64,000 nucleotides of DNA, taken from contig CAXXNF010000001.1 in assembly GCA_963666365.2 (NCBI GenBank), forward strand, positions 576,001 to 640,000. The letters are read 5' to 3'. The notes under the pieces are model-generated. The model worked only from the letters and a program-made list of their open reading frames with translations, was not told the origin of the DNA and searched no databases. This document shows, piece by piece, positions 1-64,000 of this stretch. The first letter of the stretch is position 1; each line of letters opens with the position of its first letter. Made by a program: the position numbers and the translations under genes. The stretch comes from Syntrophales bacterium. GTDB taxonomy: Bacteria > Desulfobacterota > Syntrophia > Syntrophales > UBA2210.

Positions 1-250
1 TCGCCTCGCAGCGCGTGCATCGCGTTGCGCCGGGCATCGCAGCCAGACGCGCCGCCGGTATGGGTTTTCCGCAGTCCGGGCATATCCGCCCCTCGCCCGC
101 CCCATCCGGTCCCGCTCCTGGATCGGATGCGGGCCGGATGGCGACGGGCTTCTTCGGGGAGGGTTCCTTTATCTTCCGGAAATGCGCCGCGAGCGCCGCA
201 TTTCTGAAACATTCCGCATAAGCCTGCGCGCAGTCGGTCTCGTCCATCAT
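1..250 (-). CDS. TraR/DksA C4-type zinc finger protein (partial, runs off window)
   Basis: Manual translation from ATG at 250: MMDETDCAQAYAE...ICPDCGKPIPAARLAAMPGATRCTRCEA. It contains the CxxC-IP..RL.A.P.A.RCxxC motif and the start overlaps the upstream stop. Confidence 0.85.
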   Translation of the reverse strand, partial: MMDETDCAQAYAECFRNAALAAHFRKIKEPSPKKPVAIRPASDPGAGPDGAGEGRICPDCGKPIPAARLAAMPGATRCTRCEA

Positions 251-438
251 TTCTTCCGCCGTTTCGCCAGACGTTTCAAGGAACCGATCGAATCGCCCAG
301 GGCTTTGAGGATCTTGCTCTCCGGAAACATCGCCCGGAGAACCGCATAGGCGAGCCCCAAGGTGACAAGGTTGTGCTTCGCAAAGGCCAGAAGCGCCTCG
401 TCGATGGATACGGTCGAGATGAATTCGAGCATGGTCAC
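247..438 (-). CDS. small hydrophobic phage protein, possible holin-like
   Basis: 63 aa with a hydrophobic segment and basic C-terminus (KRLAKRRKK), located in the lysis cassette. Confidence 0.5.
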   Translation of the reverse strand: MTMLEFISTVSIDEALLAFAKHNLVTLGLAYAVLRAMFPESKILKALGDSIGSLKRLAKRRKK

Positions 439-1019
439 ACCAATTTCCCGCCGAACCGATAGCAGTTCGTGAATTTTTTAATGTCGCCGGGCCATGCGGC
501 TTTGCGCTCGATCGCGTCCCAGTCGGCATATACCTTCAGATAAATATCTCGTTTCAAGTCCTCGCATATGCGAGCCATGTCGCATCCGGTCCGAAGCGCC
601 ATGAAGGCGAACTCGCTGCAAAAAAAGGCGTCGGCGTCTTCCGAGACCCGCCCCAGGGCGTTTTTAAACAATCCCGCGTAATCGTAGGATTTCCCGAGCT
701 GTGAAAAGGCCCAGGTCCCCAGGTAGCGCCGCGCCGGGTCGAGATCATCGCAGAGCGGGTACCAGTAAATCTCGCCGTCATAGGATTCGAGCACATTGGA
801 TAAAAGCTGCACCTGAATGCCGCCGCGATCCGCGCCGATGATGAACCGCCGTTTTTCCTCGCCCTCGTAATCGAGCAGCCGAATCACCGTTTCCACATGC
901 GAAAATTCCGTGAACAACCGGATAGCCCCGCTCACGATCCCGGACCCCGCGAACACGATCAGATCGCCCGTGTGAAATTGCGATTTCAGCGATTCGTATG
1001 TAGTGGTGTCATTTTTCAT
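435..1019 (-). CDS. permuted papain-like (YiiX/YaeF, NlpC/P60-type) amidase
   Basis: Motif order GDLIVF...FSHV...LGKSYDY...FFCSEF (His before Cys). Confidence 0.75.
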   Translation of the reverse strand: MKNDTTTYESLKSQFHTGDLIVFAGSGIVSGAIRLFTEFSHVETVIRLLDYEGEEKRRFIIGADRGGIQVQLLSNVLESYDGEIYWYPLCDDLDPARRYLGTWAFSQLGKSYDYAGLFKNALGRVSEDADAFFCSEFAFMALRTGCDMARICEDLKRDIYLKVYADWDAIERKAAWPGDIKKFTNCYRFGGKLV

Positions 1020-1121
1020 TTCGTTTATCGCGGGGACTGGGCGGTCAGCGCCGCCCCGTCCCCTTCTCCTATAGGTTCCTTGCCGGCGTCTCAGTTCGGT
1101 ACGGCAAGAACCGCCTCGTTA

Positions 1122-1574
1122 TCAAATAAAGAACCTGTGATTCCCGATGATCTGCACCTCGGTCAACGATGACGCCCAATATGGCTCTGTGGCAAGCGTC
1201 GCGTAATGCGTGGCCAGGACGTTGGGCTCAATGACGCCCCGGATGAGCCCCACGGCCAGCAAATGACATCGAAAAAGCGTTTCGTTCCCTTCCAGGGCGC
1301 CGTTATAATCCGCCGCGATGGCGCCCAATTTCGCATAATTGGGATCGGAAGGAAGATAACAGGAAAACTGAAAGGGCTTGAGGCACACCTCGGAGACGGT
1401 CGCCCCGTACCACCCGCCGCACCGGAACCGTTCGAGGATCACCGAGCCCACGGCCCGCTTGCCATAGAGCGACTCCCCCCGCGCCTCGCCGTAAATCGTC
1501 AACGCCATGATCTGGATATCCTCCAGATGCCCGAATTTCTCGGCCAGAAGTTTTTTGAGTTCCGATGGTTTCAT
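1122..1574 (-). CDS. SleB-like cell wall hydrolase (Hydrolase_2), probable endolysin
   Basis: ALTIYGEARGE, VCLKPFQFSC, ATHY, IGNHRF motifs; strong GGAGG RBS. Confidence 0.85.
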   Translation of the reverse strand: MKPSELKKLLAEKFGHLEDIQIMALTIYGEARGESLYGKRAVGSVILERFRCGGWYGATVSEVCLKPFQFSCYLPSDPNYAKLGAIAADYNGALEGNETLFRCHLLAVGLIRGVIEPNVLATHYATLATEPYWASSLTEVQIIGNHRFFI

Positions 1575-1593
1575 GGTCCTCCCCCTAGAAACG

Positions 1594-1638
1594 AAAAAAG
1601 CCCGGCGCCGGGGAGAATGCTCTCCCCGGAAACCGGGC
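1594..1638 (-). terminator. intrinsic terminator/attenuator immediately upstream of the lysis genes
   Basis: Stems GCCCGG/CCGGGC and CCGGGGAGA/TCTCCCCGG followed by a T6 tract on the minus strand. Confidence 0.7.
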
Positions 1639-1701
1639 GCTCAGGCCGCTCTATTCAATTATTGGTCGCTCAGGACGCTATATATTGTGCATTAGCGTTT
1701 A

Positions 1702-1729
1702 ATTAAAACCATATATAGTATTTTGTCAA
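1702..1729 (-). promoter_or_regulatory. putative sigma-70 late/lysis promoter
   Basis: TTGACA-16 nt-TTTAAT on the minus strand in an AT-rich gap. Confidence 0.5.
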
Positions 1730-1917
1730 GTTTTTTTGTGCACTTCAACCCGGTTTTTACATCGCGGGCAGGGGTCCTTTATAAAAACGGCTTCTCCGTC
1801 TACAAGCCACTCTCCCAGCACTTTGCCGCAAATTGGACACTTGATCGCCTCACTTTGGTAAGCCGTCGGCTTTACCGTTTTCAGCTCGTTTGCGGCTATG
1901 GATATTCCCCTTGCCAT
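1726..1917 (-). CDS. Com-like zinc-ribbon protein
   Basis: IKCPICGKVLG...CPRCK; ATG at 1917 is coupled (TGATG) to the upstream ORF. Confidence 0.7.
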   Translation of the reverse strand: MARGISIAANELKTVKPTAYQSEAIKCPICGKVLGEWLVDGEAVFIKDPCPRCKNRVEVHKKT

Positions 1918-2066
1918 CAGAACCCCTGCGCCATGCGCCAGGCGTAGCCCAGGCCGACGGCGACCAGGAGCGGTATGCCGTATTTCACGAGAACTCGCGT
2001 GGCTCGGTCCAGCATATCCATGATTTGATCCGGCCATTTTTCCGCATCGTCTTTCGTGAATTTCAT
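1917..2066 (-). CDS. small membrane protein (49 aa)
   Basis: Manual translation MKFTKDDAEKWPDQIMDMLDRATRVLVKYGIPLLVAVGLGYAWRMAQGF; overlaps start/stop codons on both sides. Confidence 0.65.
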   Translation of the reverse strand: MKFTKDDAEKWPDQIMDMLDRATRVLVKYGIPLLVAVGLGYAWRMAQGF

Positions 2067-2566
2067 TTGATCACCCCCAATAGTTCCTTCACCCGCGCCC
2101 GGTTAATCTCGATATCCGTCTCCGTCAGGCGATCCACCTGGCGGAGCCCATCCTCACGCTCTTTCAACATCTTCTCTTCCGTTTTTGATTTTTCCTGATA
2201 TTCAGTTTCTGCGATATTCATCATTACGGATTTCAGGTAGTTATGATTTGTCAACTTGCTTGTAAAATTGCGTCGGACTACCGCATCGAGCGCCTGGGCA
2301 ATGCCCTTTCTGCTGATCTCATACCGCTTTTTTGCGTAGGTAAACGCCTCCGAATCATAGAGCCGCTTCATTTCAGTTAAAATGAGCAGTAGGCGTTTTT
2401 TGCGTTTGCTCATCGGCGTGATATCGAATAATTCCGCATAGGCCCAGACGTACGCCGAGTGCGCCCCGAAGGCGTTTGACAGCTTCACAATCGCCGTCAT
2501 ATCTGAATCTGCAATCAATTCATCCATATCCAGCTTCCTCGCACAATAAGGGCAGGTAAGTATCAT
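2063..2566 (-). CDS. phage hypothetical protein with N-terminal CxxC
   Basis: MILTCPYC start at an ATGA overlap. Confidence 0.7.
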   Translation of the reverse strand: MILTCPYCARKLDMDELIADSDMTAIVKLSNAFGAHSAYVWAYAELFDITPMSKRKKRLLLILTEMKRLYDSEAFTYAKKRYEISRKGIAQALDAVVRRNFTSKLTNHNYLKSVMMNIAETEYQEKSKTEEKMLKEREDGLRQVDRLTETDIEINRARVKELLGVIK

Positions 2567-2943
2567 GATATTTTTACCAGTGTGATTTCTTTGTTGTTGG
2601 CGATCAGGTGGCGTTTCATGGCGGTGAAGGATGTCCATATATTCCAATAGCGCGCCAACTTTGCATCTGGATGCATATCGACGGATTTTATTTTTTTCAG
2701 TGTCGCGGCGGCGGATACGACCTGATATCCCTCCGTCTTTCTGCAAAACCCCCGCCGTTCCTCGCAGTCCTTCACAGCCCACTCGCCACGGAATATGCCG
2801 TTGACATAAAAGAAGATGCCATTTCTAAACCGGGAAATACGGGCCAGCCGCAGCGTCAAGTTATAGCCGTCGCAGTCCAGCTCGACCGTTTTATAAAAAC
2901 TGTCTAGCGCTTCATCGACCTGGTTCCATTCTTCATTCGTCAT
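2563..2943 (-). CDS. phage hypothetical protein
   Basis: MTNEEWNQVDEAL start; coupled to the next gene. Confidence 0.7.
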   Translation of the reverse strand: MTNEEWNQVDEALDSFYKTVELDCDGYNLTLRLARISRFRNGIFFYVNGIFRGEWAVKDCEERRGFCRKTEGYQVVSAAATLKKIKSVDMHPDAKLARYWNIWTSFTAMKRHLIANNKEITLVKIS

Positions 2944-2983
2944 TGCCCGCCCTCGCAGCAGTCGATCAAAAACCGGAGTGCCG

Positions 2984-3436
2984 TCACGCCGACCTCTTGG
3001 TAATCTCATAGCTGTACACGTCCTTCGGCTTTCGCTCGGCGCCGATAAGAATGAGTCGTTCATCGGGCCACCGCTCCACCGCCTCGCGGTCGATCGACTT
3101 TGCAACCTTGACCGCCTCCTCAAGTCCCTGTTCTTCGGCCAATGCCAGGGCGTTTTTTGGGATTCTCACCCGGTCTTCGCGGCCGTGAACAAGCATCCCG
3201 TGATCCAGTTCGACTCGCTCCCTCCCGTCGAAGATGGCGCCCTTGCGCGCTTTCATGATGGCCTGAAGCTCTTTTTCACAGGCCTTCTGTTCGCTCAGGA
3301 GGGGCTCGATGCCGGCAAAATGGGCCTCGCGCACCGCGTTCATCGCCGCATCCAGGGCGCGTTCCTTTTCCGCCATGTCGCGTTCGATCTGCGCCAAAAT
3401 CCACAGCAGCTGATCCGCCCGTGCTCTATCCTTCAT
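2984..3436 (-). CDS. gam: Mu Gam-like host-nuclease inhibitor (DNA end-binding)
   Basis: N-terminal coiled coil, then KSIDREAV...IGAE..PKDVYSYE; position in the Mu early operon. Confidence 0.75.
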   Translation of the reverse strand: MKDRARADQLLWILAQIERDMAEKERALDAAMNAVREAHFAGIEPLLSEQKACEKELQAIMKARKGAIFDGRERVELDHGMLVHGREDRVRIPKNALALAEEQGLEEAVKVAKSIDREAVERWPDERLILIGAERKPKDVYSYEITKRSA

Positions 3437-3833
3437 GGCCCGTCCCCAGTCGCATCTGCATCTGGCCCAGATAATCGGGCAGGCTGATTTTTTTCATTCT
3501 CGCGTTGAGAACCAATATCTTCAGCGCCTTGTGCTCGCGGCGGTGGAGATAATTATTGATTTCTTCCGTGGTCTGACCCAGGTAATAGCCGCCGCCTTCC
3601 GCCGTCGACGTCGAGCAGATCGGCGCACCTTCGCGTCGAAGCTCGGTAATGTACGTGCGCAGTCTTCTGGTGTCGTTGATACGGTGCTTCCAGGGTCGCT
3701 GGAACACGATCTCATACAGCTCCGCCATACCGATGGCGCGATGTCCGCCGATATGGCGCTGGATCTCGGCAAAGAGCCGGTTTTTTCGTTCCAGCCGTTC
3801 GATTTCTTGCTGATATTGATTCATGGTGGTCAT
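3426..3833 (-). CDS. phage winged-helix protein
   Basis: RRLRTYITELRREGAPICS...GGYY pattern. Confidence 0.65.
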   Translation of the reverse strand: MTTMNQYQQEIERLERKNRLFAEIQRHIGGHRAIGMAELYEIVFQRPWKHRINDTRRLRTYITELRREGAPICSTSTAEGGGYYLGQTTEEINNYLHRREHKALKILVLNARMKKISLPDYLGQMQMRLGTGHEG

Positions 3834-3843
3834 ATGTCCCTCC

Positions 3844-4035
3844 TTAATAAAGCCCTTCTTTCCTTGCCTCCCGGCGCACGGATCGCCAGGGCGCACCCGT
3901 AATGGCGTGTACCCGGTCCAGCTGGCGGATCGAAAGTACTCCCGTTACTGGCATTTCTTCCGCCTCCTCCAAAAGCAGCCGCTTGATCCTTGCCGCCGTG
4001 CCTTTATGGGTATGGTTGATTTTCATGCTCGTCAT
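3844..4035 (-). CDS. phage hypothetical protein
   Basis: Short ORF in the operon, ATGA-coupled. Confidence 0.55.
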   Translation of the reverse strand: MTSMKINHTHKGTAARIKRLLLEEAEEMPVTGVLSIRQLDRVHAITGAPWRSVRREARKEGLY

Positions 4036-4460
4036 TCCTTTTCGATAAATGTTCCCAGTACCTTCAGAATCTTTAGGAGCTTGCCCAAGTCCTTGAGCCA
4101 GGGAAGCGCATCGACGCCGCCGATGGATTTCACCAGCCCGGCGAGCCGTTCCTCGCCTCGATCGAGACAACCCGCCAGTTCGATCGCCCGGTCCTGAAGG
4201 GCGGTGATCCGGCGTTCTTCATTCGTTTTCCTTCGCGGTCTGTATGATTTCCATCCGCAATACTTCATGTGCCTGATAAGGAGTTCAAGCTTCGGAATGG
4301 TGAGTTCCCCGGCGCTTTTCGCGCCGAGACCGGAAAGCACCGCCTCGTATTGGTCTTCGGTCATGCCGAGTTCTTTTTTTGCGATATGCACCTTCGCCAG
4401 CAGTCCTTTGCGCTGCATGAGGGATTTTTCCGTCCATTTTCGCGAGGGGTGTGCGCTCAC
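4032..4460 (-). CDS. Mu GemA/gp16-like (DUF1018) protein
   Basis: LLAKVHIAKKELGMTEDQYEAVL...KSAGEL...GWK. Confidence 0.8.
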   Translation of the reverse strand: MSAHPSRKWTEKSLMQRKGLLAKVHIAKKELGMTEDQYEAVLSGLGAKSAGELTIPKLELLIRHMKYCGWKSYRPRRKTNEERRITALQDRAIELAGCLDRGEERLAGLVKSIGGVDALPWLKDLGKLLKILKVLGTFIEKE

Positions 4461-4960
4461 TTGATGACCTCCAGCCTGAATCGGTCGTTGTTGACCACAC
4501 GGTACAGCGCTTCCTTGCTTCCGCATCCGTCCTCCAGTGTGCGAAAACCTACCCGTGTAATGTATCCCTGTGACAGCAGCTTTTTTGTTACCTTGTCCGT
4601 GTAGCTTCGCGTGGCGCCGGTCATCTTTTTGACGTCGGATGCGGAAAAGGGTTCGTGAAAGCTGATCAGGCGCATTGCCTTGCAGATCTTCTGTTTCTGG
4701 GCCGCCTCCGGCCCGGATTTCTGTTGTTCCCAGGAGCTGTTGTACTGATATTTTTGTCGCCTTTTTTGTTTCATTGAGGTCTTTTCAATTTCGCCTCGGC
4801 TTCTAAAAATGGCGAATGAATCGAAAACTTTTTGCCGTTCTTCCGGTGTCCGGGCGCCCAGGGCCGTGCACACATCCGCCATTGTAAAAGCTGTCCGCCG
4901 GGCACGTGCCCAGGCCCGTATGCGGGACGCCAGCCCCGTGTTAGTTGCCTTCGACGACAT
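4457..4960 (-). CDS. phage tandem winged-helix DNA-binding protein
   Basis: Two HTH-like segments (FTMADV..., FSASDV...L...GYI). Confidence 0.6.
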   Translation of the reverse strand: MSSKATNTGLASRIRAWARARRTAFTMADVCTALGARTPEERQKVFDSFAIFRSRGEIEKTSMKQKRRQKYQYNSSWEQQKSGPEAAQKQKICKAMRLISFHEPFSASDVKKMTGATRSYTDKVTKKLLSQGYITRVGFRTLEDGCGSKEALYRVVNNDRFRLEVIK

Positions 4961-5630
4961 CGTTCACCAGCTCCAGAGTAATTTCCGATATGTCCGACGC
5001 CTTGACGGCCCGTTCGATTGCGATTGCCGCAGTCAGGATGTTTCGCCAGTCGCCGTTGGAACGCCGGAGTAGTGCCGCCGCCGGTTCCGGTGAAAGCGCG
5101 GTTCCCAGTGATTGCCTGAAGAAAAAGACCACGTCGGCCTGGGTAACGGGATTGAATTCCAGGCGTCGTCTGATCCGGCTTGAAATTCTTCGGCGGGACG
5201 CCACCTTGCCTTTGAGTTCATCCTCGCCTATCAAAAGGACGGGGCAGTCGTAACGCTCATTGAGGTTGCGCAGCATCTCTAGTATCTGCATGGCCAGAAG
5301 ATCCGCTTCGTCGATGATAATCAGCCGTCGCATCCGCGCCATCTCTTCGCTTATGATGGAAAGGCAGGCGTCGCTTCGGGTCGGCCTCATCCCGGCAAGC
5401 TCGAAGGTTATCTCCCTCAACACCATTGTGGGCGTCCGTGTGTTCAATGGCGGGATATACGCCGCGCTTTCGTTCGCTGCGTATTTCTGGGCCGCAAAAG
5501 TTTTTCCTCGGCCCGCCTTGCCGGTGACCATCGCCAGCGACGGCCCTATCCGCCCTCCCGGACCGACCAGTTCGTCGCAGATCGCGCTGAACTGCGTTAC
5601 GTTTTCGGTCTGTACGAATTCGTTTTTCAT
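4941..5630 (-). CDS. MuB-like AAA+ transposition ATPase
   Basis: Walker A GKAGRGKT, Walker B LIIIDEAD; directly after the transposase. Confidence 0.9.
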   Translation of the reverse strand: MKNEFVQTENVTQFSAICDELVGPGGRIGPSLAMVTGKAGRGKTFAAQKYAANESAAYIPPLNTRTPTMVLREITFELAGMRPTRSDACLSIISEEMARMRRLIIIDEADLLAMQILEMLRNLNERYDCPVLLIGEDELKGKVASRRRISSRIRRRLEFNPVTQADVVFFFRQSLGTALSPEPAAALLRRSNGDWRNILTAAIAIERAVKASDISEITLELVNDVVEGN

Positions 5631-5660
5631 TCGCTACCTCCTTCTTATATAGGGGAGGGA

Positions 5661-7889
5661 CTACATCCCTCCGCACTCCCTTACGGTATTCCAGTATTCG
5701 CGCTGCTCATTGCTCATAGCGGCTTCATAGGCAGACAGCCACTTATCGTCGGATTCGTTCAAGGTTCCTCCGGCGATTTCGTAATCCAGACACCACTTAA
5801 ACCGGGCGAATTCGTCTATGAAGTAGTTCGGGCGTTTGGGCAGCGGGCGTTTGGTCTTCGGCGGCAGATTCCCCAGGGCCTCCAGTTTCCGAACCTCCTT
5901 TTCCAGTTCCTCCGGCGTTCGCGTCCGGAAGAGATCCTTCTCCGCCTCGGTGCGTTCGTGCTTCTCCAGGGCATACCGGGCGGCGTCCTTCTCGATCTGG
6001 GGAACTTCCGAGTAGTGACGGAAGTCGGGGATGCCCGCCGTGATCTTTTTGAATTCCTCGGCGAAACGTTTCCTTCGCGACCGCTTTTCCATTATTTTCA
6101 AGGCCGCCAGGTCCCGGTCCTTCATGGATGAGTAGACTACGGGCATGGCCGTGCAGAGGTACTGACCCTTCGAGAAGACTAAAAGACCCTCCGGCGCCAT
6201 CGGGTTATAGCGGACGTCCACCTTTTCCCGATGAAGAGGGATAAGGGCGTCATGCTCGTACCAGTCCCACAGGAACGGAACCCGCCCCAGTTTGACCGTG
6301 CGCTTTTTTCGTTCCAGGAATATGAGATCCAGGGCCGACTCGCTGATTTCCTTCGGCCGCCAGCCATCTTCGTAGCAGGACCGCAGGCAGTCGTAAGGCG
6401 TGACGGCCTTCGGCTTCGGCTTCCAGGACCACTCCTTGTGGACTCCCTTATGGGGTTTTTGCCGGTTGTACCAGTCCAGGGCGCGGTAAAGCATGACGGT
6501 GAACTCGGAAAAGAGGAGAAGCTTCCCCTGGGCCGCCAGGAGCTTCAGTTCCTCCTGGTCCACGTCGTTTTCGTGAATGTCGCCGCCCAGGTCTTTCACA
6601 TAACCCGGAATCCGAAAGCGGCTCCGCAGGATCCCCTCAATGACGTCGAAGGTCCCCTCGATCATCTTCGCTTTCGCGTTCTTGACAATGGCTTTTTTGT
6701 GGGTACCCGGCATGATCATGACGGGATTTACATCTTCCGGTTCCACATCGAGGATGTCTGCGGGAATGTCGGTAGTGGTCTCCCAGGAGAGCCCCAGTGC
6801 CCGCATATCCGAAAGAATCCCCATAAGATACTTGCTTATTTCGGGCTTGCCGTTATCGGTGTAGATGCTTCCAAAGGCACCGTAAATCGAACAGCCTATC
6901 CGAAGGGCCAGGCCGATAAGCCAGGCGTCGTATTTTTTGTCCACGGCGCCGCCGTAGATGATGCGTGTCCGCAGATCCTGCCAGAAGTAGCCTTCCGGTC
7001 GGAATATCTCGCCCGTTTCGTCATCGACCACCCAGAAGTCGAAGCGGTGCTGGTCACCCACGAGAAGCTCGAAGGGGCAAAGATCCGCATAAGTCCGAAG
7101 AACCGGAGGCAAAAGGTTGTCGAGCGCCCGCATGCCCCCTTTCTGAAGGGCGCGAAGCTGGGGCGTCGCCTTTTTATCCAGCCACCAGAGGGCCGATTCG
7201 TAACCGCCGATAGTCCAGCCCCGCCGGTGGGCCTCGATGACAAGGGCGTCATAGTAAAGGTTTTTCAGGTCAATTTTTCTGTGGGCACGCTTCAGGCAGA
7301 GGCCGACCCAGAAGTCGACGGCCTCGGGCGTCCATTTACGCGAGGTGCCCCGCGTCGATTTCGTGTGGACGATCCCGTAGATTCCCTTCTTTTCGTACTT
7401 TTTCATCCATCGATACACGGATTGAAAGGTAACGCCGTAGCGAAGCGCCACCGATTCGACCCAGGACCGCTTTTTCCAGCCCTTCGGTACTGCCTGGGCT
7501 TCCCGTATGATTTCCAGAATGCGCCTGACTCGCGGGTCCCGAAGATCCTTTTCCGAAACGGCCGTTTCCGCTGTCCATGAATCGAAGGGCTTTTTCGACA
7601 CGGCCAGAGCATCGGTAAATGATTGCGTGGGAATATTCCGCGCGGCAGCCGCAATGGCCGCCTCGGGGGCCAGGGAGGGCAAGAGAGCCGGAGAGATCCC
7701 TTTTGTTTCCACATAGGTCTTTTGAATGTCGCCGGGCAGTGAGAGCAGCGGGTATAGCCGATGCGTCCCTCCCTTTCCGCTGCCGTTTTTGCATGTCCAG
7801 GATTCCTTGCCTGCGCGCTTGGTAACGGCCTGTTTCGTCACATTGAGAAGGCCCGCGATATCGTTTACTGTAAGGAGAATGTCGCTCAT
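5661..7889 (-). CDS. MuA-like DDE transposase
   Basis: N-terminal Mu-type HTH; DDE motifs VGDQH, YTDNGK, AKMIEG; Mu-transposase-like C-terminus (VDVRYNP). Confidence 0.92.
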   Translation of the reverse strand: MSDILLTVNDIAGLLNVTKQAVTKRAGKESWTCKNGSGKGGTHRLYPLLSLPGDIQKTYVETKGISPALLPSLAPEAAIAAAARNIPTQSFTDALAVSKKPFDSWTAETAVSEKDLRDPRVRRILEIIREAQAVPKGWKKRSWVESVALRYGVTFQSVYRWMKKYEKKGIYGIVHTKSTRGTSRKWTPEAVDFWVGLCLKRAHRKIDLKNLYYDALVIEAHRRGWTIGGYESALWWLDKKATPQLRALQKGGMRALDNLLPPVLRTYADLCPFELLVGDQHRFDFWVVDDETGEIFRPEGYFWQDLRTRIIYGGAVDKKYDAWLIGLALRIGCSIYGAFGSIYTDNGKPEISKYLMGILSDMRALGLSWETTTDIPADILDVEPEDVNPVMIMPGTHKKAIVKNAKAKMIEGTFDVIEGILRSRFRIPGYVKDLGGDIHENDVDQEELKLLAAQGKLLLFSEFTVMLYRALDWYNRQKPHKGVHKEWSWKPKPKAVTPYDCLRSCYEDGWRPKEISESALDLIFLERKKRTVKLGRVPFLWDWYEHDALIPLHREKVDVRYNPMAPEGLLVFSKGQYLCTAMPVVYSSMKDRDLAALKIMEKRSRRKRFAEEFKKITAGIPDFRHYSEVPQIEKDAARYALEKHERTEAEKDLFRTRTPEELEKEVRKLEALGNLPPKTKRPLPKRPNYFIDEFARFKWCLDYEIAGGTLNESDDKWLSAYEAAMSNEQREYWNTVRECGGM

Positions 7890-8353
7890 TGCACATCCTC
7901 CAGCATGGTTATCATTGCCGATTTCTGGGTAATTCGTTTTCTGATCTCCTTTATCTGCTCTTCGTCGCGGCGGATATCGGCACGGAGCGCGTCGGGACCT
8001 TCCACCACAAAGACGTTTGCCATCTGTCCCAGCATCGCCAGTGGCTCCATTTGCCCGGTGGCCTCACAAAAAGCGGGAAGAAAGATCGCCGGGAAACGGT
8101 GCCCTTCTTTAGACTCCGCCGTCCAGGAATCGAGCATGCTTTTTGTGATGTCGCAGCCGGTAAGTTCGCTCATGCGGGCCGCTACCTGGTATCGAGAGGG
8201 GGGACACGTTTTAAGGGCGGCGCTGACCGATTCACGGAAACGGCGATCGACGTCGAGGCTTCCCGGAGACGCCTCAGCGCCCCCCTGTTCGCTCAGAATC
8301 TCAAAAATTGACAGCTGATCTGGATTGTCTAATCTTTTTTTCAACTTAGGCAT
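7886..8353 (-). CDS. Mu-like phage regulatory (CII-like HTH) protein
   Basis: SRYQVAARMSEL...MLDSWTAESK..HRFP...AFCEATG. Confidence 0.7.
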   Translation of the reverse strand: MPKLKKRLDNPDQLSIFEILSEQGGAEASPGSLDVDRRFRESVSAALKTCPPSRYQVAARMSELTGCDITKSMLDSWTAESKEGHRFPAIFLPAFCEATGQMEPLAMLGQMANVFVVEGPDALRADIRRDEEQIKEIRKRITQKSAMITMLEDVQ

Positions 8354-8462
8354 TGCACTCACCAAAAGAATGGGTTAAAAAACAAAATAGGCGTTCATAA
8401 TCAGATAATTTCTTTGCCTCGCAACCTGTTTATATAAAAATGCAAATCAACAAGGATGTGGC

Positions 8463-8876
8463 ATGTCGCTTTATAAATACGCCTCAGCATGTAACGAATT
8501 GCAGCGGGAACTGATCGCGATCGCTGCAGCTCAAGATGTAACTGCAATAAGAATGATGTGCGCCGACGTTGAAGGGTGGCAGGAATGGTTTTTAGAAAAC
8601 GAAGCTCTGATTCGGAAATATTTAAAAGCAACTCCTTCGCAGCGGAAAAACAGAAAGTCGTGGCAGGAGAAAGATTTAAGGCTGAAGTTGATTTTGGGAA
8701 GCATTCAGTATTTGACGTGCGCCCATCGACTGCTTGAAGGCATTGACAGAAACGACCTGTATCCTGGAGCGTCATATCGCGATATGGCGGAAGCTGCCGC
8801 GAAGACGTATTTGGAAGTGGTTGCTCCGTTCCCTTGGAGCATTTGGCCCTTTGAAAAACCGAGCCCTTTTGAATGA
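8463..8876 (+). CDS. hypothetical accessory protein, antisense to the early operon
   Basis: 137 aa helical-looking ORF with AAGGA RBS. Confidence 0.6.
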   Translation: MSLYKYASACNELQRELIAIAAAQDVTAIRMMCADVEGWQEWFLENEALIRKYLKATPSQRKNRKSWQEKDLRLKLILGSIQYLTCAHRLLEGIDRNDLYPGASYRDMAEAAAKTYLEVVAPFPWSIWPFEKPSPFE

Positions 8877-8917
8877 TATTTGACATTGAATCTCTCCTTA
8901 TATAAGAGGATGAATTT

Positions 8918-9205
8918 TCAGGCCGCCTCTATGGGCATTGCCATCGGACGCCCGGTTTTTTTTGCGCCGCCGCCGTAGAGATAGACCGACGGCCAGACGA
9001 CGCGGACATCCTTTTTTATATATTGCGCAATGGCCCGCCTGATGCGGTCGGATGTTGCACCGTCGATCACGCGGGAAACGGCAGACGGCCCGACACCCAG
9101 CTCTCTGGCAATCGCCGCCTGCGCGCCGTGGCCGCCGAAGGATCGAAAAAGCGCCTCGCGGATTTCAAGAGGCGTCATGTCGCGTGCTTTTATGTGCTCT
9201 TTCAT
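8918..9205 (-). CDS. ner: Ner/Nlp-like HTH transcriptional regulator
   Basis: AIARELGV.PSAVSRVI...IA..I...VWPS.Y. Confidence 0.8.
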   Translation of the reverse strand: MKEHIKARDMTPLEIREALFRSFGGHGAQAAIARELGVGPSAVSRVIDGATSDRIRRAIAQYIKKDVRVVWPSVYLYGGGAKKTGRPMAMPIEAA

Positions 9206-9228
9206 GGGTTGCCTTTCGGAGTGTTGAA

Positions 9229-9531
9229 ATGGAAAACGCCGATAAGAAAACGTTGTTTAAATGCATCTATTGCAATTCCTGCTTTTTGCTTGACTTCGAA
9301 CCACCCGAAAAGTGGATGGTTCGAAGATATGCCATTAAGAGCAGGTTTAAATTTGTCTGCGAAAAGTGCGGCGCTTTTATTTACCCGGAAGAACTTTGTG
9401 AAGACCGTGCGCCCGACGAAGATATTTTTTACATGTTTTCCAAATGCATTAACGCGTTCAGATGTTCTCTTCATGATCAGTACGATCCTTCTTGTGAAGC
9501 CGGTCTTTTGATGCCGAAATGCTTTTATTAG
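9229..9531 (+). CDS. small Cys-rich (zinc-binding) accessory protein, antisense to the early operon
   Basis: CIYC...CEKC pairs; GGAG RBS. Confidence 0.55.
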   Translation: MENADKKTLFKCIYCNSCFLLDFEPPEKWMVRRYAIKSRFKFVCEKCGAFIYPEELCEDRAPDEDIFYMFSKCINAFRCSLHDQYDPSCEAGLLMPKCFY

Positions 9532-9772
9532 CTTCACATGGCGATAGAGGAGATGAATTGCCGGATAGAAAAACTTGAAACTCGTCTTTCAGATTTAGTT
9601 TTAGGTGAACAAGCGAAAAAGGCTGACAGGGAACCTGATACAAAGTTGAATTGACAGAGACGCGGCTTTGGCTGTCTGCTCGCCGCATAACAGGGAATGC
9701 AACGTGGACCCCTTGCAACCGAGACTCTATTTTTTTAAAAGTACTCTCAATCATGTTGCTTTGGTGGGTCAT
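9458..9772 (-). CDS. hypothetical first ORF of the early operon
   Basis: Strong AAGGAGG RBS downstream of the early promoter; the protein is not recognisable. Confidence 0.4.
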   Translation of the reverse strand: MTHQSNMIESTFKKIESRLQGVHVAFPVMRRADSQSRVSVNSTLYQVPCQPFSLVHLKLNLKDEFQVFLSGNSSPLSPCEANKSISASKDRLHKKDRTDHEENI

Positions 9773-9820
9773 GCAATACCCTCCTTTTTTTGAATGTCTA
9801 AATTGAGTGAATTTGTTGAC

Positions 9821-9849
9821 ATACTAAACCCATAATTTAGTTTATGCAA
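9821..9849 (-). promoter_or_regulatory. putative phage early promoter (Pe-like)
   Basis: TTGCAT-17 nt-TAGTAT on the minus strand, overlapped by an ACTAAA-N7-TTTAGT inverted repeat. Confidence 0.6.
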
Positions 9850-9860
9850 GATAAAATTTA

Positions 9861-9985
9861 GGTTGTCGGTTAAATATTAACATTTTCTGTGTATGTAATG
9901 CCCAACACATTGAAATGATATGTGTTATTCGCACTCGACAACCGGTTGTCGGTTAGGTTGTCGGTTTAAATCTCAAGTGACAACC
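9861..9985. promoter_or_regulatory. operator/enhancer repeat array
   Basis: GGTTGTCGGTT at 9861, 9944 and 9956; perfect palindrome CGACAACCGGTTGTCG at 9936-9951; GACAACC at 9979. Confidence 0.7.
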
Positions 9986-10004
9986 AGAACAAACGGGTGA
10001 TTTT

Positions 10005-10712
10005 ATGGATTTTGAAGAAAGAGTCGCTTGGATTATTAACCTCATAAAGGATAGAGAGGGACTAAATAATATCCAGATTGGTCAAATGTTGGGTGTCAAC
10101 AAGAATACAATTCTAGCTTATAGTAAAGGAAGGGGCGATCTGAAGGGCGTTGCTCTTGCGGGAATTGTAAAAAATTTTGGCATAAGCGGGGAATGGTTGA
10201 TAGCAGGTAAGGGAGAACCCTTTCCTGGCGCCCGCGTAAAATATCCCGAAGTATGCGGCTCAGAGCCAGAGCAAATCGAACTCGACGCAGACGTATACAG
10301 TTATATTCCAAAATACAATGCGAGGCTTTCCGGCGGTTCCGGTTCCTTTGAAACGTCGAAAGAAATCGAAAACTATTGCGCCTTCAGAACCGAGTGGCTG
10401 AAAAGAAAGTGGAATATTAAGAGCCTCGCCCTCTTCGAAGTGACCGGCGACTCGATGGCGCCGCTGATCCAGCACCAGGACGTCGTCCTTGTGGATATGA
10501 GCAGAAACAACCTCGAAGACATAATCGACGGCAAAATATATGCATTTTCTGAAGATCATGTGGTAAGAATAAAACGGCTCGTCCGGAAGGGAACCGAACT
10601 ATGGGCCATCTCCGACAACAAGATAGAAGCCCCCGACAGCCGCATCGAACTTGAAGAAGGAACCTTCAACCTCATCGGCAAAGTAGTCTGGATCGGCCAT
10701 GAGGTGAGATGA
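10005..10712 (+). CDS. phage repressor, HTH + S24 (LexA/CI-type) peptidase
   Basis: N-terminal HTH; GDSM.P and IKRL catalytic Ser/Lys motifs; divergent from the early operon. Confidence 0.9.
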   Translation: MDFEERVAWIINLIKDREGLNNIQIGQMLGVNKNTILAYSKGRGDLKGVALAGIVKNFGISGEWLIAGKGEPFPGARVKYPEVCGSEPEQIELDADVYSYIPKYNARLSGGSGSFETSKEIENYCAFRTEWLKRKWNIKSLALFEVTGDSMAPLIQHQDVVLVDMSRNNLEDIIDGKIYAFSEDHVVRIKRLVRKGTELWAISDNKIEAPDSRIELEEGTFNLIGKVVWIGHEVR

Positions 10713-10736
10713 ACAGTTTGCCTTGGAGTATGACCT

Positions 10737-11600
10737 ATGGAACGAATGCGCTTTTCAGATCGAGTAGGAGCTACAGAACCAATAAGTATACTTCAATTAG
10801 ATGATATAAATTATGAATTAAGGAATTCTCTCTGGAATTATTTGCTCAAGCTCCTCTACCCCGGATCGAAATACACCGAACATATCAAGGCAAATCGCAT
10901 GATTTGTGAATATTTTTTTAGATTACCTGTAGATGAATTGCCAGTGCATCTTCATCGACAGCCAGAGTGGCTTCGCGACTTCTTTTTTTCTCGCTTTGAT
11001 AGTGGACTTTTCCAATGGTATGATATTTACAATTTAATTGAATTCATTACAGAGCATATTGATTCTATTAAAGGACAGTTTTATCAAAGAAGATTTATAG
11101 CTGATATAAATAGAATTCTTGAAAGAGAAATGTCGGGATATCGGTTTATAAACGGTGTACTTGCTCCAATTTCGAGCAAAGAAGAAATCGAAAGCATTAA
11201 CACCTCTATTTTATTGGCTAAAGATAGTCAACTTTATGGTACAAAGAAACATTTCGAAACAGCTCTTGATTTAATTGCCAAAAAGCCAGATCCCGATTAT
11301 CGGAATTCAATCAAAGAATCGATAAGTGCCATCGAATCTTTAGCGAAACAACTCACAGGAGAAAATGGAGGAGGCTTAGATAAGGCTTTTACTAAATTGG
11401 ATTCAAAGGTTCATTTTCATGGAGCCTTCAAGGCTGGTCTCTTGAGTTTGTATGGCTATACAAGTGACGAAGATGGGATTCGACACGCTATTCTCGAGGA
11501 ATCGGATATCGGATTTGATGAAGCCAAATTTATGTTAGTGATTTGCTCCGGTTTGGTAAATTTTATAATCCAAAAGGCAAATAAACACAGGTTATTGTAA
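10737..11600 (+). CDS. AbiJ-NTD4 domain protein (abortive-infection-like, HEPN-related C-terminus)
   Basis: RFSDR...LRNSLWN...WYDIYNLIEF...GYRF; PDYRNSIKESISAIES...LYGYTSDEDGIRH...AKFML. Confidence 0.75.
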   Translation: MERMRFSDRVGATEPISILQLDDINYELRNSLWNYLLKLLYPGSKYTEHIKANRMICEYFFRLPVDELPVHLHRQPEWLRDFFFSRFDSGLFQWYDIYNLIEFITEHIDSIKGQFYQRRFIADINRILEREMSGYRFINGVLAPISSKEEIESINTSILLAKDSQLYGTKKHFETALDLIAKKPDPDYRNSIKESISAIESLAKQLTGENGGGLDKAFTKLDSKVHFHGAFKAGLLSLYGYTSDEDGIRHAILEESDIGFDEAKFMLVICSGLVNFIIQKANKHRLL

Positions 11601-11827
11601 CAAAAGGATATATTGAAGGGGAAAACAACAAAGTCACATCCATTTTATATGGGCGGAGACCCATAATGTGCTTTTATCTGGAAACCATATAAACAGTGGT
11701 CGCGTGACAGGAGGTGCTGTTTGCGTCCAAGAGTACACACTTCTATAGCTGACATACGGGCTTTTCCGTAAAGATTTTGATATGTGTAAATTCTCAATGC
11801 TGACAACAGACCAAAAGGAAGTTTGAT

Positions 11828-13063
11828 TTGAATACGCAAGTCATCAACCGAGAAGCATCAGACAAAACAAAAGGATTTCGGCTCCAAAAATTACGAGCCA
11901 TAAAGCTGATGCTCGAAACTTTGGAACATGAAGACAGAGCAATTTTTTATACGGCTATTGAGAATGTCGAAGACGTTTCACATATTAAGGTTTCGGGTAA
12001 GGATGCGGGAACGTATTATGAAGAGGACAAGAATTATAATGGAGAACATAGATTCACCATATTTAGTCCGGAAGTAAAAAATACCTTAGTCAGCTTCTTT
12101 GATATCTATATTGGTTCATGGAAGGCAAGCGACGAGATCAGGCTCGGTTTTTATACGACAGCAAAGATTGGAAACGAAAAAAAGAAATTCACAATAGATG
12201 GAACTGAAGTTGATGCACCTGAAAAACCCATTTTGGAATTTCTGTCATCTAGTAGTATGCTTTCTGATGATGTCGTAAAAATGGTTAAATCAGTTGTCTT
12301 GGAGGAATATCGGAAGCAGTACTCAGGAAAAGGATCGAAAGGACATCTAACGACCTTGACTGAAATGAACTTTATTGAGTTTCGTAAGTTTCTCAACAAA
12401 ATCATTTGGTTCTTTGAAAACGAGGATGAAAAGAAACTAAAGGAAACGATTATCCATTTGATAAAAGAATCAAAACTGCATAATTTTCGGATCGCGAACA
12501 AAGAAGAGGCAATATTCTCTCTCCTAATGGAGGAGCTGGACGAGCGACAAGGTGAGGCGTCCCTGGCTCAACGCGTCGTTAATGCATCGGATGTGAAATT
12601 GATATTCAAGCAAGCGGAGTCGGAGGAAAGAGATTTTGTGATGGACCCAACGTGGGAAGAATTAATAAAAATAGAAAAGGAAATAACAGACAAGAGGAAT
12701 CTGCCGGAAAAGGTCACGTCAGTCTGCCCCCAATATAGTGAGAAAAAGTTGAAATACCTCGCGCGACTTGCGTGCCGATCTAAGACAGAACAAATGCATA
12801 GTAACCGTAGTTTTTTATCTCTCAAATATCGAGTATACGAAGCCTGCAGTAAATACTTCTTTCAAGATGAGCGACCAGTAACTACCGAAGCCGAGATTGA
12901 TAAAGCAATTGATGAACTGAATAAGATATCTAAAGGGCATATTGATGAGCTAAAAAAAGACTATACGTACACAGTGTCCAACCCCCAGGCCCTCGACGGA
13001 ATCATAATGGATTTGTTCGATAGCTGCTTCATGTCTTTTGATGAGGTGGCTAATGAAAAATAA
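11828..13063 (+). CDS. lmuA: Lamassu/ABC-3C effector with N-terminal Cap4-like (DUF4297-type) nuclease
   Basis: REA...GF..Q...A...IE..ED...YEEDK resembles a PD-(D/E)xK motif; first gene of a three-gene coupled cassette; TTG start. Confidence 0.7.
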   Translation: MNTQVINREASDKTKGFRLQKLRAIKLMLETLEHEDRAIFYTAIENVEDVSHIKVSGKDAGTYYEEDKNYNGEHRFTIFSPEVKNTLVSFFDIYIGSWKASDEIRLGFYTTAKIGNEKKKFTIDGTEVDAPEKPILEFLSSSSMLSDDVVKMVKSVVLEEYRKQYSGKGSKGHLTTLTEMNFIEFRKFLNKIIWFFENEDEKKLKETIIHLIKESKLHNFRIANKEEAIFSLLMEELDERQGEASLAQRVVNASDVKLIFKQAESEERDFVMDPTWEELIKIEKEITDKRNLPEKVTSVCPQYSEKKLKYLARLACRSKTEQMHSNRSFLSLKYRVYEACSKYFFQDERPVTTEAEIDKAIDELNKISKGHIDELKKDYTYTVSNPQALDGIIMDLFDSCFMSFDEVANEK

Positions 13064-13580
13064 GGATGTTAAGAAAAGTCTGATGTATCTGTCGGGCGAA
13101 GATTTTTACGTATTTTGCTATGCGGTTTTAATCGTTTTAGATTACTTGAACTGTAAGGATGGTCGATATTTTAAGGATTATAGGAAGCTTGCGTTCCTTA
13201 TAGAGTTTATTAAGGATGAGAAACTCAATTATATTATCTCGAATACTCATGATAAGTCTTTGAATCCGATTGATAAGGAGTATCTCTTTAGTAGTTATTC
13301 CGCTGGTCTGGGCAGAAGGAGTGAGATATTGAAGTTGCTTTTCACCTTAGAGAAAAAGAACTACATTGTTCTCGATAAGAGTAACACACTAAGCTTGGTA
13401 GATGTATCACTCAACAAAGAAGCTATTCCAAAGGCGTTTTTCGACAAGGAAATTTTTTCGCGGGAGTACCATAACATCGAAGTCTTTACTAAGGTTATAC
13501 AAAGACTATCGAAGTTAAAACTCGATACAATGCTGAAGCATATATATGCACAGAACGGAATACCAACATGGGGAATCTAA
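13053..13580 (+). CDS. lmuC: Lamassu/ABC-3C middle component
   Basis: Small ORF overlapping both the effector and the SMC-like ATPase; GAGGTG RBS. Confidence 0.65.
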   Translation: MKNKDVKKSLMYLSGEDFYVFCYAVLIVLDYLNCKDGRYFKDYRKLAFLIEFIKDEKLNYIISNTHDKSLNPIDKEYLFSSYSAGLGRRSEILKLLFTLEKKNYIVLDKSNTLSLVDVSLNKEAIPKAFFDKEIFSREYHNIEVFTKVIQRLSKLKLDTMLKHIYAQNGIPTWGI

Positions 13581-15538
13581 GGATTAAGAAGGTCATCTAT
13601 TCCGGGCAGAAATATTTTTTCGAATCGGAAATATTCGATAAAAATATTGTTCTGATCGAAGGTGATAATGGAACCGGTAAGAGTACACTTTGTAATCTTA
13701 TCTATTTCGGCCTTGGGGGGAGAGTAAACGAGTTTAGACTCGACAGCGATAAGAAGCATAAAGAAATTACTTCAGATACTGATAATTACATAGAGCTGTA
13801 TGTCGGTATAAATGGCGATAATTTTTTGCTCAGAAGGTATTTGTCTGAAAATGACATAACTGTTACCCCGTTTGTCGAAAGCGTTGTGGATGAAGGAGAC
13901 GAAAAGTCAGTTCAATATTCAGCTCAAGAAAAAGCAGAAGAAACAAAGGTCTACACAATATTTAGGCGGGAAGAAGAGCCGTTCACGTTTTCCGATTGGA
14001 TTTTGGGGAAGCTTGGCATCACCGTTGTTGAATTGTATCAGGGATACACGACATTCAAGGTCAATTTTTCTGACCTAATGCGACTCTTATATCACGATCA
14101 ACAACCGGACCCAGAGTTCATATACAAAAAGCTGGATACAAAGTCGAATTTTGTGTCTGACTCAGAGACCTTGAGGAAGGCTATATTTGAGTTGTTGGTG
14201 GGTAAAGCATTCTCAGAGTTTTATGACGCAATTGCAGAGGCAAAGAAGGCGGAAAAAGACAAGGCTGTGGCTAAAAGTTTAGTCGATGAATATACGGCGC
14301 TGGCAGACAAGATTCGTGGTCGTGAAGAATTCAGAAATAAAAGTTTTTTGCAAGAGGAAGCAAGGAAGAACGAAAGCCAATTAGAAAAGCTCCAAGCAGC
14401 GAGAACGGCGTTTAAGCGGAATCGCGATACTTCCATAACGCTTGATCCAGAGATCGATGCATATAAAAACAAGATCATCGAGAGAGAGATTGAGCTAAGC
14501 GATAAACAAGAGGCTCTGTTTGGTCTTTACGATGAACGATACAAACTTATTGCTATTAAGGACGGTACGGTTAGAGAAGTCGGGCAGCTGCAAAAAGTTA
14601 TTCATACTCATGATCATCTGAATCTTTTTGCATCCGATACATGCCCCTATTGTTTGACTAAAGTGAATAGATTGAAGGGTCATTGCGTTTGTGGTGCTCC
14701 AATCGAAGAAGAACAATATGAAAGATTCTTCTACACGTCACAGGAATACAATGAAATACTGAAGGCGAAAACGAAATCTCTCGCGACTATCGAGTTGGCA
14801 CTAAGTAGTTGTAATGAAGATATCCATGAAATCGTGGAAGGGAAGAAATCTCTGACCAAGGTGTTGACAGAACTGAAAAGAAAACTTCGCACACGACTAG
14901 AGGCAATCGATCAACCGATTGATTTAGAGACGATTAATGATATTGACGACAAAATTCTCGGCATCAGAGAGGAAGTTGCGCATTTGTACCAGACAATTGA
15001 AATCGAAACGAAGATAGAAAATCTGCAAAAAGATTATGATGCTAAGCGCCAGTTGGTTACAGACCTTGAGCTAAAGAAAAATGAGTTCGAGGCAAAAGCA
15101 AAAAGAGATATTGCAAAGAAAGTTAATAAATTTAGTGAGATTTATAACGACTTAATGGTTGGAACCCTGCCAGATTGTCGATCTGCCCGGATAAGCCTGG
15201 AAGACTATATGCCGTTAATAAATGATGGTGAATATAGAGAGGCAAGTGCTAGGGTGTCAATAAGACTTATGTATTATCTGTCGCTTATGAAACTCTCCTT
15301 GTTTCAAGAAGATGCCACATTCCCAAGGTTCTTGTTGGTGGATACGCCAGAGACAGCAGGGATCGAGATGGACAACCTTATCAACTGTATCAGTAAGTTC
15401 GAAGAGTTGGAGTCGCTGGGGCAGGATTATCAGGTTATATTAGCTACAGGTCTCAAAAAGTATCCACCGTCCCTGGAAAACAATCGGGTTTTATATATGC
15501 CAACCCAATCAGATGCGCTTCTACAGCCGAGACAATAG
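13568..15538 (+). CDS. lmuB: Lamassu SMC/Rad50-like ABC ATPase
   Basis: Walker A GDNGTGKST, long coiled coils with central CPYC..HCVC, and FPRFLLVDTP Walker B. Confidence 0.8.
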   Translation: MGNLRIKKVIYSGQKYFFESEIFDKNIVLIEGDNGTGKSTLCNLIYFGLGGRVNEFRLDSDKKHKEITSDTDNYIELYVGINGDNFLLRRYLSENDITVTPFVESVVDEGDEKSVQYSAQEKAEETKVYTIFRREEEPFTFSDWILGKLGITVVELYQGYTTFKVNFSDLMRLLYHDQQPDPEFIYKKLDTKSNFVSDSETLRKAIFELLVGKAFSEFYDAIAEAKKAEKDKAVAKSLVDEYTALADKIRGREEFRNKSFLQEEARKNESQLEKLQAARTAFKRNRDTSITLDPEIDAYKNKIIEREIELSDKQEALFGLYDERYKLIAIKDGTVREVGQLQKVIHTHDHLNLFASDTCPYCLTKVNRLKGHCVCGAPIEEEQYERFFYTSQEYNEILKAKTKSLATIELALSSCNEDIHEIVEGKKSLTKVLTELKRKLRTRLEAIDQPIDLETINDIDDKILGIREEVAHLYQTIEIETKIENLQKDYDAKRQLVTDLELKKNEFEAKAKRDIAKKVNKFSEIYNDLMVGTLPDCRSARISLEDYMPLINDGEYREASARVSIRLMYYLSLMKLSLFQEDATFPRFLLVDTPETAGIEMDNLINCISKFEELESLGQDYQVILATGLKKYPPSLENNRVLYMPTQSDALLQPRQ

Positions 15539-15840
15539 TTGCTAGTGTATTTTTACATTTTACCCGAAATGACTGCTTTAGACCAATTATATACGGTAGA
15601 AAGTAAACGCGAGAGCCAAGCTGATCGTTCCAGTGAATCGCCTTAGATGCCCGCTGAGTTCAATATTTTCTTCCTTTCGATCCGATAATCAAATCATCGT
15701 TTTTGAAATTACACCATAACTGAACTGAACTGTTACAGGTGAAGCAGTTCTATAGATCTTAACACCTGTGATCAACTTATTTTGTCGCCGATTTCATTTC
15801 TCTACTGACATAACTCCAATGAAATATCGATGTGACAATC

Positions 15841-15936
15841 TATCCCGCCAAATCCCGAATAGTTTATAATAATCCCGTGTAGTTAGCCCCCAAATATCTG
15901 CAAATACCCTTGTCTCATCTTATATTTAATCTCTCA
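15841..15936. repeat. candidate prophage end with repeated ATCCCG motifs
   Basis: ATCCCG at 15842, 15852 and 15872; terminal TGTCTCA...TCTCTCA. Confidence 0.45.
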
Positions 15937-16067
15937 CTGTCTGCCTGCTTGCTCCTTCCTCACACGCTCTGCTCTTGACAAATAAAAAATCGTGCTTATC
16001 TAATACTTAAATACAACATTAATCAATAATAACATTGTGTTAAATGTCAGGAAAGGAGGACATTCTT

Positions 16068-16511
16068 ATGTGGTTGACAGGGTTGCGAGGTGTTGACTGG
16101 ATGCCGGACATGTGGCGCGATCTTGATCGCGTACAGCAGGAGATGGATCGCCTGTTTACGGGAAGAAGCATCAATTATCTGCAAAGCTTTCCGGCAATCA
16201 ATATGTGGATGAGCGAGAACGATGTGGTTCTCTCTTCTGAAATTCCCGGTGTCGATCCGGACAATATCGAAATATCGATCGAAGGCGACGTACTCGATCT
16301 GAGTGGTTCAAGGGTTGCCGAAGATCTGAAAGAAGGGGGAAAATATCACCGACAGGAACGCCCTCACGGAACGTTCAGGAGAAAGATCCGACTGCCCTTC
16401 AGAGCGCAGGAAGACAAAATCGAAGCAAAGTATGAAAAGGGTATTTTGACCATCAAAATTCCCCAGGCAGAAGCCGATAAGCCCAGGAAGATTTCAGTGA
16501 AAGGTGAATAG
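16068..16511 (+). CDS. Hsp20/alpha-crystallin small heat shock protein
   Basis: FPAINM...EIPGV...ER..G.F.R.I.LP...A.YEKGIL. Confidence 0.93.
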   Translation: MWLTGLRGVDWMPDMWRDLDRVQQEMDRLFTGRSINYLQSFPAINMWMSENDVVLSSEIPGVDPDNIEISIEGDVLDLSGSRVAEDLKEGGKYHRQERPHGTFRRKIRLPFRAQEDKIEAKYEKGILTIKIPQAEADKPRKISVKGE

Positions 16512-16529
16512 TGGGAGGAGGTGAACGTC

Positions 16530-16934
16530 ATGGCAGAGCGAGGAAAGGAACTGGAAATAAAAAAGGAGCAGGCATCCCTCGATACGGAAAGCATGAGGAA
16601 TCGCCCGATCTTTATTCCACAGGTGGACATTGTGGAAAACAAGGATTCGATTCTGCTGATTGCGGATATGCCCGGCGTTGACGAACAGGGAATCGACATC
16701 AATCTTGAAAGGGATGTACTGACGATTAACGGAACCGTGGAAACACCGTTCCGAAGGGATTACCGCGTCATTCATGCTGAGTATCACGTCGGAGACTACC
16801 GGCGGTCTTTCACGCTTACCGACGTGATTGATCACACCAAGATCGAAGCAACCGTGAAAAGCGGCGTACTGCGCCTGTTCCTGCCCAAGGCCGAAAAGGC
16901 TAAACCGAAAAAGATCGCCCTTAAGGTGCAATAA
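16530..16934 (+). CDS. Hsp20/alpha-crystallin small heat shock protein
   Basis: PQVDIVE...ADMPGV...Y.RSF.L...GVL.L.LPK. Confidence 0.93.
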   Translation: MAERGKELEIKKEQASLDTESMRNRPIFIPQVDIVENKDSILLIADMPGVDEQGIDINLERDVLTINGTVETPFRRDYRVIHAEYHVGDYRRSFTLTDVIDHTKIEATVKSGVLRLFLPKAEKAKPKKIALKVQ

Positions 16935-17095
16935 GTAATTTCTGCTGCCTGCGGTCATTGACACCCTTATAGCACCAATGATCGCAGGCACAGTTCACAT
17001 GGTTAGACACTGACAATCGAATTTCGTCCCTTACGCCCTCCAAACCCATCAGCGAATGGGACCTTTACATGATTCCCCAGTGAAATGACGGCCAC

Positions 17096-17458
17096 TTATT
17101 CCAGAGCTTTCAGATTTTCCCTGGCAATCTGAACAAGTGGCTTCCCCTGCGATTCGCCGATGTTGCTGCGACCGGCCCTCTCCGTCGGGTTGAGGGCAAT
17201 GACTTTCTCATACATCTCTTTCGCCTTTTCGGGCCGATTCGTATTCTGGTAGACAACCCCCTGATTCAGAAGCGCGTATGGATTGTCCGGGTTTTCCGCC
17301 AGGGCCTGATCAAAGAACGTTTCAGCCTGGCTGTATTCGCCCTTGGTCAATGCCTCAAACCCCTGGTTGGTAAGCTGTGCATCCTTGGTAATCGCGACTG
17401 TACAACCAACGACAAGCACAACAAAAGCCACCATTAGGAACATGTGGATTCTTCTCAT
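17096..17458 (-). CDS. TPR-repeat lipoprotein
   Basis: Signal peptide with VVGC lipobox; TPR helices (NPYALLNQGVVY). Confidence 0.8.
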   Translation of the reverse strand: MRRIHMFLMVAFVVLVVGCTVAITKDAQLTNQGFEALTKGEYSQAETFFDQALAENPDNPYALLNQGVVYQNTNRPEKAKEMYEKVIALNPTERAGRSNIGESQGKPLVQIARENLKALE

Positions 17459-17741
17459 CGCTATTCCTCCTTAATATCATATGGTTACGTGATATTGACT
17501 TGTTGACATCCACCTTGCGACGACATTACAAAATATCTCTATTATCCGTATTTCATCCTCCTCTCTCAACGGGACCTTCCTGTACGCAACCCGGTAATCT
17601 GCCAACGACAATTCGGGATACAATGGCGCACGTAAATTTAGTAAGGACTTCAACCGGCTGAAGAAGGATCTCAGAAGGGATCAAAATGAGTACAGCGGCA
17701 CCGGGGGCGAGTCCCCTTAACAATTCCCATCAGAATGAATT

Positions 17742-17783
17742 AGTGTTTGGAATGAGTGTCTGGAATGAGTGTCTGGAATGAGT
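17742..17783. repeat. 13-bp tandem repeat, about 3.2 copies
   Basis: AGTGT(T/C)TGGAATG x3 plus AGT. Confidence 0.9.
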
Positions 17784-17809
17784 ATAATTATTTCATGCAG
17801 GCATGTCAA
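17781..17809 (-). promoter_or_regulatory. near-consensus sigma-70 promoter
   Basis: TTGACA-17 nt-TATACT on the minus strand. Confidence 0.7.
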
Positions 17810-17828
17810 TTCAAAAACTTCCTTACCG

Positions 17829-18170
17829 CTAGTCTTTCAATACCCGCGAGGGATCCGATCGGAGGTTTTCGAGCTTTGATTTGAAGGCGTCGTTCGGTTC
17901 TACTCCCGCTTTTTTGAGCATCTGCTCAGCACGGAGACCGATATTTCTTGTGTCCTTGTAGAAGGTTTCGTTTCTTTCGGCGCCGGGGGAATAGGACGAA
18001 AGACGGTCGGCATCGGACAGGCGAACGCTCACCTGCGATATGATCCGCTTCATATCGCTCGATCCGCAGGAATCGCACACCAGTCCAGGAGGATCTTCAA
18101 ATCCCCTGACCAGCACACTCACTATCGCCCCGCAGGCTCTGCATTCATATTCGTAAATCGGCATGATCAA
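17829..18170 (-). CDS. FmdB-family zinc ribbon protein
   Basis: MPIYEYECRACG...CDSCGS. Confidence 0.85.
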   Translation of the reverse strand: MIMPIYEYECRACGAIVSVLVRGFEDPPGLVCDSCGSSDMKRIISQVSVRLSDADRLSSYSPGAERNETFYKDTRNIGLRAEQMLKKAGVEPNDAFKSKLENLRSDPSRVLKD

Positions 18171-18226
18171 TCTGTATCACTTCTCCCGAATAATCGCAAC
18201 CATCTTCGCAGGACCATGGACAGAAG

Positions 18227-19021
18227 CTACAGTTCATACTTTCCTGCAGCAGGTCTTACCGGAATACCTTCGGCCGCCAGAAACGATTTAATTTCTCCCA
18301 CCCGGTATTCATCGTAGTGTACCATGGACGCAATGAGGGCCGCATCGGCATCGGCTTTTACAAAGACATCCCGAAGATGTTCCGGTTTTCCGGCGCCGCC
18401 CGAGGCAATCACCGGGATGGAAACACCGCGCGATATGAGCGCCGTCAGCACAAGCTCGTATCCATCGGTGGTACCATCGGCATCGATCGAATTCAGGCAG
18501 ATCTCCCCGGCCCCCATATCTTCGGCCCGCTTCGCCCACTCAAGGGCATCCATCCCCATGGGAGTCCGTCCGCCATTGATCACGACCTCATACCCCGAGG
18601 GGAGATCCGGGCCCACCTCCACTCTTTTTGCGTCCATACCCAGTACGATACACTGGCTCCCGAAGGCCCGGGCGCCCAGAGTGATCAAATCGGGATTGAG
18701 CACGGCTGCCGAGTTGATGCTGATCTTTTCGGCGCCCGCCTGCAGTACGGCGCTCATGTCGTCGAGGGTCCGTAGACCGCCGCCCACGGAAAAGGGGATA
18801 AAGATGTTCCGCGCCACGGCATCGACCACCTCTATCATGATATTACGTTTCTCATAGGAAGCGGTGATATCGTAAAAGACCAGCTCATCCACGCCGTCTT
18901 CATAATATTTCCTGGCCATATTGACGGGATCGCCGATATCGACATTGCCTTCAAATCTGATCCCTTTTGTGGTTTTTCCCGCCCTGACATCGAGACAGAC
19001 AATAATGCGTTTACTAAGCAT
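18227..19021 (-). CDS. hisF: imidazole glycerol phosphate synthase cyclase subunit
   Basis: [33 protein letters not shown]. Confidence 0.95.
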
Positions 19022-19023
19022 GA

Positions 19024-19638
19024 CTAGAGCATCCCATTCCATTCGGAAAAATTTTTCAGCATACGCAGTCCGGAAGGACCGCTTTTCTCGGGGTGGAATT
19101 GTGTAACCACCACATTGCCCTTTCCGGCAATCGAGGTAAACTCTATTCCATACACAGTTGCGGCAATTCTGTCGTCTGGAAGGGAAGGGTCGGGATAGAA
19201 GGAATGGACGAAATAGAACTGCGCCCTGCGGTCGACTCCCTGCAGCAGCGGATGAGATCGCACAACCGATATGTCGTTCCATCCCATGTGGGGTATTTTA
19301 AGATTAGAATCGGGGAAGCGTCGCGCCCTTCCGGCGATAATGCCCAGGCAGGGGGTATCGCCGTCCTCCTCGCTTTGTTCAAGCACGATCTGGGCGCCCA
19401 GGCAGATCCCCAGAAAGGGCGTCTTTTCTCTGACAGCCTCATGGATTACGGCATCAAGCCCCCGGGATCGAATTGTCTCCATGGCCGAGGCCGCGGCGCC
19501 CACGCCCGGGAAAATAACCCGATCGGCCGAAAGAATATCCTCCGGCGTAGAGGTGATCCGACAGACTACCCCGAGATGCTGGAGGGCCCGTTCGACGGAC
19601 TTCAAATTTCCCGCTCCGTAATCGATGATGGCAATCAT
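19024..19638 (-). CDS. hisH: imidazole glycerol phosphate synthase glutaminase subunit
   Basis: [31 protein letters not shown]. Confidence 0.95.
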
Positions 19639-19674
19639 GGCCCTGTGTCCTTCCTTTCTTGCATCTTGAACCGT

Positions 19675-22600
19675 TCAGTGTCCCTTGCCGGCAGAAAGGC
19701 CTGTGCCGTCTGTTCCCACGATCTTGCGGGCAATCACGTCGGCACTTTCTCCCAAGAGCGTGGCAACCGCGCAGTCGCTGACAAACGCATCCTGCCAGGC
19801 CACATTGTACTCCGTCACAAAATCTTTGATTCTATTGAATTTATCGCCGATGATGTCTCTCTTTTCATCGACGGTCAGATGCTCATTGAAGTGCACATGG
19901 ATTAAGAGCACCCTTTCGATCACTCCCCCTTCACCGATGAGAGGCGCCATGACAAATGACGCTCCATCAGACTTCCCCAGTCCTGCATACATTTCACCGG
20001 TGCTGACTATCGCCCTCTTGGTTCCCATGAGGTCGCCGCTTTTTTCGATCCTCGAAGTCATGGTCAGAGAGATACCGCCCCGTTTCATGATGGTTATAGT
20101 TGAGGACTCCTGAGGCTTCCCCTCGAAATCAAGGTTTTCAATCGCATAGAGTGTGTAGCCCCTGATGCCCGTCACTGCTTTCTGAATCCTTCCGAGGGCA
20201 ATCCCGTTTCTTCCCGTAAGATTTTCAAGAGAAATCCCCATCGTGCGCATAAAATCGAAGATGATTCCCTCGGGAATTTCCTCTTTCCTGCTGGTACCGA
20301 CGGTGACCGTCTTTGCCTGATGCCGTATGGCATCGATGGGACGGACCAGTTCGTCGATGGCCCGACCGAGCGTAATATCGAGCATGTCAAGAGGAGATGA
20401 TGAAACTCGTTTTTCCTTGAAATCGTTACGGAATTCCTCCAGAGGCAGCTTTCCCGTCACGTACTTTAAAAGCAGTGCAATATCGGCGGCGATGTCGGCG
20501 CTGAGCGACGCGAAAAAACCGTTGTTTTTCCTCCCGTGAAAGAGTGAAGAAAAGTCTTCGATGGTACGGTGGAAATCAGGATCGTCAGTCTTTTCAAAAA
20601 GACTGTACCCCTTTGCCTCCATATCCTGCACCTGGCGGACCAGCGCACTTCTGAATTCACGCAGGATAGTCGCCTCCTCATTGATGCTGCAGGCGGCGTA
20701 ATACCCCCAAAGATGCCCCGCAAGCGTATTGAGTATGACCGTTGCGGGATAGTCGGAAGAGGGAACGGGAATAACCGCATCGGCAATACCGTCAAATCGT
20801 TTCTCCCCTTCTTCCGTCACCACCACCACCGACGACGCGTGGGCCTTGAAAATGGCCACATCCTTCACGATGTCGCCCATTACCGGTTCGGGATTACCCG
20901 CCGCAAGCACCAGGATAAGGGGTTCTGATGACAGATCGATGTGTTTTTTGTCTTCCACAATATCCGACGATATTGTCTTGTAACAGAGCTCGCTGAGCTT
21001 GATGCGGACCTCGTCGGAGGCCACTTTGTTCGGTCCGCTGCCCACCACGGCCCAATACCGCTTCCTTTTCACCGATTCCCAGGCCGCGTTTCTGATTGTT
21101 TCTCTTTGCGCGATCACCCGGTTCATCAACTCGGGACAACGCTCCAGACCCGCGAGCTTACGGGTGGCAAATTCATCCGTGACCGTACCGAGAGAGCGGG
21201 CAAAATAGAGCGCCAGCACATACCCGGCAACCACCTGGGAATAGAAGGCCTTTGTCGATGCCACCGACATTTCAATGTCGCGCCCGTCGCTGGTATAAAA
21301 CACCCCGCTCACCATATGCGTGATATCGGACTGTCGGCGGTTTACGATGGCTATAAGGTGGGCGCCTCTTCTCCGGGCCATGGCAACCGCTCTGTTCGTA
21401 TCGGTAGTGGTCCCCGACTGGGTAACGGCGATGACAAGCGTATCGCGAAGATCCCTTTCCAGCAGGAAACCGCTCAGTTCAGAGGCCCGCATCGCTTCAA
21501 CGCGAAGGAATCCTTCCTTCAGGTAGAGCGCCAGTGCCTCCGCAATGGCGGCGCCGGCAACAGCCGCCGTTCCCTGCCCGATCACGTACACATTTTTTAT
21601 TGTTCCCTCTTTCAGGGCATTTTTGAGCGCAGGGGTAATGATGTCATTGCCCAGGTTAAAGGAAACCGCCGACATGCCTTTGATACCCTGTTCAAATCGA
21701 TATTTTCCCCTCAGCGTTTTTTTCATGGACAGGGGCGCTTCCAGAATTTCCTTTAACAGATAATGAGGATGGTTATTGCGATCGATATCTCTCGTCGTAA
21801 TCTCGGCCTTCTGCAGAAGACGTTCATCAATCGAAAGGTGAAACCCATCATAATAACAGGCTTCGATACCTTCGGTGCGGGCTGCCCGATTATTCAGGAT
21901 GAAAATCTGACCTTTGGTAGAGGGATCGCCCGGAATTCGTTCGGTTTCTCCATCAATCTTGATAAATTCGGAGGTCAACTCCACCAGTCCGTACACCTCG
22001 GAAGAATAGATGAACTGGTCGTCGCAGAGCCCCACGTAGAGCGACTGGCCGCTTCCTCGAAGAGCCAGAAACACCCTTCCCGGCTCCAGCGTGCTCTGCA
22101 TAGCGATCGCATGGGAACCCTCAAAATCATTGACGGCATGACGAAAGGCCTCATCGAGACGCATCCCCCGAAGGAGATACCGCTCGATCTGCAGGGGGAT
22201 AATCTTGGTATCCGTGCTCACCGCACGGTCGATTTTCCCCCTCCCTTCGTCCTCAAAGGCCTTTCGCAGCGCACTATAGTTGTCGATATCGCCGTTGAGC
22301 GCCACATCGACAGTCCAGTTTCCCGATCCATAACAGGGATAGTTCCTGCAATGGGCGGACTCGCCTGCCGCAGGGGAAACTATGTGATTATTCAGGGGAT
22401 GGCAATTTTCGATAGTGATGGATCCGACGGAGGCCCATCGCGTATGGGCCATGAACATCTCCGGCCCGGAGGCCCTGGGAAGCAGGTGGTTCAATACTGC
22501 ATCCGACGATAGCGCCTTTCTGAGACACCGGGTGTTTTCACCAAGCTCGCCGGTAATGGAGGCCGTTTTATAGGTAAAGGTGATCAGGGGAGGGCGGGTG

Positions 22601-23454
22601 TGCGATGCGTCCAGTGCGAAACGAATGGAACCGTCTACAAGGTCTCCCGGCGCCGACCGTCCTTCGAATTCCTTCAAAAGACGTCCTTTCCTCAGTGCGT
22701 CAACGTATTCGTTCCAGTCATCAAAGGTATCAAATCCAAGCAGAATCTCTATCCCCGCCGAATCTCTTCCCCGCACCTCGATTCTGTCGAGCGTGTTCAG
22801 CAGCAGGTCTATTTTCCGGTACCTTCCCAGCTCTCCCTCACCTGCCCGACTGCTGCGGTTTTTCTTTCTCAGGTTTTTTACACGCGAAAAGGCGGACAGG
22901 ATGTCACGGTCCAGCGCCCACACCAGATCTTTAAGCGCAATGAATCTGCCGTTGATCCCTTCTATTTGATCCGTCGAAAAACGCTCTGCGCTCTCATCGA
23001 TCATCTTCTCCTCGCATGCAGCGAATTCTCTCAGGCTCCTGCACATATCCTCCAGTAATATCAATGATTCGGCGTCCTGTGAGAGCTTTTCAAATGTAGC
23101 GGTGCATTTGAGCTGTCGCAGCAATCGGGCAACAGTCTCCTGGACGTCCGCACCGCCCAGATAACCGTCCAGAGTGACGGATCCGTTGAGCACCTCCCCA
23201 AGCCCGCTTACAGTAATGGAAATGGCGGCAGTCGAAAGATCGGCGGCAATCGACCGGGGTTCCCGTCGCCTTTCCTGCGCAACGGTCAGAATACCGGCAA
23301 GACCACAGAACAGCGTAGCGGCCATAAGCGGAAACACCACGACGGATCGGGGAGGGACATTACGGGGATCGCGCCCCACAAAGACCTTCCTGTTTCCCCA
23401 GTCAGCCAGTAGGTGAAAACTTTTTTTCATACAGCGCACACTACGAGCAATCAT
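19675..23454 (-). CDS. glmS: extended glutamine--fructose-6-phosphate transaminase-like protein (start uncertain)
   Basis: CGLAG, RGRDSAG, AHTRWA, NGDIDNY, QSGTTTDT, VASTKAF, IKLSELCY, AKTVTVG; about 1250 aa. Confidence 0.8.
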   Translation of the reverse strand: MIARSVRCMKKSFHLLADWGNRKVFVGRDPRNVPPRSVVVFPLMAATLFCGLAGILTVAQERRREPRSIAADLSTAAISITVSGLGEVLNGSVTLDGYLGGADVQETVARLLRQLKCTATFEKLSQDAESLILLEDMCRSLREFAACEEKMIDESAERFSTDQIEGINGRFIALKDLVWALDRDILSAFSRVKNLRKKNRSSRAGEGELGRYRKIDLLLNTLDRIEVRGRDSAGIEILLGFDTFDDWNEYVDALRKGRLLKEFEGRSAPGDLVDGSIRFALDASHTRPPLITFTYKTASITGELGENTRCLRKALSSDAVLNHLLPRASGPEMFMAHTRWASVGSITIENCHPLNNHIVSPAAGESAHCRNYPCYGSGNWTVDVALNGDIDNYSALRKAFEDEGRGKIDRAVSTDTKIIPLQIERYLLRGMRLDEAFRHAVNDFEGSHAIAMQSTLEPGRVFLALRGSGQSLYVGLCDDQFIYSSEVYGLVELTSEFIKIDGETERIPGDPSTKGQIFILNNRAARTEGIEACYYDGFHLSIDERLLQKAEITTRDIDRNNHPHYLLKEILEAPLSMKKTLRGKYRFEQGIKGMSAVSFNLGNDIITPALKNALKEGTIKNVYVIGQGTAAVAGAAIAEALALYLKEGFLRVEAMRASELSGFLLERDLRDTLVIAVTQSGTTTDTNRAVAMARRRGAHLIAIVNRRQSDITHMVSGVFYTSDGRDIEMSVASTKAFYSQVVAGYVLALYFARSLGTVTDEFATRKLAGLERCPELMNRVIAQRETIRNAAWESVKRKRYWAVVGSGPNKVASDEVRIKLSELCYKTISSDIVEDKKHIDLSSEPLILVLAAGNPEPVMGDIVKDVAIFKAHASSVVVVTEEGEKRFDGIADAVIPVPSSDYPATVILNTLAGHLWGYYAACSINEEATILREFRSALVRQVQDMEAKGYSLFEKTDDPDFHRTIEDFSSLFHGRKNNGFFASLSADIAADIALLLKYVTGKLPLEEFRNDFKEKRVSSSPLDMLDITLGRAIDELVRPIDAIRHQAKTVTVGTSRKEEIPEGIIFDFMRTMGISLENLTGRNGIALGRIQKAVTGIRGYTLYAIENLDFEGKPQESSTITIMKRGGISLTMTSRIEKSGDLMGTKRAIVSTGEMYAGLGKSDGASFVMAPLIGEGGVIERVLLIHVHFNEHLTVDEKRDIIGDKFNRIKDFVTEYNVAWQDAFVSDCAVATLLGESADVIARKIVGTDGTGLSAGKGH

Positions 23455-23590
23455 AGCCCCAACACGCAACTTTTTCACTTTTCTCTCGCATGATGCAATA
23501 ACGCAGAGATAACTTCCTTTATATTCTCTTTTACACTCCATGCCGAGGATTCTCCGCACTAGATTGCATCTCTTTCTTTCTGAATGTTTT

Positions 23591-23672
23591 CCTCCCGCAG
23601 GGACGCTGAGACGCCGAGGAAATCATTTTAGAATTCTTCTCTCAATCTCCGCGTCTCTGCACCTCGGCGCGA
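23591..23672. repeat. imperfect palindromic REP-like intergenic element
   Basis: Arms GCAGGGACGCTGAG / CTCCGCGTCTCTGC; related copies at about 41525 and 61900. Confidence 0.5.
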
Positions 23673-23704
23673 TCTATATATGCTTTTTCTCTTCAAACAT
23701 ATGA

Positions 23705-27603
<3,899 letters not shown>

Positions 27604-27604
27604 A

Positions 27605-29128
27605 TTACGCACCGGCATGTTTGATGCCAAGAATTCTCAATTCTTCCTCGTTAAGACCCACTCCTCGGAGTCGCCCTCTATTTCCTCTCAACGCCTCTAT
27701 TGCGCTGATTCCCATTGATCCCATCAATTCCTTTATCTCTTCGGCCCAGGCATGCAGCAGATTTTTCAGCGCCGCCGACGCCCTTGTCACATCGATGCGT
27801 TCTGCAAGCCCCGGCCTGTTGGTGGTGATCCCATAGGGACATTTTCCGGTAAAACAGCGCTGGCACATATTGCATCCAAGTGCGATCAGCACGGGAGTCG
27901 CCACATAGACGGCATCGGCACCGAGACAGATTGCCTTGAGCACATCTGAGGACGATTGAATGCCGCCTGACGCTACAAGACTCACCGTATCGCGTATCCC
28001 TTCATCTTTGAGCCGCGCGTCGGCAGCCGAAACGGCGAGTTCCACGGGAATACCCGTATTCTGGCGGATCTGAAGCGGCGTTGCGCCGGTACCGCCGCGA
28101 AATCCGTCAATGGCGATAATATCGGCGCCCGCCCGGGCCACACCACTTACGATCGGCGCCACATTATGAACAGCCGAAATCTTGACCGATACGGGAACCC
28201 GGTATTCAGTCGTTTCTTTTATCGCATAGATAAGCTGGCGCAGATCCTCAATGGAATAAATATCGTGATGCGGCGCCGGCGACAGTGCATCGCTTCCCAT
28301 GGGAATCATGCGCGTCTTCGAGACGGCTTCGGATACTTTTTCGCCCGGCAGATGGCCGCCGATTCCCGGTTTTGCGCCCTGCCCGATCTTGATCTCCACC
28401 GCGGCAGCGGATTTCAGATAATCCTCACTGACGCCGAACCTGCCCGAAGCGACCTGGACAATGGTGTTGGCGCCGTAGCTTCGCAACTTTTCGTGAAACC
28501 CTCCTTCTCCGGTATTCCAGAAGGTGCCTGCCGCTTTCGTGGCAATGGCCTCCGCCTCATGAACGCGCAGATTGAGCGCACCGAAACTCATTGCGCCAAA
28601 CATGATGGGCACATCAAGCTGAAGCTGGGGGCCCACTTCATCGCCATAATGGTTGGCCTTTCTTCCCAAATACCGGCGGATCTCCATCGGCTCCCGCAGG
28701 GGGTCTATGGAAGGATTGGTCACCTGGCAGGCGTCAAACATGATATGGTCGAAGTAACGCCGCTGAGGTCCCGTCGCGCCGCTTCCCACGAGCAACACGC
28801 CCCCTTCCGTTTTGGCCTGCCGCCAGATGTTGCCCACGTGCTCCGCCGTCCAGTATCTGTGAGACGTATACATGGGATTGTGCACAATGTGAATGGCCTT
28901 CTGGGGACACATTTTCGCGCATCGCTGGCAGGCATTGCAGGAAGACAAATTCGCCCAGGGACGGTAGTGCACGGCGCCGTCCTTTCCCTTTATCGGTTTC
29001 AGCGCTATTTCCCCGAATGAGCATTCCTTTGTACATTCCCTGCACCCGTTCTCATAATCGCATCGCTCGAGATCAAACTCGGGATGAAATTCCGGTATCA
29101 CATTCCAGTTGCTCTCCATCTCGCTCAT
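27605..29128 (-). CDS. glutamate synthase FMN-binding subunit (archaeal GltB2-type) with N-terminal 4Fe-4S domain
   Basis: AMSFGAL, NTGEGG, QVASGRFGV, IKIGQGAKPG.GGHLP, PAPHHDIYSIEDL, C..C..C..G.CP. Confidence 0.92.
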   Translation of the reverse strand: MSEMESNWNVIPEFHPEFDLERCDYENGCRECTKECSFGEIALKPIKGKDGAVHYRPWANLSSCNACQRCAKMCPQKAIHIVHNPMYTSHRYWTAEHVGNIWRQAKTEGGVLLVGSGATGPQRRYFDHIMFDACQVTNPSIDPLREPMEIRRYLGRKANHYGDEVGPQLQLDVPIMFGAMSFGALNLRVHEAEAIATKAAGTFWNTGEGGFHEKLRSYGANTIVQVASGRFGVSEDYLKSAAAVEIKIGQGAKPGIGGHLPGEKVSEAVSKTRMIPMGSDALSPAPHHDIYSIEDLRQLIYAIKETTEYRVPVSVKISAVHNVAPIVSGVARAGADIIAIDGFRGGTGATPLQIRQNTGIPVELAVSAADARLKDEGIRDTVSLVASGGIQSSSDVLKAICLGADAVYVATPVLIALGCNMCQRCFTGKCPYGITTNRPGLAERIDVTRASAALKNLLHAWAEEIKELMGSMGISAIEALRGNRGRLRGVGLNEEELRILGIKHAGA

Positions 29129-30192
29129 GAGGCCACCTTCCGATTTCCCTCTTCCGAGAGGTGAAGAATCACCGGTTCCCCTCCCCGGGGCGACCAGATT
29201 CTGTCCACATCGGGCGATAAAAGCCGAATGCTGCACTCTTCCGAAGATGCGTAGTAGGTGGCGCCTGACTGCGCACAAACGACGGGACGAAGTTTATTTC
29301 GGTCGTTGAGCACAATTGCCCCGGCTTTATGGGTTAATACGATTCCGAATGGGCCGTTTACGATAGCCGACCCGTAAATCTGGCGCAGATACCTCCTTTT
29401 TTCGTCTCCTGTCCTGTCGATTTCTTCCCAGAGCGGAGGCGCCATGACGCAGCAGGCATCCTCTTCAGTCAATCCGTCCCGCCGGGTCAGTTTGTCGTAT
29501 ATGTACGAAATCACCTCCGTGTCGGTCTGAAGAAGGCAGTAGTATCCGTACATTTCCAGCCAGCGTACATTCGTGCCATAACTGGTGATTTCGCCGTTGT
29601 GCACCACGGCCTTGTCCAGAATGGTAAAGGGATGGGCGCCTCCCCACCATCCAGGAGTATTGGTCGGGAACCGGTTGTGCGCGGTCCACATATACCCCTT
29701 GTAATCCTCGATTCTAAAGTAATCGCCTATATCTTCGGGATATCCCATGCCTTTGAAGACGCCGATATTTTTGCCCGACGACACCACAAAGGCATCCTGC
29801 ATGCCGTTGATATGCATGACGACTTCGGCAATGAAATCTTCCTCCGTCTGCTCCGGCGCCATATACTCCTCGATGGGCTTGAGAAAATAGCGCTTCATAA
29901 AGGGTCCCCGGGGTATTCTTTTGTTGGGGTAGACGGGAATTTGTTCTGACTGGTAAATATTCGTCTTCGTCCGCAGGTACTCCTCAACTTTTGAAATCGC
30001 CGGACTGTTGTGATCCCCCTCGTACATTACATGAAAGGCGTACTTATCTCTGTTCTCCGGATAGGCGCCGTAGACGGCGAAGCCGCCGCCAAGTCCGTTC
30101 CCCCGGTCTTTTTGTATTCGGATCGCTTCTTTTATGTAGCTCCCGTCTATCAATGTTCTGTCAGTGTTTATAATACCGACAATTCCGCACAT
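29125..30192 (-). CDS. glutamate synthase amidotransferase subunit (GltB1-type, class II GATase)
   Basis: MCGIVG, RGNGLGGG, HNRFPTNT...AHPF, HNGEI, DRNKLRP. Confidence 0.9.
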   Translation of the reverse strand: MCGIVGIINTDRTLIDGSYIKEAIRIQKDRGNGLGGGFAVYGAYPENRDKYAFHVMYEGDHNSPAISKVEEYLRTKTNIYQSEQIPVYPNKRIPRGPFMKRYFLKPIEEYMAPEQTEEDFIAEVVMHINGMQDAFVVSSGKNIGVFKGMGYPEDIGDYFRIEDYKGYMWTAHNRFPTNTPGWWGGAHPFTILDKAVVHNGEITSYGTNVRWLEMYGYYCLLQTDTEVISYIYDKLTRRDGLTEEDACCVMAPPLWEEIDRTGDEKRRYLRQIYGSAIVNGPFGIVLTHKAGAIVLNDRNKLRPVVCAQSGATYYASSEECSIRLLSPDVDRIWSPRGGEPVILHLSEEGNRKVAS

Positions 30193-30223
30193 GATATGCA
30201 CCTCTTTTTATTACATTCGCCCG

Positions 30224-30931
30224 CTAATTAGGACTTTTCCTTCTTGCGCGCCCATCGGAACTGCAAATATCGATAAGCCACAGGAAGTTTCCATAGATCG
30301 CCCGAGAGTGAACGGCAAGATCGGCCGCCATCAGCTCGAAATAATTAAGACTTCGTTCCCGTTCTCCCGTAAGTTCAGTCCACGTGCGCATCATAACGGG
30401 TGTGACGTCGACATGAAAGGAAAGTCCGTAGGCATTGGCATACCTGAAGGCCTGAACGGGACATTCCTCAGATCCGGCCAGAAGCAGGGCACCGTGAGGC
30501 GCCTCCAGAGTTTCACCATGGACCTGAAAAAAATTCATCGCCGGGGGAAGACCATAGAAAAGTATGTCTCTCCTTCCTTCTTGTGTAAGGACAACCCGCG
30601 TCCACCCCGTACGGCGCACCTCATTCTTGTACCACGGTGCATAACAGGCCTGAGCAAGTATGCGTGCGCCCAAGGCTATTCCAAGAACGGGCCGGTTTGT
30701 GTCCAGGGCGTGGCGCAGCAGTTCCACTTCCCTTTCCATAAAGTCTTGATCACTCGCTGTTTCCGGATTACCCACCGTCACCATTGCGTCAAACTCGGAG
30801 AGGTCTCTCGGCATGGACCTTTCCGAAAAGGGGGTGACGGTCTCCAGTTCAATGCCCTTAAACCTCATAAAATCTGAAGCTAAGGACGATGCATCTGATT
30901 CACTGTGGGCAACGAAAAGAATCCTTTTCAT
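30224..30931 (-). CDS. class I glutamine amidotransferase-fold protein lacking the catalytic Cys
   Basis: PVLGIALGA where GICLG is expected, and SFHVD where QFHPE is expected. Confidence 0.75.
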   Translation of the reverse strand: MKRILFVAHSESDASSLASDFMRFKGIELETVTPFSERSMPRDLSEFDAMVTVGNPETASDQDFMEREVELLRHALDTNRPVLGIALGARILAQACYAPWYKNEVRRTGWTRVVLTQEGRRDILFYGLPPAMNFFQVHGETLEAPHGALLLAGSEECPVQAFRYANAYGLSFHVDVTPVMMRTWTELTGERERSLNYFELMAADLAVHSRAIYGNFLWLIDICSSDGRARRKSPN

Positions 30932-31031
30932 CTCTTCTAATAGTATCTGTAGATACTTCTCCGTCTCATAGTCGCTGGCGCGGCTTCGACATCACTGCGC
31001 TCTCTCATTGTGTCATCGACAAAAAATGAAA

Positions 31032-31047
31032 AGCAACAACAGTGCCA
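31032..31047 (-). promoter_or_regulatory. sigma-54 (-24/-12) promoter of the GATase-gltB-pyrG-glmS-hisHF operon
   Basis: TGGCAC-TGTTG-TTGCT. Confidence 0.88.
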
Positions 31048-31146
31048 GTCACCTACCTGCAACAGTAAAGATTATTAACCTGCCAAGAATAAAGAATTAT
31101 ATGAGTGCGACGATCGTGACATGCATCCGCATTCACGCAACAGGAA

Positions 31147-31193
31147 CCTACACTATGGTAGGATTGTGAGAATGAAACCTACCGCTAGGTACG
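31147..31193. promoter_or_regulatory. tandem upstream activator sites
   Basis: CCTAC-ACTATG-GTAGG (31147) and CCTAC-CGCTAG-GTACG (31178). Confidence 0.7.
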
Positions 31194-32750
31194 AAATCTT
31201 TTGAAATCTATGCCGTGTTTTTTTACGCGCAGGCCGATAATCCTCTCACTGGTTTTGAGAATCTTCGCCGCTTCGGCCATGTTGCCCCGGGTTGTTTTCA
31301 GTGCGTCCATGATCAGATCCCGCTCAAGGTTGTCCAGTTCCCCCTGCAGGGTGCCGAAGGGGATTGTCCCCGAATATGATGAAGTTTGTAGAGATGGCGG
31401 AAGGTGATAGCCGTATACGACCCCCTCGTTGCTGACCACTACGGCCCGTTCTATCGTGTTTTCCAGTTCCCTCACATTGCCGGGCCAGTGATAGCTCATA
31501 AGCATGTCCAGCGCGTGGGTGCAGATTCTCTGAATCCTCTTATTGTTCGCCCTCGCGTATCGCTCGATAAAGTAGTCCGCAAGCAGAGGAATATCGGTCT
31601 TGCGCTCCCGCAGAGGAGGAACATAGATGGGAAAGACGTTCAACCGATAATAGAGATCCTCCCTGAATTTTTCCTCCCTTATCAGATCTTCAAGGTTCCG
31701 GTTTGTTGCGGCGATGACGCGGACATCCACCCTGGTCGTCGTGACGGCGCCCACACGCTCGAATTCGCGTTCCTGCAAAACCCGAAGAAGGCGTATCTGT
31801 ACCATCGGAGGCAGGTCGCCCACTTCATCGAGAAAGATGGTGCCCCCCGACGCCAGTTCGAAGCGACCCTTCCGCTCCGCAATGGCCCCGGTAAAGGCCC
31901 CCTTCTCATGGCCGAAGAGTTCGCTTTCCAGCACCGTCTCGGGAAGCGCCGCGCAATTCACCTTTACAAGGGGTTTATTCGCCCTGGTGCTGTTATAGTG
32001 AATCGCATTGGCCACCAATTCCTTCCCCGTTCCGCTTTCACCCCGAATCAACACGGTGGCATTGCTCTTCGAAACCTGACCGACCAGTCCGTAGACTTCC
32101 TCCATCCCCTTCGATTTGCCGATAATATTCGCCGGATGAAACCGCTCCTTCAATTCATTTTGAAGACGCAGATTCTCCTGAATCAGTATTTCGCGTTCCT
32201 CCTGGTTCTCCTGGCGAAGCCGCACTGCCTGTGCGACCATGGAGGCGATTAGGGAAAGAAGCCTCACATCCTCCTTGAGCGTTATTGATTCTTCAAAAAG
32301 ACGGTCCGCGCTCAGCGCACCGATGACCTCCGTTCCGATCTTGACGGGAACACAGATGAAGGATATATCCTTTTTTTTCAAACCTTTACGCGAGCCCGTT
32401 CGATCGAGGAACTGGGGTTCCTCGGATATGTGGGGCACAATAACCGGCTGACCCGTTTCAACAACCTTGCCGATCACCCCTTCTCCGATCTGGTAGCGTC
32501 CTCTCTTCTTCTGCATTTCCGAGAGACCGTGGGCGGCTTCAATCGATATTTCCCCGGTGCGCCTGTTGAGAAGGGCCAGCATTCCCCGGGTCATTCCCAT
32601 CTGTTCGGCCAGAGCGTTCAGGAGGGGCCCCACTACCTCCCGGAGATCCATACTCCTCCCGAGCGCTTTATTAACCTCCCATAGAAGCGATAGTTCCTTT
32701 ACCTCTCGATTGACTTTCGGTTCGTTTATAGTGGCTGCCTTTTTTTCCAT
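31185..32750 (-). CDS. NifA-like sigma-54 activator (GAF-AAA+-Fis HTH)
   Basis: GAF domain, GESGTGKE, GAFTGA, FLDE, WPGNVREL, C-terminal HTH. Confidence 0.93.
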   Translation of the reverse strand: MEKKAATINEPKVNREVKELSLLWEVNKALGRSMDLREVVGPLLNALAEQMGMTRGMLALLNRRTGEISIEAAHGLSEMQKKRGRYQIGEGVIGKVVETGQPVIVPHISEEPQFLDRTGSRKGLKKKDISFICVPVKIGTEVIGALSADRLFEESITLKEDVRLLSLIASMVAQAVRLRQENQEEREILIQENLRLQNELKERFHPANIIGKSKGMEEVYGLVGQVSKSNATVLIRGESGTGKELVANAIHYNSTRANKPLVKVNCAALPETVLESELFGHEKGAFTGAIAERKGRFELASGGTIFLDEVGDLPPMVQIRLLRVLQEREFERVGAVTTTRVDVRVIAATNRNLEDLIREEKFREDLYYRLNVFPIYVPPLRERKTDIPLLADYFIERYARANNKRIQRICTHALDMLMSYHWPGNVRELENTIERAVVVSNEGVVYGYHLPPSLQTSSYSGTIPFGTLQGELDNLERDLIMDALKTTRGNMAEAAKILKTSERIIGLRVKKHGIDFKRFRT

Positions 32751-32834
32751 CGCCTGTTTCCTTTGTTTACATGCAGTATCGTCGTATTATTTGATAATCG
32801 ACTTTTTGAGAAATCCGCCTTGGCAAACACTGTC

Positions 32835-32863
32835 ACACTACCACATTGTGGGAATTCTATCAA
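32835..32863 (-). promoter_or_regulatory. putative sigma-70 promoter of the activator gene, overlapped by an activator site
   Basis: TTGATA-17-TAGTGT, with ACTAC-CACATT-GTGGG at 32837-32852. Confidence 0.5.
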
Positions 32864-33031
32864 ATGGGCATCGCAGCCGGATCCATTATTTTTACAAAGG
32901 CAAAATAACACCAAATTGTAATATTCTATTATTATCAGTACTATTATGTAGCTTTTATTGGTAGCAATATTTCACACAACATACTATTATTATTATATTA
33001 TATTAAATATTTATATGTTTATTTCGGGATA

Positions 33032-33047
33032 TGGCACCTCATTTGCA
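33032..33047 (+). promoter_or_regulatory. sigma-54 promoter of amtB-glnK
   Basis: TGGCAC-CTCAT-TTGCA. Confidence 0.9.
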
Positions 33048-33095
33048 TCATACAAAAACGTAATTTAATTGCATACATTTTTTGGAGGTGTTCAC

Positions 33096-34319
33096 ATGAA
33101 TACAGGAGATACGGCATGGGTCATGGTAAGTGCTGCAATGGTTTTGATCATGACACCGGGAGTCGCCCTCTTTTACGGCGGGCTCGCACGAAGGAAAAAC
33201 ATACTTTCAATTTTAATGCAGTGTTTTGTGATTATGTGCATTGTCGGGCTTCAGTGGGTCCTCTTCGGGTACTCGCTGGCATTCGGTCCCGATATAGGCG
33301 GCATAATCGGAGGGCTTGACTGGATAGGATTACGCACTGTGGGCATGGAACCGGGTCCCTATGCAGACAACATTCCCCACCTAGCCTTCATGATCTTCCA
33401 GGCCATGTTTGCCATTATCACCCCGGCACTGATGGTCGGTGCCTTTGCAGAGCGCATGAAATTCTCGGCCTTTGCAATTATTACGCTCCTTTGGACCACT
33501 TTCGTGTACGACCCCATCGCCCACTGGGTGTGGGGAGGCGGATGGCTCAGCGGAATCGGGGCTCTCGACTTTGCAGGCGGCATCGTTGTGCATGTCAGTT
33601 CGGGCGTTTCGGCCCTCCTCCTGGCCATACTGATCGGGCGAAGAGTGGGCATGGAACAGCATGCCTTTGCCCCGCATAACCTGCCGCTGACCATTCTCGG
33701 AGGCGCACTCCTCTGGTTCGGATGGTTCGGCTTTAATGCGGGAAGCGCTCTCGGCGCCAACGGACTTGCGGCAAATGCCTTCGTCACCACCAATACTGCG
33801 ACTGCCGCAGCGGGACTGACCTGGGTGCTGCTGGAGTGGAAAATCCTTGGAAAGCCGACAACTCTCGGCGTCGTGAGCGGAGCGCTGGCAGGACTCGTCG
33901 CGATCACCCCTGCCTGCGGATTCGTGAGCCCGATGGCGGCCATACTTATAGGATTTCTCGCCGGTACACTCTGTTATCTGGCGGTTACGGTCCTGAAGCC
34001 GAAACTGGGATATGACGACGCGCTCGACGTGTTCGGCATCCATGGCGTCGGAGGGATCTGGGGAACCATTGCAACAGGGCTTTTTGCAACCGTAGCCATC
34101 AACGAAGCAGGCGCCGAAGGGCTTTTTTACGGAAACGTAAAACTCCTTCTCATACAGGGCTTTTATATGATCGCCTGCATCGCATACGCCCTGGTCGTCA
34201 CATTCATTATTTATAAAATAGTCGATGGTCTGATCTGCACAAGAGTCAAAAAGGAAGATGAACTGATCGGACTCGATCTTACACAGCACCAAGAAGGCGC
34301 CTACACGGTCATGGAATAA
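33096..34319 (+). CDS. amtB: ammonium transporter
   Basis: GDTAW, FQAMFA, DFAGG.VVH, LWFGWFGFN, DD.LDVF.IHG. Confidence 0.96.
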   Translation: MNTGDTAWVMVSAAMVLIMTPGVALFYGGLARRKNILSILMQCFVIMCIVGLQWVLFGYSLAFGPDIGGIIGGLDWIGLRTVGMEPGPYADNIPHLAFMIFQAMFAIITPALMVGAFAERMKFSAFAIITLLWTTFVYDPIAHWVWGGGWLSGIGALDFAGGIVVHVSSGVSALLLAILIGRRVGMEQHAFAPHNLPLTILGGALLWFGWFGFNAGSALGANGLAANAFVTTNTATAAAGLTWVLLEWKILGKPTTLGVVSGALAGLVAITPACGFVSPMAAILIGFLAGTLCYLAVTVLKPKLGYDDALDVFGIHGVGGIWGTIATGLFATVAINEAGAEGLFYGNVKLLLIQGFYMIACIAYALVVTFIIYKIVDGLICTRVKKEDELIGLDLTQHQEGAYTVME

Positions 34320-34330
34320 GGAGGCATATC

Positions 34331-34669
34331 ATGAAATATATTATTGCAATCATTCAACCGCACAAGCTGGAAGCTGCAAAGCAGGCCCTTGAAGATGTGG
34401 GGGTCAACCTTATTACCGTTTCGAGTGCACTGGGACGGGGTAGACAGAAAGGGATTACCGAAATATACCGGGGCGCCAGAGAAGTGGGGCTCTTGAAAAA
34501 GATCAAGATTGAAACCGCCGTCAATGAAGATTTTGTGGAACCGGCCATCCGGGCCATTGAAACATCCTGTCATACCGGACAAGTCGGTGATGGAAAGATA
34601 TTTGTGCTCGATCTCGGAGAATGTATCAGAATCGGCACGGGCGAAAGGGGGAATGTGGCGATAGGCTGA
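34331..34669 (+). CDS. glnK: P-II nitrogen regulator
   Basis: G.GRQKG..E.YRG, TG.VGDGKIFV, IRI.TGE.G; follows amtB. Confidence 0.93.
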   Translation: MKYIIAIIQPHKLEAAKQALEDVGVNLITVSSALGRGRQKGITEIYRGAREVGLLKKIKIETAVNEDFVEPAIRAIETSCHTGQVGDGKIFVLDLGECIRIGTGERGNVAIG

Positions 34670-34720
34670 AAATCCGCTACAGCGGCGAAATATAACCAGG
34701 CATATGGAACATACTCATTG

Positions 34721-34752
34721 TGCGGCAATGGCGAAAGCCCGGCATTGCCGCA
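34721..34752 (+). terminator. hairpin after glnK
   Basis: TGCGGCAATG...CATTGCCGCA. Confidence 0.6.
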
Positions 34753-34856
34753 TCTTTACACAAAGAAATTTCTACCATAATGTGGGCAATTCAAAAGTAT
34801 TTATCTCATATATTCCCGTGAAAGACAGGTGAGCACAGCAGAATATCGCGACCTTT

Positions 34857-34872
34857 TGGCAAGCTTATGGCT
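34857..34872 (+). promoter_or_regulatory. possible orphan sigma-54 promoter
   Basis: TGGCAA-GCTTA-TGGCT (GG-N10-GC), with TCTAC-CATAAT-GTGGG at 34771. Confidence 0.4.
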
Positions 34873-34915
34873 TTTCCGAAACCATACAGGAATAAAAGAG
34901 GGACACCTTCCCTAT

Positions 34916-35290
34916 TTAACTCAAATTCTGAATAATTTTCACCAGAACGGATTTTTCTACGTACTCGAGGTTGATCGGCTTGGTGATGTAATCGTCGGCA
35001 CCCAATGCAAGCGCCCTTTTGGCAAGCTCTTCATCTATGACGGCGGTGACCATGATGACCACCGTCTTTGGAGCGAGTTTTTTGATTTCTTTGAGCGCAT
35101 CGAGTCCCCCCATCCCGGGCATGATGATATCGAGAAGAACCACGTGCGGCTTTATTTCCTCGACTTTTTCAATTGCTTCCCTGCCATCCGCTGCCGTATG
35201 AACATGGTATCCCTTCGAAGACAGATACTGCTTCAGCAGACGCACGGTGTAGATTTCATCGTCAACTACAAGAATGGTTTCCATGTCCAT
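34916..35290 (-). CDS. single-domain response regulator (receiver)
   Basis: ILVVDDE, LLDIIMPGMGG, YITKP. Confidence 0.9.
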   Translation of the reverse strand: MDMETILVVDDEIYTVRLLKQYLSSKGYHVHTAADGREAIEKVEEIKPHVVLLDIIMPGMGGLDALKEIKKLAPKTVVIMVTAVIDEELAKRALALGADDYITKPINLEYVEKSVLVKIIQNLS

Positions 35291-35680
35291 GGCAGGCCTA
35301 TCCTCTTCCGAAAAAGCACTCACCCGGCGCTCCTTTCATCGGCAGTTCGACAGAAAAGCCGTTCTTTCTTATTTTGCCTATCTCTTTTTTAATAGCTGAA
35401 ATTACATAATATGGGATTGTATGTCAAATTGATTATTTTTCATTTTTTGCAGAGTGCCAGGCGGATACATTTTAGAAGATAGCTATGTTATTTCAACTTG
35501 TTCTCTCCCATCGCCTCAAAATTTATCCTGTACATAGAGATCTGACGACAGGGAGATTCATTTGACTTTATTACAAATATACAGTAGCTTTCCGGTAATT
35601 TTCACTTCATGGAGGGTAATTTCCTGACTGCAGATGTTCCACTACATTCCATGATTCCGTACCTCAAAGGGTAACCGCAC

Positions 35681-38167
35681 ATGAAAGACCAAGGAAAAAA
35701 GCAGGCAGAGCTGCTCGAAGAAAACTCCCGTTTAAGGTTTAAAATTCAAGAGCTTGCGCAAGTGATCGAAAAATCGATTCCGCGAGAAGACCTTGAAGAG
35801 CTTCAGCAACGTGAAGAACACATGCGCCTTATGTTGCGTTCAATCGGCGATGCGGTCATCGCTACCGACAGGAAGGGGCAGGTCATTCAGATGAACCCTG
35901 CTGCTGAAGCCATGACCGGATGGTCTGTCGACGAGGCGCTGGGAAAACCGCTTGCGGCGGTATTTCATATCGTCAATGCAACAACGCGCACCATAGTGGA
36001 AAACCCCGTGGACCGGGTGATTGAGACGGGTCACGTGGTGGACCTGGCCAACCATACGATGCTCATCGCAAGGGACGGCGCCGAATATCAGATCATGGAC
36101 AGCGCCGCGCCCATACGCAATGATTATGGAGAGGTGCGAGGCGTGATACTCGTCTTCTCCGATGTCACGGAGAAATACGCCATCCAGGAATCCCTCCGCA
36201 AAAGTGAAGAGAAATATCGGCTCGTAGTGGACAACGCCAATGACGTAATCTGGACCTTCGACCTGGAATCGATGTCCTTCACCTATGTTTCTCCATCGAC
36301 AACGCGAATATTCGGGTATACCCCCGAACAGGCAATGCAAAGGACGCTCGACGACGCCTGTCCGCCCGAAACCATCAAACAGCTATGGGACAACTTCGGG
36401 AAGCTACGAACCGGTCGCATTCGGGGAGACCGTCTGGTTATGGAGGTCAGCCATTATACCGTCACCGGCGACACCCGATTACTGGAACTGAGCGCCACAC
36501 CGATAAAAAACAAAGAGGGCGTCGTAGTGGGGTTCTCCGGAGTGAGCCGGGACATCACGGATCGCAAGCGGGCGGAACGGGAACGGGAGGAGGCGCTTCA
36601 GGCGCTTCGGTTAAGTGAGGAACGGTATCGATCAGCCTTTCACACAAGCCCTGACGCTCTCAGCATCGTCAGAACAGCGGACGGCCTTTATTTCGACGTA
36701 AATGAAGGATTCTCGACTCTCACCGGCTACAGCCGCGAAGAGGTTCTTGGGGAAACAACCGCTGAACTGAAAATATGGCATGATCCCGCGGACCGGGAAC
36801 GACTCTATTCCATACTTGCAGCAGAGGGATCCGTAACCAATATGGAGGCCCTGTTCCGGACAAAAGATGGGAGTATCAAAACGGGATTACTGTCGGCCGG
36901 TTTTTTGGAAATCGACGGTGAACCGCACATACAGGTTATCACACGAGACATCACGGAAGAAAAACAGCTGGAAGCCCAGCGAGAAACAGAGAGGAAAGAG
37001 CGGCTCGACCTGGAACGGCGCCTCCTGCACGCCCAGAAGTTGGAGTCCATCGGCACACTGGCCGGAGGCATCGCCCATGACTTCAACAATCTGCTTATGG
37101 GCATACAGGGCTGTGCATCCCTGATGCTGCTCGATCTAGACCCGGCGCATCCTCACTACAGGCGGCTTAAACATATTGAGGAGCAGGTGGCAAGCGGGGC
37201 CACCCTTACAGGACAGCTCCTGGGCTTTGCCCGCGGCGGGCGCTATGAGATTCGTCCCACCTCGATCAATGAAATTGTCGAAAAAACCGCCGACATGTTC
37301 GGAAGAGCGAAAAAGGAAGTATCCATCCACAAAAAGCTGTCTCTCCATTGTCGGCCCGTCGAAATTGACAGGACTCAGATGGAACAGGTCTTTATGAACC
37401 TCTATGTGAATGCCTGGCAGGCCATGCCTAAAGGGGGCGACCTGTTTTTGGAAACAGCGAATGTAGTGCTTGACGCCCGGCAGACCGCACCGTTTCAAAT
37501 AGAACCGGGTCGTTATGTAAAAATATCGGTTATGGACACAGGAATCGGAATGGATGAAAAAACCCGCGAGCGGATTTTCGACCCCTTCTTTTCCACGAAG
37601 GCCATGGGAAGAGGCGCCGGTCTGGGTCTCGCCACCGTTTACGGCATCGTCAGGGGACACAAAGGAATGATTAGTGTTTACAGTGAACCGGACAGGGGCA
37701 CATCTTTTTCAATTTATCTGCCGGCATTGGACCAGGTCGCGATCGAAAAGGAGGCAAGGGTACAGCAGCCGATTCTTTTACGAGGCGTCGAAACGATTAT
37801 GTTGGTCGACGACGAGGATGTGGTGCTGGATGTGAGCCGGGAACTTCTCGAATCGCTGGGATATCGCGTCTATACCGCGGGGGGCGGCCGGGAAGCGTTG
37901 GAGCTTTACAAAGAAAAAAAGGATGCCATAGATCTGGTGATTCTGGACATGATCATGCCGTGCATATCGGGAAGTATCGCCTTCGATCGTCTGAAGGAAA
38001 TGAATCCCGGGGTGCGGGTCCTTCTCTCCAGTGGATACAGTATAAACAGCGAAGCAAAAGAGATCCTGGACAGAGGGTGCAGCGGCTTTCTCCAAAAACC
38101 CTTTCATCTGTCGCTGCTCTCCAGAAAAATACGAGAAATTCTGGATGCGGAAGCGAATGTTATGTAA
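35681..38167 (+). CDS. multi-PAS hybrid sensor histidine kinase
   Basis: Three PAS domains, AHDFNN H-box, DTGIGM/GLGL G-boxes, C-terminal receiver. Confidence 0.93.
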
Positions 38168-38217
38168 TCAGCGTGCCTGTAATCGGCGCGCAACTAAATA
38201 GAGGAGTAAAAGGTAGA

Positions 38218-38871
38218 ATGAATTCCGAACACAGAGAGGACCTGTCAGTATTTTTAACGCCGACCTTTACCATCGAATCGGCCCATGAAACCATCGTGGA
38301 ATGTGCACACAACGTAACGGATACGTGCAAAAGCGACGCCGAAAAAGCCGTAAAGCTTTTCTATTTTGTGCGAGACTCGATCCGCTACAATCTCTTCATG
38401 ATTTCGGTATTTGAAGAAGATTTCAAGGCATCACGGATCCTTGAATGGGGAAAGGGGTATTGCGTGCAAAAGGCCGTCCTTCTCACCGCATTGGCCCGTG
38501 CTGCCGGAATTCCCGCGAGAATGGCCTTTGCACAAATAAGAAATCATCGTGTTCCTGAACATATTGTCCAGAAAATGGGGTCGAATATATTCCCCCGCCA
38601 CGGGTATAATCAGTTTTTCCTGAATGGACGGTGGATCAGTGCCGCTGCCACCTTCGACAAGGGACTCTGCGAAAAGAACGGCCTGCCGACGGTTGAATTC
38701 GACGGCACGTCAGATGCCATTCTGCCTGAAAAAGACTTGCAGGGAAGGCCCTATATCGAATATCTCGAAAAATTTGGCGCCTACGACGACCTTCCGTTTG
38801 AATGGATCGCCAGTATTATTTCAGAGCGTGTAGGCAAAGATAAGCGTCCCTGGCTCACAAGGGAAGGATAA
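38218..38871 (+). CDS. transglutaminase-like protein
   Basis: GYCVQKA.LL.AL.RA.GIPAR...HGY...W. Confidence 0.85.
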   Translation: MNSEHREDLSVFLTPTFTIESAHETIVECAHNVTDTCKSDAEKAVKLFYFVRDSIRYNLFMISVFEEDFKASRILEWGKGYCVQKAVLLTALARAAGIPARMAFAQIRNHRVPEHIVQKMGSNIFPRHGYNQFFLNGRWISAAATFDKGLCEKNGLPTVEFDGTSDAILPEKDLQGRPYIEYLEKFGAYDDLPFEWIASIISERVGKDKRPWLTREG

Positions 38872-38882
38872 GCGGACATTTC

Positions 38883-39692
38883 ATGACAAAGGATGAACGC
38901 AATTCAGTTACTGCATGGTTTGAAGAGTATGTCGATCTGTTCCGCGGCAGAGACGGGACATTACCTCCAGCGCTCGAATTGAAGCGGGAGCACAGCCTGA
39001 GGGTTGCCCACAATGCTCGGCTCATCTCAGAGACACTGAACATGCCCGAAAGAGAGCGATATCTTGCCGAAAGCGCCGGTCTGGTGCATGACGTGGGCCG
39101 CTTTCTTCAATTTAAAAATTACGGATCATTTCGGGACGTCGATACCGTCGATCACGGCGCCGAGGGGCGAAGGGTCCTGGAAGCTCATGCTCATTCATCT
39201 ATTCTCGACCCCGAAGAGCGAACCACGCTTTATTGCGCCGTGGCATTTCACAATCGCAACCAAAAAGATATTCCTCAGGATCTTACGGAGGGGCAGCGCA
39301 GGTTGCTTCATCTCATTCGAGATGCCGACAAGCTCGACATTCTGGAGCTTGTATTAAATTCTCTCGACGCTGACGGATTCCTCGAACTTCCCCAAATGCT
39401 GCCCCATATCAGACTGGATGGAACGGCAAGTCCCGCCGTACTTGATGAAGCCCTGACAACCCGATCTGTTTCGATGGGAGCACTTTCCTCTCTTGCTGAT
39501 TTTCTCGTGATGCTTGCGACGTGGTTTTACGACCTGAATTACGGACCTTCTCGAGAACTCGCCTATCAGAGAAATATTTTCCCCCGCCTTAGACAAAAGC
39601 TGCCCGATGAAGACGGCATAAATAAGCTCTTTTCGGACATTGACGAATTCACATCCACGTCTCGTAAAGAGTGGGTACACAACACCAACTGA
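38883..39692 (+). CDS. HD-domain phosphohydrolase
   Basis: K..HS.RV, HDVGRF.Q, DHG, HN, RDADKLDI. Confidence 0.88.
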   Translation: MTKDERNSVTAWFEEYVDLFRGRDGTLPPALELKREHSLRVAHNARLISETLNMPERERYLAESAGLVHDVGRFLQFKNYGSFRDVDTVDHGAEGRRVLEAHAHSSILDPEERTTLYCAVAFHNRNQKDIPQDLTEGQRRLLHLIRDADKLDILELVLNSLDADGFLELPQMLPHIRLDGTASPAVLDEALTTRSVSMGALSSLADFLVMLATWFYDLNYGPSRELAYQRNIFPRLRQKLPDEDGINKLFSDIDEFTSTSRKEWVHNTN

Positions 39693-39705
39693 AAGGATGT
39701 AATGT

Positions 39706-40098
39706 ATGAACAGTGATACGGCAACAATGATAAAGGAACTATGGGAGCAGCATGACGGCCCCATAGTGTTCAGCACCGTTGACAGAGCAGGCGTTCCGAA
39801 CGCCATATACGCAAGCTATGCAAAGCTGCTTGATGATGGAAAAATCGTCATCGCCGACAATTATTTTGACAAAACCAGGGCCAATATCAAAAACGGCAGC
39901 AAAGGCTCGGTGTTGTTCATCACAAAGGACATGAAATCCTATCAGGCAAAGGGACGCATCGAATATCTGACCGAGGGACCGGTCTATGAGGACATGCGTG
40001 CATGGGTGGATGAGAAGCATCCCCGTGTCGCCGCAGCAGTAATGTCGATAGAGGAACTGTACGCGGGATCGGAAAAACTGCTGTCACAGAAAATGTAG
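39706..40098 (+). CDS. pyridoxamine 5'-phosphate oxidase-like FMN-binding protein
   Basis: G.PN, IADNYF.KT..N, YQ.KG. Confidence 0.82.
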   Translation: MNSDTATMIKELWEQHDGPIVFSTVDRAGVPNAIYASYAKLLDDGKIVIADNYFDKTRANIKNGSKGSVLFITKDMKSYQAKGRIEYLTEGPVYEDMRAWVDEKHPRVAAAVMSIEELYAGSEKLLSQKM

Positions 40099-40160
40099 GA
40101 ACCGGGCAAGAGGTTGCAGGTGTGGGAAATCCTGCCGCTTCGCCGCAGCAAGGCAATCCA

Positions 40161-41495
40161 ATGGCACATGAAGCATACCAGGTCGTAATCATCGGATCGG
40201 GTCCGGCGGGGCTTTTTGCAGCATTACGGCTTGAGCGGCTTGGGATAAAACGAATCGCCGTAATCGACCGGCATCCCTATCCCGCCGGTGGTCTTCTCAA
40301 TGACGGGAAGCTGAATTTCGATCATCGCATCGGCATAGATCCGGCAGAACTCGCCCTCAATCTTACACACACCCTTGATCTTATTGGGGAAGTTAAAGCT
40401 GTCTTTACCGGTTTTCCTCAATGCCGTCAGGTGACGGTCGTCGACAACAATGCAAGAATCAAGTCCCTGAAAAATATTGCGCAGGAGAACGGTGTCGAAT
40501 TCATTGCGCCGGAACAGTGGCACTGGGGTACCGATCAGGGAAAAGCGGTAGTAGATTACCTGAGGAATCTGCTCAAATCGACATCACTTATTCTGGGAAC
40601 GGAAGTGACAGCTATTGAACATGATGGCGGCACCAGTTTCCGCATCAGGGGAGCAACGAAGGGACGCACCCCTGTTTCCTACACGGCGGAGGCGGTTCTC
40701 GCCGCCCCGGGACGAAGCGGCGCCTATTGGTTCCGCGATGTGGCGGACAGTCTCGGAATCCATCATACATTCGGTCCCATCGATGTGGGCATACGTTTTG
40801 AGTTGCAGAAAATATTCTATGACGCCGTTACCGATGTCGTCTACGACCCGAAATTTATCTTTCATACCGCCCGTCACAACGACAGGGTGCGCACGTTCTG
40901 CACAAACCCGGGCGGAAGGGTCCGGGTGGAGCATTATCTTAATTTCAAACTGATAAACGGGGATGCCCTTTCAAACCGGAAAACGGCAAATACGAATTTC
41001 GCCCTCATCAATACGGTCGCCCTCACAAAACCCTTTTCCGACACCACCGAATACGGACGCATGATTGCCCAACAGTTCCATCTTCTGGGGGGCGGCGCAC
41101 CGATTGTGCAGCGGGTGGGAGATTTCAGAGAGGGAAGGAGAAGCGCTTCAGCAACATTTAACAGCCGAACCCGCCATTTCGAATCGCTCACGCCCTCGTA
41201 CCGCGCCGTTCCCGGAGACATCACGCTCGGCATGCCGGCCCGGATAATCGACAACCTCTGGGAATCACTAAAAACACTTGACAAGATAGTGCCGGGCATC
41301 CTCCACCCCTCCAGCCTCATGTACGCGCCGGAAATCAAATTTTTCGATACCCGCTTTCCCACCGGCACGCATCTGGAGACGAATGTGGAAGGCATGTTCG
41401 TGGCCGGCGACGGCACGGGAAAAAGCCGCGGCATAGTGGGAGCGGCCATATCAGGAATCATCGCGGCACAGGGCATCGCGAAAAGATGCGGTTGA
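40161..41495 (+). CDS. FAD-dependent oxidoreductase
   Basis: GSGPAG, APGRSG, RTFCTNPGG, Y.PEIKF, AGDG.G.SRGI. Confidence 0.88.
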   Translation: MAHEAYQVVIIGSGPAGLFAALRLERLGIKRIAVIDRHPYPAGGLLNDGKLNFDHRIGIDPAELALNLTHTLDLIGEVKAVFTGFPQCRQVTVVDNNARIKSLKNIAQENGVEFIAPEQWHWGTDQGKAVVDYLRNLLKSTSLILGTEVTAIEHDGGTSFRIRGATKGRTPVSYTAEAVLAAPGRSGAYWFRDVADSLGIHHTFGPIDVGIRFELQKIFYDAVTDVVYDPKFIFHTARHNDRVRTFCTNPGGRVRVEHYLNFKLINGDALSNRKTANTNFALINTVALTKPFSDTTEYGRMIAQQFHLLGGGAPIVQRVGDFREGRRSASATFNSRTRHFESLTPSYRAVPGDITLGMPARIIDNLWESLKTLDKIVPGILHPSSLMYAPEIKFFDTRFPTGTHLETNVEGMFVAGDGTGKSRGIVGAAISGIIAAQGIAKRCG

Positions 41496-41524
41496 CGCGT
41501 ACTGGAATGAAGAAGAACGGATTT

Positions 41525-41600
41525 TCGCGCAGGGGCGCTGGGAACAAGTGGAAACAAAAAAATGTTTTTCCTCTGCGCCTTGGCGTCTTGCGGGAGAAAA
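41525..41600. repeat. REP-like palindromic element
   Basis: CGCGCAGGGGCGCTG ... CTCTGCGCCTTGGCGTCTTGCGGGAGA. Confidence 0.45.
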
Positions 41601-41976
41601 TAAATACGGTGCTTAGAAGTCCAAACAACAAACTGTATGAAACGACTTCGTAAAAACTCCAGAGGCAAGGCGGGCGAATCAGCAGTGTTTCGGGCGCCTG
41701 CCGTCGATACCCAACTGCCGGATTTCCCCCCATACAAGACCGATACTTTGTCCCTATTGACTCATTACCGATTTTTTTATATGGCGACCATCGGTGGGGT
41801 TGAACTGAATTTTACACCTTAAGATTCGCTCAAACCAACGTCTTCGCCATCCCTCTCGAAGGAAGTCGCAGGGAGAGAAAACGGGCAATGGATGGTGTGC
41901 GACGCCGTTTCCCCGCCAGGGATACGTTCTTTATAATATCGGGCTTGTGCATATAACCAATAAGGGAGGTTACAGC

Positions 41977-43482
41977 ATGAATATCGCACAATTAGCGGTA
42001 CAGGGAATCGAAACGTACGGGGAACACGTAAGCGTCGTGTTCGAAGCAAAGGAAATCACCAATGTAGAGATGGACCTTGCAGCCCGGAAACTGGGAAACG
42101 CTCTCAGGAACCTGGAAGTGACCCGTGGCGACAGGGTCATCCTGCAGATGCCGAATTGCCCTGAGGTACTTCAGGCTTTTCAGGCCGTCTGGAAAATCGG
42201 CGCCATTGTGATCCCTATCAACTACATGGTGGGAGAAGAAGAAATCGCCTATATTTACCGGGACTCCGGTGCGAACACCGTCATCACGTCACCCCTGTAT
42301 CTGCCCAAGGTTCAGGCGGCCATGACCACGTCGCCGGGCATCAAAAACGTTATTGTCGTGGCGCCCGAAGCGCCCGAAGGCACGCTGTCCTATGGGAAAC
42401 TCATTGAAGGGAGCTCCGATGAACTGGAGATGGTTGAAACCGAAAATGACGACATAGCCGCGCTCGTCTATACTTCGGGAACAACGGGGCAGCCCAAAGG
42501 GGTCATGCACACACATTTCGGACTTTACTCAAACGCAAAGGCGCAATGCGACTCAACCCCGTTTCCCCCCGACATGATCAGTCTTGCCGTGCTGCCCCTG
42601 TGCCACTCCTACGGCATCGCCGTTATGAACGGGGCGTTTCTGCGGGGAAAGAGCAAGACCATCGTCCTGCCGTCGGTGGACCTGGAAAAAATGTTTTCAT
42701 CCATCGAAAGGTACAAGATCGAATCGGTGGCCGCCGTGCCCACGATTTATGTGTACATGCTCCTCTATCCCGACGCCGGCAACTATAACGTAAGTTCTGT
42801 GAAATACTGGACGACCGGTTCGGCGCCCCTTGCCTATGAAACCTGGAAAGAGTTCAAGGAAAAATTCGGCGGCGAGATCACCGAGGGATGGGGGTTGACG
42901 GAGGCCGCGGCAAATAACACCATCAATCCTTATGACGAAAGAAAAAAACTCGGCTCCATCGGTCTTCCCATGAAGGGCATCGAGATGAGGATTTTCGACG
43001 ATGACGACAATGAACTGCCGCCGGGGAAAGAGGGGGAAATCGTCATTCGAGGTCCCATGGTCATGAAGGGGTACTGGAACAAACCGGAGGAAACGGCGGA
43101 TGTGATCAGAAACGGGTGGCTCCATACGGGCGATGTGGGATATGTCGATGAGGAGGGTTTTTTCTTCATTACCGACCGCAAGAAGGACATCATCATCAAA
43201 GGGGGCGAGAACATATCCCCCCGGACAATCGAAGAAGTCCTCTATCAGTATCCCAAGGTGTCGGAAGCCGCCGTCATCGGCATCAAGGATCCTGTCTACG
43301 GTGAAGACATCAAGGCCTTCGTGACGCTAAAGCCGGGAGAAACCGCGACCGTGGAAGAAATTATGGAATTCTGCACCAAAAACCTCAAGAGATTCCGGGT
43401 TCCCAAAGAGCTTGTGATTATGGACGCCCTTCCCAAGAACCTGGTGGGAAAAATCCTCAAGAAAGAATTGCGGAAGCTGTAA
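41977..43482 (+). CDS. long-chain acyl-CoA synthetase (AMP-binding)
   Basis: YTSGTTG.PKG, WGLTE, LHTGD, DRKKD, GKILK. Confidence 0.92.
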   Translation: MNIAQLAVQGIETYGEHVSVVFEAKEITNVEMDLAARKLGNALRNLEVTRGDRVILQMPNCPEVLQAFQAVWKIGAIVIPINYMVGEEEIAYIYRDSGANTVITSPLYLPKVQAAMTTSPGIKNVIVVAPEAPEGTLSYGKLIEGSSDELEMVETENDDIAALVYTSGTTGQPKGVMHTHFGLYSNAKAQCDSTPFPPDMISLAVLPLCHSYGIAVMNGAFLRGKSKTIVLPSVDLEKMFSSIERYKIESVAAVPTIYVYMLLYPDAGNYNVSSVKYWTTGSAPLAYETWKEFKEKFGGEITEGWGLTEAAANNTINPYDERKKLGSIGLPMKGIEMRIFDDDDNELPPGKEGEIVIRGPMVMKGYWNKPEETADVIRNGWLHTGDVGYVDEEGFFFITDRKKDIIIKGGENISPRTIEEVLYQYPKVSEAAVIGIKDPVYGEDIKAFVTLKPGETATVEEIMEFCTKNLKRFRVPKELVIMDALPKNLVGKILKKELRKL

Positions 43483-43508
43483 AAAAATCTGCACACTTTC
43501 AACCAAGC

Positions 43509-43538
43509 GCCCGTTCCTGCTCCTTTCAGGGAACGGGC
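43509..43538. terminator. hairpin between convergent genes
   Basis: GCCCGTTCCTG...CAGGGAACGGGC. Confidence 0.6.
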
Positions 43539-43578
43539 CTGTGTTCCACAGACGGCGCAATCGGTAAAAAATATTATT

Positions 43579-45564
43579 CTATTCTATTTTCTTTTCCTCT
43601 TTTATTTCAAGTATGTTCATCGCCTTGTCAATTGCAATGTGACTTCCAAAAAGAACCAGTTGATCGGCCGCCTGTAACACAAAATCGCTGGGTGGATTGG
43701 TAATTGTCTGATTGTCGCGTATAATGTTTATAATCAGTGCTCCCGATCGGGCCTTGAGGTCTATGTCCCTGATGCTCTTGCCTATATTCATATTATTGCT
43801 GCCGACAAACCATGTTTCGATCGTTCCCTGCGCGAGAATCTGGTTGATCTGATCAAAGGCTTCCGGTGTAAACCGGACATCGCGGAACACACCGTATGAT
43901 CTGTTTCGGATGATATTGCCCTCGGCGAGAATGATGCTGTTGGGAATGTGAAACAACCGGAGAACGCGGCTGAAAATCTGAATAGAGGTTTCAAATTCCT
44001 CGGGAATCACATCGTTCGCTCCCAGTGCCAGCAGACCTTCAATATCTTCGACGTATCGTGTCCGGACAATGACATGCAGCCCCGGGTTGACGGCCTTGGC
44101 ACGGGCCAGGCAGATTTTTGTCACATAGCGATCTGAAATGGCGATTACCATTACACGAGCGGCTTTCACATTTGCCCGTTGGATAATTTCCATACTGGAC
44201 GCGTCACCCCATATCCTATGTGCATCCCCTCTGCGCTTTGATTTCTTTATTTTCCAGTAATTGAGATCAATAACCACATAATCAATGGCGGTATTTTTGA
44301 GAACCTTGACCAGATTGCGGCCATTGAGCCCCATACCGCATATAATCACATGGTTGAAAACATTTTCACATGAATCCCCGTTACCTTCCCGCAGGGAGAC
44401 ATGGTCGCTTCTTCTCGTCAGTACGTAACACACCAGAGAAATGAGCAGCGGAGTGGCAATAAATGTAAGAACGGCAGCAGCGATAAATGTTTGATAGAGG
44501 TAGCTGGAAATGAGGCTATGTGTAAACCCTTGAGACGCCAGTACAAATGAAAATTCACCTATCTGCGACAGCAGAACGCCCGAGAGTACTGCTACGCGCA
44601 GAGACTGCCCCAAGGCTTTGACCAGGCCGAAGACAATGACGGCCTTAACGACAATAATCATGGCCGAGGTGAAAAGGATGTAGCCGGTGTGTGCCAGCAA
44701 GAAATCAACATTGAGAATCATGCCGAAGGATACAAAAAACACCGACAACGATACATCCCTGAAAGGATTCACATCACTGATAATCTGATAGGTAAAATCG
44801 GTGTCGGACAAAGCCAGCCCGGCCAGAAAGGCGCCGATGGCCAGTGACAACCCCATAGATTCCGTAATCCAGGCAATCCCCATCGTAATGACCACGGAAG
44901 CAATCACCTGCATTTCGCGCATATTCATGCCGACCAGGCGTTCCATCACAAAAGGAATGACATAGCGGCCCGCTGCCATAATAACGGCAACAATCAGAAT
45001 TGATTTTACCAGTTTCCATAAAATCATCATTGCGTCGGCACTGATGTCGCCGGCAAGAAAAGGAATGAACAACATCATCGGCACCACCATCAGGTCCTGA
45101 AACAGAATGACGCCAACGGAAAATCTGCCCTGCAGTGAATCTTCATCCCCCCGGTCTTTCAGCATCTTCAGGATCAGGGCGGAAGAGCTATGGACCAGAA
45201 TGAATCCGATAAAAACAGACTGCCCGATATTCAGCTGCAGTGCACACCCGATTCCCGCGCCAATAAGAAATGTGCACAGGACCTGCAATCCGCCCGTCAG
45301 AAAAATATTGGACAAATTTTTTATAAAACGGGAAAGCTGGATGTCGATGCCGATAGTGAAAAGCAGAAAGGCCACACCCAGTTCTGCAAGAAAATGAATC
45401 CCCGCCATATCGTCAATCAGCTTCAGCCCGAACGGCCCGATAATAATGCCGGTTATGAGAAACCCAATGATGGAGGGCAGTTTGATTTTATTGAAGAGAT
45501 AAATAACCGGTATGGAAAACCCAAATATGATTACCAACTGTTGGATGAATTTAAGTCCTTCCAC
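43579..45564 (-). CDS. CPA2/Kef-type K+/H+ antiporter with TrkA-N and TrkA-C domains
   Basis: Hydrophobic N-terminal half (LFQDL, GAFLAG, QIGEFSFVL), G.G..G RCK domain, TrkA-C. Confidence 0.9.
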   Translation of the reverse strand: MEGLKFIQQLVIIFGFSIPVIYLFNKIKLPSIIGFLITGIIIGPFGLKLIDDMAGIHFLAELGVAFLLFTIGIDIQLSRFIKNLSNIFLTGGLQVLCTFLIGAGIGCALQLNIGQSVFIGFILVHSSSALILKMLKDRGDEDSLQGRFSVGVILFQDLMVVPMMLFIPFLAGDISADAMMILWKLVKSILIVAVIMAAGRYVIPFVMERLVGMNMREMQVIASVVITMGIAWITESMGLSLAIGAFLAGLALSDTDFTYQIISDVNPFRDVSLSVFFVSFGMILNVDFLLAHTGYILFTSAMIIVVKAVIVFGLVKALGQSLRVAVLSGVLLSQIGEFSFVLASQGFTHSLISSYLYQTFIAAAVLTFIATPLLISLVCYVLTRRSDHVSLREGNGDSCENVFNHVIICGMGLNGRNLVKVLKNTAIDYVVIDLNYWKIKKSKRRGDAHRIWGDASSMEIIQRANVKAARVMVIAISDRYVTKICLARAKAVNPGLHVIVRTRYVEDIEGLLALGANDVIPEEFETSIQIFSRVLRLFHIPNSIILAEGNIIRNRSYGVFRDVRFTPEAFDQINQILAQGTIETWFVGSNNMNIGKSIRDIDLKARSGALIINIIRDNQTITNPPSDFVLQAADQLVLFGSHIAIDKAMNILEIKEEKKIE

Positions 45565-45715
45565 CGATATCCCCGATATATAAAGGGCGCCATCTGTCGC
45601 CCATCTCTTGGAAACAGTTCTTCATATACTGGTTGCGTGAACAAAATGCAAAATATTTGGTGAACTGGAAGAACAGTCATTTCATACCGAAGCTGCCCGG
45701 GGAAACCCGGCGTTG

Positions 45716-48700
45716 CTACCTGTGAAAACAGATCACCTTCCGGTGCACTACATCGGCCATAATTTTTAAGTCAGCGCCGGCTACATCATATACGCCGATC
45801 ACATCTCTGTAGGCAGCGTAATCAGGCGCCAGTTCTTCCAGCTTGTTGGCAAAACCGGAAAGCCAATTGACATTGAAGCGAACTCCCTTATTGCCGGGGA
45901 AAACAGCAAGATAAAATATGCCTGTTTCCACCAGATCCTGGAAAAAATGCGTGCCGTAAGAAAGCTCGGGCATCAGGTTACCCATTGCATAGGCGATTTC
46001 TCCCAATACGCTTATGTTATTGATATCCGAAAACCGCACGGGCACTCCCAGCGAAGGAGTGGTCGACCCCCATCGTCCCGGTCCCAGAAGCATGACGGGA
46101 AGTTCACTCCTATCGGAGATCCGTCGGTTAAGACGGCCGATACAACGGGCGATATCGTGTTTCTGCGACAGTGAAAGTTCAGTATACTCCTTCGGATTGA
46201 CGTAGACAATTCTAAGGATCCGTTCTGAAATACTGCCGCCGAAGAAATTCCCTTCAAACTCGAAAAATATCCTGTCCATGGCCATTTTGCCGGGCAATTC
46301 CACCCTCTTCTCCTGCCCGATTGTCTGCAGGGGACGACACTGGAGAAGGTTAATCTTGAACTCATCCTTTCCGGAAAAATTTACCGTAAATTCCGTATCG
46401 ACGGGATATTGATAAATGGTCTCCAGTTTTTTCATCATGTTCTGCATGGTTCGGGCATAGGAAGAACGGGACAGTAATTCATCGAAGGTGATGATCCATG
46501 CCTCCTGATCTTTGATGCCCTGTTCCCGAATTCTCTCGTTTATCTCATGATCTCGCACGGCGATGAGGTCCAGATTTATCTCAAGCTGCTGCCCCATGAG
46601 ATTGAGCACGGAGATTGTCTCCAGCTCGCTTTTTTCCAGATTGAGCACATCCACTTCCCTTTGCGAAAATCGGCGCGTGTCTTCCATGCCGGCATGAGGC
46701 TTCTGTAATGGCGCATCGAGCGCTACAATGCGGGGATAATCTCCCTCGACACGATTGACGGCGCGGGTCCCCAGCCCCAACACGAGCCTGAGCATGCCCG
46801 CCTCGGGAATCATGTCCTTTTTCCAGGTAAAAATATTGTAGGACATGCCCACACCCGCCATATCAGGGAAGAAGTAGTGTTTGTGATGAGAACCGGAAAC
46901 CCGTTGCACCAGAAGGGCCATCTGTTCATCAATCTCGGAGAGCCCCCGCTGCAGGCGGTAGGTCAACGCATCTACATTCATGGTGCTGGCGTAAATGGCG
47001 CGCACCGCCTCTTCGAAGGTGTGGTACCGCTCTTCCGGCGATCCCTGGTTCGGCAGGAATATGCTGTCGTATTTTCCAGCAAAGGCATTGCCGAAATTGT
47101 CTTCCAGAAGACTGCTCGATCTGACGATTATGGGAGATTGGCCGAAATATTCAAGCATCCTCATAAACTGATCCTTGATTTCGTCAGGGAATATTCCTGT
47201 TTTCATCTTTTCTCTCAGTACCTGCGCTTTTTCGAAGTAGCCCCCCTTCGTCTTCTGATCCATGCGAAGGCGCCACCAGCCATTTTGCACCAGGTAGGTG
47301 TAGAATACGTCGGACCCGACATAGAACGAATCGTGGGCTTCGAGTTGACTGCGCCAGTCGAAGAGTTCGTCCTTTTCAAGGATTCTTCGAGCCATCAGCA
47401 TACCGACCGATTTACCCCCCACATAGCCGGTTCCGATCAGGCGCTCGCGAATTCTCAGCAGGTCCTCAAGAGAAAAATTCTCTTTTACCAGCATGGCCAT
47501 CCGCGGATCCCTGGTGATCATAATCTTGCAGATCCTGTCGATCATTTCCTCTTTCCGCACAGTTTCCCAGGGCTTTTCAAGAAGCTCCTCCGCATCGATA
47601 AAGAGGCGGTCCCAATAGTCAAGGCTCAATTCGCCTTTTTCGGTTCTTCGAAGGGAAAGTTCCGAAAAGAGTTTCGCTGCATCTACACTGTTGATGATCG
47701 GCACAAACCCCTCGTGTTCCTTCACATGGGGAAGGAACATGGTCGGCGAGTACCGCTGCCACACCTTCAGTGGATGCACATAGAGTTTGTTTCTGGCAGT
47801 GAATACATCGAGCAGGAGCTGTGTCGTTTCACGAATTCTGGCCACAGTTTGAAAGGCATGACTCTCACGGATCAGGGCAAAGTAGGCAATGGTGTTCAGC
47901 TCGAAAAGGTAGGGACAGGTGATGACAAAAAAATTACCGATCATCAAGTCGGTAGCCCATTCCGAAAGAAGATTCGACAGACAATCGAACACATAATAGA
48001 CACCGTCCCCCTCTTTGGTGACGATGTTGTATACTTCGGTGGAAAAAGATTCAAAACCGTTTCGAGGGTCGACACGGTACAGGATTACTCTCTCATCGTC
48101 CACCATTGGTTCGTGGTCCGCAAACCGGATATAGACGACCCTTTTATCATCCTTGAGCGCCGATTGCACAAAAAGGCCGGCGAAGTACCTGTAGTCCGCA
48201 AGATCATCAACCTGCCAGACCACATTGTCGCCAAGTCTGAGGCTGTCGATTACACCGTCGAAGGAGGCAATGCCCGTCGATACGGGCTGGGCGCTCTTGT
48301 TTCGCTCACGCTGCAGGCGCTGCCGCTCTTTCAAAGAAAACTCCTTCTCATCCTCTTCCTGCTGGCACGCACGCACGACCTGGGATATCATGGACGCAAT
48401 GATGGAGAGAAACCGCAGATCTTCCTGAAGCATCGACTCTTCGGCATTCTCCCTGTCGGCACTCAGCGTTCCCACCACTTCGTTCTGTACCTTGACGGGC
48501 ACACAGATGAAGGCAATATCTCTCGCGCCGAGATTCTTCCGCACACCGGTGCGGTCGAGAAACCTCGGGTCCTCCTCAACACGAGGCACTACCATCGCCT
48601 CACCCGTCTCAACCACCATTCCGATAATTCCTTCGCCCCTGCTGTATCGACCACGCTTCTTTTGAACTTCAGAAAGACCATGGGCCGCCACAATGGAAGT

Positions 48701-48895
48701 TTCGCCGGACCTGCGGTTTACCAGTGTCAGAATACCCCGTTTCATCCCCATAGTGTGCATGGTCCGCAAAATGGGATTGCCTATCTTATCTAACTCCCCG
48801 CTTCTTCCCAGCTTACGACTTATCTCCCACAGCAGCGACAGTTCCTGTGCATCCCTCTTCGACGGGAACTGTCCGTCCATATCGTCAGTCTTCAT
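45716..48895 (-). CDS. GAF domain + PEP/pyruvate-binding (PPDK_N ATP-grasp) protein
   Basis: NifA-like GAF; GGKSVG, VRSSSLLED..AFAGKY, MALLVQ, GLGTRAV, LQCRP; C-terminal GPGRWGS...SYGTHFF. Confidence 0.85.
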   Translation of the reverse strand: MKTDDMDGQFPSKRDAQELSLLWEISRKLGRSGELDKIGNPILRTMHTMGMKRGILTLVNRRSGETSIVAAHGLSEVQKKRGRYSRGEGIIGMVVETGEAMVVPRVEEDPRFLDRTGVRKNLGARDIAFICVPVKVQNEVVGTLSADRENAEESMLQEDLRFLSIIASMISQVVRACQQEEDEKEFSLKERQRLQRERNKSAQPVSTGIASFDGVIDSLRLGDNVVWQVDDLADYRYFAGLFVQSALKDDKRVVYIRFADHEPMVDDERVILYRVDPRNGFESFSTEVYNIVTKEGDGVYYVFDCLSNLLSEWATDLMIGNFFVITCPYLFELNTIAYFALIRESHAFQTVARIRETTQLLLDVFTARNKLYVHPLKVWQRYSPTMFLPHVKEHEGFVPIINSVDAAKLFSELSLRRTEKGELSLDYWDRLFIDAEELLEKPWETVRKEEMIDRICKIMITRDPRMAMLVKENFSLEDLLRIRERLIGTGYVGGKSVGMLMARRILEKDELFDWRSQLEAHDSFYVGSDVFYTYLVQNGWWRLRMDQKTKGGYFEKAQVLREKMKTGIFPDEIKDQFMRMLEYFGQSPIIVRSSSLLEDNFGNAFAGKYDSIFLPNQGSPEERYHTFEEAVRAIYASTMNVDALTYRLQRGLSEIDEQMALLVQRVSGSHHKHYFFPDMAGVGMSYNIFTWKKDMIPEAGMLRLVLGLGTRAVNRVEGDYPRIVALDAPLQKPHAGMEDTRRFSQREVDVLNLEKSELETISVLNLMGQQLEINLDLIAVRDHEINERIREQGIKDQEAWIITFDELLSRSSYARTMQNMMKKLETIYQYPVDTEFTVNFSGKDEFKINLLQCRPLQTIGQEKRVELPGKMAMDRIFFEFEGNFFGGSISERILRIVYVNPKEYTELSLSQKHDIARCIGRLNRRISDRSELPVMLLGPGRWGSTTPSLGVPVRFSDINNISVLGEIAYAMGNLMPELSYGTHFFQDLVETGIFYLAVFPGNKGVRFNVNWLSGFANKLEELAPDYAAYRDVIGVYDVAGADLKIMADVVHRKVICFHR

Positions 48896-48909
48896 GAAAC
48901 GAATCTCCT

Positions 48910-51900
48910 TTATTCCTTCTTATATATTTCCTGCAGCGATTGTACAGATAATGATCCCTTCCTCAACACGCCGATCGCGTTCACCATTGCTCCGGCGGCC
49001 GAAACAGTGGTTACGATTGGAATGGCATGATCGATGGCACTGCCTCTGATCCGTATCTCGTCTCTACGGGGTTTGGGACCGCTCGGCGTATTTATCACAA
49101 GCGCCACGGTTCTGTTTTTAATGTAATCAAGAATATTGGGCCGTCCTTCGTCGAGCTTCGGAAGCTTCGTTACCGCTATGGCGTGATCCCTGAACAGTTC
49201 CGCCGTACCCGGGGTGGCCAGGATCTCAAATCCCATATCGGCAAACTGCCTGCCTATGGGCAGAATGGCATGCTTGTCATAATCCTTGACACTGATAAAC
49301 ACACTGCCCTTGAGGGGAACATCCTGTCCTGCAGCAATTTGGCTCTTTCCGAAGGCTACCCCCAAATCGGGATCATGCCCCATCACCTCTCCCGTCGATT
49401 TCATTTCCGGACCCAGGAGGGTGTCGGCACCTGCAAATCGGCTGAAAGGAAGGACCGACTCCTTGACGGCAAAATAGCGCGGCATCGGATCGTCCTTAAT
49501 TCCCTGCTCCTTCAGCGATATGCCCGCCATCACTTTGGTGGCGACCTTTGCCAGGGGAACCCCTGTTGCCTTTGATACGAACGGCACTGTTCTCGACCCG
49601 CGCGGATTGACCTCCAGTACGTAGATTTCGTCATCCTTCACGGCGTACTGTACATTGAGAAGTCCCTGAACCCCCAGCTCAAGGGCCATGCGCCGCGTTT
49701 GATCCTTGATTGATGCGATCAGCTCCCCGCTCAGGGAGTAGGCAGGAAGCACCATGGCGCTGTCTCCCGAGTGAATGCCCGCGTGCTCTATATGCTCCAT
49801 GACGCCCCCCACGATCACATGGCAGCCGTCGCCCACGGCATCCACGTCTATCTCTATGGCGTCTTCCAGAAATTTGTCGATGAGGATCGGGTGATCGGGC
49901 GATGCCTTGAAGGCCTCCCGTACAAAACCTTCCAGATCGGCCCGGCTCCAGACGGTGACCATGGCCCGTCCTCCCAGCACATAGGAGGGACGGATAAGGA
50001 CGGGATACCCGATTCGTTCGACAATGGATTCCACTTCCTCGAAAGTGCGAGCCGTGCCGCTTTCGGGCTGCCGAATATTGAGTGTGTCCACAAGCTCCTT
50101 GAAGAGCTGCCGATCCTCGGCCCGGTCGATCGCCTGCGGAGACGTCCCCAGTATCCGCACTCCCCGCACCGCAAGCGGCACGGCGAGATTCAGCGGCGTC
50201 TGGCCGCCAAGCTGCACGATGACCCCTTCCGGCTTTTCTTTTTCGATAATATTCAGCACATCTTCCAGCGTAAGGGGCTCGAAGTAGAGCCGATCAGATA
50301 TGTCGTAATCGGTGGACACGGTTTCGGGATTGGAGTTCACCATAATCGTCTCGTATCCCAGTTCCCGCAATACCATGGAGGCATGGACACAGCAGTAATC
50401 GAACTCTATCCCCTGGCCGATTCTGTTGGGACCGCCCCCGATAATCATGATCTTCTTTTTCTCCCCTCCGCGACTTTCATCCTCCTCGGCATAAGTGGAA
50501 TAGAAGTAAGGGGTGTAGGCCTCGAATTCGGCAGCGCAGGTATCGACAAGTTTGTAGACGGGCACAATCCCCGCCTCTTTTCTCCGCCGTCTCACTTCAT
50601 CCTCCGAGGACCCGATAACTGCGCCGATCTGGCGGTCGGAAAACCCGCACTCCTTTACCCGTCTCATCAGGTCCCGGGGCACACTCTCCAGGTCCCCGCA
50701 TGCGGCCAGCTCCTGTTCCGTTTCAATAATTTCCTGAATGTTGTCCAGAAACCAGGGGTCGATCCCCGTAAGCTCGGCGACTCGCTCCAGGGGCATTCCC
50801 TTTTCGAGGGCGTGACGGACATAGAAAAGTCTCTGCGGCGTGGGACGGGAAAGCAGGGCCACACCATAACTTTCAAAATCAATGGCATCGTCGGGTAGCT
50901 TTTCGAGACCGCCAAGACCGATCTCCAGTCCGCGGAGCCCCTTCTGCAGGGCCTCCTTGAATGTTCTCCCGATGGCCATGGTCTCGCCCACCGATTTCAT
51001 CGATATGGTAAGGGTATCGTCGGCGCCGGGAAACTTTTCAAAGGCGAAACGGGGTATCTTGACCACACAGTAGTCAATGGCCGGCTCAAAGGAAGCGGGC
51101 GTCTTTTTTGTAATATCGTTTGGAATCTCGTCGAGGCTGTATCCCACCGCCAGCTTAGCGGCTATTTTCGCGATGGGAAAGCCCGTGGCCTTCGATGCCA
51201 GCGCCGACGATCGCGAGACCCGGGGATTCATCTCGATCACTGCGATGCGGCCGTTTTCGGGGTGAACAGCGAACTGAATATTCGATCCCCCCGTGGCCAC
51301 GCCTATCTTTCGGATTACGGCGGCGGAGGCGTTCCGAAGCTGCTGATATTCCCTGTCCGTCAGAGTCTGGGCCGGAGCCACCGTAATTGAATCTCCCGTG
51401 TGGACCCCCATGGGATCAAGGTTCTCGATGGAGCATATAATCACGACATTATCCTGCTGATCCCGCATTACCTCGAGTTCGTATTCTTTCCAGCCAAGGA
51501 CGGATTCCTCAATGAGGATCTCGCCGATCATGCTCTGCTCGATCCCCCGATTGGCGAATTCCTCAAACTCCTCGGCATTGTAGGCCAGCGCGCCACCGGT
51601 CCCCCCCAGGGTATAGCTCGGTCTGATGACAAGAGGAAACCCGATGTCATGGGCAATGGCCCGCGCTTCGTCCATGCTATGGGCGACTTCGCTCAGCGGC
51701 GTCGCAAGACCGATTTCGGCCATGGCGGCCTTGAAGGAATCACGATTCTCGGCGCGTTCGATCGCCGCGATGTCGGCGCCGATCATCTCGACGCCGTACC
51801 GGGCAAATACGCCTCTTTCGGCCGCCTTGACGGCCGTATTGAGCGCTGTCTGTCCTCCCAGGGTGGCGAGCACGGCATGAGGCCGCTCTTTTTCGATAAT

Positions 51901-52128
51901 CTTTTCAAGAACCTCCGTCGTGATCGGTTCGATATAGGTATGGTGCGCCATGTCGGGATCAGTCATTATAGTGGCGGGATTCGAATTCAGCAGCACTACC
52001 TCATAGCCTTCTTCGATCAGTGCCTTACAGGCCTGTGTTCCGGAATAGTCGAACTCGCAGGCCTGGCCGATGACAATGGGACCCGATCCTATTATCAATA
52101 TTTTTTTTATATCCTCGCGTTTCGGCAT
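48910..52128 (-). CDS. carB: carbamoyl-phosphate synthase large subunit
   Basis: [17 protein letters not shown], duplicated ATP-grasp halves, MGS domain. Confidence 0.98.
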
Positions 52129-52138
52129 AGATCCGTTC

Positions 52139-53677
52139 CTATTCCCACTCGATAGTACCCGGCGGTTTCGAGCTGATGTCGTAGACGACCCGGTTGACTC
52201 CCTTCACTTCATTGATGATCCGTGATGATATCCTGCTTAAAAGATCGGAAGGCAGTCTCGCCCAATCCGCCGTCATACCGTCCATGCTGGTCACTATCCT
52301 CAGGGCGATTACGCGTGCATACGTCCTTTCATCACCCATGACCCCCACGCTCTTCACCGGCAGAAGCACCGCAAATGACTGCCATATCTCATCATAGTTC
52401 TCGTACCGGGACATTTCGTCCTGCACGATCAGGTCCGCCGCCTGCAGGATGGCGAGGTTGTCCCAATTCACCTCGCCTACAATGCGCACCGCCAGTCCCG
52501 GCCCCGGAAAGGGCTGCCTCTTCAGCAGCCGGTCGGGCAGGCCCAGTTCTGTTCCCACTCTCCGTACCTCGTCTTTGAAGAGTTCCCGCAGCGGTTCGAG
52601 CAGTTCAAACCCCAGTTCTGCCGGGAGCCCCCCCACGTTATGGTGGCTCTTGATCAGGACGGAAGGTCCACCGTGGGCCGATTGACTTTCAATGACATCG
52701 GGATAGAGCGTTCCCTGGGCCAGAAACCGCGCATCCTTCATCCCGCGGGTCTGTTCTCTGAACACCCTGATGAAGGTTTCACCGATGATCTTTCTCTTGC
52801 GTTCGGGGTCGAGAACTCCGGCAAGCGCATCTACAAATTCACTCGCCGCATCCACTACGGTAATATTCATCGGATAATCCCGCGTAAAAATCGAACGGAT
52901 TTCCTCAACTTCATGTGCACGAAGAAGGCCGTTGTTTACAAAAAAGGACTTCGACTGTTCTCCGACGGCCCGATTGAGAAGGGCCGCCACTACCGCGGAA
53001 TCAACACCGCCGGAAAGAGCGCAGACCACTTCCGATTTTCCGACCGAATCTCGTATGCGGGCCACCGATTCTTCGATGAATGTGCCCATGGTCCACCCGC
53101 CGCGCAACCCGGCCACAGCGTAGAGAAAATTCTTCAACACCGCCGATCCCCGCGGCGTATGGACGACCTCGGGATGGAACTGGACACCGTAGCGCTTTCT
53201 CTTCTCATCGCCCATTGCCGCTACCGCACAGGCAGGCGTGGATGCAAGAATACGGAACCCTTCCGGCGGAATCACCACATGATCGCCATGGCTCATCCAG
53301 ACATCAAGACTTCCTCCCATTCCGGCAAAGAGCTCCGCATCATTTTTCACGTTTATCCTGGCAGGGCCGTACTCTCCGCTTTTTCCCCTTTCAACCTGCC
53401 CCCCCAACAGCAACCCCAGCAGCTGCATTCCGTAACAGATGCCGAATATGGGAATGGGGAGGTGCAATATGTCCGGATCGATATCGGGATGAACCGCATC
53501 AAGGACTGATGCCGGCCCCCCCGAGAACACCAGTGCCGACGGATTCATGGCCGTCAATTCATTTTTCGAAATTGTATGTCTCACGATCTCGCAATAGACG
53601 CCCAGCTCTCGAATCCGTCTCGCGATAAGCTGTGCGTATTGTGAACCGAAATCGAATACCGCTGCCATTTCCTTCAT
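52139..53677 (-). CDS. guaA: GMP synthase (glutamine-hydrolysing)
   Basis: [39 protein letters not shown]. Confidence 0.97.
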
Positions 53678-53753
53678 TATCTTCACTCCTGGATACGTGC
53701 CTGTTCCCGTTTCGTTGCCACCGCCCGCGGAATATTGCGTTTCCGCAAAGTCA

Positions 53754-54845
53754 TCATTGTTCACTTCTCTTCTTCATAGATTCGACAAAATCACTGAAGA
53801 GCGAACGGGCATCATGGGGACCGGGTCCCGCTTCGGGATGAAACTGCACCGAGAACACCGGCAGTACTTTGTGCCTGATTCCTTCCAGAGTTCCGTCATA
53901 AAGATTCACATGGGTTACTTTGATCACGTTTTTGTCAAGCGAATGTTCATCCACACAAAATCCATGATTCTGAACGGTAATATGAATTTTCCCCGTCGCC
54001 CTATCCTTGACGGGATGATTGCTTCCGTGGTGCCCGAATTTCAATTTATAGGTCTTTCCCCCCAGTGCCAGCCCCATGAGCTGGTGTCCCAGACAGATCC
54101 CGAAAAGAGGAACGTTCCCTTCGTTGATCAGCTCCCGAACCGTTTCCACCGCATAGGTGACGGCGGCCGGATCACCGGGACCATTTGACAGGAGCACGCC
54201 GTCGGGATTCAGTCGCATGATTTCATCAGCCGTGGCCCTCGCATTGAGCACGGTGACACGGCAGCCCGCTTCCTGGAGAAGCTGCAGGATGCTGGATTTC
54301 ACGCCGAAGTCGAGTACCGCTACCAGGGGACCTCCCTGCCGCCCAAGTTCGTAGGCATCGGGCGAACTGACCTCCCTTACCAGATCACGGCCCACAAGCC
54401 CCGGCGTCTTCTTCGCCCTTTCGACAAGCACCGCCGGATCGCTTTCGCGCGTCGATATGACGGCCCGCATGGCGCCCGCCTCCCTGATGTGTCTCGTCAG
54501 CGCCCGCGTGTCGACGCCGCAGATACCGGGTACGTCATGTTCCCTCAACAAGGAGTCCAGATCGCCGGAGGATCTCCAGTTACGCGCCCTGCGGCTCAGC
54601 TCACCGATCACGAACCCTTCCAGCCAGAGAGCGCGAGACTCATTGTCCTGATCATTCACACCGTAGTTGCCGATCAGAGGGTAGGTCATGGCGACAATCT
54701 GTCCCTTGTAGGACGGATCCGTCAACACTTCCTGGTACCCCGTCATGCCGGTATTAAAGACGATCTCTCCGCTCCGTTCGCCGGCGGCGCCAAAGGATGC
54801 ACCTTCAAAATACCTTCCGTCTTCCAGCGCAAGAATTGCTTTCAT
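53754..54845 (-). CDS. carA: carbamoyl-phosphate synthase small subunit
   Basis: FNTGMTGYQE.LTDPSY, SNGPGDP, GICLGHQ, QFHPEA. Confidence 0.97.
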   Translation of the reverse strand: MKAILALEDGRYFEGASFGAAGERSGEIVFNTGMTGYQEVLTDPSYKGQIVAMTYPLIGNYGVNDQDNESRALWLEGFVIGELSRRARNWRSSGDLDSLLREHDVPGICGVDTRALTRHIREAGAMRAVISTRESDPAVLVERAKKTPGLVGRDLVREVSSPDAYELGRQGGPLVAVLDFGVKSSILQLLQEAGCRVTVLNARATADEIMRLNPDGVLLSNGPGDPAAVTYAVETVRELINEGNVPLFGICLGHQLMGLALGGKTYKLKFGHHGSNHPVKDRATGKIHITVQNHGFCVDEHSLDKNVIKVTHVNLYDGTLEGIRHKVLPVFSVQFHPEAGPGPHDARSLFSDFVESMKKRSEQ

Positions 54846-54914
54846 AATAAAACCCGTGGTTCAAGTTCAAGGATTCCGGGGACCAGGCACATTCATACTA
54901 CGGCCTGACAACAG

Positions 54915-56345
54915 CTATGTGGCGGCTTCGCCGAACCGTTCCTTATCGAAGTTCTTTGGCGTCGCCGTGGGATAGTCCCCGGTAAAACAGGCCCTGCAAT
55001 AGGCCGATCCGTCATTGACTGTTTTCAGCATCCCCTCCACTGAAAGGTAGGCCAGCGAATCGGCTCCCAGATATCTCCTTATCTCTTCTACACTATGAGA
55101 TGCGGCAATGAGTTCTTTGCGGTTCGAAATATCGATCCCGTAGTAGCAGGGATGGATCACGGGCGGGGAGCTTACCCGCACATGCACTTCCACGGCTCCT
55201 GCATCGCGAATCAGATGGATCAGCTGTCGCAAGGTGGTGCCTCTCACTATTGAGTCTTCAACCACTACCACACGTTTCCCCTTCAGCACACCGGAAACGG
55301 TGTTGAATTTAATCTTTACATCGAGGTCCCGCTCGTGCTGGTGCGGCTCGATAAAGGTTCTTCCCACGTAGTGATTTCGTATCAGACCGATCTCAAAACG
55401 AATTTTCGCCGTTCGCGCATATCCCAGTGCTGCCGTGTTGGCGGAATCGGGAACGGCGATCACAAGATCGGCGTCGCAGGGCGCCTCTTTTGCCAGCGTT
55501 GTGCCAAGCTTCCTTCGTATTTTATCCACCTTGTCGCCAAATATGATACTGTCCGGTCTCGAAAAGTATATAAACTCGAATACACAAAAGGACCGTGACG
55601 GCGCTTCCTGAAGATGGATCGAGGAGACTCCCGATTCATCTATGGAAAGAATTTCTCCCGGCGCCACCTCCCTGATATATTGAGCATTTATAATATCGAG
55701 GGCACAGGACTCGGAGGCCACCACATACCCGCCGTTGATTTTACCGACACACAATGGTCTGAAGCCGCGGGGATCCCGCACCGCAATTACTTTTGACGGA
55801 GTAAGAAAAACAAAACTGTAGGCCCCTTCTATTTTTTCCAGAGAATCGGCAATCATTTCCTCGATGGGGCCCTTTTTGGACCGCGCAATCAAGTGGAGCA
55901 CAATTTCACTGTCCGAGGTCGTCTGAAAAATCGATCCTTCTTCTTCCATCCACCTTCGCAGTTCAGCGGCATTGACCACGTTTCCATTGTGAGCGGCCGC
56001 AATTTTCCCGCCCTTGAAACGAATAAGTATGGGTTGCGCGTTTTCAAGCCCCGAGAGACCCGTGGTCGAATACCGGTTATGACCGATAGCGGAACACCCC
56101 GTCAGCGTATCCAGCACATCGCTTCCGGCAAAGACCGCAGACACCAGCCCCATACCTTTGTGAAGTGAAAGAGTGCATCCATCGGATGCAGCGATGCCTG
56201 CGCTCTCCTGTCCCCGATGCTGCAGGGAGTAAAGCCCCAAATATGTTTTGCGCACCGCTTCTTTATCACCGAAGATGCCGAATACGGCGCAGCACTCTTT
56301 GATACCGCCGTGCGTCTCGTGACAGGCCTCGTGGTAGCAGGGCAT
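54915..56345 (-). CDS. purF: amidophosphoribosyltransferase (Fe-S type, with propeptide)
   Basis: ECCAVFG, QHRGQE, HNRYSTTG, EDSIVRGTT, C.AC. Confidence 0.96.
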   Translation of the reverse strand: MPCYHEACHETHGGIKECCAVFGIFGDKEAVRKTYLGLYSLQHRGQESAGIAASDGCTLSLHKGMGLVSAVFAGSDVLDTLTGCSAIGHNRYSTTGLSGLENAQPILIRFKGGKIAAAHNGNVVNAAELRRWMEEEGSIFQTTSDSEIVLHLIARSKKGPIEEMIADSLEKIEGAYSFVFLTPSKVIAVRDPRGFRPLCVGKINGGYVVASESCALDIINAQYIREVAPGEILSIDESGVSSIHLQEAPSRSFCVFEFIYFSRPDSIIFGDKVDKIRRKLGTTLAKEAPCDADLVIAVPDSANTAALGYARTAKIRFEIGLIRNHYVGRTFIEPHQHERDLDVKIKFNTVSGVLKGKRVVVVEDSIVRGTTLRQLIHLIRDAGAVEVHVRVSSPPVIHPCYYGIDISNRKELIAASHSVEEIRRYLGADSLAYLSVEGMLKTVNDGSAYCRACFTGDYPTATPKNFDKERFGEAAT

Positions 56346-56349
56346 CGTC

Positions 56350-57540
56350 TTATTCCTCCTCCCCGCGCCGGGTTATTGTGATACCCTGGAGGCGATTCAG
56401 TGCCGTTTCCAGACGATCCTCCGGCATGGTCAGGCTCATGCGGATGAACCCCTCGCCATGTGTTCCGAAGCCGACACCCGGCGTACACACAACACCGGTT
56501 TTTTCGAGAATATGGGCACAGAAATCCATGGATTTCCACCCTGCGGGCACAGGCGCCCATACATAAAAAGTGGCCGTCGGCATTTGGACATTCCAGCCCA
56601 TTTCGTTCAACCCGTTTACGAATCGTCTGGACCTCGATTCAAAAATGCCGCATAGTTTCTGAAGATCCTCCTCACATTCAGAAAGGGCCGTCACGGCGGC
56701 TTCCTGCACCGGCAGAAAGATTCCCGAATCCAGATTGGTTTTCACCCGGGCAAGGGCATCGATTATCTCGGCATTTCCCACGGCGAATCCCACCCTCCAG
56801 CCGGGCATGCAGAACGTTTTTGAAAGGGAATGGAATTCCACCCCCCACTCCTTCCCCCCCCGTGTTTGAAGAATGCTCGGTGATCGATTTCCGTTGTATA
56901 CAATCTCCGCATAGGCGGCATCATGACATACCGCCAATTGATGATCAGCAGCAAAGTCAATTACCTTCTGAAACATATCGAGATCGGCACAGGCCGCGGT
57001 GGGATTGGAAGGATAATTAATCCACATCAGTTTTGTATTGGACGACACAAGGAGAGTAAGTTCCTTTATATCGGGAAGAAAGCCGTTTTTCTCCCTCAAG
57101 GGAAAGAACAGCGGGACTCCGCCGGCAAGAGTGGTCCCCGCCGTATACACGGGGTATCCCGGATCGGGAAGCAGTACTTCCTGACCGGGATTGACAAGAG
57201 ACAAAAACACATGACCGATCCCCTCTTTGGAACCCAGCAGCGGCAGCACTTCCCTGTCCGGATCGAGGCTGACCCCGTAGCGCTTTTCAAACCACCGGGC
57301 GAAGACGGACCTCAGTTTCGGCAATCCGTCATAGGATGAATAATGATGGCTGCCCGCCCTTTTCACACTTTCAATGAGCGACTCAATAACCGCCTTGGGA
57401 GGACCCAGATCGGGATCACCGATCCCGAGATCAATCACATCGATGCCCCGCTTACGGGCATCGGCCTTCAATGTATCGATGCGCGCAAAAAGGTAGGGAG
57501 GTATCTGCTGAATTCTCTGTGATGCAATAGTACCCGACAT
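56350..57540 (-). CDS. dapL: LL-diaminopimelate aminotransferase (class I/II PLP)
   Basis: PYLFA, LGIGDPD, GSKEG, NYP.NPT, SLSKT..M.GWR; adjacent to dapF. Confidence 0.82.
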   Translation of the reverse strand: MSGTIASQRIQQIPPYLFARIDTLKADARKRGIDVIDLGIGDPDLGPPKAVIESLIESVKRAGSHHYSSYDGLPKLRSVFARWFEKRYGVSLDPDREVLPLLGSKEGIGHVFLSLVNPGQEVLLPDPGYPVYTAGTTLAGGVPLFFPLREKNGFLPDIKELTLLVSSNTKLMWINYPSNPTAACADLDMFQKVIDFAADHQLAVCHDAAYAEIVYNGNRSPSILQTRGGKEWGVEFHSLSKTFCMPGWRVGFAVGNAEIIDALARVKTNLDSGIFLPVQEAAVTALSECEEDLQKLCGIFESRSRRFVNGLNEMGWNVQMPTATFYVWAPVPAGWKSMDFCAHILEKTGVVCTPGVGFGTHGEGFIRMSLTMPEDRLETALNRLQGITITRRGEEE

Positions 57541-57542
57541 TT

Positions 57543-58427
57543 CTACTCCTCAGGGAGAGGCGCAAGCCCCTCGTATACCCAGGAAATTATTCCGCTGAGC
57601 CATACGTCGCTATAATAGGAATTTTGATCACGAAAGCGGACGGAAAGTTCACCACCGGCCACCTCAACCGTCAGAGATTCCGCCGTTGTGCCGCCTATCA
57701 TCGTAGCCGCAATGGCCGATGCAACAATGCCGGTGCCACAGGCCAGCGTCTCCCCCTCTACACCCCGCTCATAGGTGCGTACACGGATTCTGTCGGGTCC
57801 CACAATTTCGACAAAATCCACATTTGCGCCCCTGGGACTGAAAAGGGAGTGAAAGCGGACTTCTCTTCCGATTTCCCGTATGTCGTCATCCCGAACCGCC
57901 ATCAACGGTCCTTTTAATACGGACGCATCCTCCGCATCTTTCATGAATATGACAGCGTGAGGGACTCCGGAATCGATAAAATGGAAGGGAACTACCCTGC
58001 CTCGTTCCAGCGTAATGATACGTCCTCCCTCGCTCTTTTGAACATCGGTCAGCTTGATCGACACATTCTTTTCGTCTACAAGCGCTTCTATAATTCCGGC
58101 AAGGGTTTCGAATTTAAGGGGGGAACCGGCGATGTTCCGTTCAAGTGCAAAGGCCGCGGCGCATCGCGCTCCGTTTCCGCACATCTCCGCTTCGCTTCCG
58201 TCTGCATTAAAAATCCTCAGGTTGAAATCCGCCTGATCAGACGGTCCAAGCACAAGTATGCCGTCAGCGCCGATTGAACGGCGTCGTTCGCACAACTGAC
58301 GGGCGCATAAGTACCATGCAATATCAAACTCACCGGACATATTATCCACTACAATAAAATCGTTTCCATGACCGGACATCTTTGAAAAAGAAAGGTGCCC
58401 CGGTTCGCTGTGCCACATCATCTTCAT
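57543..58427 (-). CDS. dapF: diaminopimelate epimerase
   Basis: GHGNDF, NADGSEAEMCGNG.RC, GVPH, ERGVEGETLACGTG. Confidence 0.95.
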   Translation of the reverse strand: MKMMWHSEPGHLSFSKMSGHGNDFIVVDNMSGEFDIAWYLCARQLCERRRSIGADGILVLGPSDQADFNLRIFNADGSEAEMCGNGARCAAAFALERNIAGSPLKFETLAGIIEALVDEKNVSIKLTDVQKSEGGRIITLERGRVVPFHFIDSGVPHAVIFMKDAEDASVLKGPLMAVRDDDIREIGREVRFHSLFSPRGANVDFVEIVGPDRIRVRTYERGVEGETLACGTGIVASAIAATMIGGTTAESLTVEVAGGELSVRFRDQNSYYSDVWLSGIISWVYEGLAPLPEE

Positions 58428-58531
58428 GCTCCACCTCCTGCAGGCCGTTTTTCACGTATCGCTCTAGCAAAAACACTTCATATGCGTATATACCCGTTCC
58501 AACCTACAAGGTCAAACTTCTTGGAATATAC

Positions 58532-58547
58532 AGCAATATCAGTGCCA
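58532..58547 (-). promoter_or_regulatory. sigma-54 promoter of the dapF-dapL-purF-carA-guaA-carB operon
   Basis: TGGCAC-TGATA-TTGCT. Confidence 0.88.
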
Positions 58548-58643
58548 AAAATCCGCAGAACAAGAAAACGTCCTATCATATTGTGATCATTAACAGTATT
58601 ACAATCCAACCGTAAAAAATGACATCCAAGCACAGGTGTCACT

Positions 58644-58689
58644 ACTACGATATGGTAGGATTACGGACAATTATCTACTGAAATGTGAG
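58644..58689. promoter_or_regulatory. tandem upstream activator sites
   Basis: ACTAC-GATATG-GTAGG (58644) and TCTAC-TGAAAT-GTGAG (58674). Confidence 0.7.
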
Positions 58690-58705
58690 AAATAGAAGCG
58701 ACAGC

Positions 58706-58734
58706 TTGACATTGTTTTCCTCCTGGTGTATATA
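58706..58734 (+). promoter_or_regulatory. sigma-70 promoter of the methyl-transfer operon
   Basis: TTGACA-17-TATATA. Confidence 0.55.
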
Positions 58735-58810
58735 TTTCAGCAATGAATATTTCAATTAGTATCTTAAGTGCCTGTCTGGTATTCCATAGACATCGAGGGT
58801 AGGTAACACA

Positions 58811-59509
58811 ATGGAACGAATAGAAGCGACTATAAAATCAAGTCTTCACTCTCGCCCACTGGAAAGCGCCGAAGTAGCACAATTGTTGAAGGGACGGCAC
58901 GGCCGAAGGCTCGCGAGATCTTTTCGACACAGCGAAATGAACCACCTGCTGGACCGGTGGATCGAACCTCGATTGAGCTTTTGCGTCAAACACATTCTCT
59001 TCGTAGAAAACGGCGTCGTGGGTCTCGAGGGAAACGTGGAGTTGAAAAGCCCGACACTGGCCCGCGTCCTGCGGGACTGCAAAACGGCGGTATGTTTTAT
59101 TGCCACCATCGGCCCTGCTATTGACCAGGCTGTCAAACAGGCAAATTCGAAACATAACCTCACAGAGGCCTATCTCGTAGACAAAATCGGTTCCGCTGCC
59201 GTTGAAGATGTAGTTGATGCGTTTCAACGTCTTATGGGCGCACACGCTCAAAAGAGGCATGAAGGCATGACCTATCGCTTCAGTCCCGGCTATTGCGACT
59301 GGCCCCTTGGGGAACAGAAAAAACTCTTCTCCCTGGTCGACACAACCAGAATCGGCGTGTCTCTTTCCTCATCATGCCTGATGACACCGCGCAAAACGGT
59401 TTCGGGAATATTCGGGGTGTTGCCGCCGGGGCACGTTCCCTACAACCCCTGTATATCCTGCGGAAAAAAACAGTGCACTGCGAGACGGCTGCGCATGCGG
59501 TTGACGTGA
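58811..59509 (+). CDS. B12-dependent methionine synthase activation-domain-like protein
   Basis: ATIG, RFSPGYCDW.L..Q, IGV.L..S.LM.P.K.VSG. Confidence 0.82.
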   Translation: MERIEATIKSSLHSRPLESAEVAQLLKGRHGRRLARSFRHSEMNHLLDRWIEPRLSFCVKHILFVENGVVGLEGNVELKSPTLARVLRDCKTAVCFIATIGPAIDQAVKQANSKHNLTEAYLVDKIGSAAVEDVVDAFQRLMGAHAQKRHEGMTYRFSPGYCDWPLGEQKKLFSLVDTTRIGVSLSSSCLMTPRKTVSGIFGVLPPGHVPYNPCISCGKKQCTARRLRMRLT

Positions 59510-59555
59510 CGTTGCGCACCGCTCCCTTTTCTCTATTCCTTAGGAAGACAGACGC

Positions 59556-60428
59556 ATGAAGATAAAAGATATTTTTAATATCCACAAACCAGTACTTTCC
59601 TTCGAAGTGTTTCCCCCGGTTCGTGACGGCACGTCGGATCGGCTTTTTACGGTCATTGAACGGCTCTCGGAACTCAACCCCGATTTCATTTCAGTTACCT
59701 ACGGCGCCGGTGGAACCACCCAGGATATGTCGGTAGATATTGCCAGAGCGCTCAAGAAAAAAGGAACCGCTGAAGTAATGGCTCATTTGACCTGTGGCGG
59801 CGCCACCGTTGATGAAATAGAGCAGGTGCTTGGCGACCTGACCCGGGGCAACGTAAAAAATATTCTGGCCCTTCGCGGCGATCCTCCTGCGGATCAGACC
59901 TGCTTTGTAAAAAGAGAGGGTGGATTTGAATATGCCTGTGAGCTGGTGGCATTTATCAACAGTTACAATTTTTTCTCAATAGGGGTGGCCGGGTATCCGG
60001 AAGGACATTCAGAAGCGCCCAGTTTCGAAGCCGATATCGAAAATCTCAGGAAAAAGGTAGATGCCGGGGCCGACTTCGTAATCACCCAGCTTTTCTATGA
60101 TAATGACGATTTCTACAGATTCAGAGACGCTGCCCTTCGGGCGGGGATTCAGGTTCCCATCATCCCCGGAATCTTTCCTATATTCAATTATCGCCAAATT
60201 CAAAAAATTGCATTACTTTGCGGCGCCACGATCCCCTCCTCGCTTCATGACAGGCTTTGCCGCGTAAAGGGCGACAGCGATCTGGTCGAAGAATACGGCA
60301 TCGACTATGCACTGTGTCAAAGCGAGGATCTCATAAAAAACGGGGTTCCGGGGCTTCATTTTTACAGCATGAACCGAAGCAGGCATGTGGAGAGGATCGT
60401 GCGCAATCTTTCCTGGGAAAGAGGATAG
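59556..60428 (+). CDS. metF: 5,10-methylenetetrahydrofolate reductase
   Basis: SFEVFPP, SVTYGAGG, AHLTC, LALRGD, GYPEGH, ITQLF, LHFY..N. Confidence 0.95.
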   Translation: MKIKDIFNIHKPVLSFEVFPPVRDGTSDRLFTVIERLSELNPDFISVTYGAGGTTQDMSVDIARALKKKGTAEVMAHLTCGGATVDEIEQVLGDLTRGNVKNILALRGDPPADQTCFVKREGGFEYACELVAFINSYNFFSIGVAGYPEGHSEAPSFEADIENLRKKVDAGADFVITQLFYDNDDFYRFRDAALRAGIQVPIIPGIFPIFNYRQIQKIALLCGATIPSSLHDRLCRVKGDSDLVEEYGIDYALCQSEDLIKNGVPGLHFYSMNRSRHVERIVRNLSWERG

Positions 60429-60432
60429 GGGC

Positions 60433-61887
60433 ATGAAGAATAAAAATTTTTACCAAGGCGGCGCCTATCGCCCTCTCACCAATGAGGATATTGAAAAGAT
60501 ACACAATGCCTCGCTCAAGGTATTCGAGGAAGTGGGCATAGAAGTCAGACTGCCGGAAGCCCGGGAACTCTTTCAGAAGGCCGGCGCAGCTGTTGCCGCC
60601 GACGACCCGGTTGTCAAGATCCCCGCGGTTCTCGTCGAGGAACTTTTGCGCCATGCACCGCCCTATGTGATCCTTTGCGGTCGGGATGAAACAGGGGTCT
60701 TCGATTGCGAGATCGGGGGGCGAAACGTCTATATGGGAACAGGGGGGACGGCACTGAACGTGCAGGATTCAGGCGCCTCTGACTCCCGCAGGGCTACCAT
60801 CGACGATGTGGTTGCCATGGCTCGACTGGTGGAACGGCTTGATAATATACATTTTTACATGTTGAATGTCTATCCCAACGAACTGCCGGCCGATACAGTG
60901 GACGTGAACCGCTTCGGCGCCGCGCTGAAGTATACCCGAAAACACATCATGGGGGGCGTGTACACCAAAGAAGGGGTCAGAGATGTGATTAAAATGGCCG
61001 AAATCATCGTCGGCGGCGCCCAGGCATTGCGGGAGCGTCCCGTGATTTCCATGGTTACCTGCGTGGTAAGCCCGCTTCGGCTGGACGAACATTATTCCGG
61101 TCTTACCATCGAAGTGGCCCGTCAGGGAATTCCGGTGGTCGTACCGGCCGAACCGCTCTGCGGCGCCACAGGCCCCGTGACGCTGGCGGGTACACTGGTG
61201 GTACAGAACGTGGATACGCTGGCCGGCGTCATGCTGGCGCAATTGGCAAATCGAGGAACGCCGGTGATCTATGGAAGCGTTGCATCGGTGGCGGATCTTG
61301 CAAGTATGAAATACCTGTCCGGCGCCGTCGAAATGGGCCTGTTGAATGCCGCAGCCGCTCAGATGGCGCAGTATTATAGGCTTCCCTACTATGCGACGGC
61401 GGGAATGACCGATTCGAAGGTTCCCGATGCACAGGCAGGCTACGAGTCGGCGCTCACCAATCTCATGGTGGCCCTGGCGGGAGGGAACTTCATTCATGAC
61501 GCAGCAGGGTTCATAGAATTCTGTATGACCGCTTCATATGACAAACTGGTCATCGACAATGAACTCATCGGCATGGTGATGCGGGCCGTTGCCGGCATCG
61601 AAGTGAACGAAGAAACAATTGCCCTTGATGTGATCAAAAAGGTGGGCCCCGGCGGGCATTATGTAGCCCAGCGGCACACGCGTCGCCATATGCGCACGGA
61701 ACACTACGTACCGCAATTCGGCGACAGGAGCGACCGCGTCGAGTGGGAGCGAAAGGGCGCTGCCGATGCGAGGGCAAGAGCAACAGCAAAGGTACGCGAA
61801 ATACTTGATGAACCGCCAAGATCATATATTCCCGACGGCACAATGAAGGAGCTTTTTGCAACAATTCCGAATCTTAGAAACCTTTAG
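60433..61887 (+). CDS. MttB-family (non-pyrrolysine) corrinoid methyltransferase
   Basis: IH.AS..V.EE.G, SPL, G.T.PVTLAG, DSK..D.QAG.E, DNE, VGPGGH. Confidence 0.9.
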   Translation: MKNKNFYQGGAYRPLTNEDIEKIHNASLKVFEEVGIEVRLPEARELFQKAGAAVAADDPVVKIPAVLVEELLRHAPPYVILCGRDETGVFDCEIGGRNVYMGTGGTALNVQDSGASDSRRATIDDVVAMARLVERLDNIHFYMLNVYPNELPADTVDVNRFGAALKYTRKHIMGGVYTKEGVRDVIKMAEIIVGGAQALRERPVISMVTCVVSPLRLDEHYSGLTIEVARQGIPVVVPAEPLCGATGPVTLAGTLVVQNVDTLAGVMLAQLANRGTPVIYGSVASVADLASMKYLSGAVEMGLLNAAAAQMAQYYRLPYYATAGMTDSKVPDAQAGYESALTNLMVALAGGNFIHDAAGFIEFCMTASYDKLVIDNELIGMVMRAVAGIEVNEETIALDVIKKVGPGGHYVAQRHTRRHMRTEHYVPQFGDRSDRVEWERKGAADARARATAKVREILDEPPRSYIPDGTMKELFATIPNLRNL

Positions 61888-61898
61888 AAAAAAAACGG

Positions 61899-61975
61899 TC
61901 TCGCCCAGAGAGACAGCCAATAAGAATTTCAAATAATATTTTTCCCCTGCGAGCTCTGCGTTCCTGCAGGAGAAA
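61899..61975. repeat. REP-like palindromic element (degenerate)
   Basis: CTCGCCCAGAGAG ... CCCTGCGAGCTCTGCGTTCCTGCAGGAGAAA. Confidence 0.4.
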
Positions 61976-61989
61976 TAGGGAGTGTGCAT

Positions 61990-62796
61990 ATGCTGATTAT
62001 AGGAGAAAAGATCAATGCATCCATTCCATCGGTAAAAGAGGCTATTGTCAAAAAAGACGAGGCCTTTCTTGCCGGCCTCGCCCGGGATCAGGCGGATGCA
62101 GGCGCCGATTTCATTGATGTCAATGCCGGAGAGGGGATCGGCGGGCGTACACCTGTGGCAATAATGAAATGGCTTGTCGAAATTGTGCAGAATGCCACGG
62201 ATAGACCGCTCTGTTTCGACAGTGATGATCCGGTTGTTCTCGAGGCGGCTCTCTCACAATACCGGGAAGAGCGGGCAATGATCAATTCGGTCAATGCCGA
62301 ACCGGAAAAACTGGAACCGGTGGGACGCATCGCCGCTGAGCGGAAGACCGATCTCGTGGCCCTGGTCATGAAAGAAGGGGGCGTCCCCCGACTGATCAGT
62401 GAGCGTCTCGAAGCGGCGGACATAATCATGGAGCATCTTGGACGCCTTAATGTGTCGGAAGAGCAGGTCCTTTTCGATCCGCTGGTTCTTCCCATATCCG
62501 TCGATTCGATGCAGGGAAAGGTCACCCTGAAGACGATCGAAAGTCTCAAAGATCGCTATCCCCGCGCAAAAACCGTCATGGGACTCAGCAATATATCCTA
62601 CGGTCTCCCGGCCCGGGCCATCGTGAACAGATCGTTCTTTCTCATGGCGGCAGCATACGGCCTTGACGGGGCTATCCTGAATCCTCTCGACACCCGTCTC
62701 ATGAGCCTGGTCAAGGTGGCCGACATGCTGACGGACAGAGATCCCCGGTGCAAGAAATTCACCAATGCCTACCGGAAGGGGCTGCTGGTGCAATAA
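61990..62796 (+). CDS. methyl-THF:corrinoid methyltransferase (AcsE/pterin-binding fold)
   Basis: IIGEKIN, DVNAG, DS, INSV, DPLV.P, GLSNISYGLP. Confidence 0.88.
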   Translation: MLIIGEKINASIPSVKEAIVKKDEAFLAGLARDQADAGADFIDVNAGEGIGGRTPVAIMKWLVEIVQNATDRPLCFDSDDPVVLEAALSQYREERAMINSVNAEPEKLEPVGRIAAERKTDLVALVMKEGGVPRLISERLEAADIIMEHLGRLNVSEEQVLFDPLVLPISVDSMQGKVTLKTIESLKDRYPRAKTVMGLSNISYGLPARAIVNRSFFLMAAAYGLDGAILNPLDTRLMSLVKVADMLTDRDPRCKKFTNAYRKGLLVQ

Positions 62797-62817
62797 TTTT
62801 ATGAAAGGAGCGATATT

Positions 62818-64000
62818 TTGCCGAGAGAAGGTATTCTCATAGAAAACCCTTTTGAACGATTGTCGAAAGACGAACTCGACCGCATTCATCGGGCCTCGCT
62901 GGATCTGCTGATGGATCCCGGTCTTGTCTGTTACAATGAGGAAGCCGCGTCCATATTCGCAGACGGCGGCGCAGAGGTATCGCCGATTCTCGACACGTCA
63001 CCCCCCTGCCGAATCGTGAAAATTCCCGAGCGACTGGTGCGAAAAGCCCTCGATCGGGCACCTTCGAAAATCGTACTGGGCGCAAGAAAGCCGGAACAGG
63101 CACTGGTCATGGACGGATACGAACCCCGGGTGCATTTTGTGACCGGCTCTGAGACAAACATATGGCTTGATGTCGAATTCCATGATTATGTAAAAAAATC
63201 AGACCCTTCAAAAGAAATAAGGGTGCCCGAATTTCTTTTCCGCCGTGGAACTGTCGAAGATCTCTGCAACTCCGCCCGCGTATCGGAACATCTGGACACG
63301 CTGGACGGCTTTATCCGCAACGTCAATATTCAGGATGTCGACATCACCGAAGAAAACAAAGACGTCAACAAAGTATTCGCCTCACTCAACAATACGACAA
63401 AACATGTCATGGTGGGCCTCACCAATATTCACCAGTTGGACAATGTGGTCAACATGGCCGCCCGTATTGCAGGCGGCAAAGATGCATTGGAAGCCAACCC
63501 TTTGATATCCTTCATTACGTGCCTGGTCAAAAGTCCGCTGCAGTTCGTAGACGACACAACTCATTCCTTTATGGAAATATGCAGAAGAGGCCTGCCCGTC
63601 GTCGTCTCATCGTCCCCTCAGGCGGGAACGACTGCGCCCATTAAGGAAGCGGGAATCATCATCCAGATAAATGCAGAGGTGCTTGCCGGCATTGCCCTGG
63701 GCCAGCTGGTCAATCCGGGAACGCCCATCATGTACGGCACCGTGCCCGTGAGAACCAGAATGGACACACTGGCCGACTCCTACGGGGCTGTCGAGACAAG
63801 CCAGTACAATATCGACTGTGTCCAGCTGGCGCGGTATTACGGCATTCCGAACTATTCCACTTCGGGAGTCTGCGATCCGAAGATACCGGGACAGCAATCG
63901 TCCATCGAGCGTCTCTTTTCGAATATACTGGTGGCCTTGAGCGGACCCCAGTATCTGCACTGCGCATACGGCCTCCTGGACTGCAACTCGGTTTTTTGTC
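62818..64000 (+). CDS. second MttB-family methyltransferase (partial, runs off window)
   Basis: Manual translation from TTG after AAGGAG: ...RIHRASL...KSPLQ...GTTAP...LVNPGTP...CDPKIPG; open to the window end. Confidence 0.88.
   Translation, partial: MPREGILIENPFERLSKDELDRIHRASLDLLMDPGLVCYNEEAASIFADGGAEVSPILDTSPPCRIVKIPERLVRKALDRAPSKIVLGARKPEQALVMDGYEPRVHFVTGSETNIWLDVEFHDYVKKSDPSKEIRVPEFLFRRGTVEDLCNSARVSEHLDTLDGFIRNVNIQDVDITEENKDVNKVFASLNNTTKHVMVGLTNIHQLDNVVNMAARIAGGKDALEANPLISFITCLVKSPLQFVDDTTHSFMEICRRGLPVVVSSSPQAGTTAPIKEAGIIIQINAEVLAGIALGQLVNPGTPIMYGTVPVRTRMDTLADSYGAVETSQYNIDCVQLARYYGIPNYSTSGVCDPKIPGQQSSIERLFSNILVALSGPQYLHCAYGLLDCNSVFC

Follow-up and report, generated by a model that had tools for sequence, protein, structure and literature searches.

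The window, the whole stretch of 64,000 nucleotides of Syntrophales DNA that was analysed, contains three transcription units, designated here by their promoters P1 to P3, around one gene for a sigma-54 activator. The gene names of the first-pass annotation matched NCBIfam and Pfam models, with qualifications for the "pseudo-GATase", glmS, and some 5′ ends. Specifically, the lists of open reading frames had extended hisF, pyrG, and amtB too far at the 5′ end. The genes of the P1 and P2 units and the activator gene were as follows.

30224..30931, minus strand: free-standing homologue of class-I GATases, here a pseudo-enzyme with Ala in place of Cys (PF00117, 41 bits)
29125..30201, minus strand: gltB1, the part of a split glutamate synthase that carries the class-II amidotransferase (GATase_2; GltB large-subunit match)
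27605..29278, minus strand: gltB2, FMN glutamate-synthase domain with N-terminal ferredoxin (PF01645, 430 bits)
25441..27630, minus strand: gltB3-gltD fusion, GXGXG, pyridine-nucleotide oxidoreductase, and ferredoxin (PF01493, PF07992, Fer4)
23705..25312, minus strand: pyrG, CTP synthase, the genome's only copy (863.9 bits vs cut-off 308; single tblastn hit)
19675..23559, minus strand: giant GlmS-like protein, GATase_6 and one SIS domain with long unmatched stretches (profile match)
19024..19638, minus strand: hisH, only copy (224 bits vs 105)
18227..19021, minus strand: hisF, canonical copy (344 bits vs 294.6)
31185..32750, minus strand: NifA-like GAF-AAA+(GAFTGA)-HTH_8 sigma-54 activator (NCBIfam NifA, 542.1 bits vs cut-off 528.85)
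33096..34319, plus strand: amtB, single-copy (482.9 bits; ATG with GGAGG)
34331..34669, plus strand: glnK (PII), the genome's only PII match of at least 50 bits

The stand-alone GATase homologue indeed lacks the nucleophile, as had been claimed: it carries GIALG instead of GICLG. In related genomes, the motif is GISLG (G001) or GICLG (G014, G017, and G021). The 1294-residue GlmS-like protein scored 233 and 212 bits, below the GlmS cut-offs of 381 and 418, and is the best and only GlmS-type match in the genome. In the activator, Pfam identified GAF, Sigma54_activat, and HTH_8 domains, and the protein aligned over its full length with NifA (PDB 9qq6_C, E 5.8e-116). The GAFTGA residues do not vary among 10 orthologues, and among solved structures the GAF module is closest to the GAF domains of NifA and Nlh (4g3k, 4g3w, 8jrc). 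The genes of the P3 operon were as follows.

57543..58427, minus strand: dapF, single-copy (246 bits vs 114.7)
56350..57540, minus strand: dapL, LL-diaminopimelate aminotransferase (535 bits vs 507)
54915..56345, minus strand: purF, canonical, glutamine site intact (520.5 bits vs 350; alignment)
53754..54845, minus strand: carA, only copy (500.8 bits)
52139..53764, minus strand: guaA, full length, with glutaminase domain (755.5 bits)
48910..52128, minus strand: carB, copy 1 (1663.5 bits)
45716..48895, minus strand: GAF and PPDK_N "dikinase-like" protein (55% identity between its GAF module and that of the activator)
45585..45602, minus strand: terminator-like hairpin downstream of the operon's final gene (pattern match only)

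Promoters and upstream palindromes

The three TGGCAC-N5-TTGC promoters noted in the first-pass annotation are all exact, and they end 102 bp (P1, GATase ATG at 30931), 50 bp (P2, amtB ATG at 33096), and 106 bp (P3, dapF ATG at 58427) before their operons. Each is preceded, at a distance of 94 to 194 bp, by a palindrome of the form CTAC-N6-GTAG.

31033..31047, minus strand: P1, sigma-54 −24/−12 promoter of the GATase-gltB-pyrG-glmS-hisHF operon, exact TGGCACTGTTGTTGC
31148..31161, no strand: P1 proximal site CTACCATAGTGTAG, 114 bp before the −24 element
31179..31192, no strand: P1 distal site GTACCTAGCGGTAG, 31 bp upstream of the proximal site, overlapping the activator stop codon
33032..33046, plus strand: P2, sigma-54 promoter of amtB-glnK, exact TGGCACCTCATTTGC
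32838..32851, no strand: P2 upstream site CTACCACATTGTGG, one mismatch, 194 bp upstream
32938..32951, no strand: P2 second site GTACTATTATGTAG, one mismatch, 94 bp upstream
58533..58547, minus strand: P3, sigma-54 promoter of dapF-dapL-purF-carA-guaA-carB-GAF-dikinase, exact TGGCACTGATATTGC
58645..58658, no strand: P3 upstream site CTACCATATCGTAG, 111 bp upstream

The three exact promoters compare with a mean of 0.14 expected from 100 shuffles of the window, none of which reached at least three; the whole 4.0-Mb genome contains 19. Allowing one mismatch yielded five sites in the window vs 3.59 expected, which is not significant, and thus only the three exact sites were counted. A fourth promoter of this kind, CGGCAC-N5-TTGC, lies approximately 70 bp before the ATG of glnN on the other contig, with a palindrome 135 bp further upstream. 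The glnN gene encodes the genome's only glutamine synthetase (type III). The palindromes and this fourth promoter are new relative to the first-pass annotation.

Among 144 sigma-54-like sites genome-wide, only P1, P3, and the glnN promoter have an exact CTAC-N6-GTAG 60 to 260 bp upstream; in the same interval, the amtB promoter has two one-mismatch copies and no exact one. The control window downstream of the 144 sites contained no exact and four one-mismatch copies. CTACCA[CT]A..GT[AG]G occurs six times in the genome, four of them in the window. Scanning the genome with a relaxed palindrome motif revealed no further regulon members. The genome encodes rpoN and some 30 sigma-54 activator homologues. 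In a simple scan, sigma-70-like alternative promoters were not in excess (16 vs 14.4 expected; 14 vs 13.0), a result as compatible with substantial constitutive expression from sigma-54 promoters as with a switch.

Conservation among related genomes

In an alignment of the P1 region from 12 genomes of the same family, CTAC..GTA and TGGCA..TGC are invariant and the remaining DNA has diverged. Ten of the 12 have the exact palindrome and 11 have the promoter pattern, with a spacing of 101 to 115 bp. As the P1 distal site lies within coding sequence, its conservation is less telling. The same promoter and palindrome precede dapF in G001 and G019.

Across the order, the genes remain linked to the activator. 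Gene blocks are common to G001, G014, G017, and G021; in these genomes and in G019 the first operon is headed by glnA. In G019, the genes from activator to GAF-dikinase form a single co-directional 28-kb array, and in G036, G030, and G038, where activator identity is down to 47-55%, amidotransferase genes adjoin or lie near the activator. The proposal that the three promoters define one regulon is borne out by the common palindrome, the fourth member elsewhere in the genome, and the arrangement kept in relatives. We consider it highly probable that the regulon is real.

Five relatives depart from this pattern. In G010, G012, and G016, searches for the activator, carA, carB1, purF1, full-length guaA, hisH, hisF1, and pyrG found none of them. 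We know of no substitute for pyrG, and an unbinned contig may carry the whole cluster. No activator orthologue was found in G015 and G029, though their purF-carA-guaA-carB genes are present.

Glutamine-dependent enzymes and candidate ammonia-type alternatives

Five of the genome's six PF00117 class-I glutamine amidotransferases lie within one 41-kb stretch of the window, an arrangement with a chance of ~7e-8 by a simple binomial. This agrees with the original suggestion that the cluster is organised by nitrogen donor. Glutamine users outside the regulon, two asnB-like genes and a trpG/pabA-like gene, have no site.

The first-pass annotation had further predicted ammonia-consuming alternatives or second copies for each step. 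This held for most steps: gdh, ddh (448 bits), carB2, purF2, a GuaA C-terminal half, and hisF2 are present, whereas pyrG, the GlmS-like gene, carA, hisH, dapF, amtB, and glnK are single-copy. Searches of the genome for carbamate kinase found none, and those for nagB returned only a weak 28% match, no clear NagB. CarB2 is 52% identical to CarB; its gene adjoins purF2 and there is no second carA. PurF2 scored 315.7 bits, below the PurF cut-off of 350. Across eight genomes, Cys1 and the Fe-S cysteines are retained in its family, the RYSTTG stretch is absent, and AFSGN stands in place of AHNGN. The GuaA half retains SGGVDS (282 bits, below the cut-off of 338.8). HisF2 retains the catalytic-type Asp positions, has no second HisH, scored 275 bits vs the HisF cut-off of 294.6, and also matches WbuZ/AglZ-type models. 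The missing or altered glutaminase parts suggest that CarB2, PurF2, the GuaA half, and HisF2 may use ammonia; for PurF2, the retained nucleophile Cys counts against this.

The carB2 type is present in 34 of 41 genomes, and its pairing with purF2 is kept at 76-88% identity across the order. In eight of the 34, carA was not detected at 1e-60 (five were rechecked at 1e-5), and there the carB2 type is the only carB type found; these eight include G027, rated 100% complete. Of the 41 relatives, gdh was found in 33 and ddh in only 16. Ddh and DapF are complementary in some: ddh occurs without dapF in G012 and G016, and dapF without ddh in G010, G018, and G024.

A proposed nitrogen-responsive regulon and its alternatives

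The single-component activator (GAF sensor, AAA+ motor, HTH) most likely binds CTAC-N6-GTAG upstream of the four −24/−12 promoters. It would thereby drive amtB-glnK; the split glutamate synthase followed by pyrG, the giant GlmS-like enzyme, and hisHF; dapF-dapL-purF-carA-guaA-carB with the GAF-tagged dikinase-like protein; and, on the other contig, type III glutamine synthetase. An ammonium transporter, PII, glutamine synthetase, and glutamate synthase are the classic low-nitrogen set, and therefore the GAF domain most likely reads nitrogen status, either itself or through GlnK acting on it, for example via 2-oxoglutarate. Judged by these canonical members, nitrogen limitation probably raises the regulon. 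Among the sequencing runs listed as containing this DNA, none is registered as RNA. Under ammonium scarcity, the cell would then make more glutamine and also more of the enzymes that consume it. When ammonium is plentiful, it might instead rely on GDH, Ddh, CarB2, PurF2, the GuaA synthetase half, and HisF2, all encoded outside the regulon, and so, if this is true, be spared the ATP that glutamine synthetase consumes. This exchange of donors is a tentative proposal, and it would not be absolute, as the single-copy pyrG, GlmS-like gene, carA, hisH, and dapF would need basal expression. Overall, a conserved sigma-54 regulon raised at low nitrogen, with ammonia-type back-ups outside it, is the reading we favour, as a probable one.

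Alternatively, the cluster could be a housekeeping supra-operon in which the main glutamine-using set is constantly high from sigma-54 promoters, the activator only trims expression, and the paralogues serve other ends, such as pathway-specific carbamoyl-phosphate synthesis or sugar amidation. The single-copy genes are of an essential type, which is consistent with this, as are the sigma-70-like scan, the wide use of sigma-54, and the scores of HisF2, PurF2, and the GuaA half below model cut-offs. However, the co-regulated core is the classic nitrogen-limitation set, CarB2 and HisF2 lack CarA and HisH partners of their own, carB2 is the only carB type found in the eight relatives where carA was not detected, and the conserved carB2-purF2 pairing argues for a core role. 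We consider the housekeeping explanation unlikely.

A real regulon might also answer to energy charge, redox state, or glutamine surplus, the GAF ligand being neither 2-oxoglutarate nor PII. The shared GAF module on the dikinase-like protein hints at an ATP- or phosphoryl-linked circuit, and a PAS-domain histidine kinase and a receiver protein are encoded between the operons. Nevertheless, the module's nearest solved relatives are NifA and Nlh GAF domains, and amtB-glnK and both glutamine synthetase types are members; to our knowledge, these are induced by nitrogen shortage wherever studied. Another signal thus appears improbable.

The strict binary switch originally proposed, with the glutamine-routed set off at abundant ammonium and every step taken over by an ammonia-using enzyme, draws on the alternatives found for GOGAT, DapL/DapF, CarAB, PurF, GuaA, and HisHF. 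It is very unlikely: pyrG, the GlmS-like gene, carA, hisH, and dapF are single-copy, neither carbamate kinase nor a clear NagB was found, the asnB-like and trpG/pabA-like genes are not part of the regulon, and searches for ddh found none in 25 of 41 relatives otherwise sharing the regulon. Chance motif matches with neutral clustering, for which the unenriched one-mismatch pattern might speak, are extremely improbable given the shuffles, the invariant blocks in 12 genomes, the linkage persisting at 47-55% activator identity, and the amidotransferase clustering.

The favoured low-nitrogen regulon resembles several known systems. The literature searched appears to contain no description of amidotransferases in such a regulon or of a parallel gene set of the ammonia type. 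In enterobacteria, NtrC (GlnG) drives glnA, amtB-glnK, and other genes under nitrogen limitation from sigma-54 promoters with upstream enhancers, an arrangement similar to that found here. In contrast to the phospho-receiver of NtrC, the sensor here is a GAF domain. NtrC regulons scavenge nitrogen sources, and we know of none containing pyrG, purF, guaA, carAB, hisHF, glmS, or dapF. The activator shares the domain order GAF-AAA+-HTH with NifA and Aquifex Nlh1/Nlh2 and passes the NifA model (542 vs 529 bits), but its targets are assimilation and biosynthesis genes rather than nitrogenase. Indeed, nifH was not found in the genome, and no TGT-N10-ACA occurs within 300 bp upstream of P1, P2, or P3.

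As described in the accessible part of Brown et al. 2011 (PMC3261824), crenarchaeal PurF′ is, like PurF2, a second PurF-like protein with an altered, there disabled, glutaminase site; its role as an ammonia-dependent PRPP aminotransferase is the authors' proposal only. PurF′ lacks the N-terminal Cys, whereas PurF2 keeps it and lacks the RYSTTG stretch and HNGN motif. PurF2 also always adjoins the CarA-less carB2.

The closest predicted regulon is that of DVU1949, reconstructed computationally in Desulfovibrio vulgaris and other Desulfovibrionales (Kazakov et al. 2015, PMC4641369). In the accessible part of that report, this single-component sigma-54 activator is co-transcribed with DVU1952 and ior genes, and its targets are likewise nitrogen-assimilation genes, including the DVU1231-1233 operon (nitrogen metabolism and transport) and type III glutamine synthetase DVU1258. 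In that part of the report, the table of DVU1949 targets contains no gene for an amidotransferase and none of the dap, pur, pyr, or his type. The activator here, unlike DVU1949 as described there, is embedded in its target cluster. The predicted 16-bp DVU1949 sites, such as GTTACATTTTTGTAAT before a sigma-54 promoter of type III glutamine synthetase, have the core TTAC-N6-GTAA, with the same architecture as CTAC-N6-GTAG and a different outer base in each half-site. The site in G036, TTACATATTTGTAG, is intermediate between the two.

Sigma-54-type promoters and their shared palindrome

The exact pattern TGGCAC-N5-TTGC occurs three times in the window, compared with a mean of 0.14 in shuffled sequence; none of 100 shuffles contained three or more. 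Across the source genome, G000 (4.0 Mb in two contigs, C1 and C2, with the window at C1:576001-640000; rated 94% complete), it was found 19 times, vs approximately 8 predicted from composition. Allowing one mismatch gave no enrichment in the window (5 vs 3.59 expected), so that only exact sites carry weight. The three sites lie close upstream of genes, and their GG and GC elements are separated by ten bases, as in sigma-54 promoters. The genome encodes RpoN at C2:821340-822746 (40% identity to E. coli RpoN over 469 residues; tblastn, E 1e-108). The sites are as follows:

P1: 31033-31047, minus strand, ends 102 bp before the ATG (30931) of a small glutamine amidotransferase (GATase) gene
P2: 33032-33046, plus strand, ends 50 bp before the amtB ATG (33096), which is preceded by GGAGG
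P3: 58533-58547, minus strand, ends 106 bp before the dapF ATG (58427)

Based on NCBIfam and Pfam matches, the P1 unit comprises the GATase homologue, gltB1, gltB2, a gltB3-gltD fusion, pyrG, a GlmS-like gene, hisH and hisF on the minus strand; the P2 unit comprises amtB and glnK on the plus strand; and the P3 unit comprises dapF, dapL, purF, carA, guaA, carB and a gene for a GAF and PPDK_N protein on the minus strand. Together with the exact-site counts, these matches confirmed the three promoter-type sites and the gene list of the first-pass annotation. A terminator-like hairpin, identified by pattern match, follows the last gene of the P3 unit. Sigma-70 and terminator pattern scans yielded no excess over the shuffled expectation. 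Internal promoters could lie in the two gaps of 130-146 bp that precede pyrG and the GlmS-like gene; none was recognisable in either. The gap before the GlmS-like gene (23559-23705, minus strand, 146 bp) contains an inverted repeat of 9 bp, GCGCCGAGG … CCTCGGCGT, whose loop spans ~40 nt and which lacks a T-run. An Rfam scan of the window revealed no riboswitch or leader, its sole match being PYLIS_3. Eighteen public sequencing runs were listed as containing window sequence, none of them recorded as RNA.

The same palindrome, CTAC-N6-GTAG, was found 94-194 bp upstream of all three promoters:

CCTACCATAGTGTAGG: palindrome 114 bp before P1
CTACCACATTGTGG: palindrome 194 bp before P2
CTACCATATCGTAG: palindrome 111 bp before P3

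We scanned the whole genome for sigma-54-like sites with at least nine of ten consensus positions. An exact palindrome lay 60-260 bp upstream of three of the 144 sites, namely P1, P3 and one on the other contig, while a downstream control window contained no exact and four one-mismatch palindromes. One-mismatch copies lie 194 and 94 bp upstream of P2, and another accompanies P1, 31 bp upstream of its exact palindrome. The site on the other contig, CGGCACGCTAATTGC, matches nine of ten consensus positions and precedes the ATG of glnN by ~70 bp; CTACAGTTATGTAG lies 135 bp upstream of this site. The product of glnN is a type III glutamine synthetase (GS) of 727 residues, the sole GS of this genome. 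The pattern CTACCA[CT]A..GT[AG]G occurs six times in the genome, four of them inside the window. A genome-wide search with the relaxed site yTAC-N6-GTAr yielded no further regulon members, and none of the 15 exact palindromes listed is near gdh, ddh, or the second copies described below (carB2/purF2, the GuaA half and hisF2). A fourth palindrome-like site in the window, CTACCATAATGTGG (34772-34785), lies 3' of glnK and has no clear target gene; 85 bp downstream of it, a weak sigma-54-like TGGCAAGCTTATGGC (34857-34871, plus strand) is directed towards a convergent receiver-domain gene on the minus strand (34916-35323), entering it at its 3' end.

Four sigma-54-type promoters thus share a conserved palindrome, and one GAF-type activator is embedded among them. 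The activator, encoded between P1 and P2, has 521 residues with GAF, AAA+ (including GAFTGA) and HTH_8 domains in Pfam, and the G-A-F-T-G-A residues are invariant in 10 orthologues. It passes the NCBIfam NifA model (542.1 vs 528.85 bits). A nif-specific identity was ruled out despite this architecture: no nifH in the genome scored over the cut-off (best match 36.8 vs 394 bits), and TGT-N10-ACA, the NifA upstream site, is absent within 300 bp upstream of P1, P2 and P3. An NtrC-type regulator was likewise ruled out, as the N-terminus is a GAF domain and gave no Response_reg match in Pfam.

Conservation across the order

The activator was searched for in the source genome and 40 relatives (G001-G040). 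A match including the GAF region, full-length or truncated by a contig end, was found in 30 of the 41 genomes (rows read by eye); the remaining 11 gave AAA+-domain matches only, or none. Activator identity ranged from 75 to 90% among family members and from 46 to 55% in the order's other families.

The linkage, for which the first-pass annotation had proposed a synteny check, is seen in the gene neighbourhoods of relatives. In G021, 37 kb spans hisF to the GATase gene, glnA behind the promoter, the activator, amtB-glnK and GAF-dikinase-carB-guaA-carA…purF; the congeneric G001 has the same three blocks. G019 carries a single co-directional 28-kb array running from the activator through glnA, gltB1, gltB2, gltB3D, pyrG, the GlmS-like gene, hisH, hisF, dapF, dapL, purF, carA, guaA and carB to the GAF-dikinase gene. 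In G036, whose activator is 55% identical, gltB2, gltB1, hisH, hisF, carA, carB, purF and the activator are contiguous on one strand. In G030 and G038 (activator 47-48% identical), the activator adjoins the GAF-dikinase gene, with carA-guaA-carB(-purF) 8-15 kb off. As exceptions, G015 and G029 carry purF-carA-guaA-carB, and no activator orthologue was found in either. The first gene after P1 in G001, G014, G017, G019 and G021 is a type I glnA (443-456 aa); the source genome has lost glnA from this position.

The regulatory sites are conserved as well. In a 12-genome alignment of the region downstream of the activator gene, the mean column identity was 52%, and the blocks CTAC, GTA, TGGCA and TGC were invariant within otherwise diverged sequence. 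Ten of the 12 genomes have the exact palindrome (those of G001 and G023 end in GTAA) and 11 have the promoter pattern (G007 has TATGC), with a spacing of 101-115 bp in the nine that have both. The dapF gene, too, has a promoter with an exact palindrome upstream of it in G001 (109 bp) and G019 (122 bp), and G036 has TTACATATTTGTAG between divergent sigma-54-like sites. Strict patterns detected no promoter/palindrome pair in G030 or G038. A wider locus search with the activator alignment recovered generic activator motifs only (ESELFGHE, WPGNVREL); a cluster gene, glnA both times, was nearby in two of its 80 loci, which is uninformative on distribution.

Two proteins of the cluster have unusual architectures:

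19675-23559, minus strand: GlmS-like ORF, 1294 aa, the sole GlmS-type match in the genome
45716-48895, minus strand: GAF and PPDK_N (dikinase-like) protein, 1059 aa, the last gene of the P3 unit

The GlmS-like protein scored below the GlmS family cut-offs (233 vs 381 and 212 vs 418 bits), with one SIS domain detected where GlmS has two. CGLAG is at residue 85 and RGRDSAGI at ~263, a spacing that implies an insertion of ~170 residues in the glutaminase domain; ~335 C-terminal residues have no Pfam match. Metagenome bins of Syntrophales and Desulfobacterota contain more than 100 homologues with lengths of 1200-1350 aa, which carry the name 'SIS domain-containing protein' or GlmS. The GAF module of the dikinase-like protein is 55% identical to that of the activator over 194 residues, and the protein may be a second output of the activator's sensor. 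No phospho-His or PEP-utilising domain was found in it, and its core family (~862 aa) is widespread, with and without GAF. The unmatched parts of both proteins gave no Pfam match even at E 0.1, and public names on homologues of both come from Syntrophales and other Desulfobacterota.

Glutamine amidotransferases and their counterparts outside the cluster

The genome has six PF00117 class-I amidotransferases, five of which (carA, guaA, pyrG, hisH and the stand-alone gene) are in the window; the sixth is a 192-aa trpG/pabA-like ORF outside it. The probability of five of six falling in one 41-kb span is ~7e-8 by a simple binomial, and the proposal that genes are grouped here by nitrogen donor holds on this count. 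Class-II type matches are gltB1, purF and the GlmS-like gene in the cluster, and purF2 and two asnB-like genes elsewhere. Some 1.1 kb past the window end lies an AsnB-like gene (C1:641151-642488), whose product shares 31% identity with E. coli AsnB from residue 30 on; neither a promoter nor a palindrome was detected at this gene. A weak hisA match is located at C2:2.40 Mb, away from hisH and hisF. The stand-alone GATase (30224-30931) has GIALG and FHVD in the source genome, with no catalytic Cys, and GISLG in G001; judged by these motifs, it is a pseudo-enzyme in both. Orthologues in G014, G017 and G021 have GICLG and FHVE and keep the Cys, His and Glu.

For second copies and ammonia-type ALTERNATIVES, every cluster protein was searched against the whole source genome using tblastn, and the matches were annotated. 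CarB2 (1069 aa; 52% identical, 1510 bits) is encoded next to purF2, downstream of purC and dnaJ. PurF2 (C1:1007971-1009395; 474 aa, 35-38% identical) scored 315.7 bits vs a cut-off of 350. In an alignment of eight PurF2 with five PurF1 sequences, the N-terminal Cys and four Fe-S cysteines were kept, while all eight PurF2 lacked an eight-residue stretch with RYSTTG and had AFSGN where PurF1 has AHNGN. We take the RYSTTG and HNGN positions of E. coli PurF to be those of glutamine binding and the oxyanion hole. The PurF-like neighbour of carB2 in G030 (fetched locus L133:1565-3007, C1) is more degenerate than other PurF2, without the N-terminal Cys (MGGFFGV). The GuaA half (321 aa) is a synthetase half with no glutaminase domain, in which SGGVDS and the C-terminal dimerisation domain are kept. 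HisF2 (253 aa; 44% identical, 275 vs 294.6 bits) keeps the catalytic-type Asp positions. Directly 3' of hisF2 is a CN-hydrolase/nitrilase-like gene (locus L003:5009-6818, C2:1453009-1454818). The CN-hydrolase fold is that of the glutaminase of glutamine-dependent NAD synthetase, and this neighbour may provide HisF2 with ammonia by another route.

The alternatives foreseen by the first-pass annotation were found for most steps. The four paralogues are accompanied by gdh and by ddh (C1:1463238-1464200; 448.2 vs 180.6 bits). By tblastn, the genome has no second carA, hisH, pyrG, GlmS-type gene, dapF, amtB, glnK, gltB1 or gltB2. Carbamate kinase was not found in it, and the only NagB match (28%) could be another member of that fold. 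Thus, amtB-glnK, GS, GOGAT and most glutamine amidotransferases belong to the regulon; glutaminase-less or glutamine-site-altered paralogues, together with gdh and ddh, are outside it.

Phylogenetic profiles showed a carB2-type gene (at least 76% identical) in 34 of 41 genomes by row count, nearly always beside purF2. ddh was present in 16, gdh in 33 and GS in all 41. At 1e-60, carA was not found in eight of the 41 (G003, G010, G011, G012, G016, G018, G024 and G027); all eight have carB2-type, among them G027 with its completeness rating of 100%. When five of the eight were searched again at 1e-5, only trpG- or guaA-like matches appeared. Other genomes or the same ones had purF2-type only (G010, G012, G016, G018, G022, G024), the GuaA half only (G010, G012, G016, G027, G028), or hisF2-type only and no hisH (G004, G010, G012, G016, G028).

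Three genomes from two genera, G010, G012 and G016 (93-97% complete), recur throughout. The activator, carA, carB1, purF1, full-length guaA, hisH and hisF1 were not found in them and the glutaminase-less set is present, which would mean that this set suffices. In these three and G018, pyrG, gltB2 and the GlmS-like gene were likewise not found; pyrG was searched for at E 1e-10 (the four are rated 92-97% complete). We know of no substitute for pyrG. Either the cluster contig is systematically unbinned in the four, or these are lineages without CTP synthase. Given this clustering, a single contig missed in binning would take every one of these genes with it; in G024, pyrG is split across contigs. 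Arguing against a pure artefact, glnA is mid-contig in G010, G012 (188-kb contig) and G016 with no cluster gene within ~10 kb, and Ddh and DapF show complementary distributions, with ddh and no dapF in G012 and G016 and the reverse in G010, G018 and G024. No promoter/palindrome pair was found at glnA in G010, G012 or G016. In a comparison bearing on deletion versus assembly gap in G012 and G016, DNA flanking the G019 cluster aligned well to G004 and G022 (83-90%), and to G012 and G016 in short pieces of 65-70% only; on contig C80 of G016, right- and left-flank pieces are adjacent in an order not fitting a simple deletion.

Probable nitrogen control, precedents and other features

We are confident that the regulon is real and consider its control by nitrogen limitation probable. 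The activator would bind the palindromes, and its GAF domain, or GlnK acting on that domain, would read nitrogen status, such that regulon expression would increase under ammonium scarcity; the set outside it would work on free ammonia when this is plentiful. Such an exchange of donors is a tentative reading, and unlikely in strict form. The regulon and the donor grouping of the proposed low-ammonia switch stood, but a strict on/off character is improbable: because single-copy genes lie behind P1 and P3, a graded response with basal expression is indicated.

It is possible, if somewhat doubtful, that two parallel nitrogen-donor systems exist order-wide in these (probably syntrophic) Desulfobacterota. 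A free-ammonia core would consist of CarB2, PurF2, the GuaA half, HisF2, GDH and, in some genera, Ddh. A glutamine module of GS, GOGAT, CarAB, PurF, GuaA, HisHF, PyrG, the GlmS-like protein and DapL/DapF would be under sigma-54 and the GAF activator and raised only at scarce ammonium; the lineages of G010, G012 and G016 may have dropped it altogether. If so, genes would be organised and regulated by donor, not by pathway, saving ATP in energy-starved cells.

Nitrogen regulons normally govern uptake and assimilation, not downstream glutamine-spending enzymes. In the present regulon, a single activator and a single site type seem to couple GS/GOGAT and ammonium uptake to the synthesis of CTP, GMP, purines, carbamoyl-phosphate, histidine, amino sugars and lysine/cell wall, with order-wide linkage. 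Free ammonia is cheap and needs high concentrations, while glutamine costs ATP, and the regulon offers a testable model of how energy-limited anaerobes choose between them. It also contributes widespread uncharacterised proteins for assay: the CarA-less CarB with the remodelled PurF, the stand-alone GMP-synthase half, the giant GlmS-like protein, and the dikinase-like protein whose GAF tag is the sensor module also present in the activator.

Among described systems, the nearest is the DVU1949 regulon of Desulfovibrio vulgaris, which was reconstructed computationally. Its single-component activator has nine target operons, for which the label is nitrogen metabolism and transport; a type III GS is preceded by a sigma-54 promoter, and the predicted 16-bp sites have the core TTAC-N6-GTAA (PMC4641369). 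The present system likewise has a single-component activator, with an ammonium-transport/PII operon and a type III GS behind sigma-54-type promoters. Its site has the same length and symmetry and differs in the outer base of each half-site (CTAC/GTAG); that of G036 is intermediate between the two. Unlike here, the target table of PMC4641369 lists neither amidotransferase genes nor members of the pur, pyr, his or dap pathways. An ammonia-dependent PurF2 would have a precedent in crenarchaeal PurF', a paralogue for which such dependence was put forward as an untested proposal (PMC3261824). No description of amidotransferase bundling or of a CarA-less bacterial CarB was found in the literature covered, which mostly excludes subscription journals, and the available passages of a 2025 sigma-54 survey (PMC12316311) included none of relevance.

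The window contains further features on either side of the cluster. Mu-like prophage genes in the 435-9531 and 10005-11600 region encode a Mu transposase C-terminal domain, GemA, Gam, a cell-wall hydrolase and an AAA_22 protein that is possibly a transposition ATPase; beside them are an S24 peptidase/repressor-like gene and an AbiJ N-terminal-domain gene. The PYLIS_3 match, a pyrrolysine insertion element of mttB (61405-61504, plus strand; 61.4 bits), sits inside an MttB-family ORF (60385-61887) that is uninterrupted under table 11, and a second MttB-family ORF starts at 62818.
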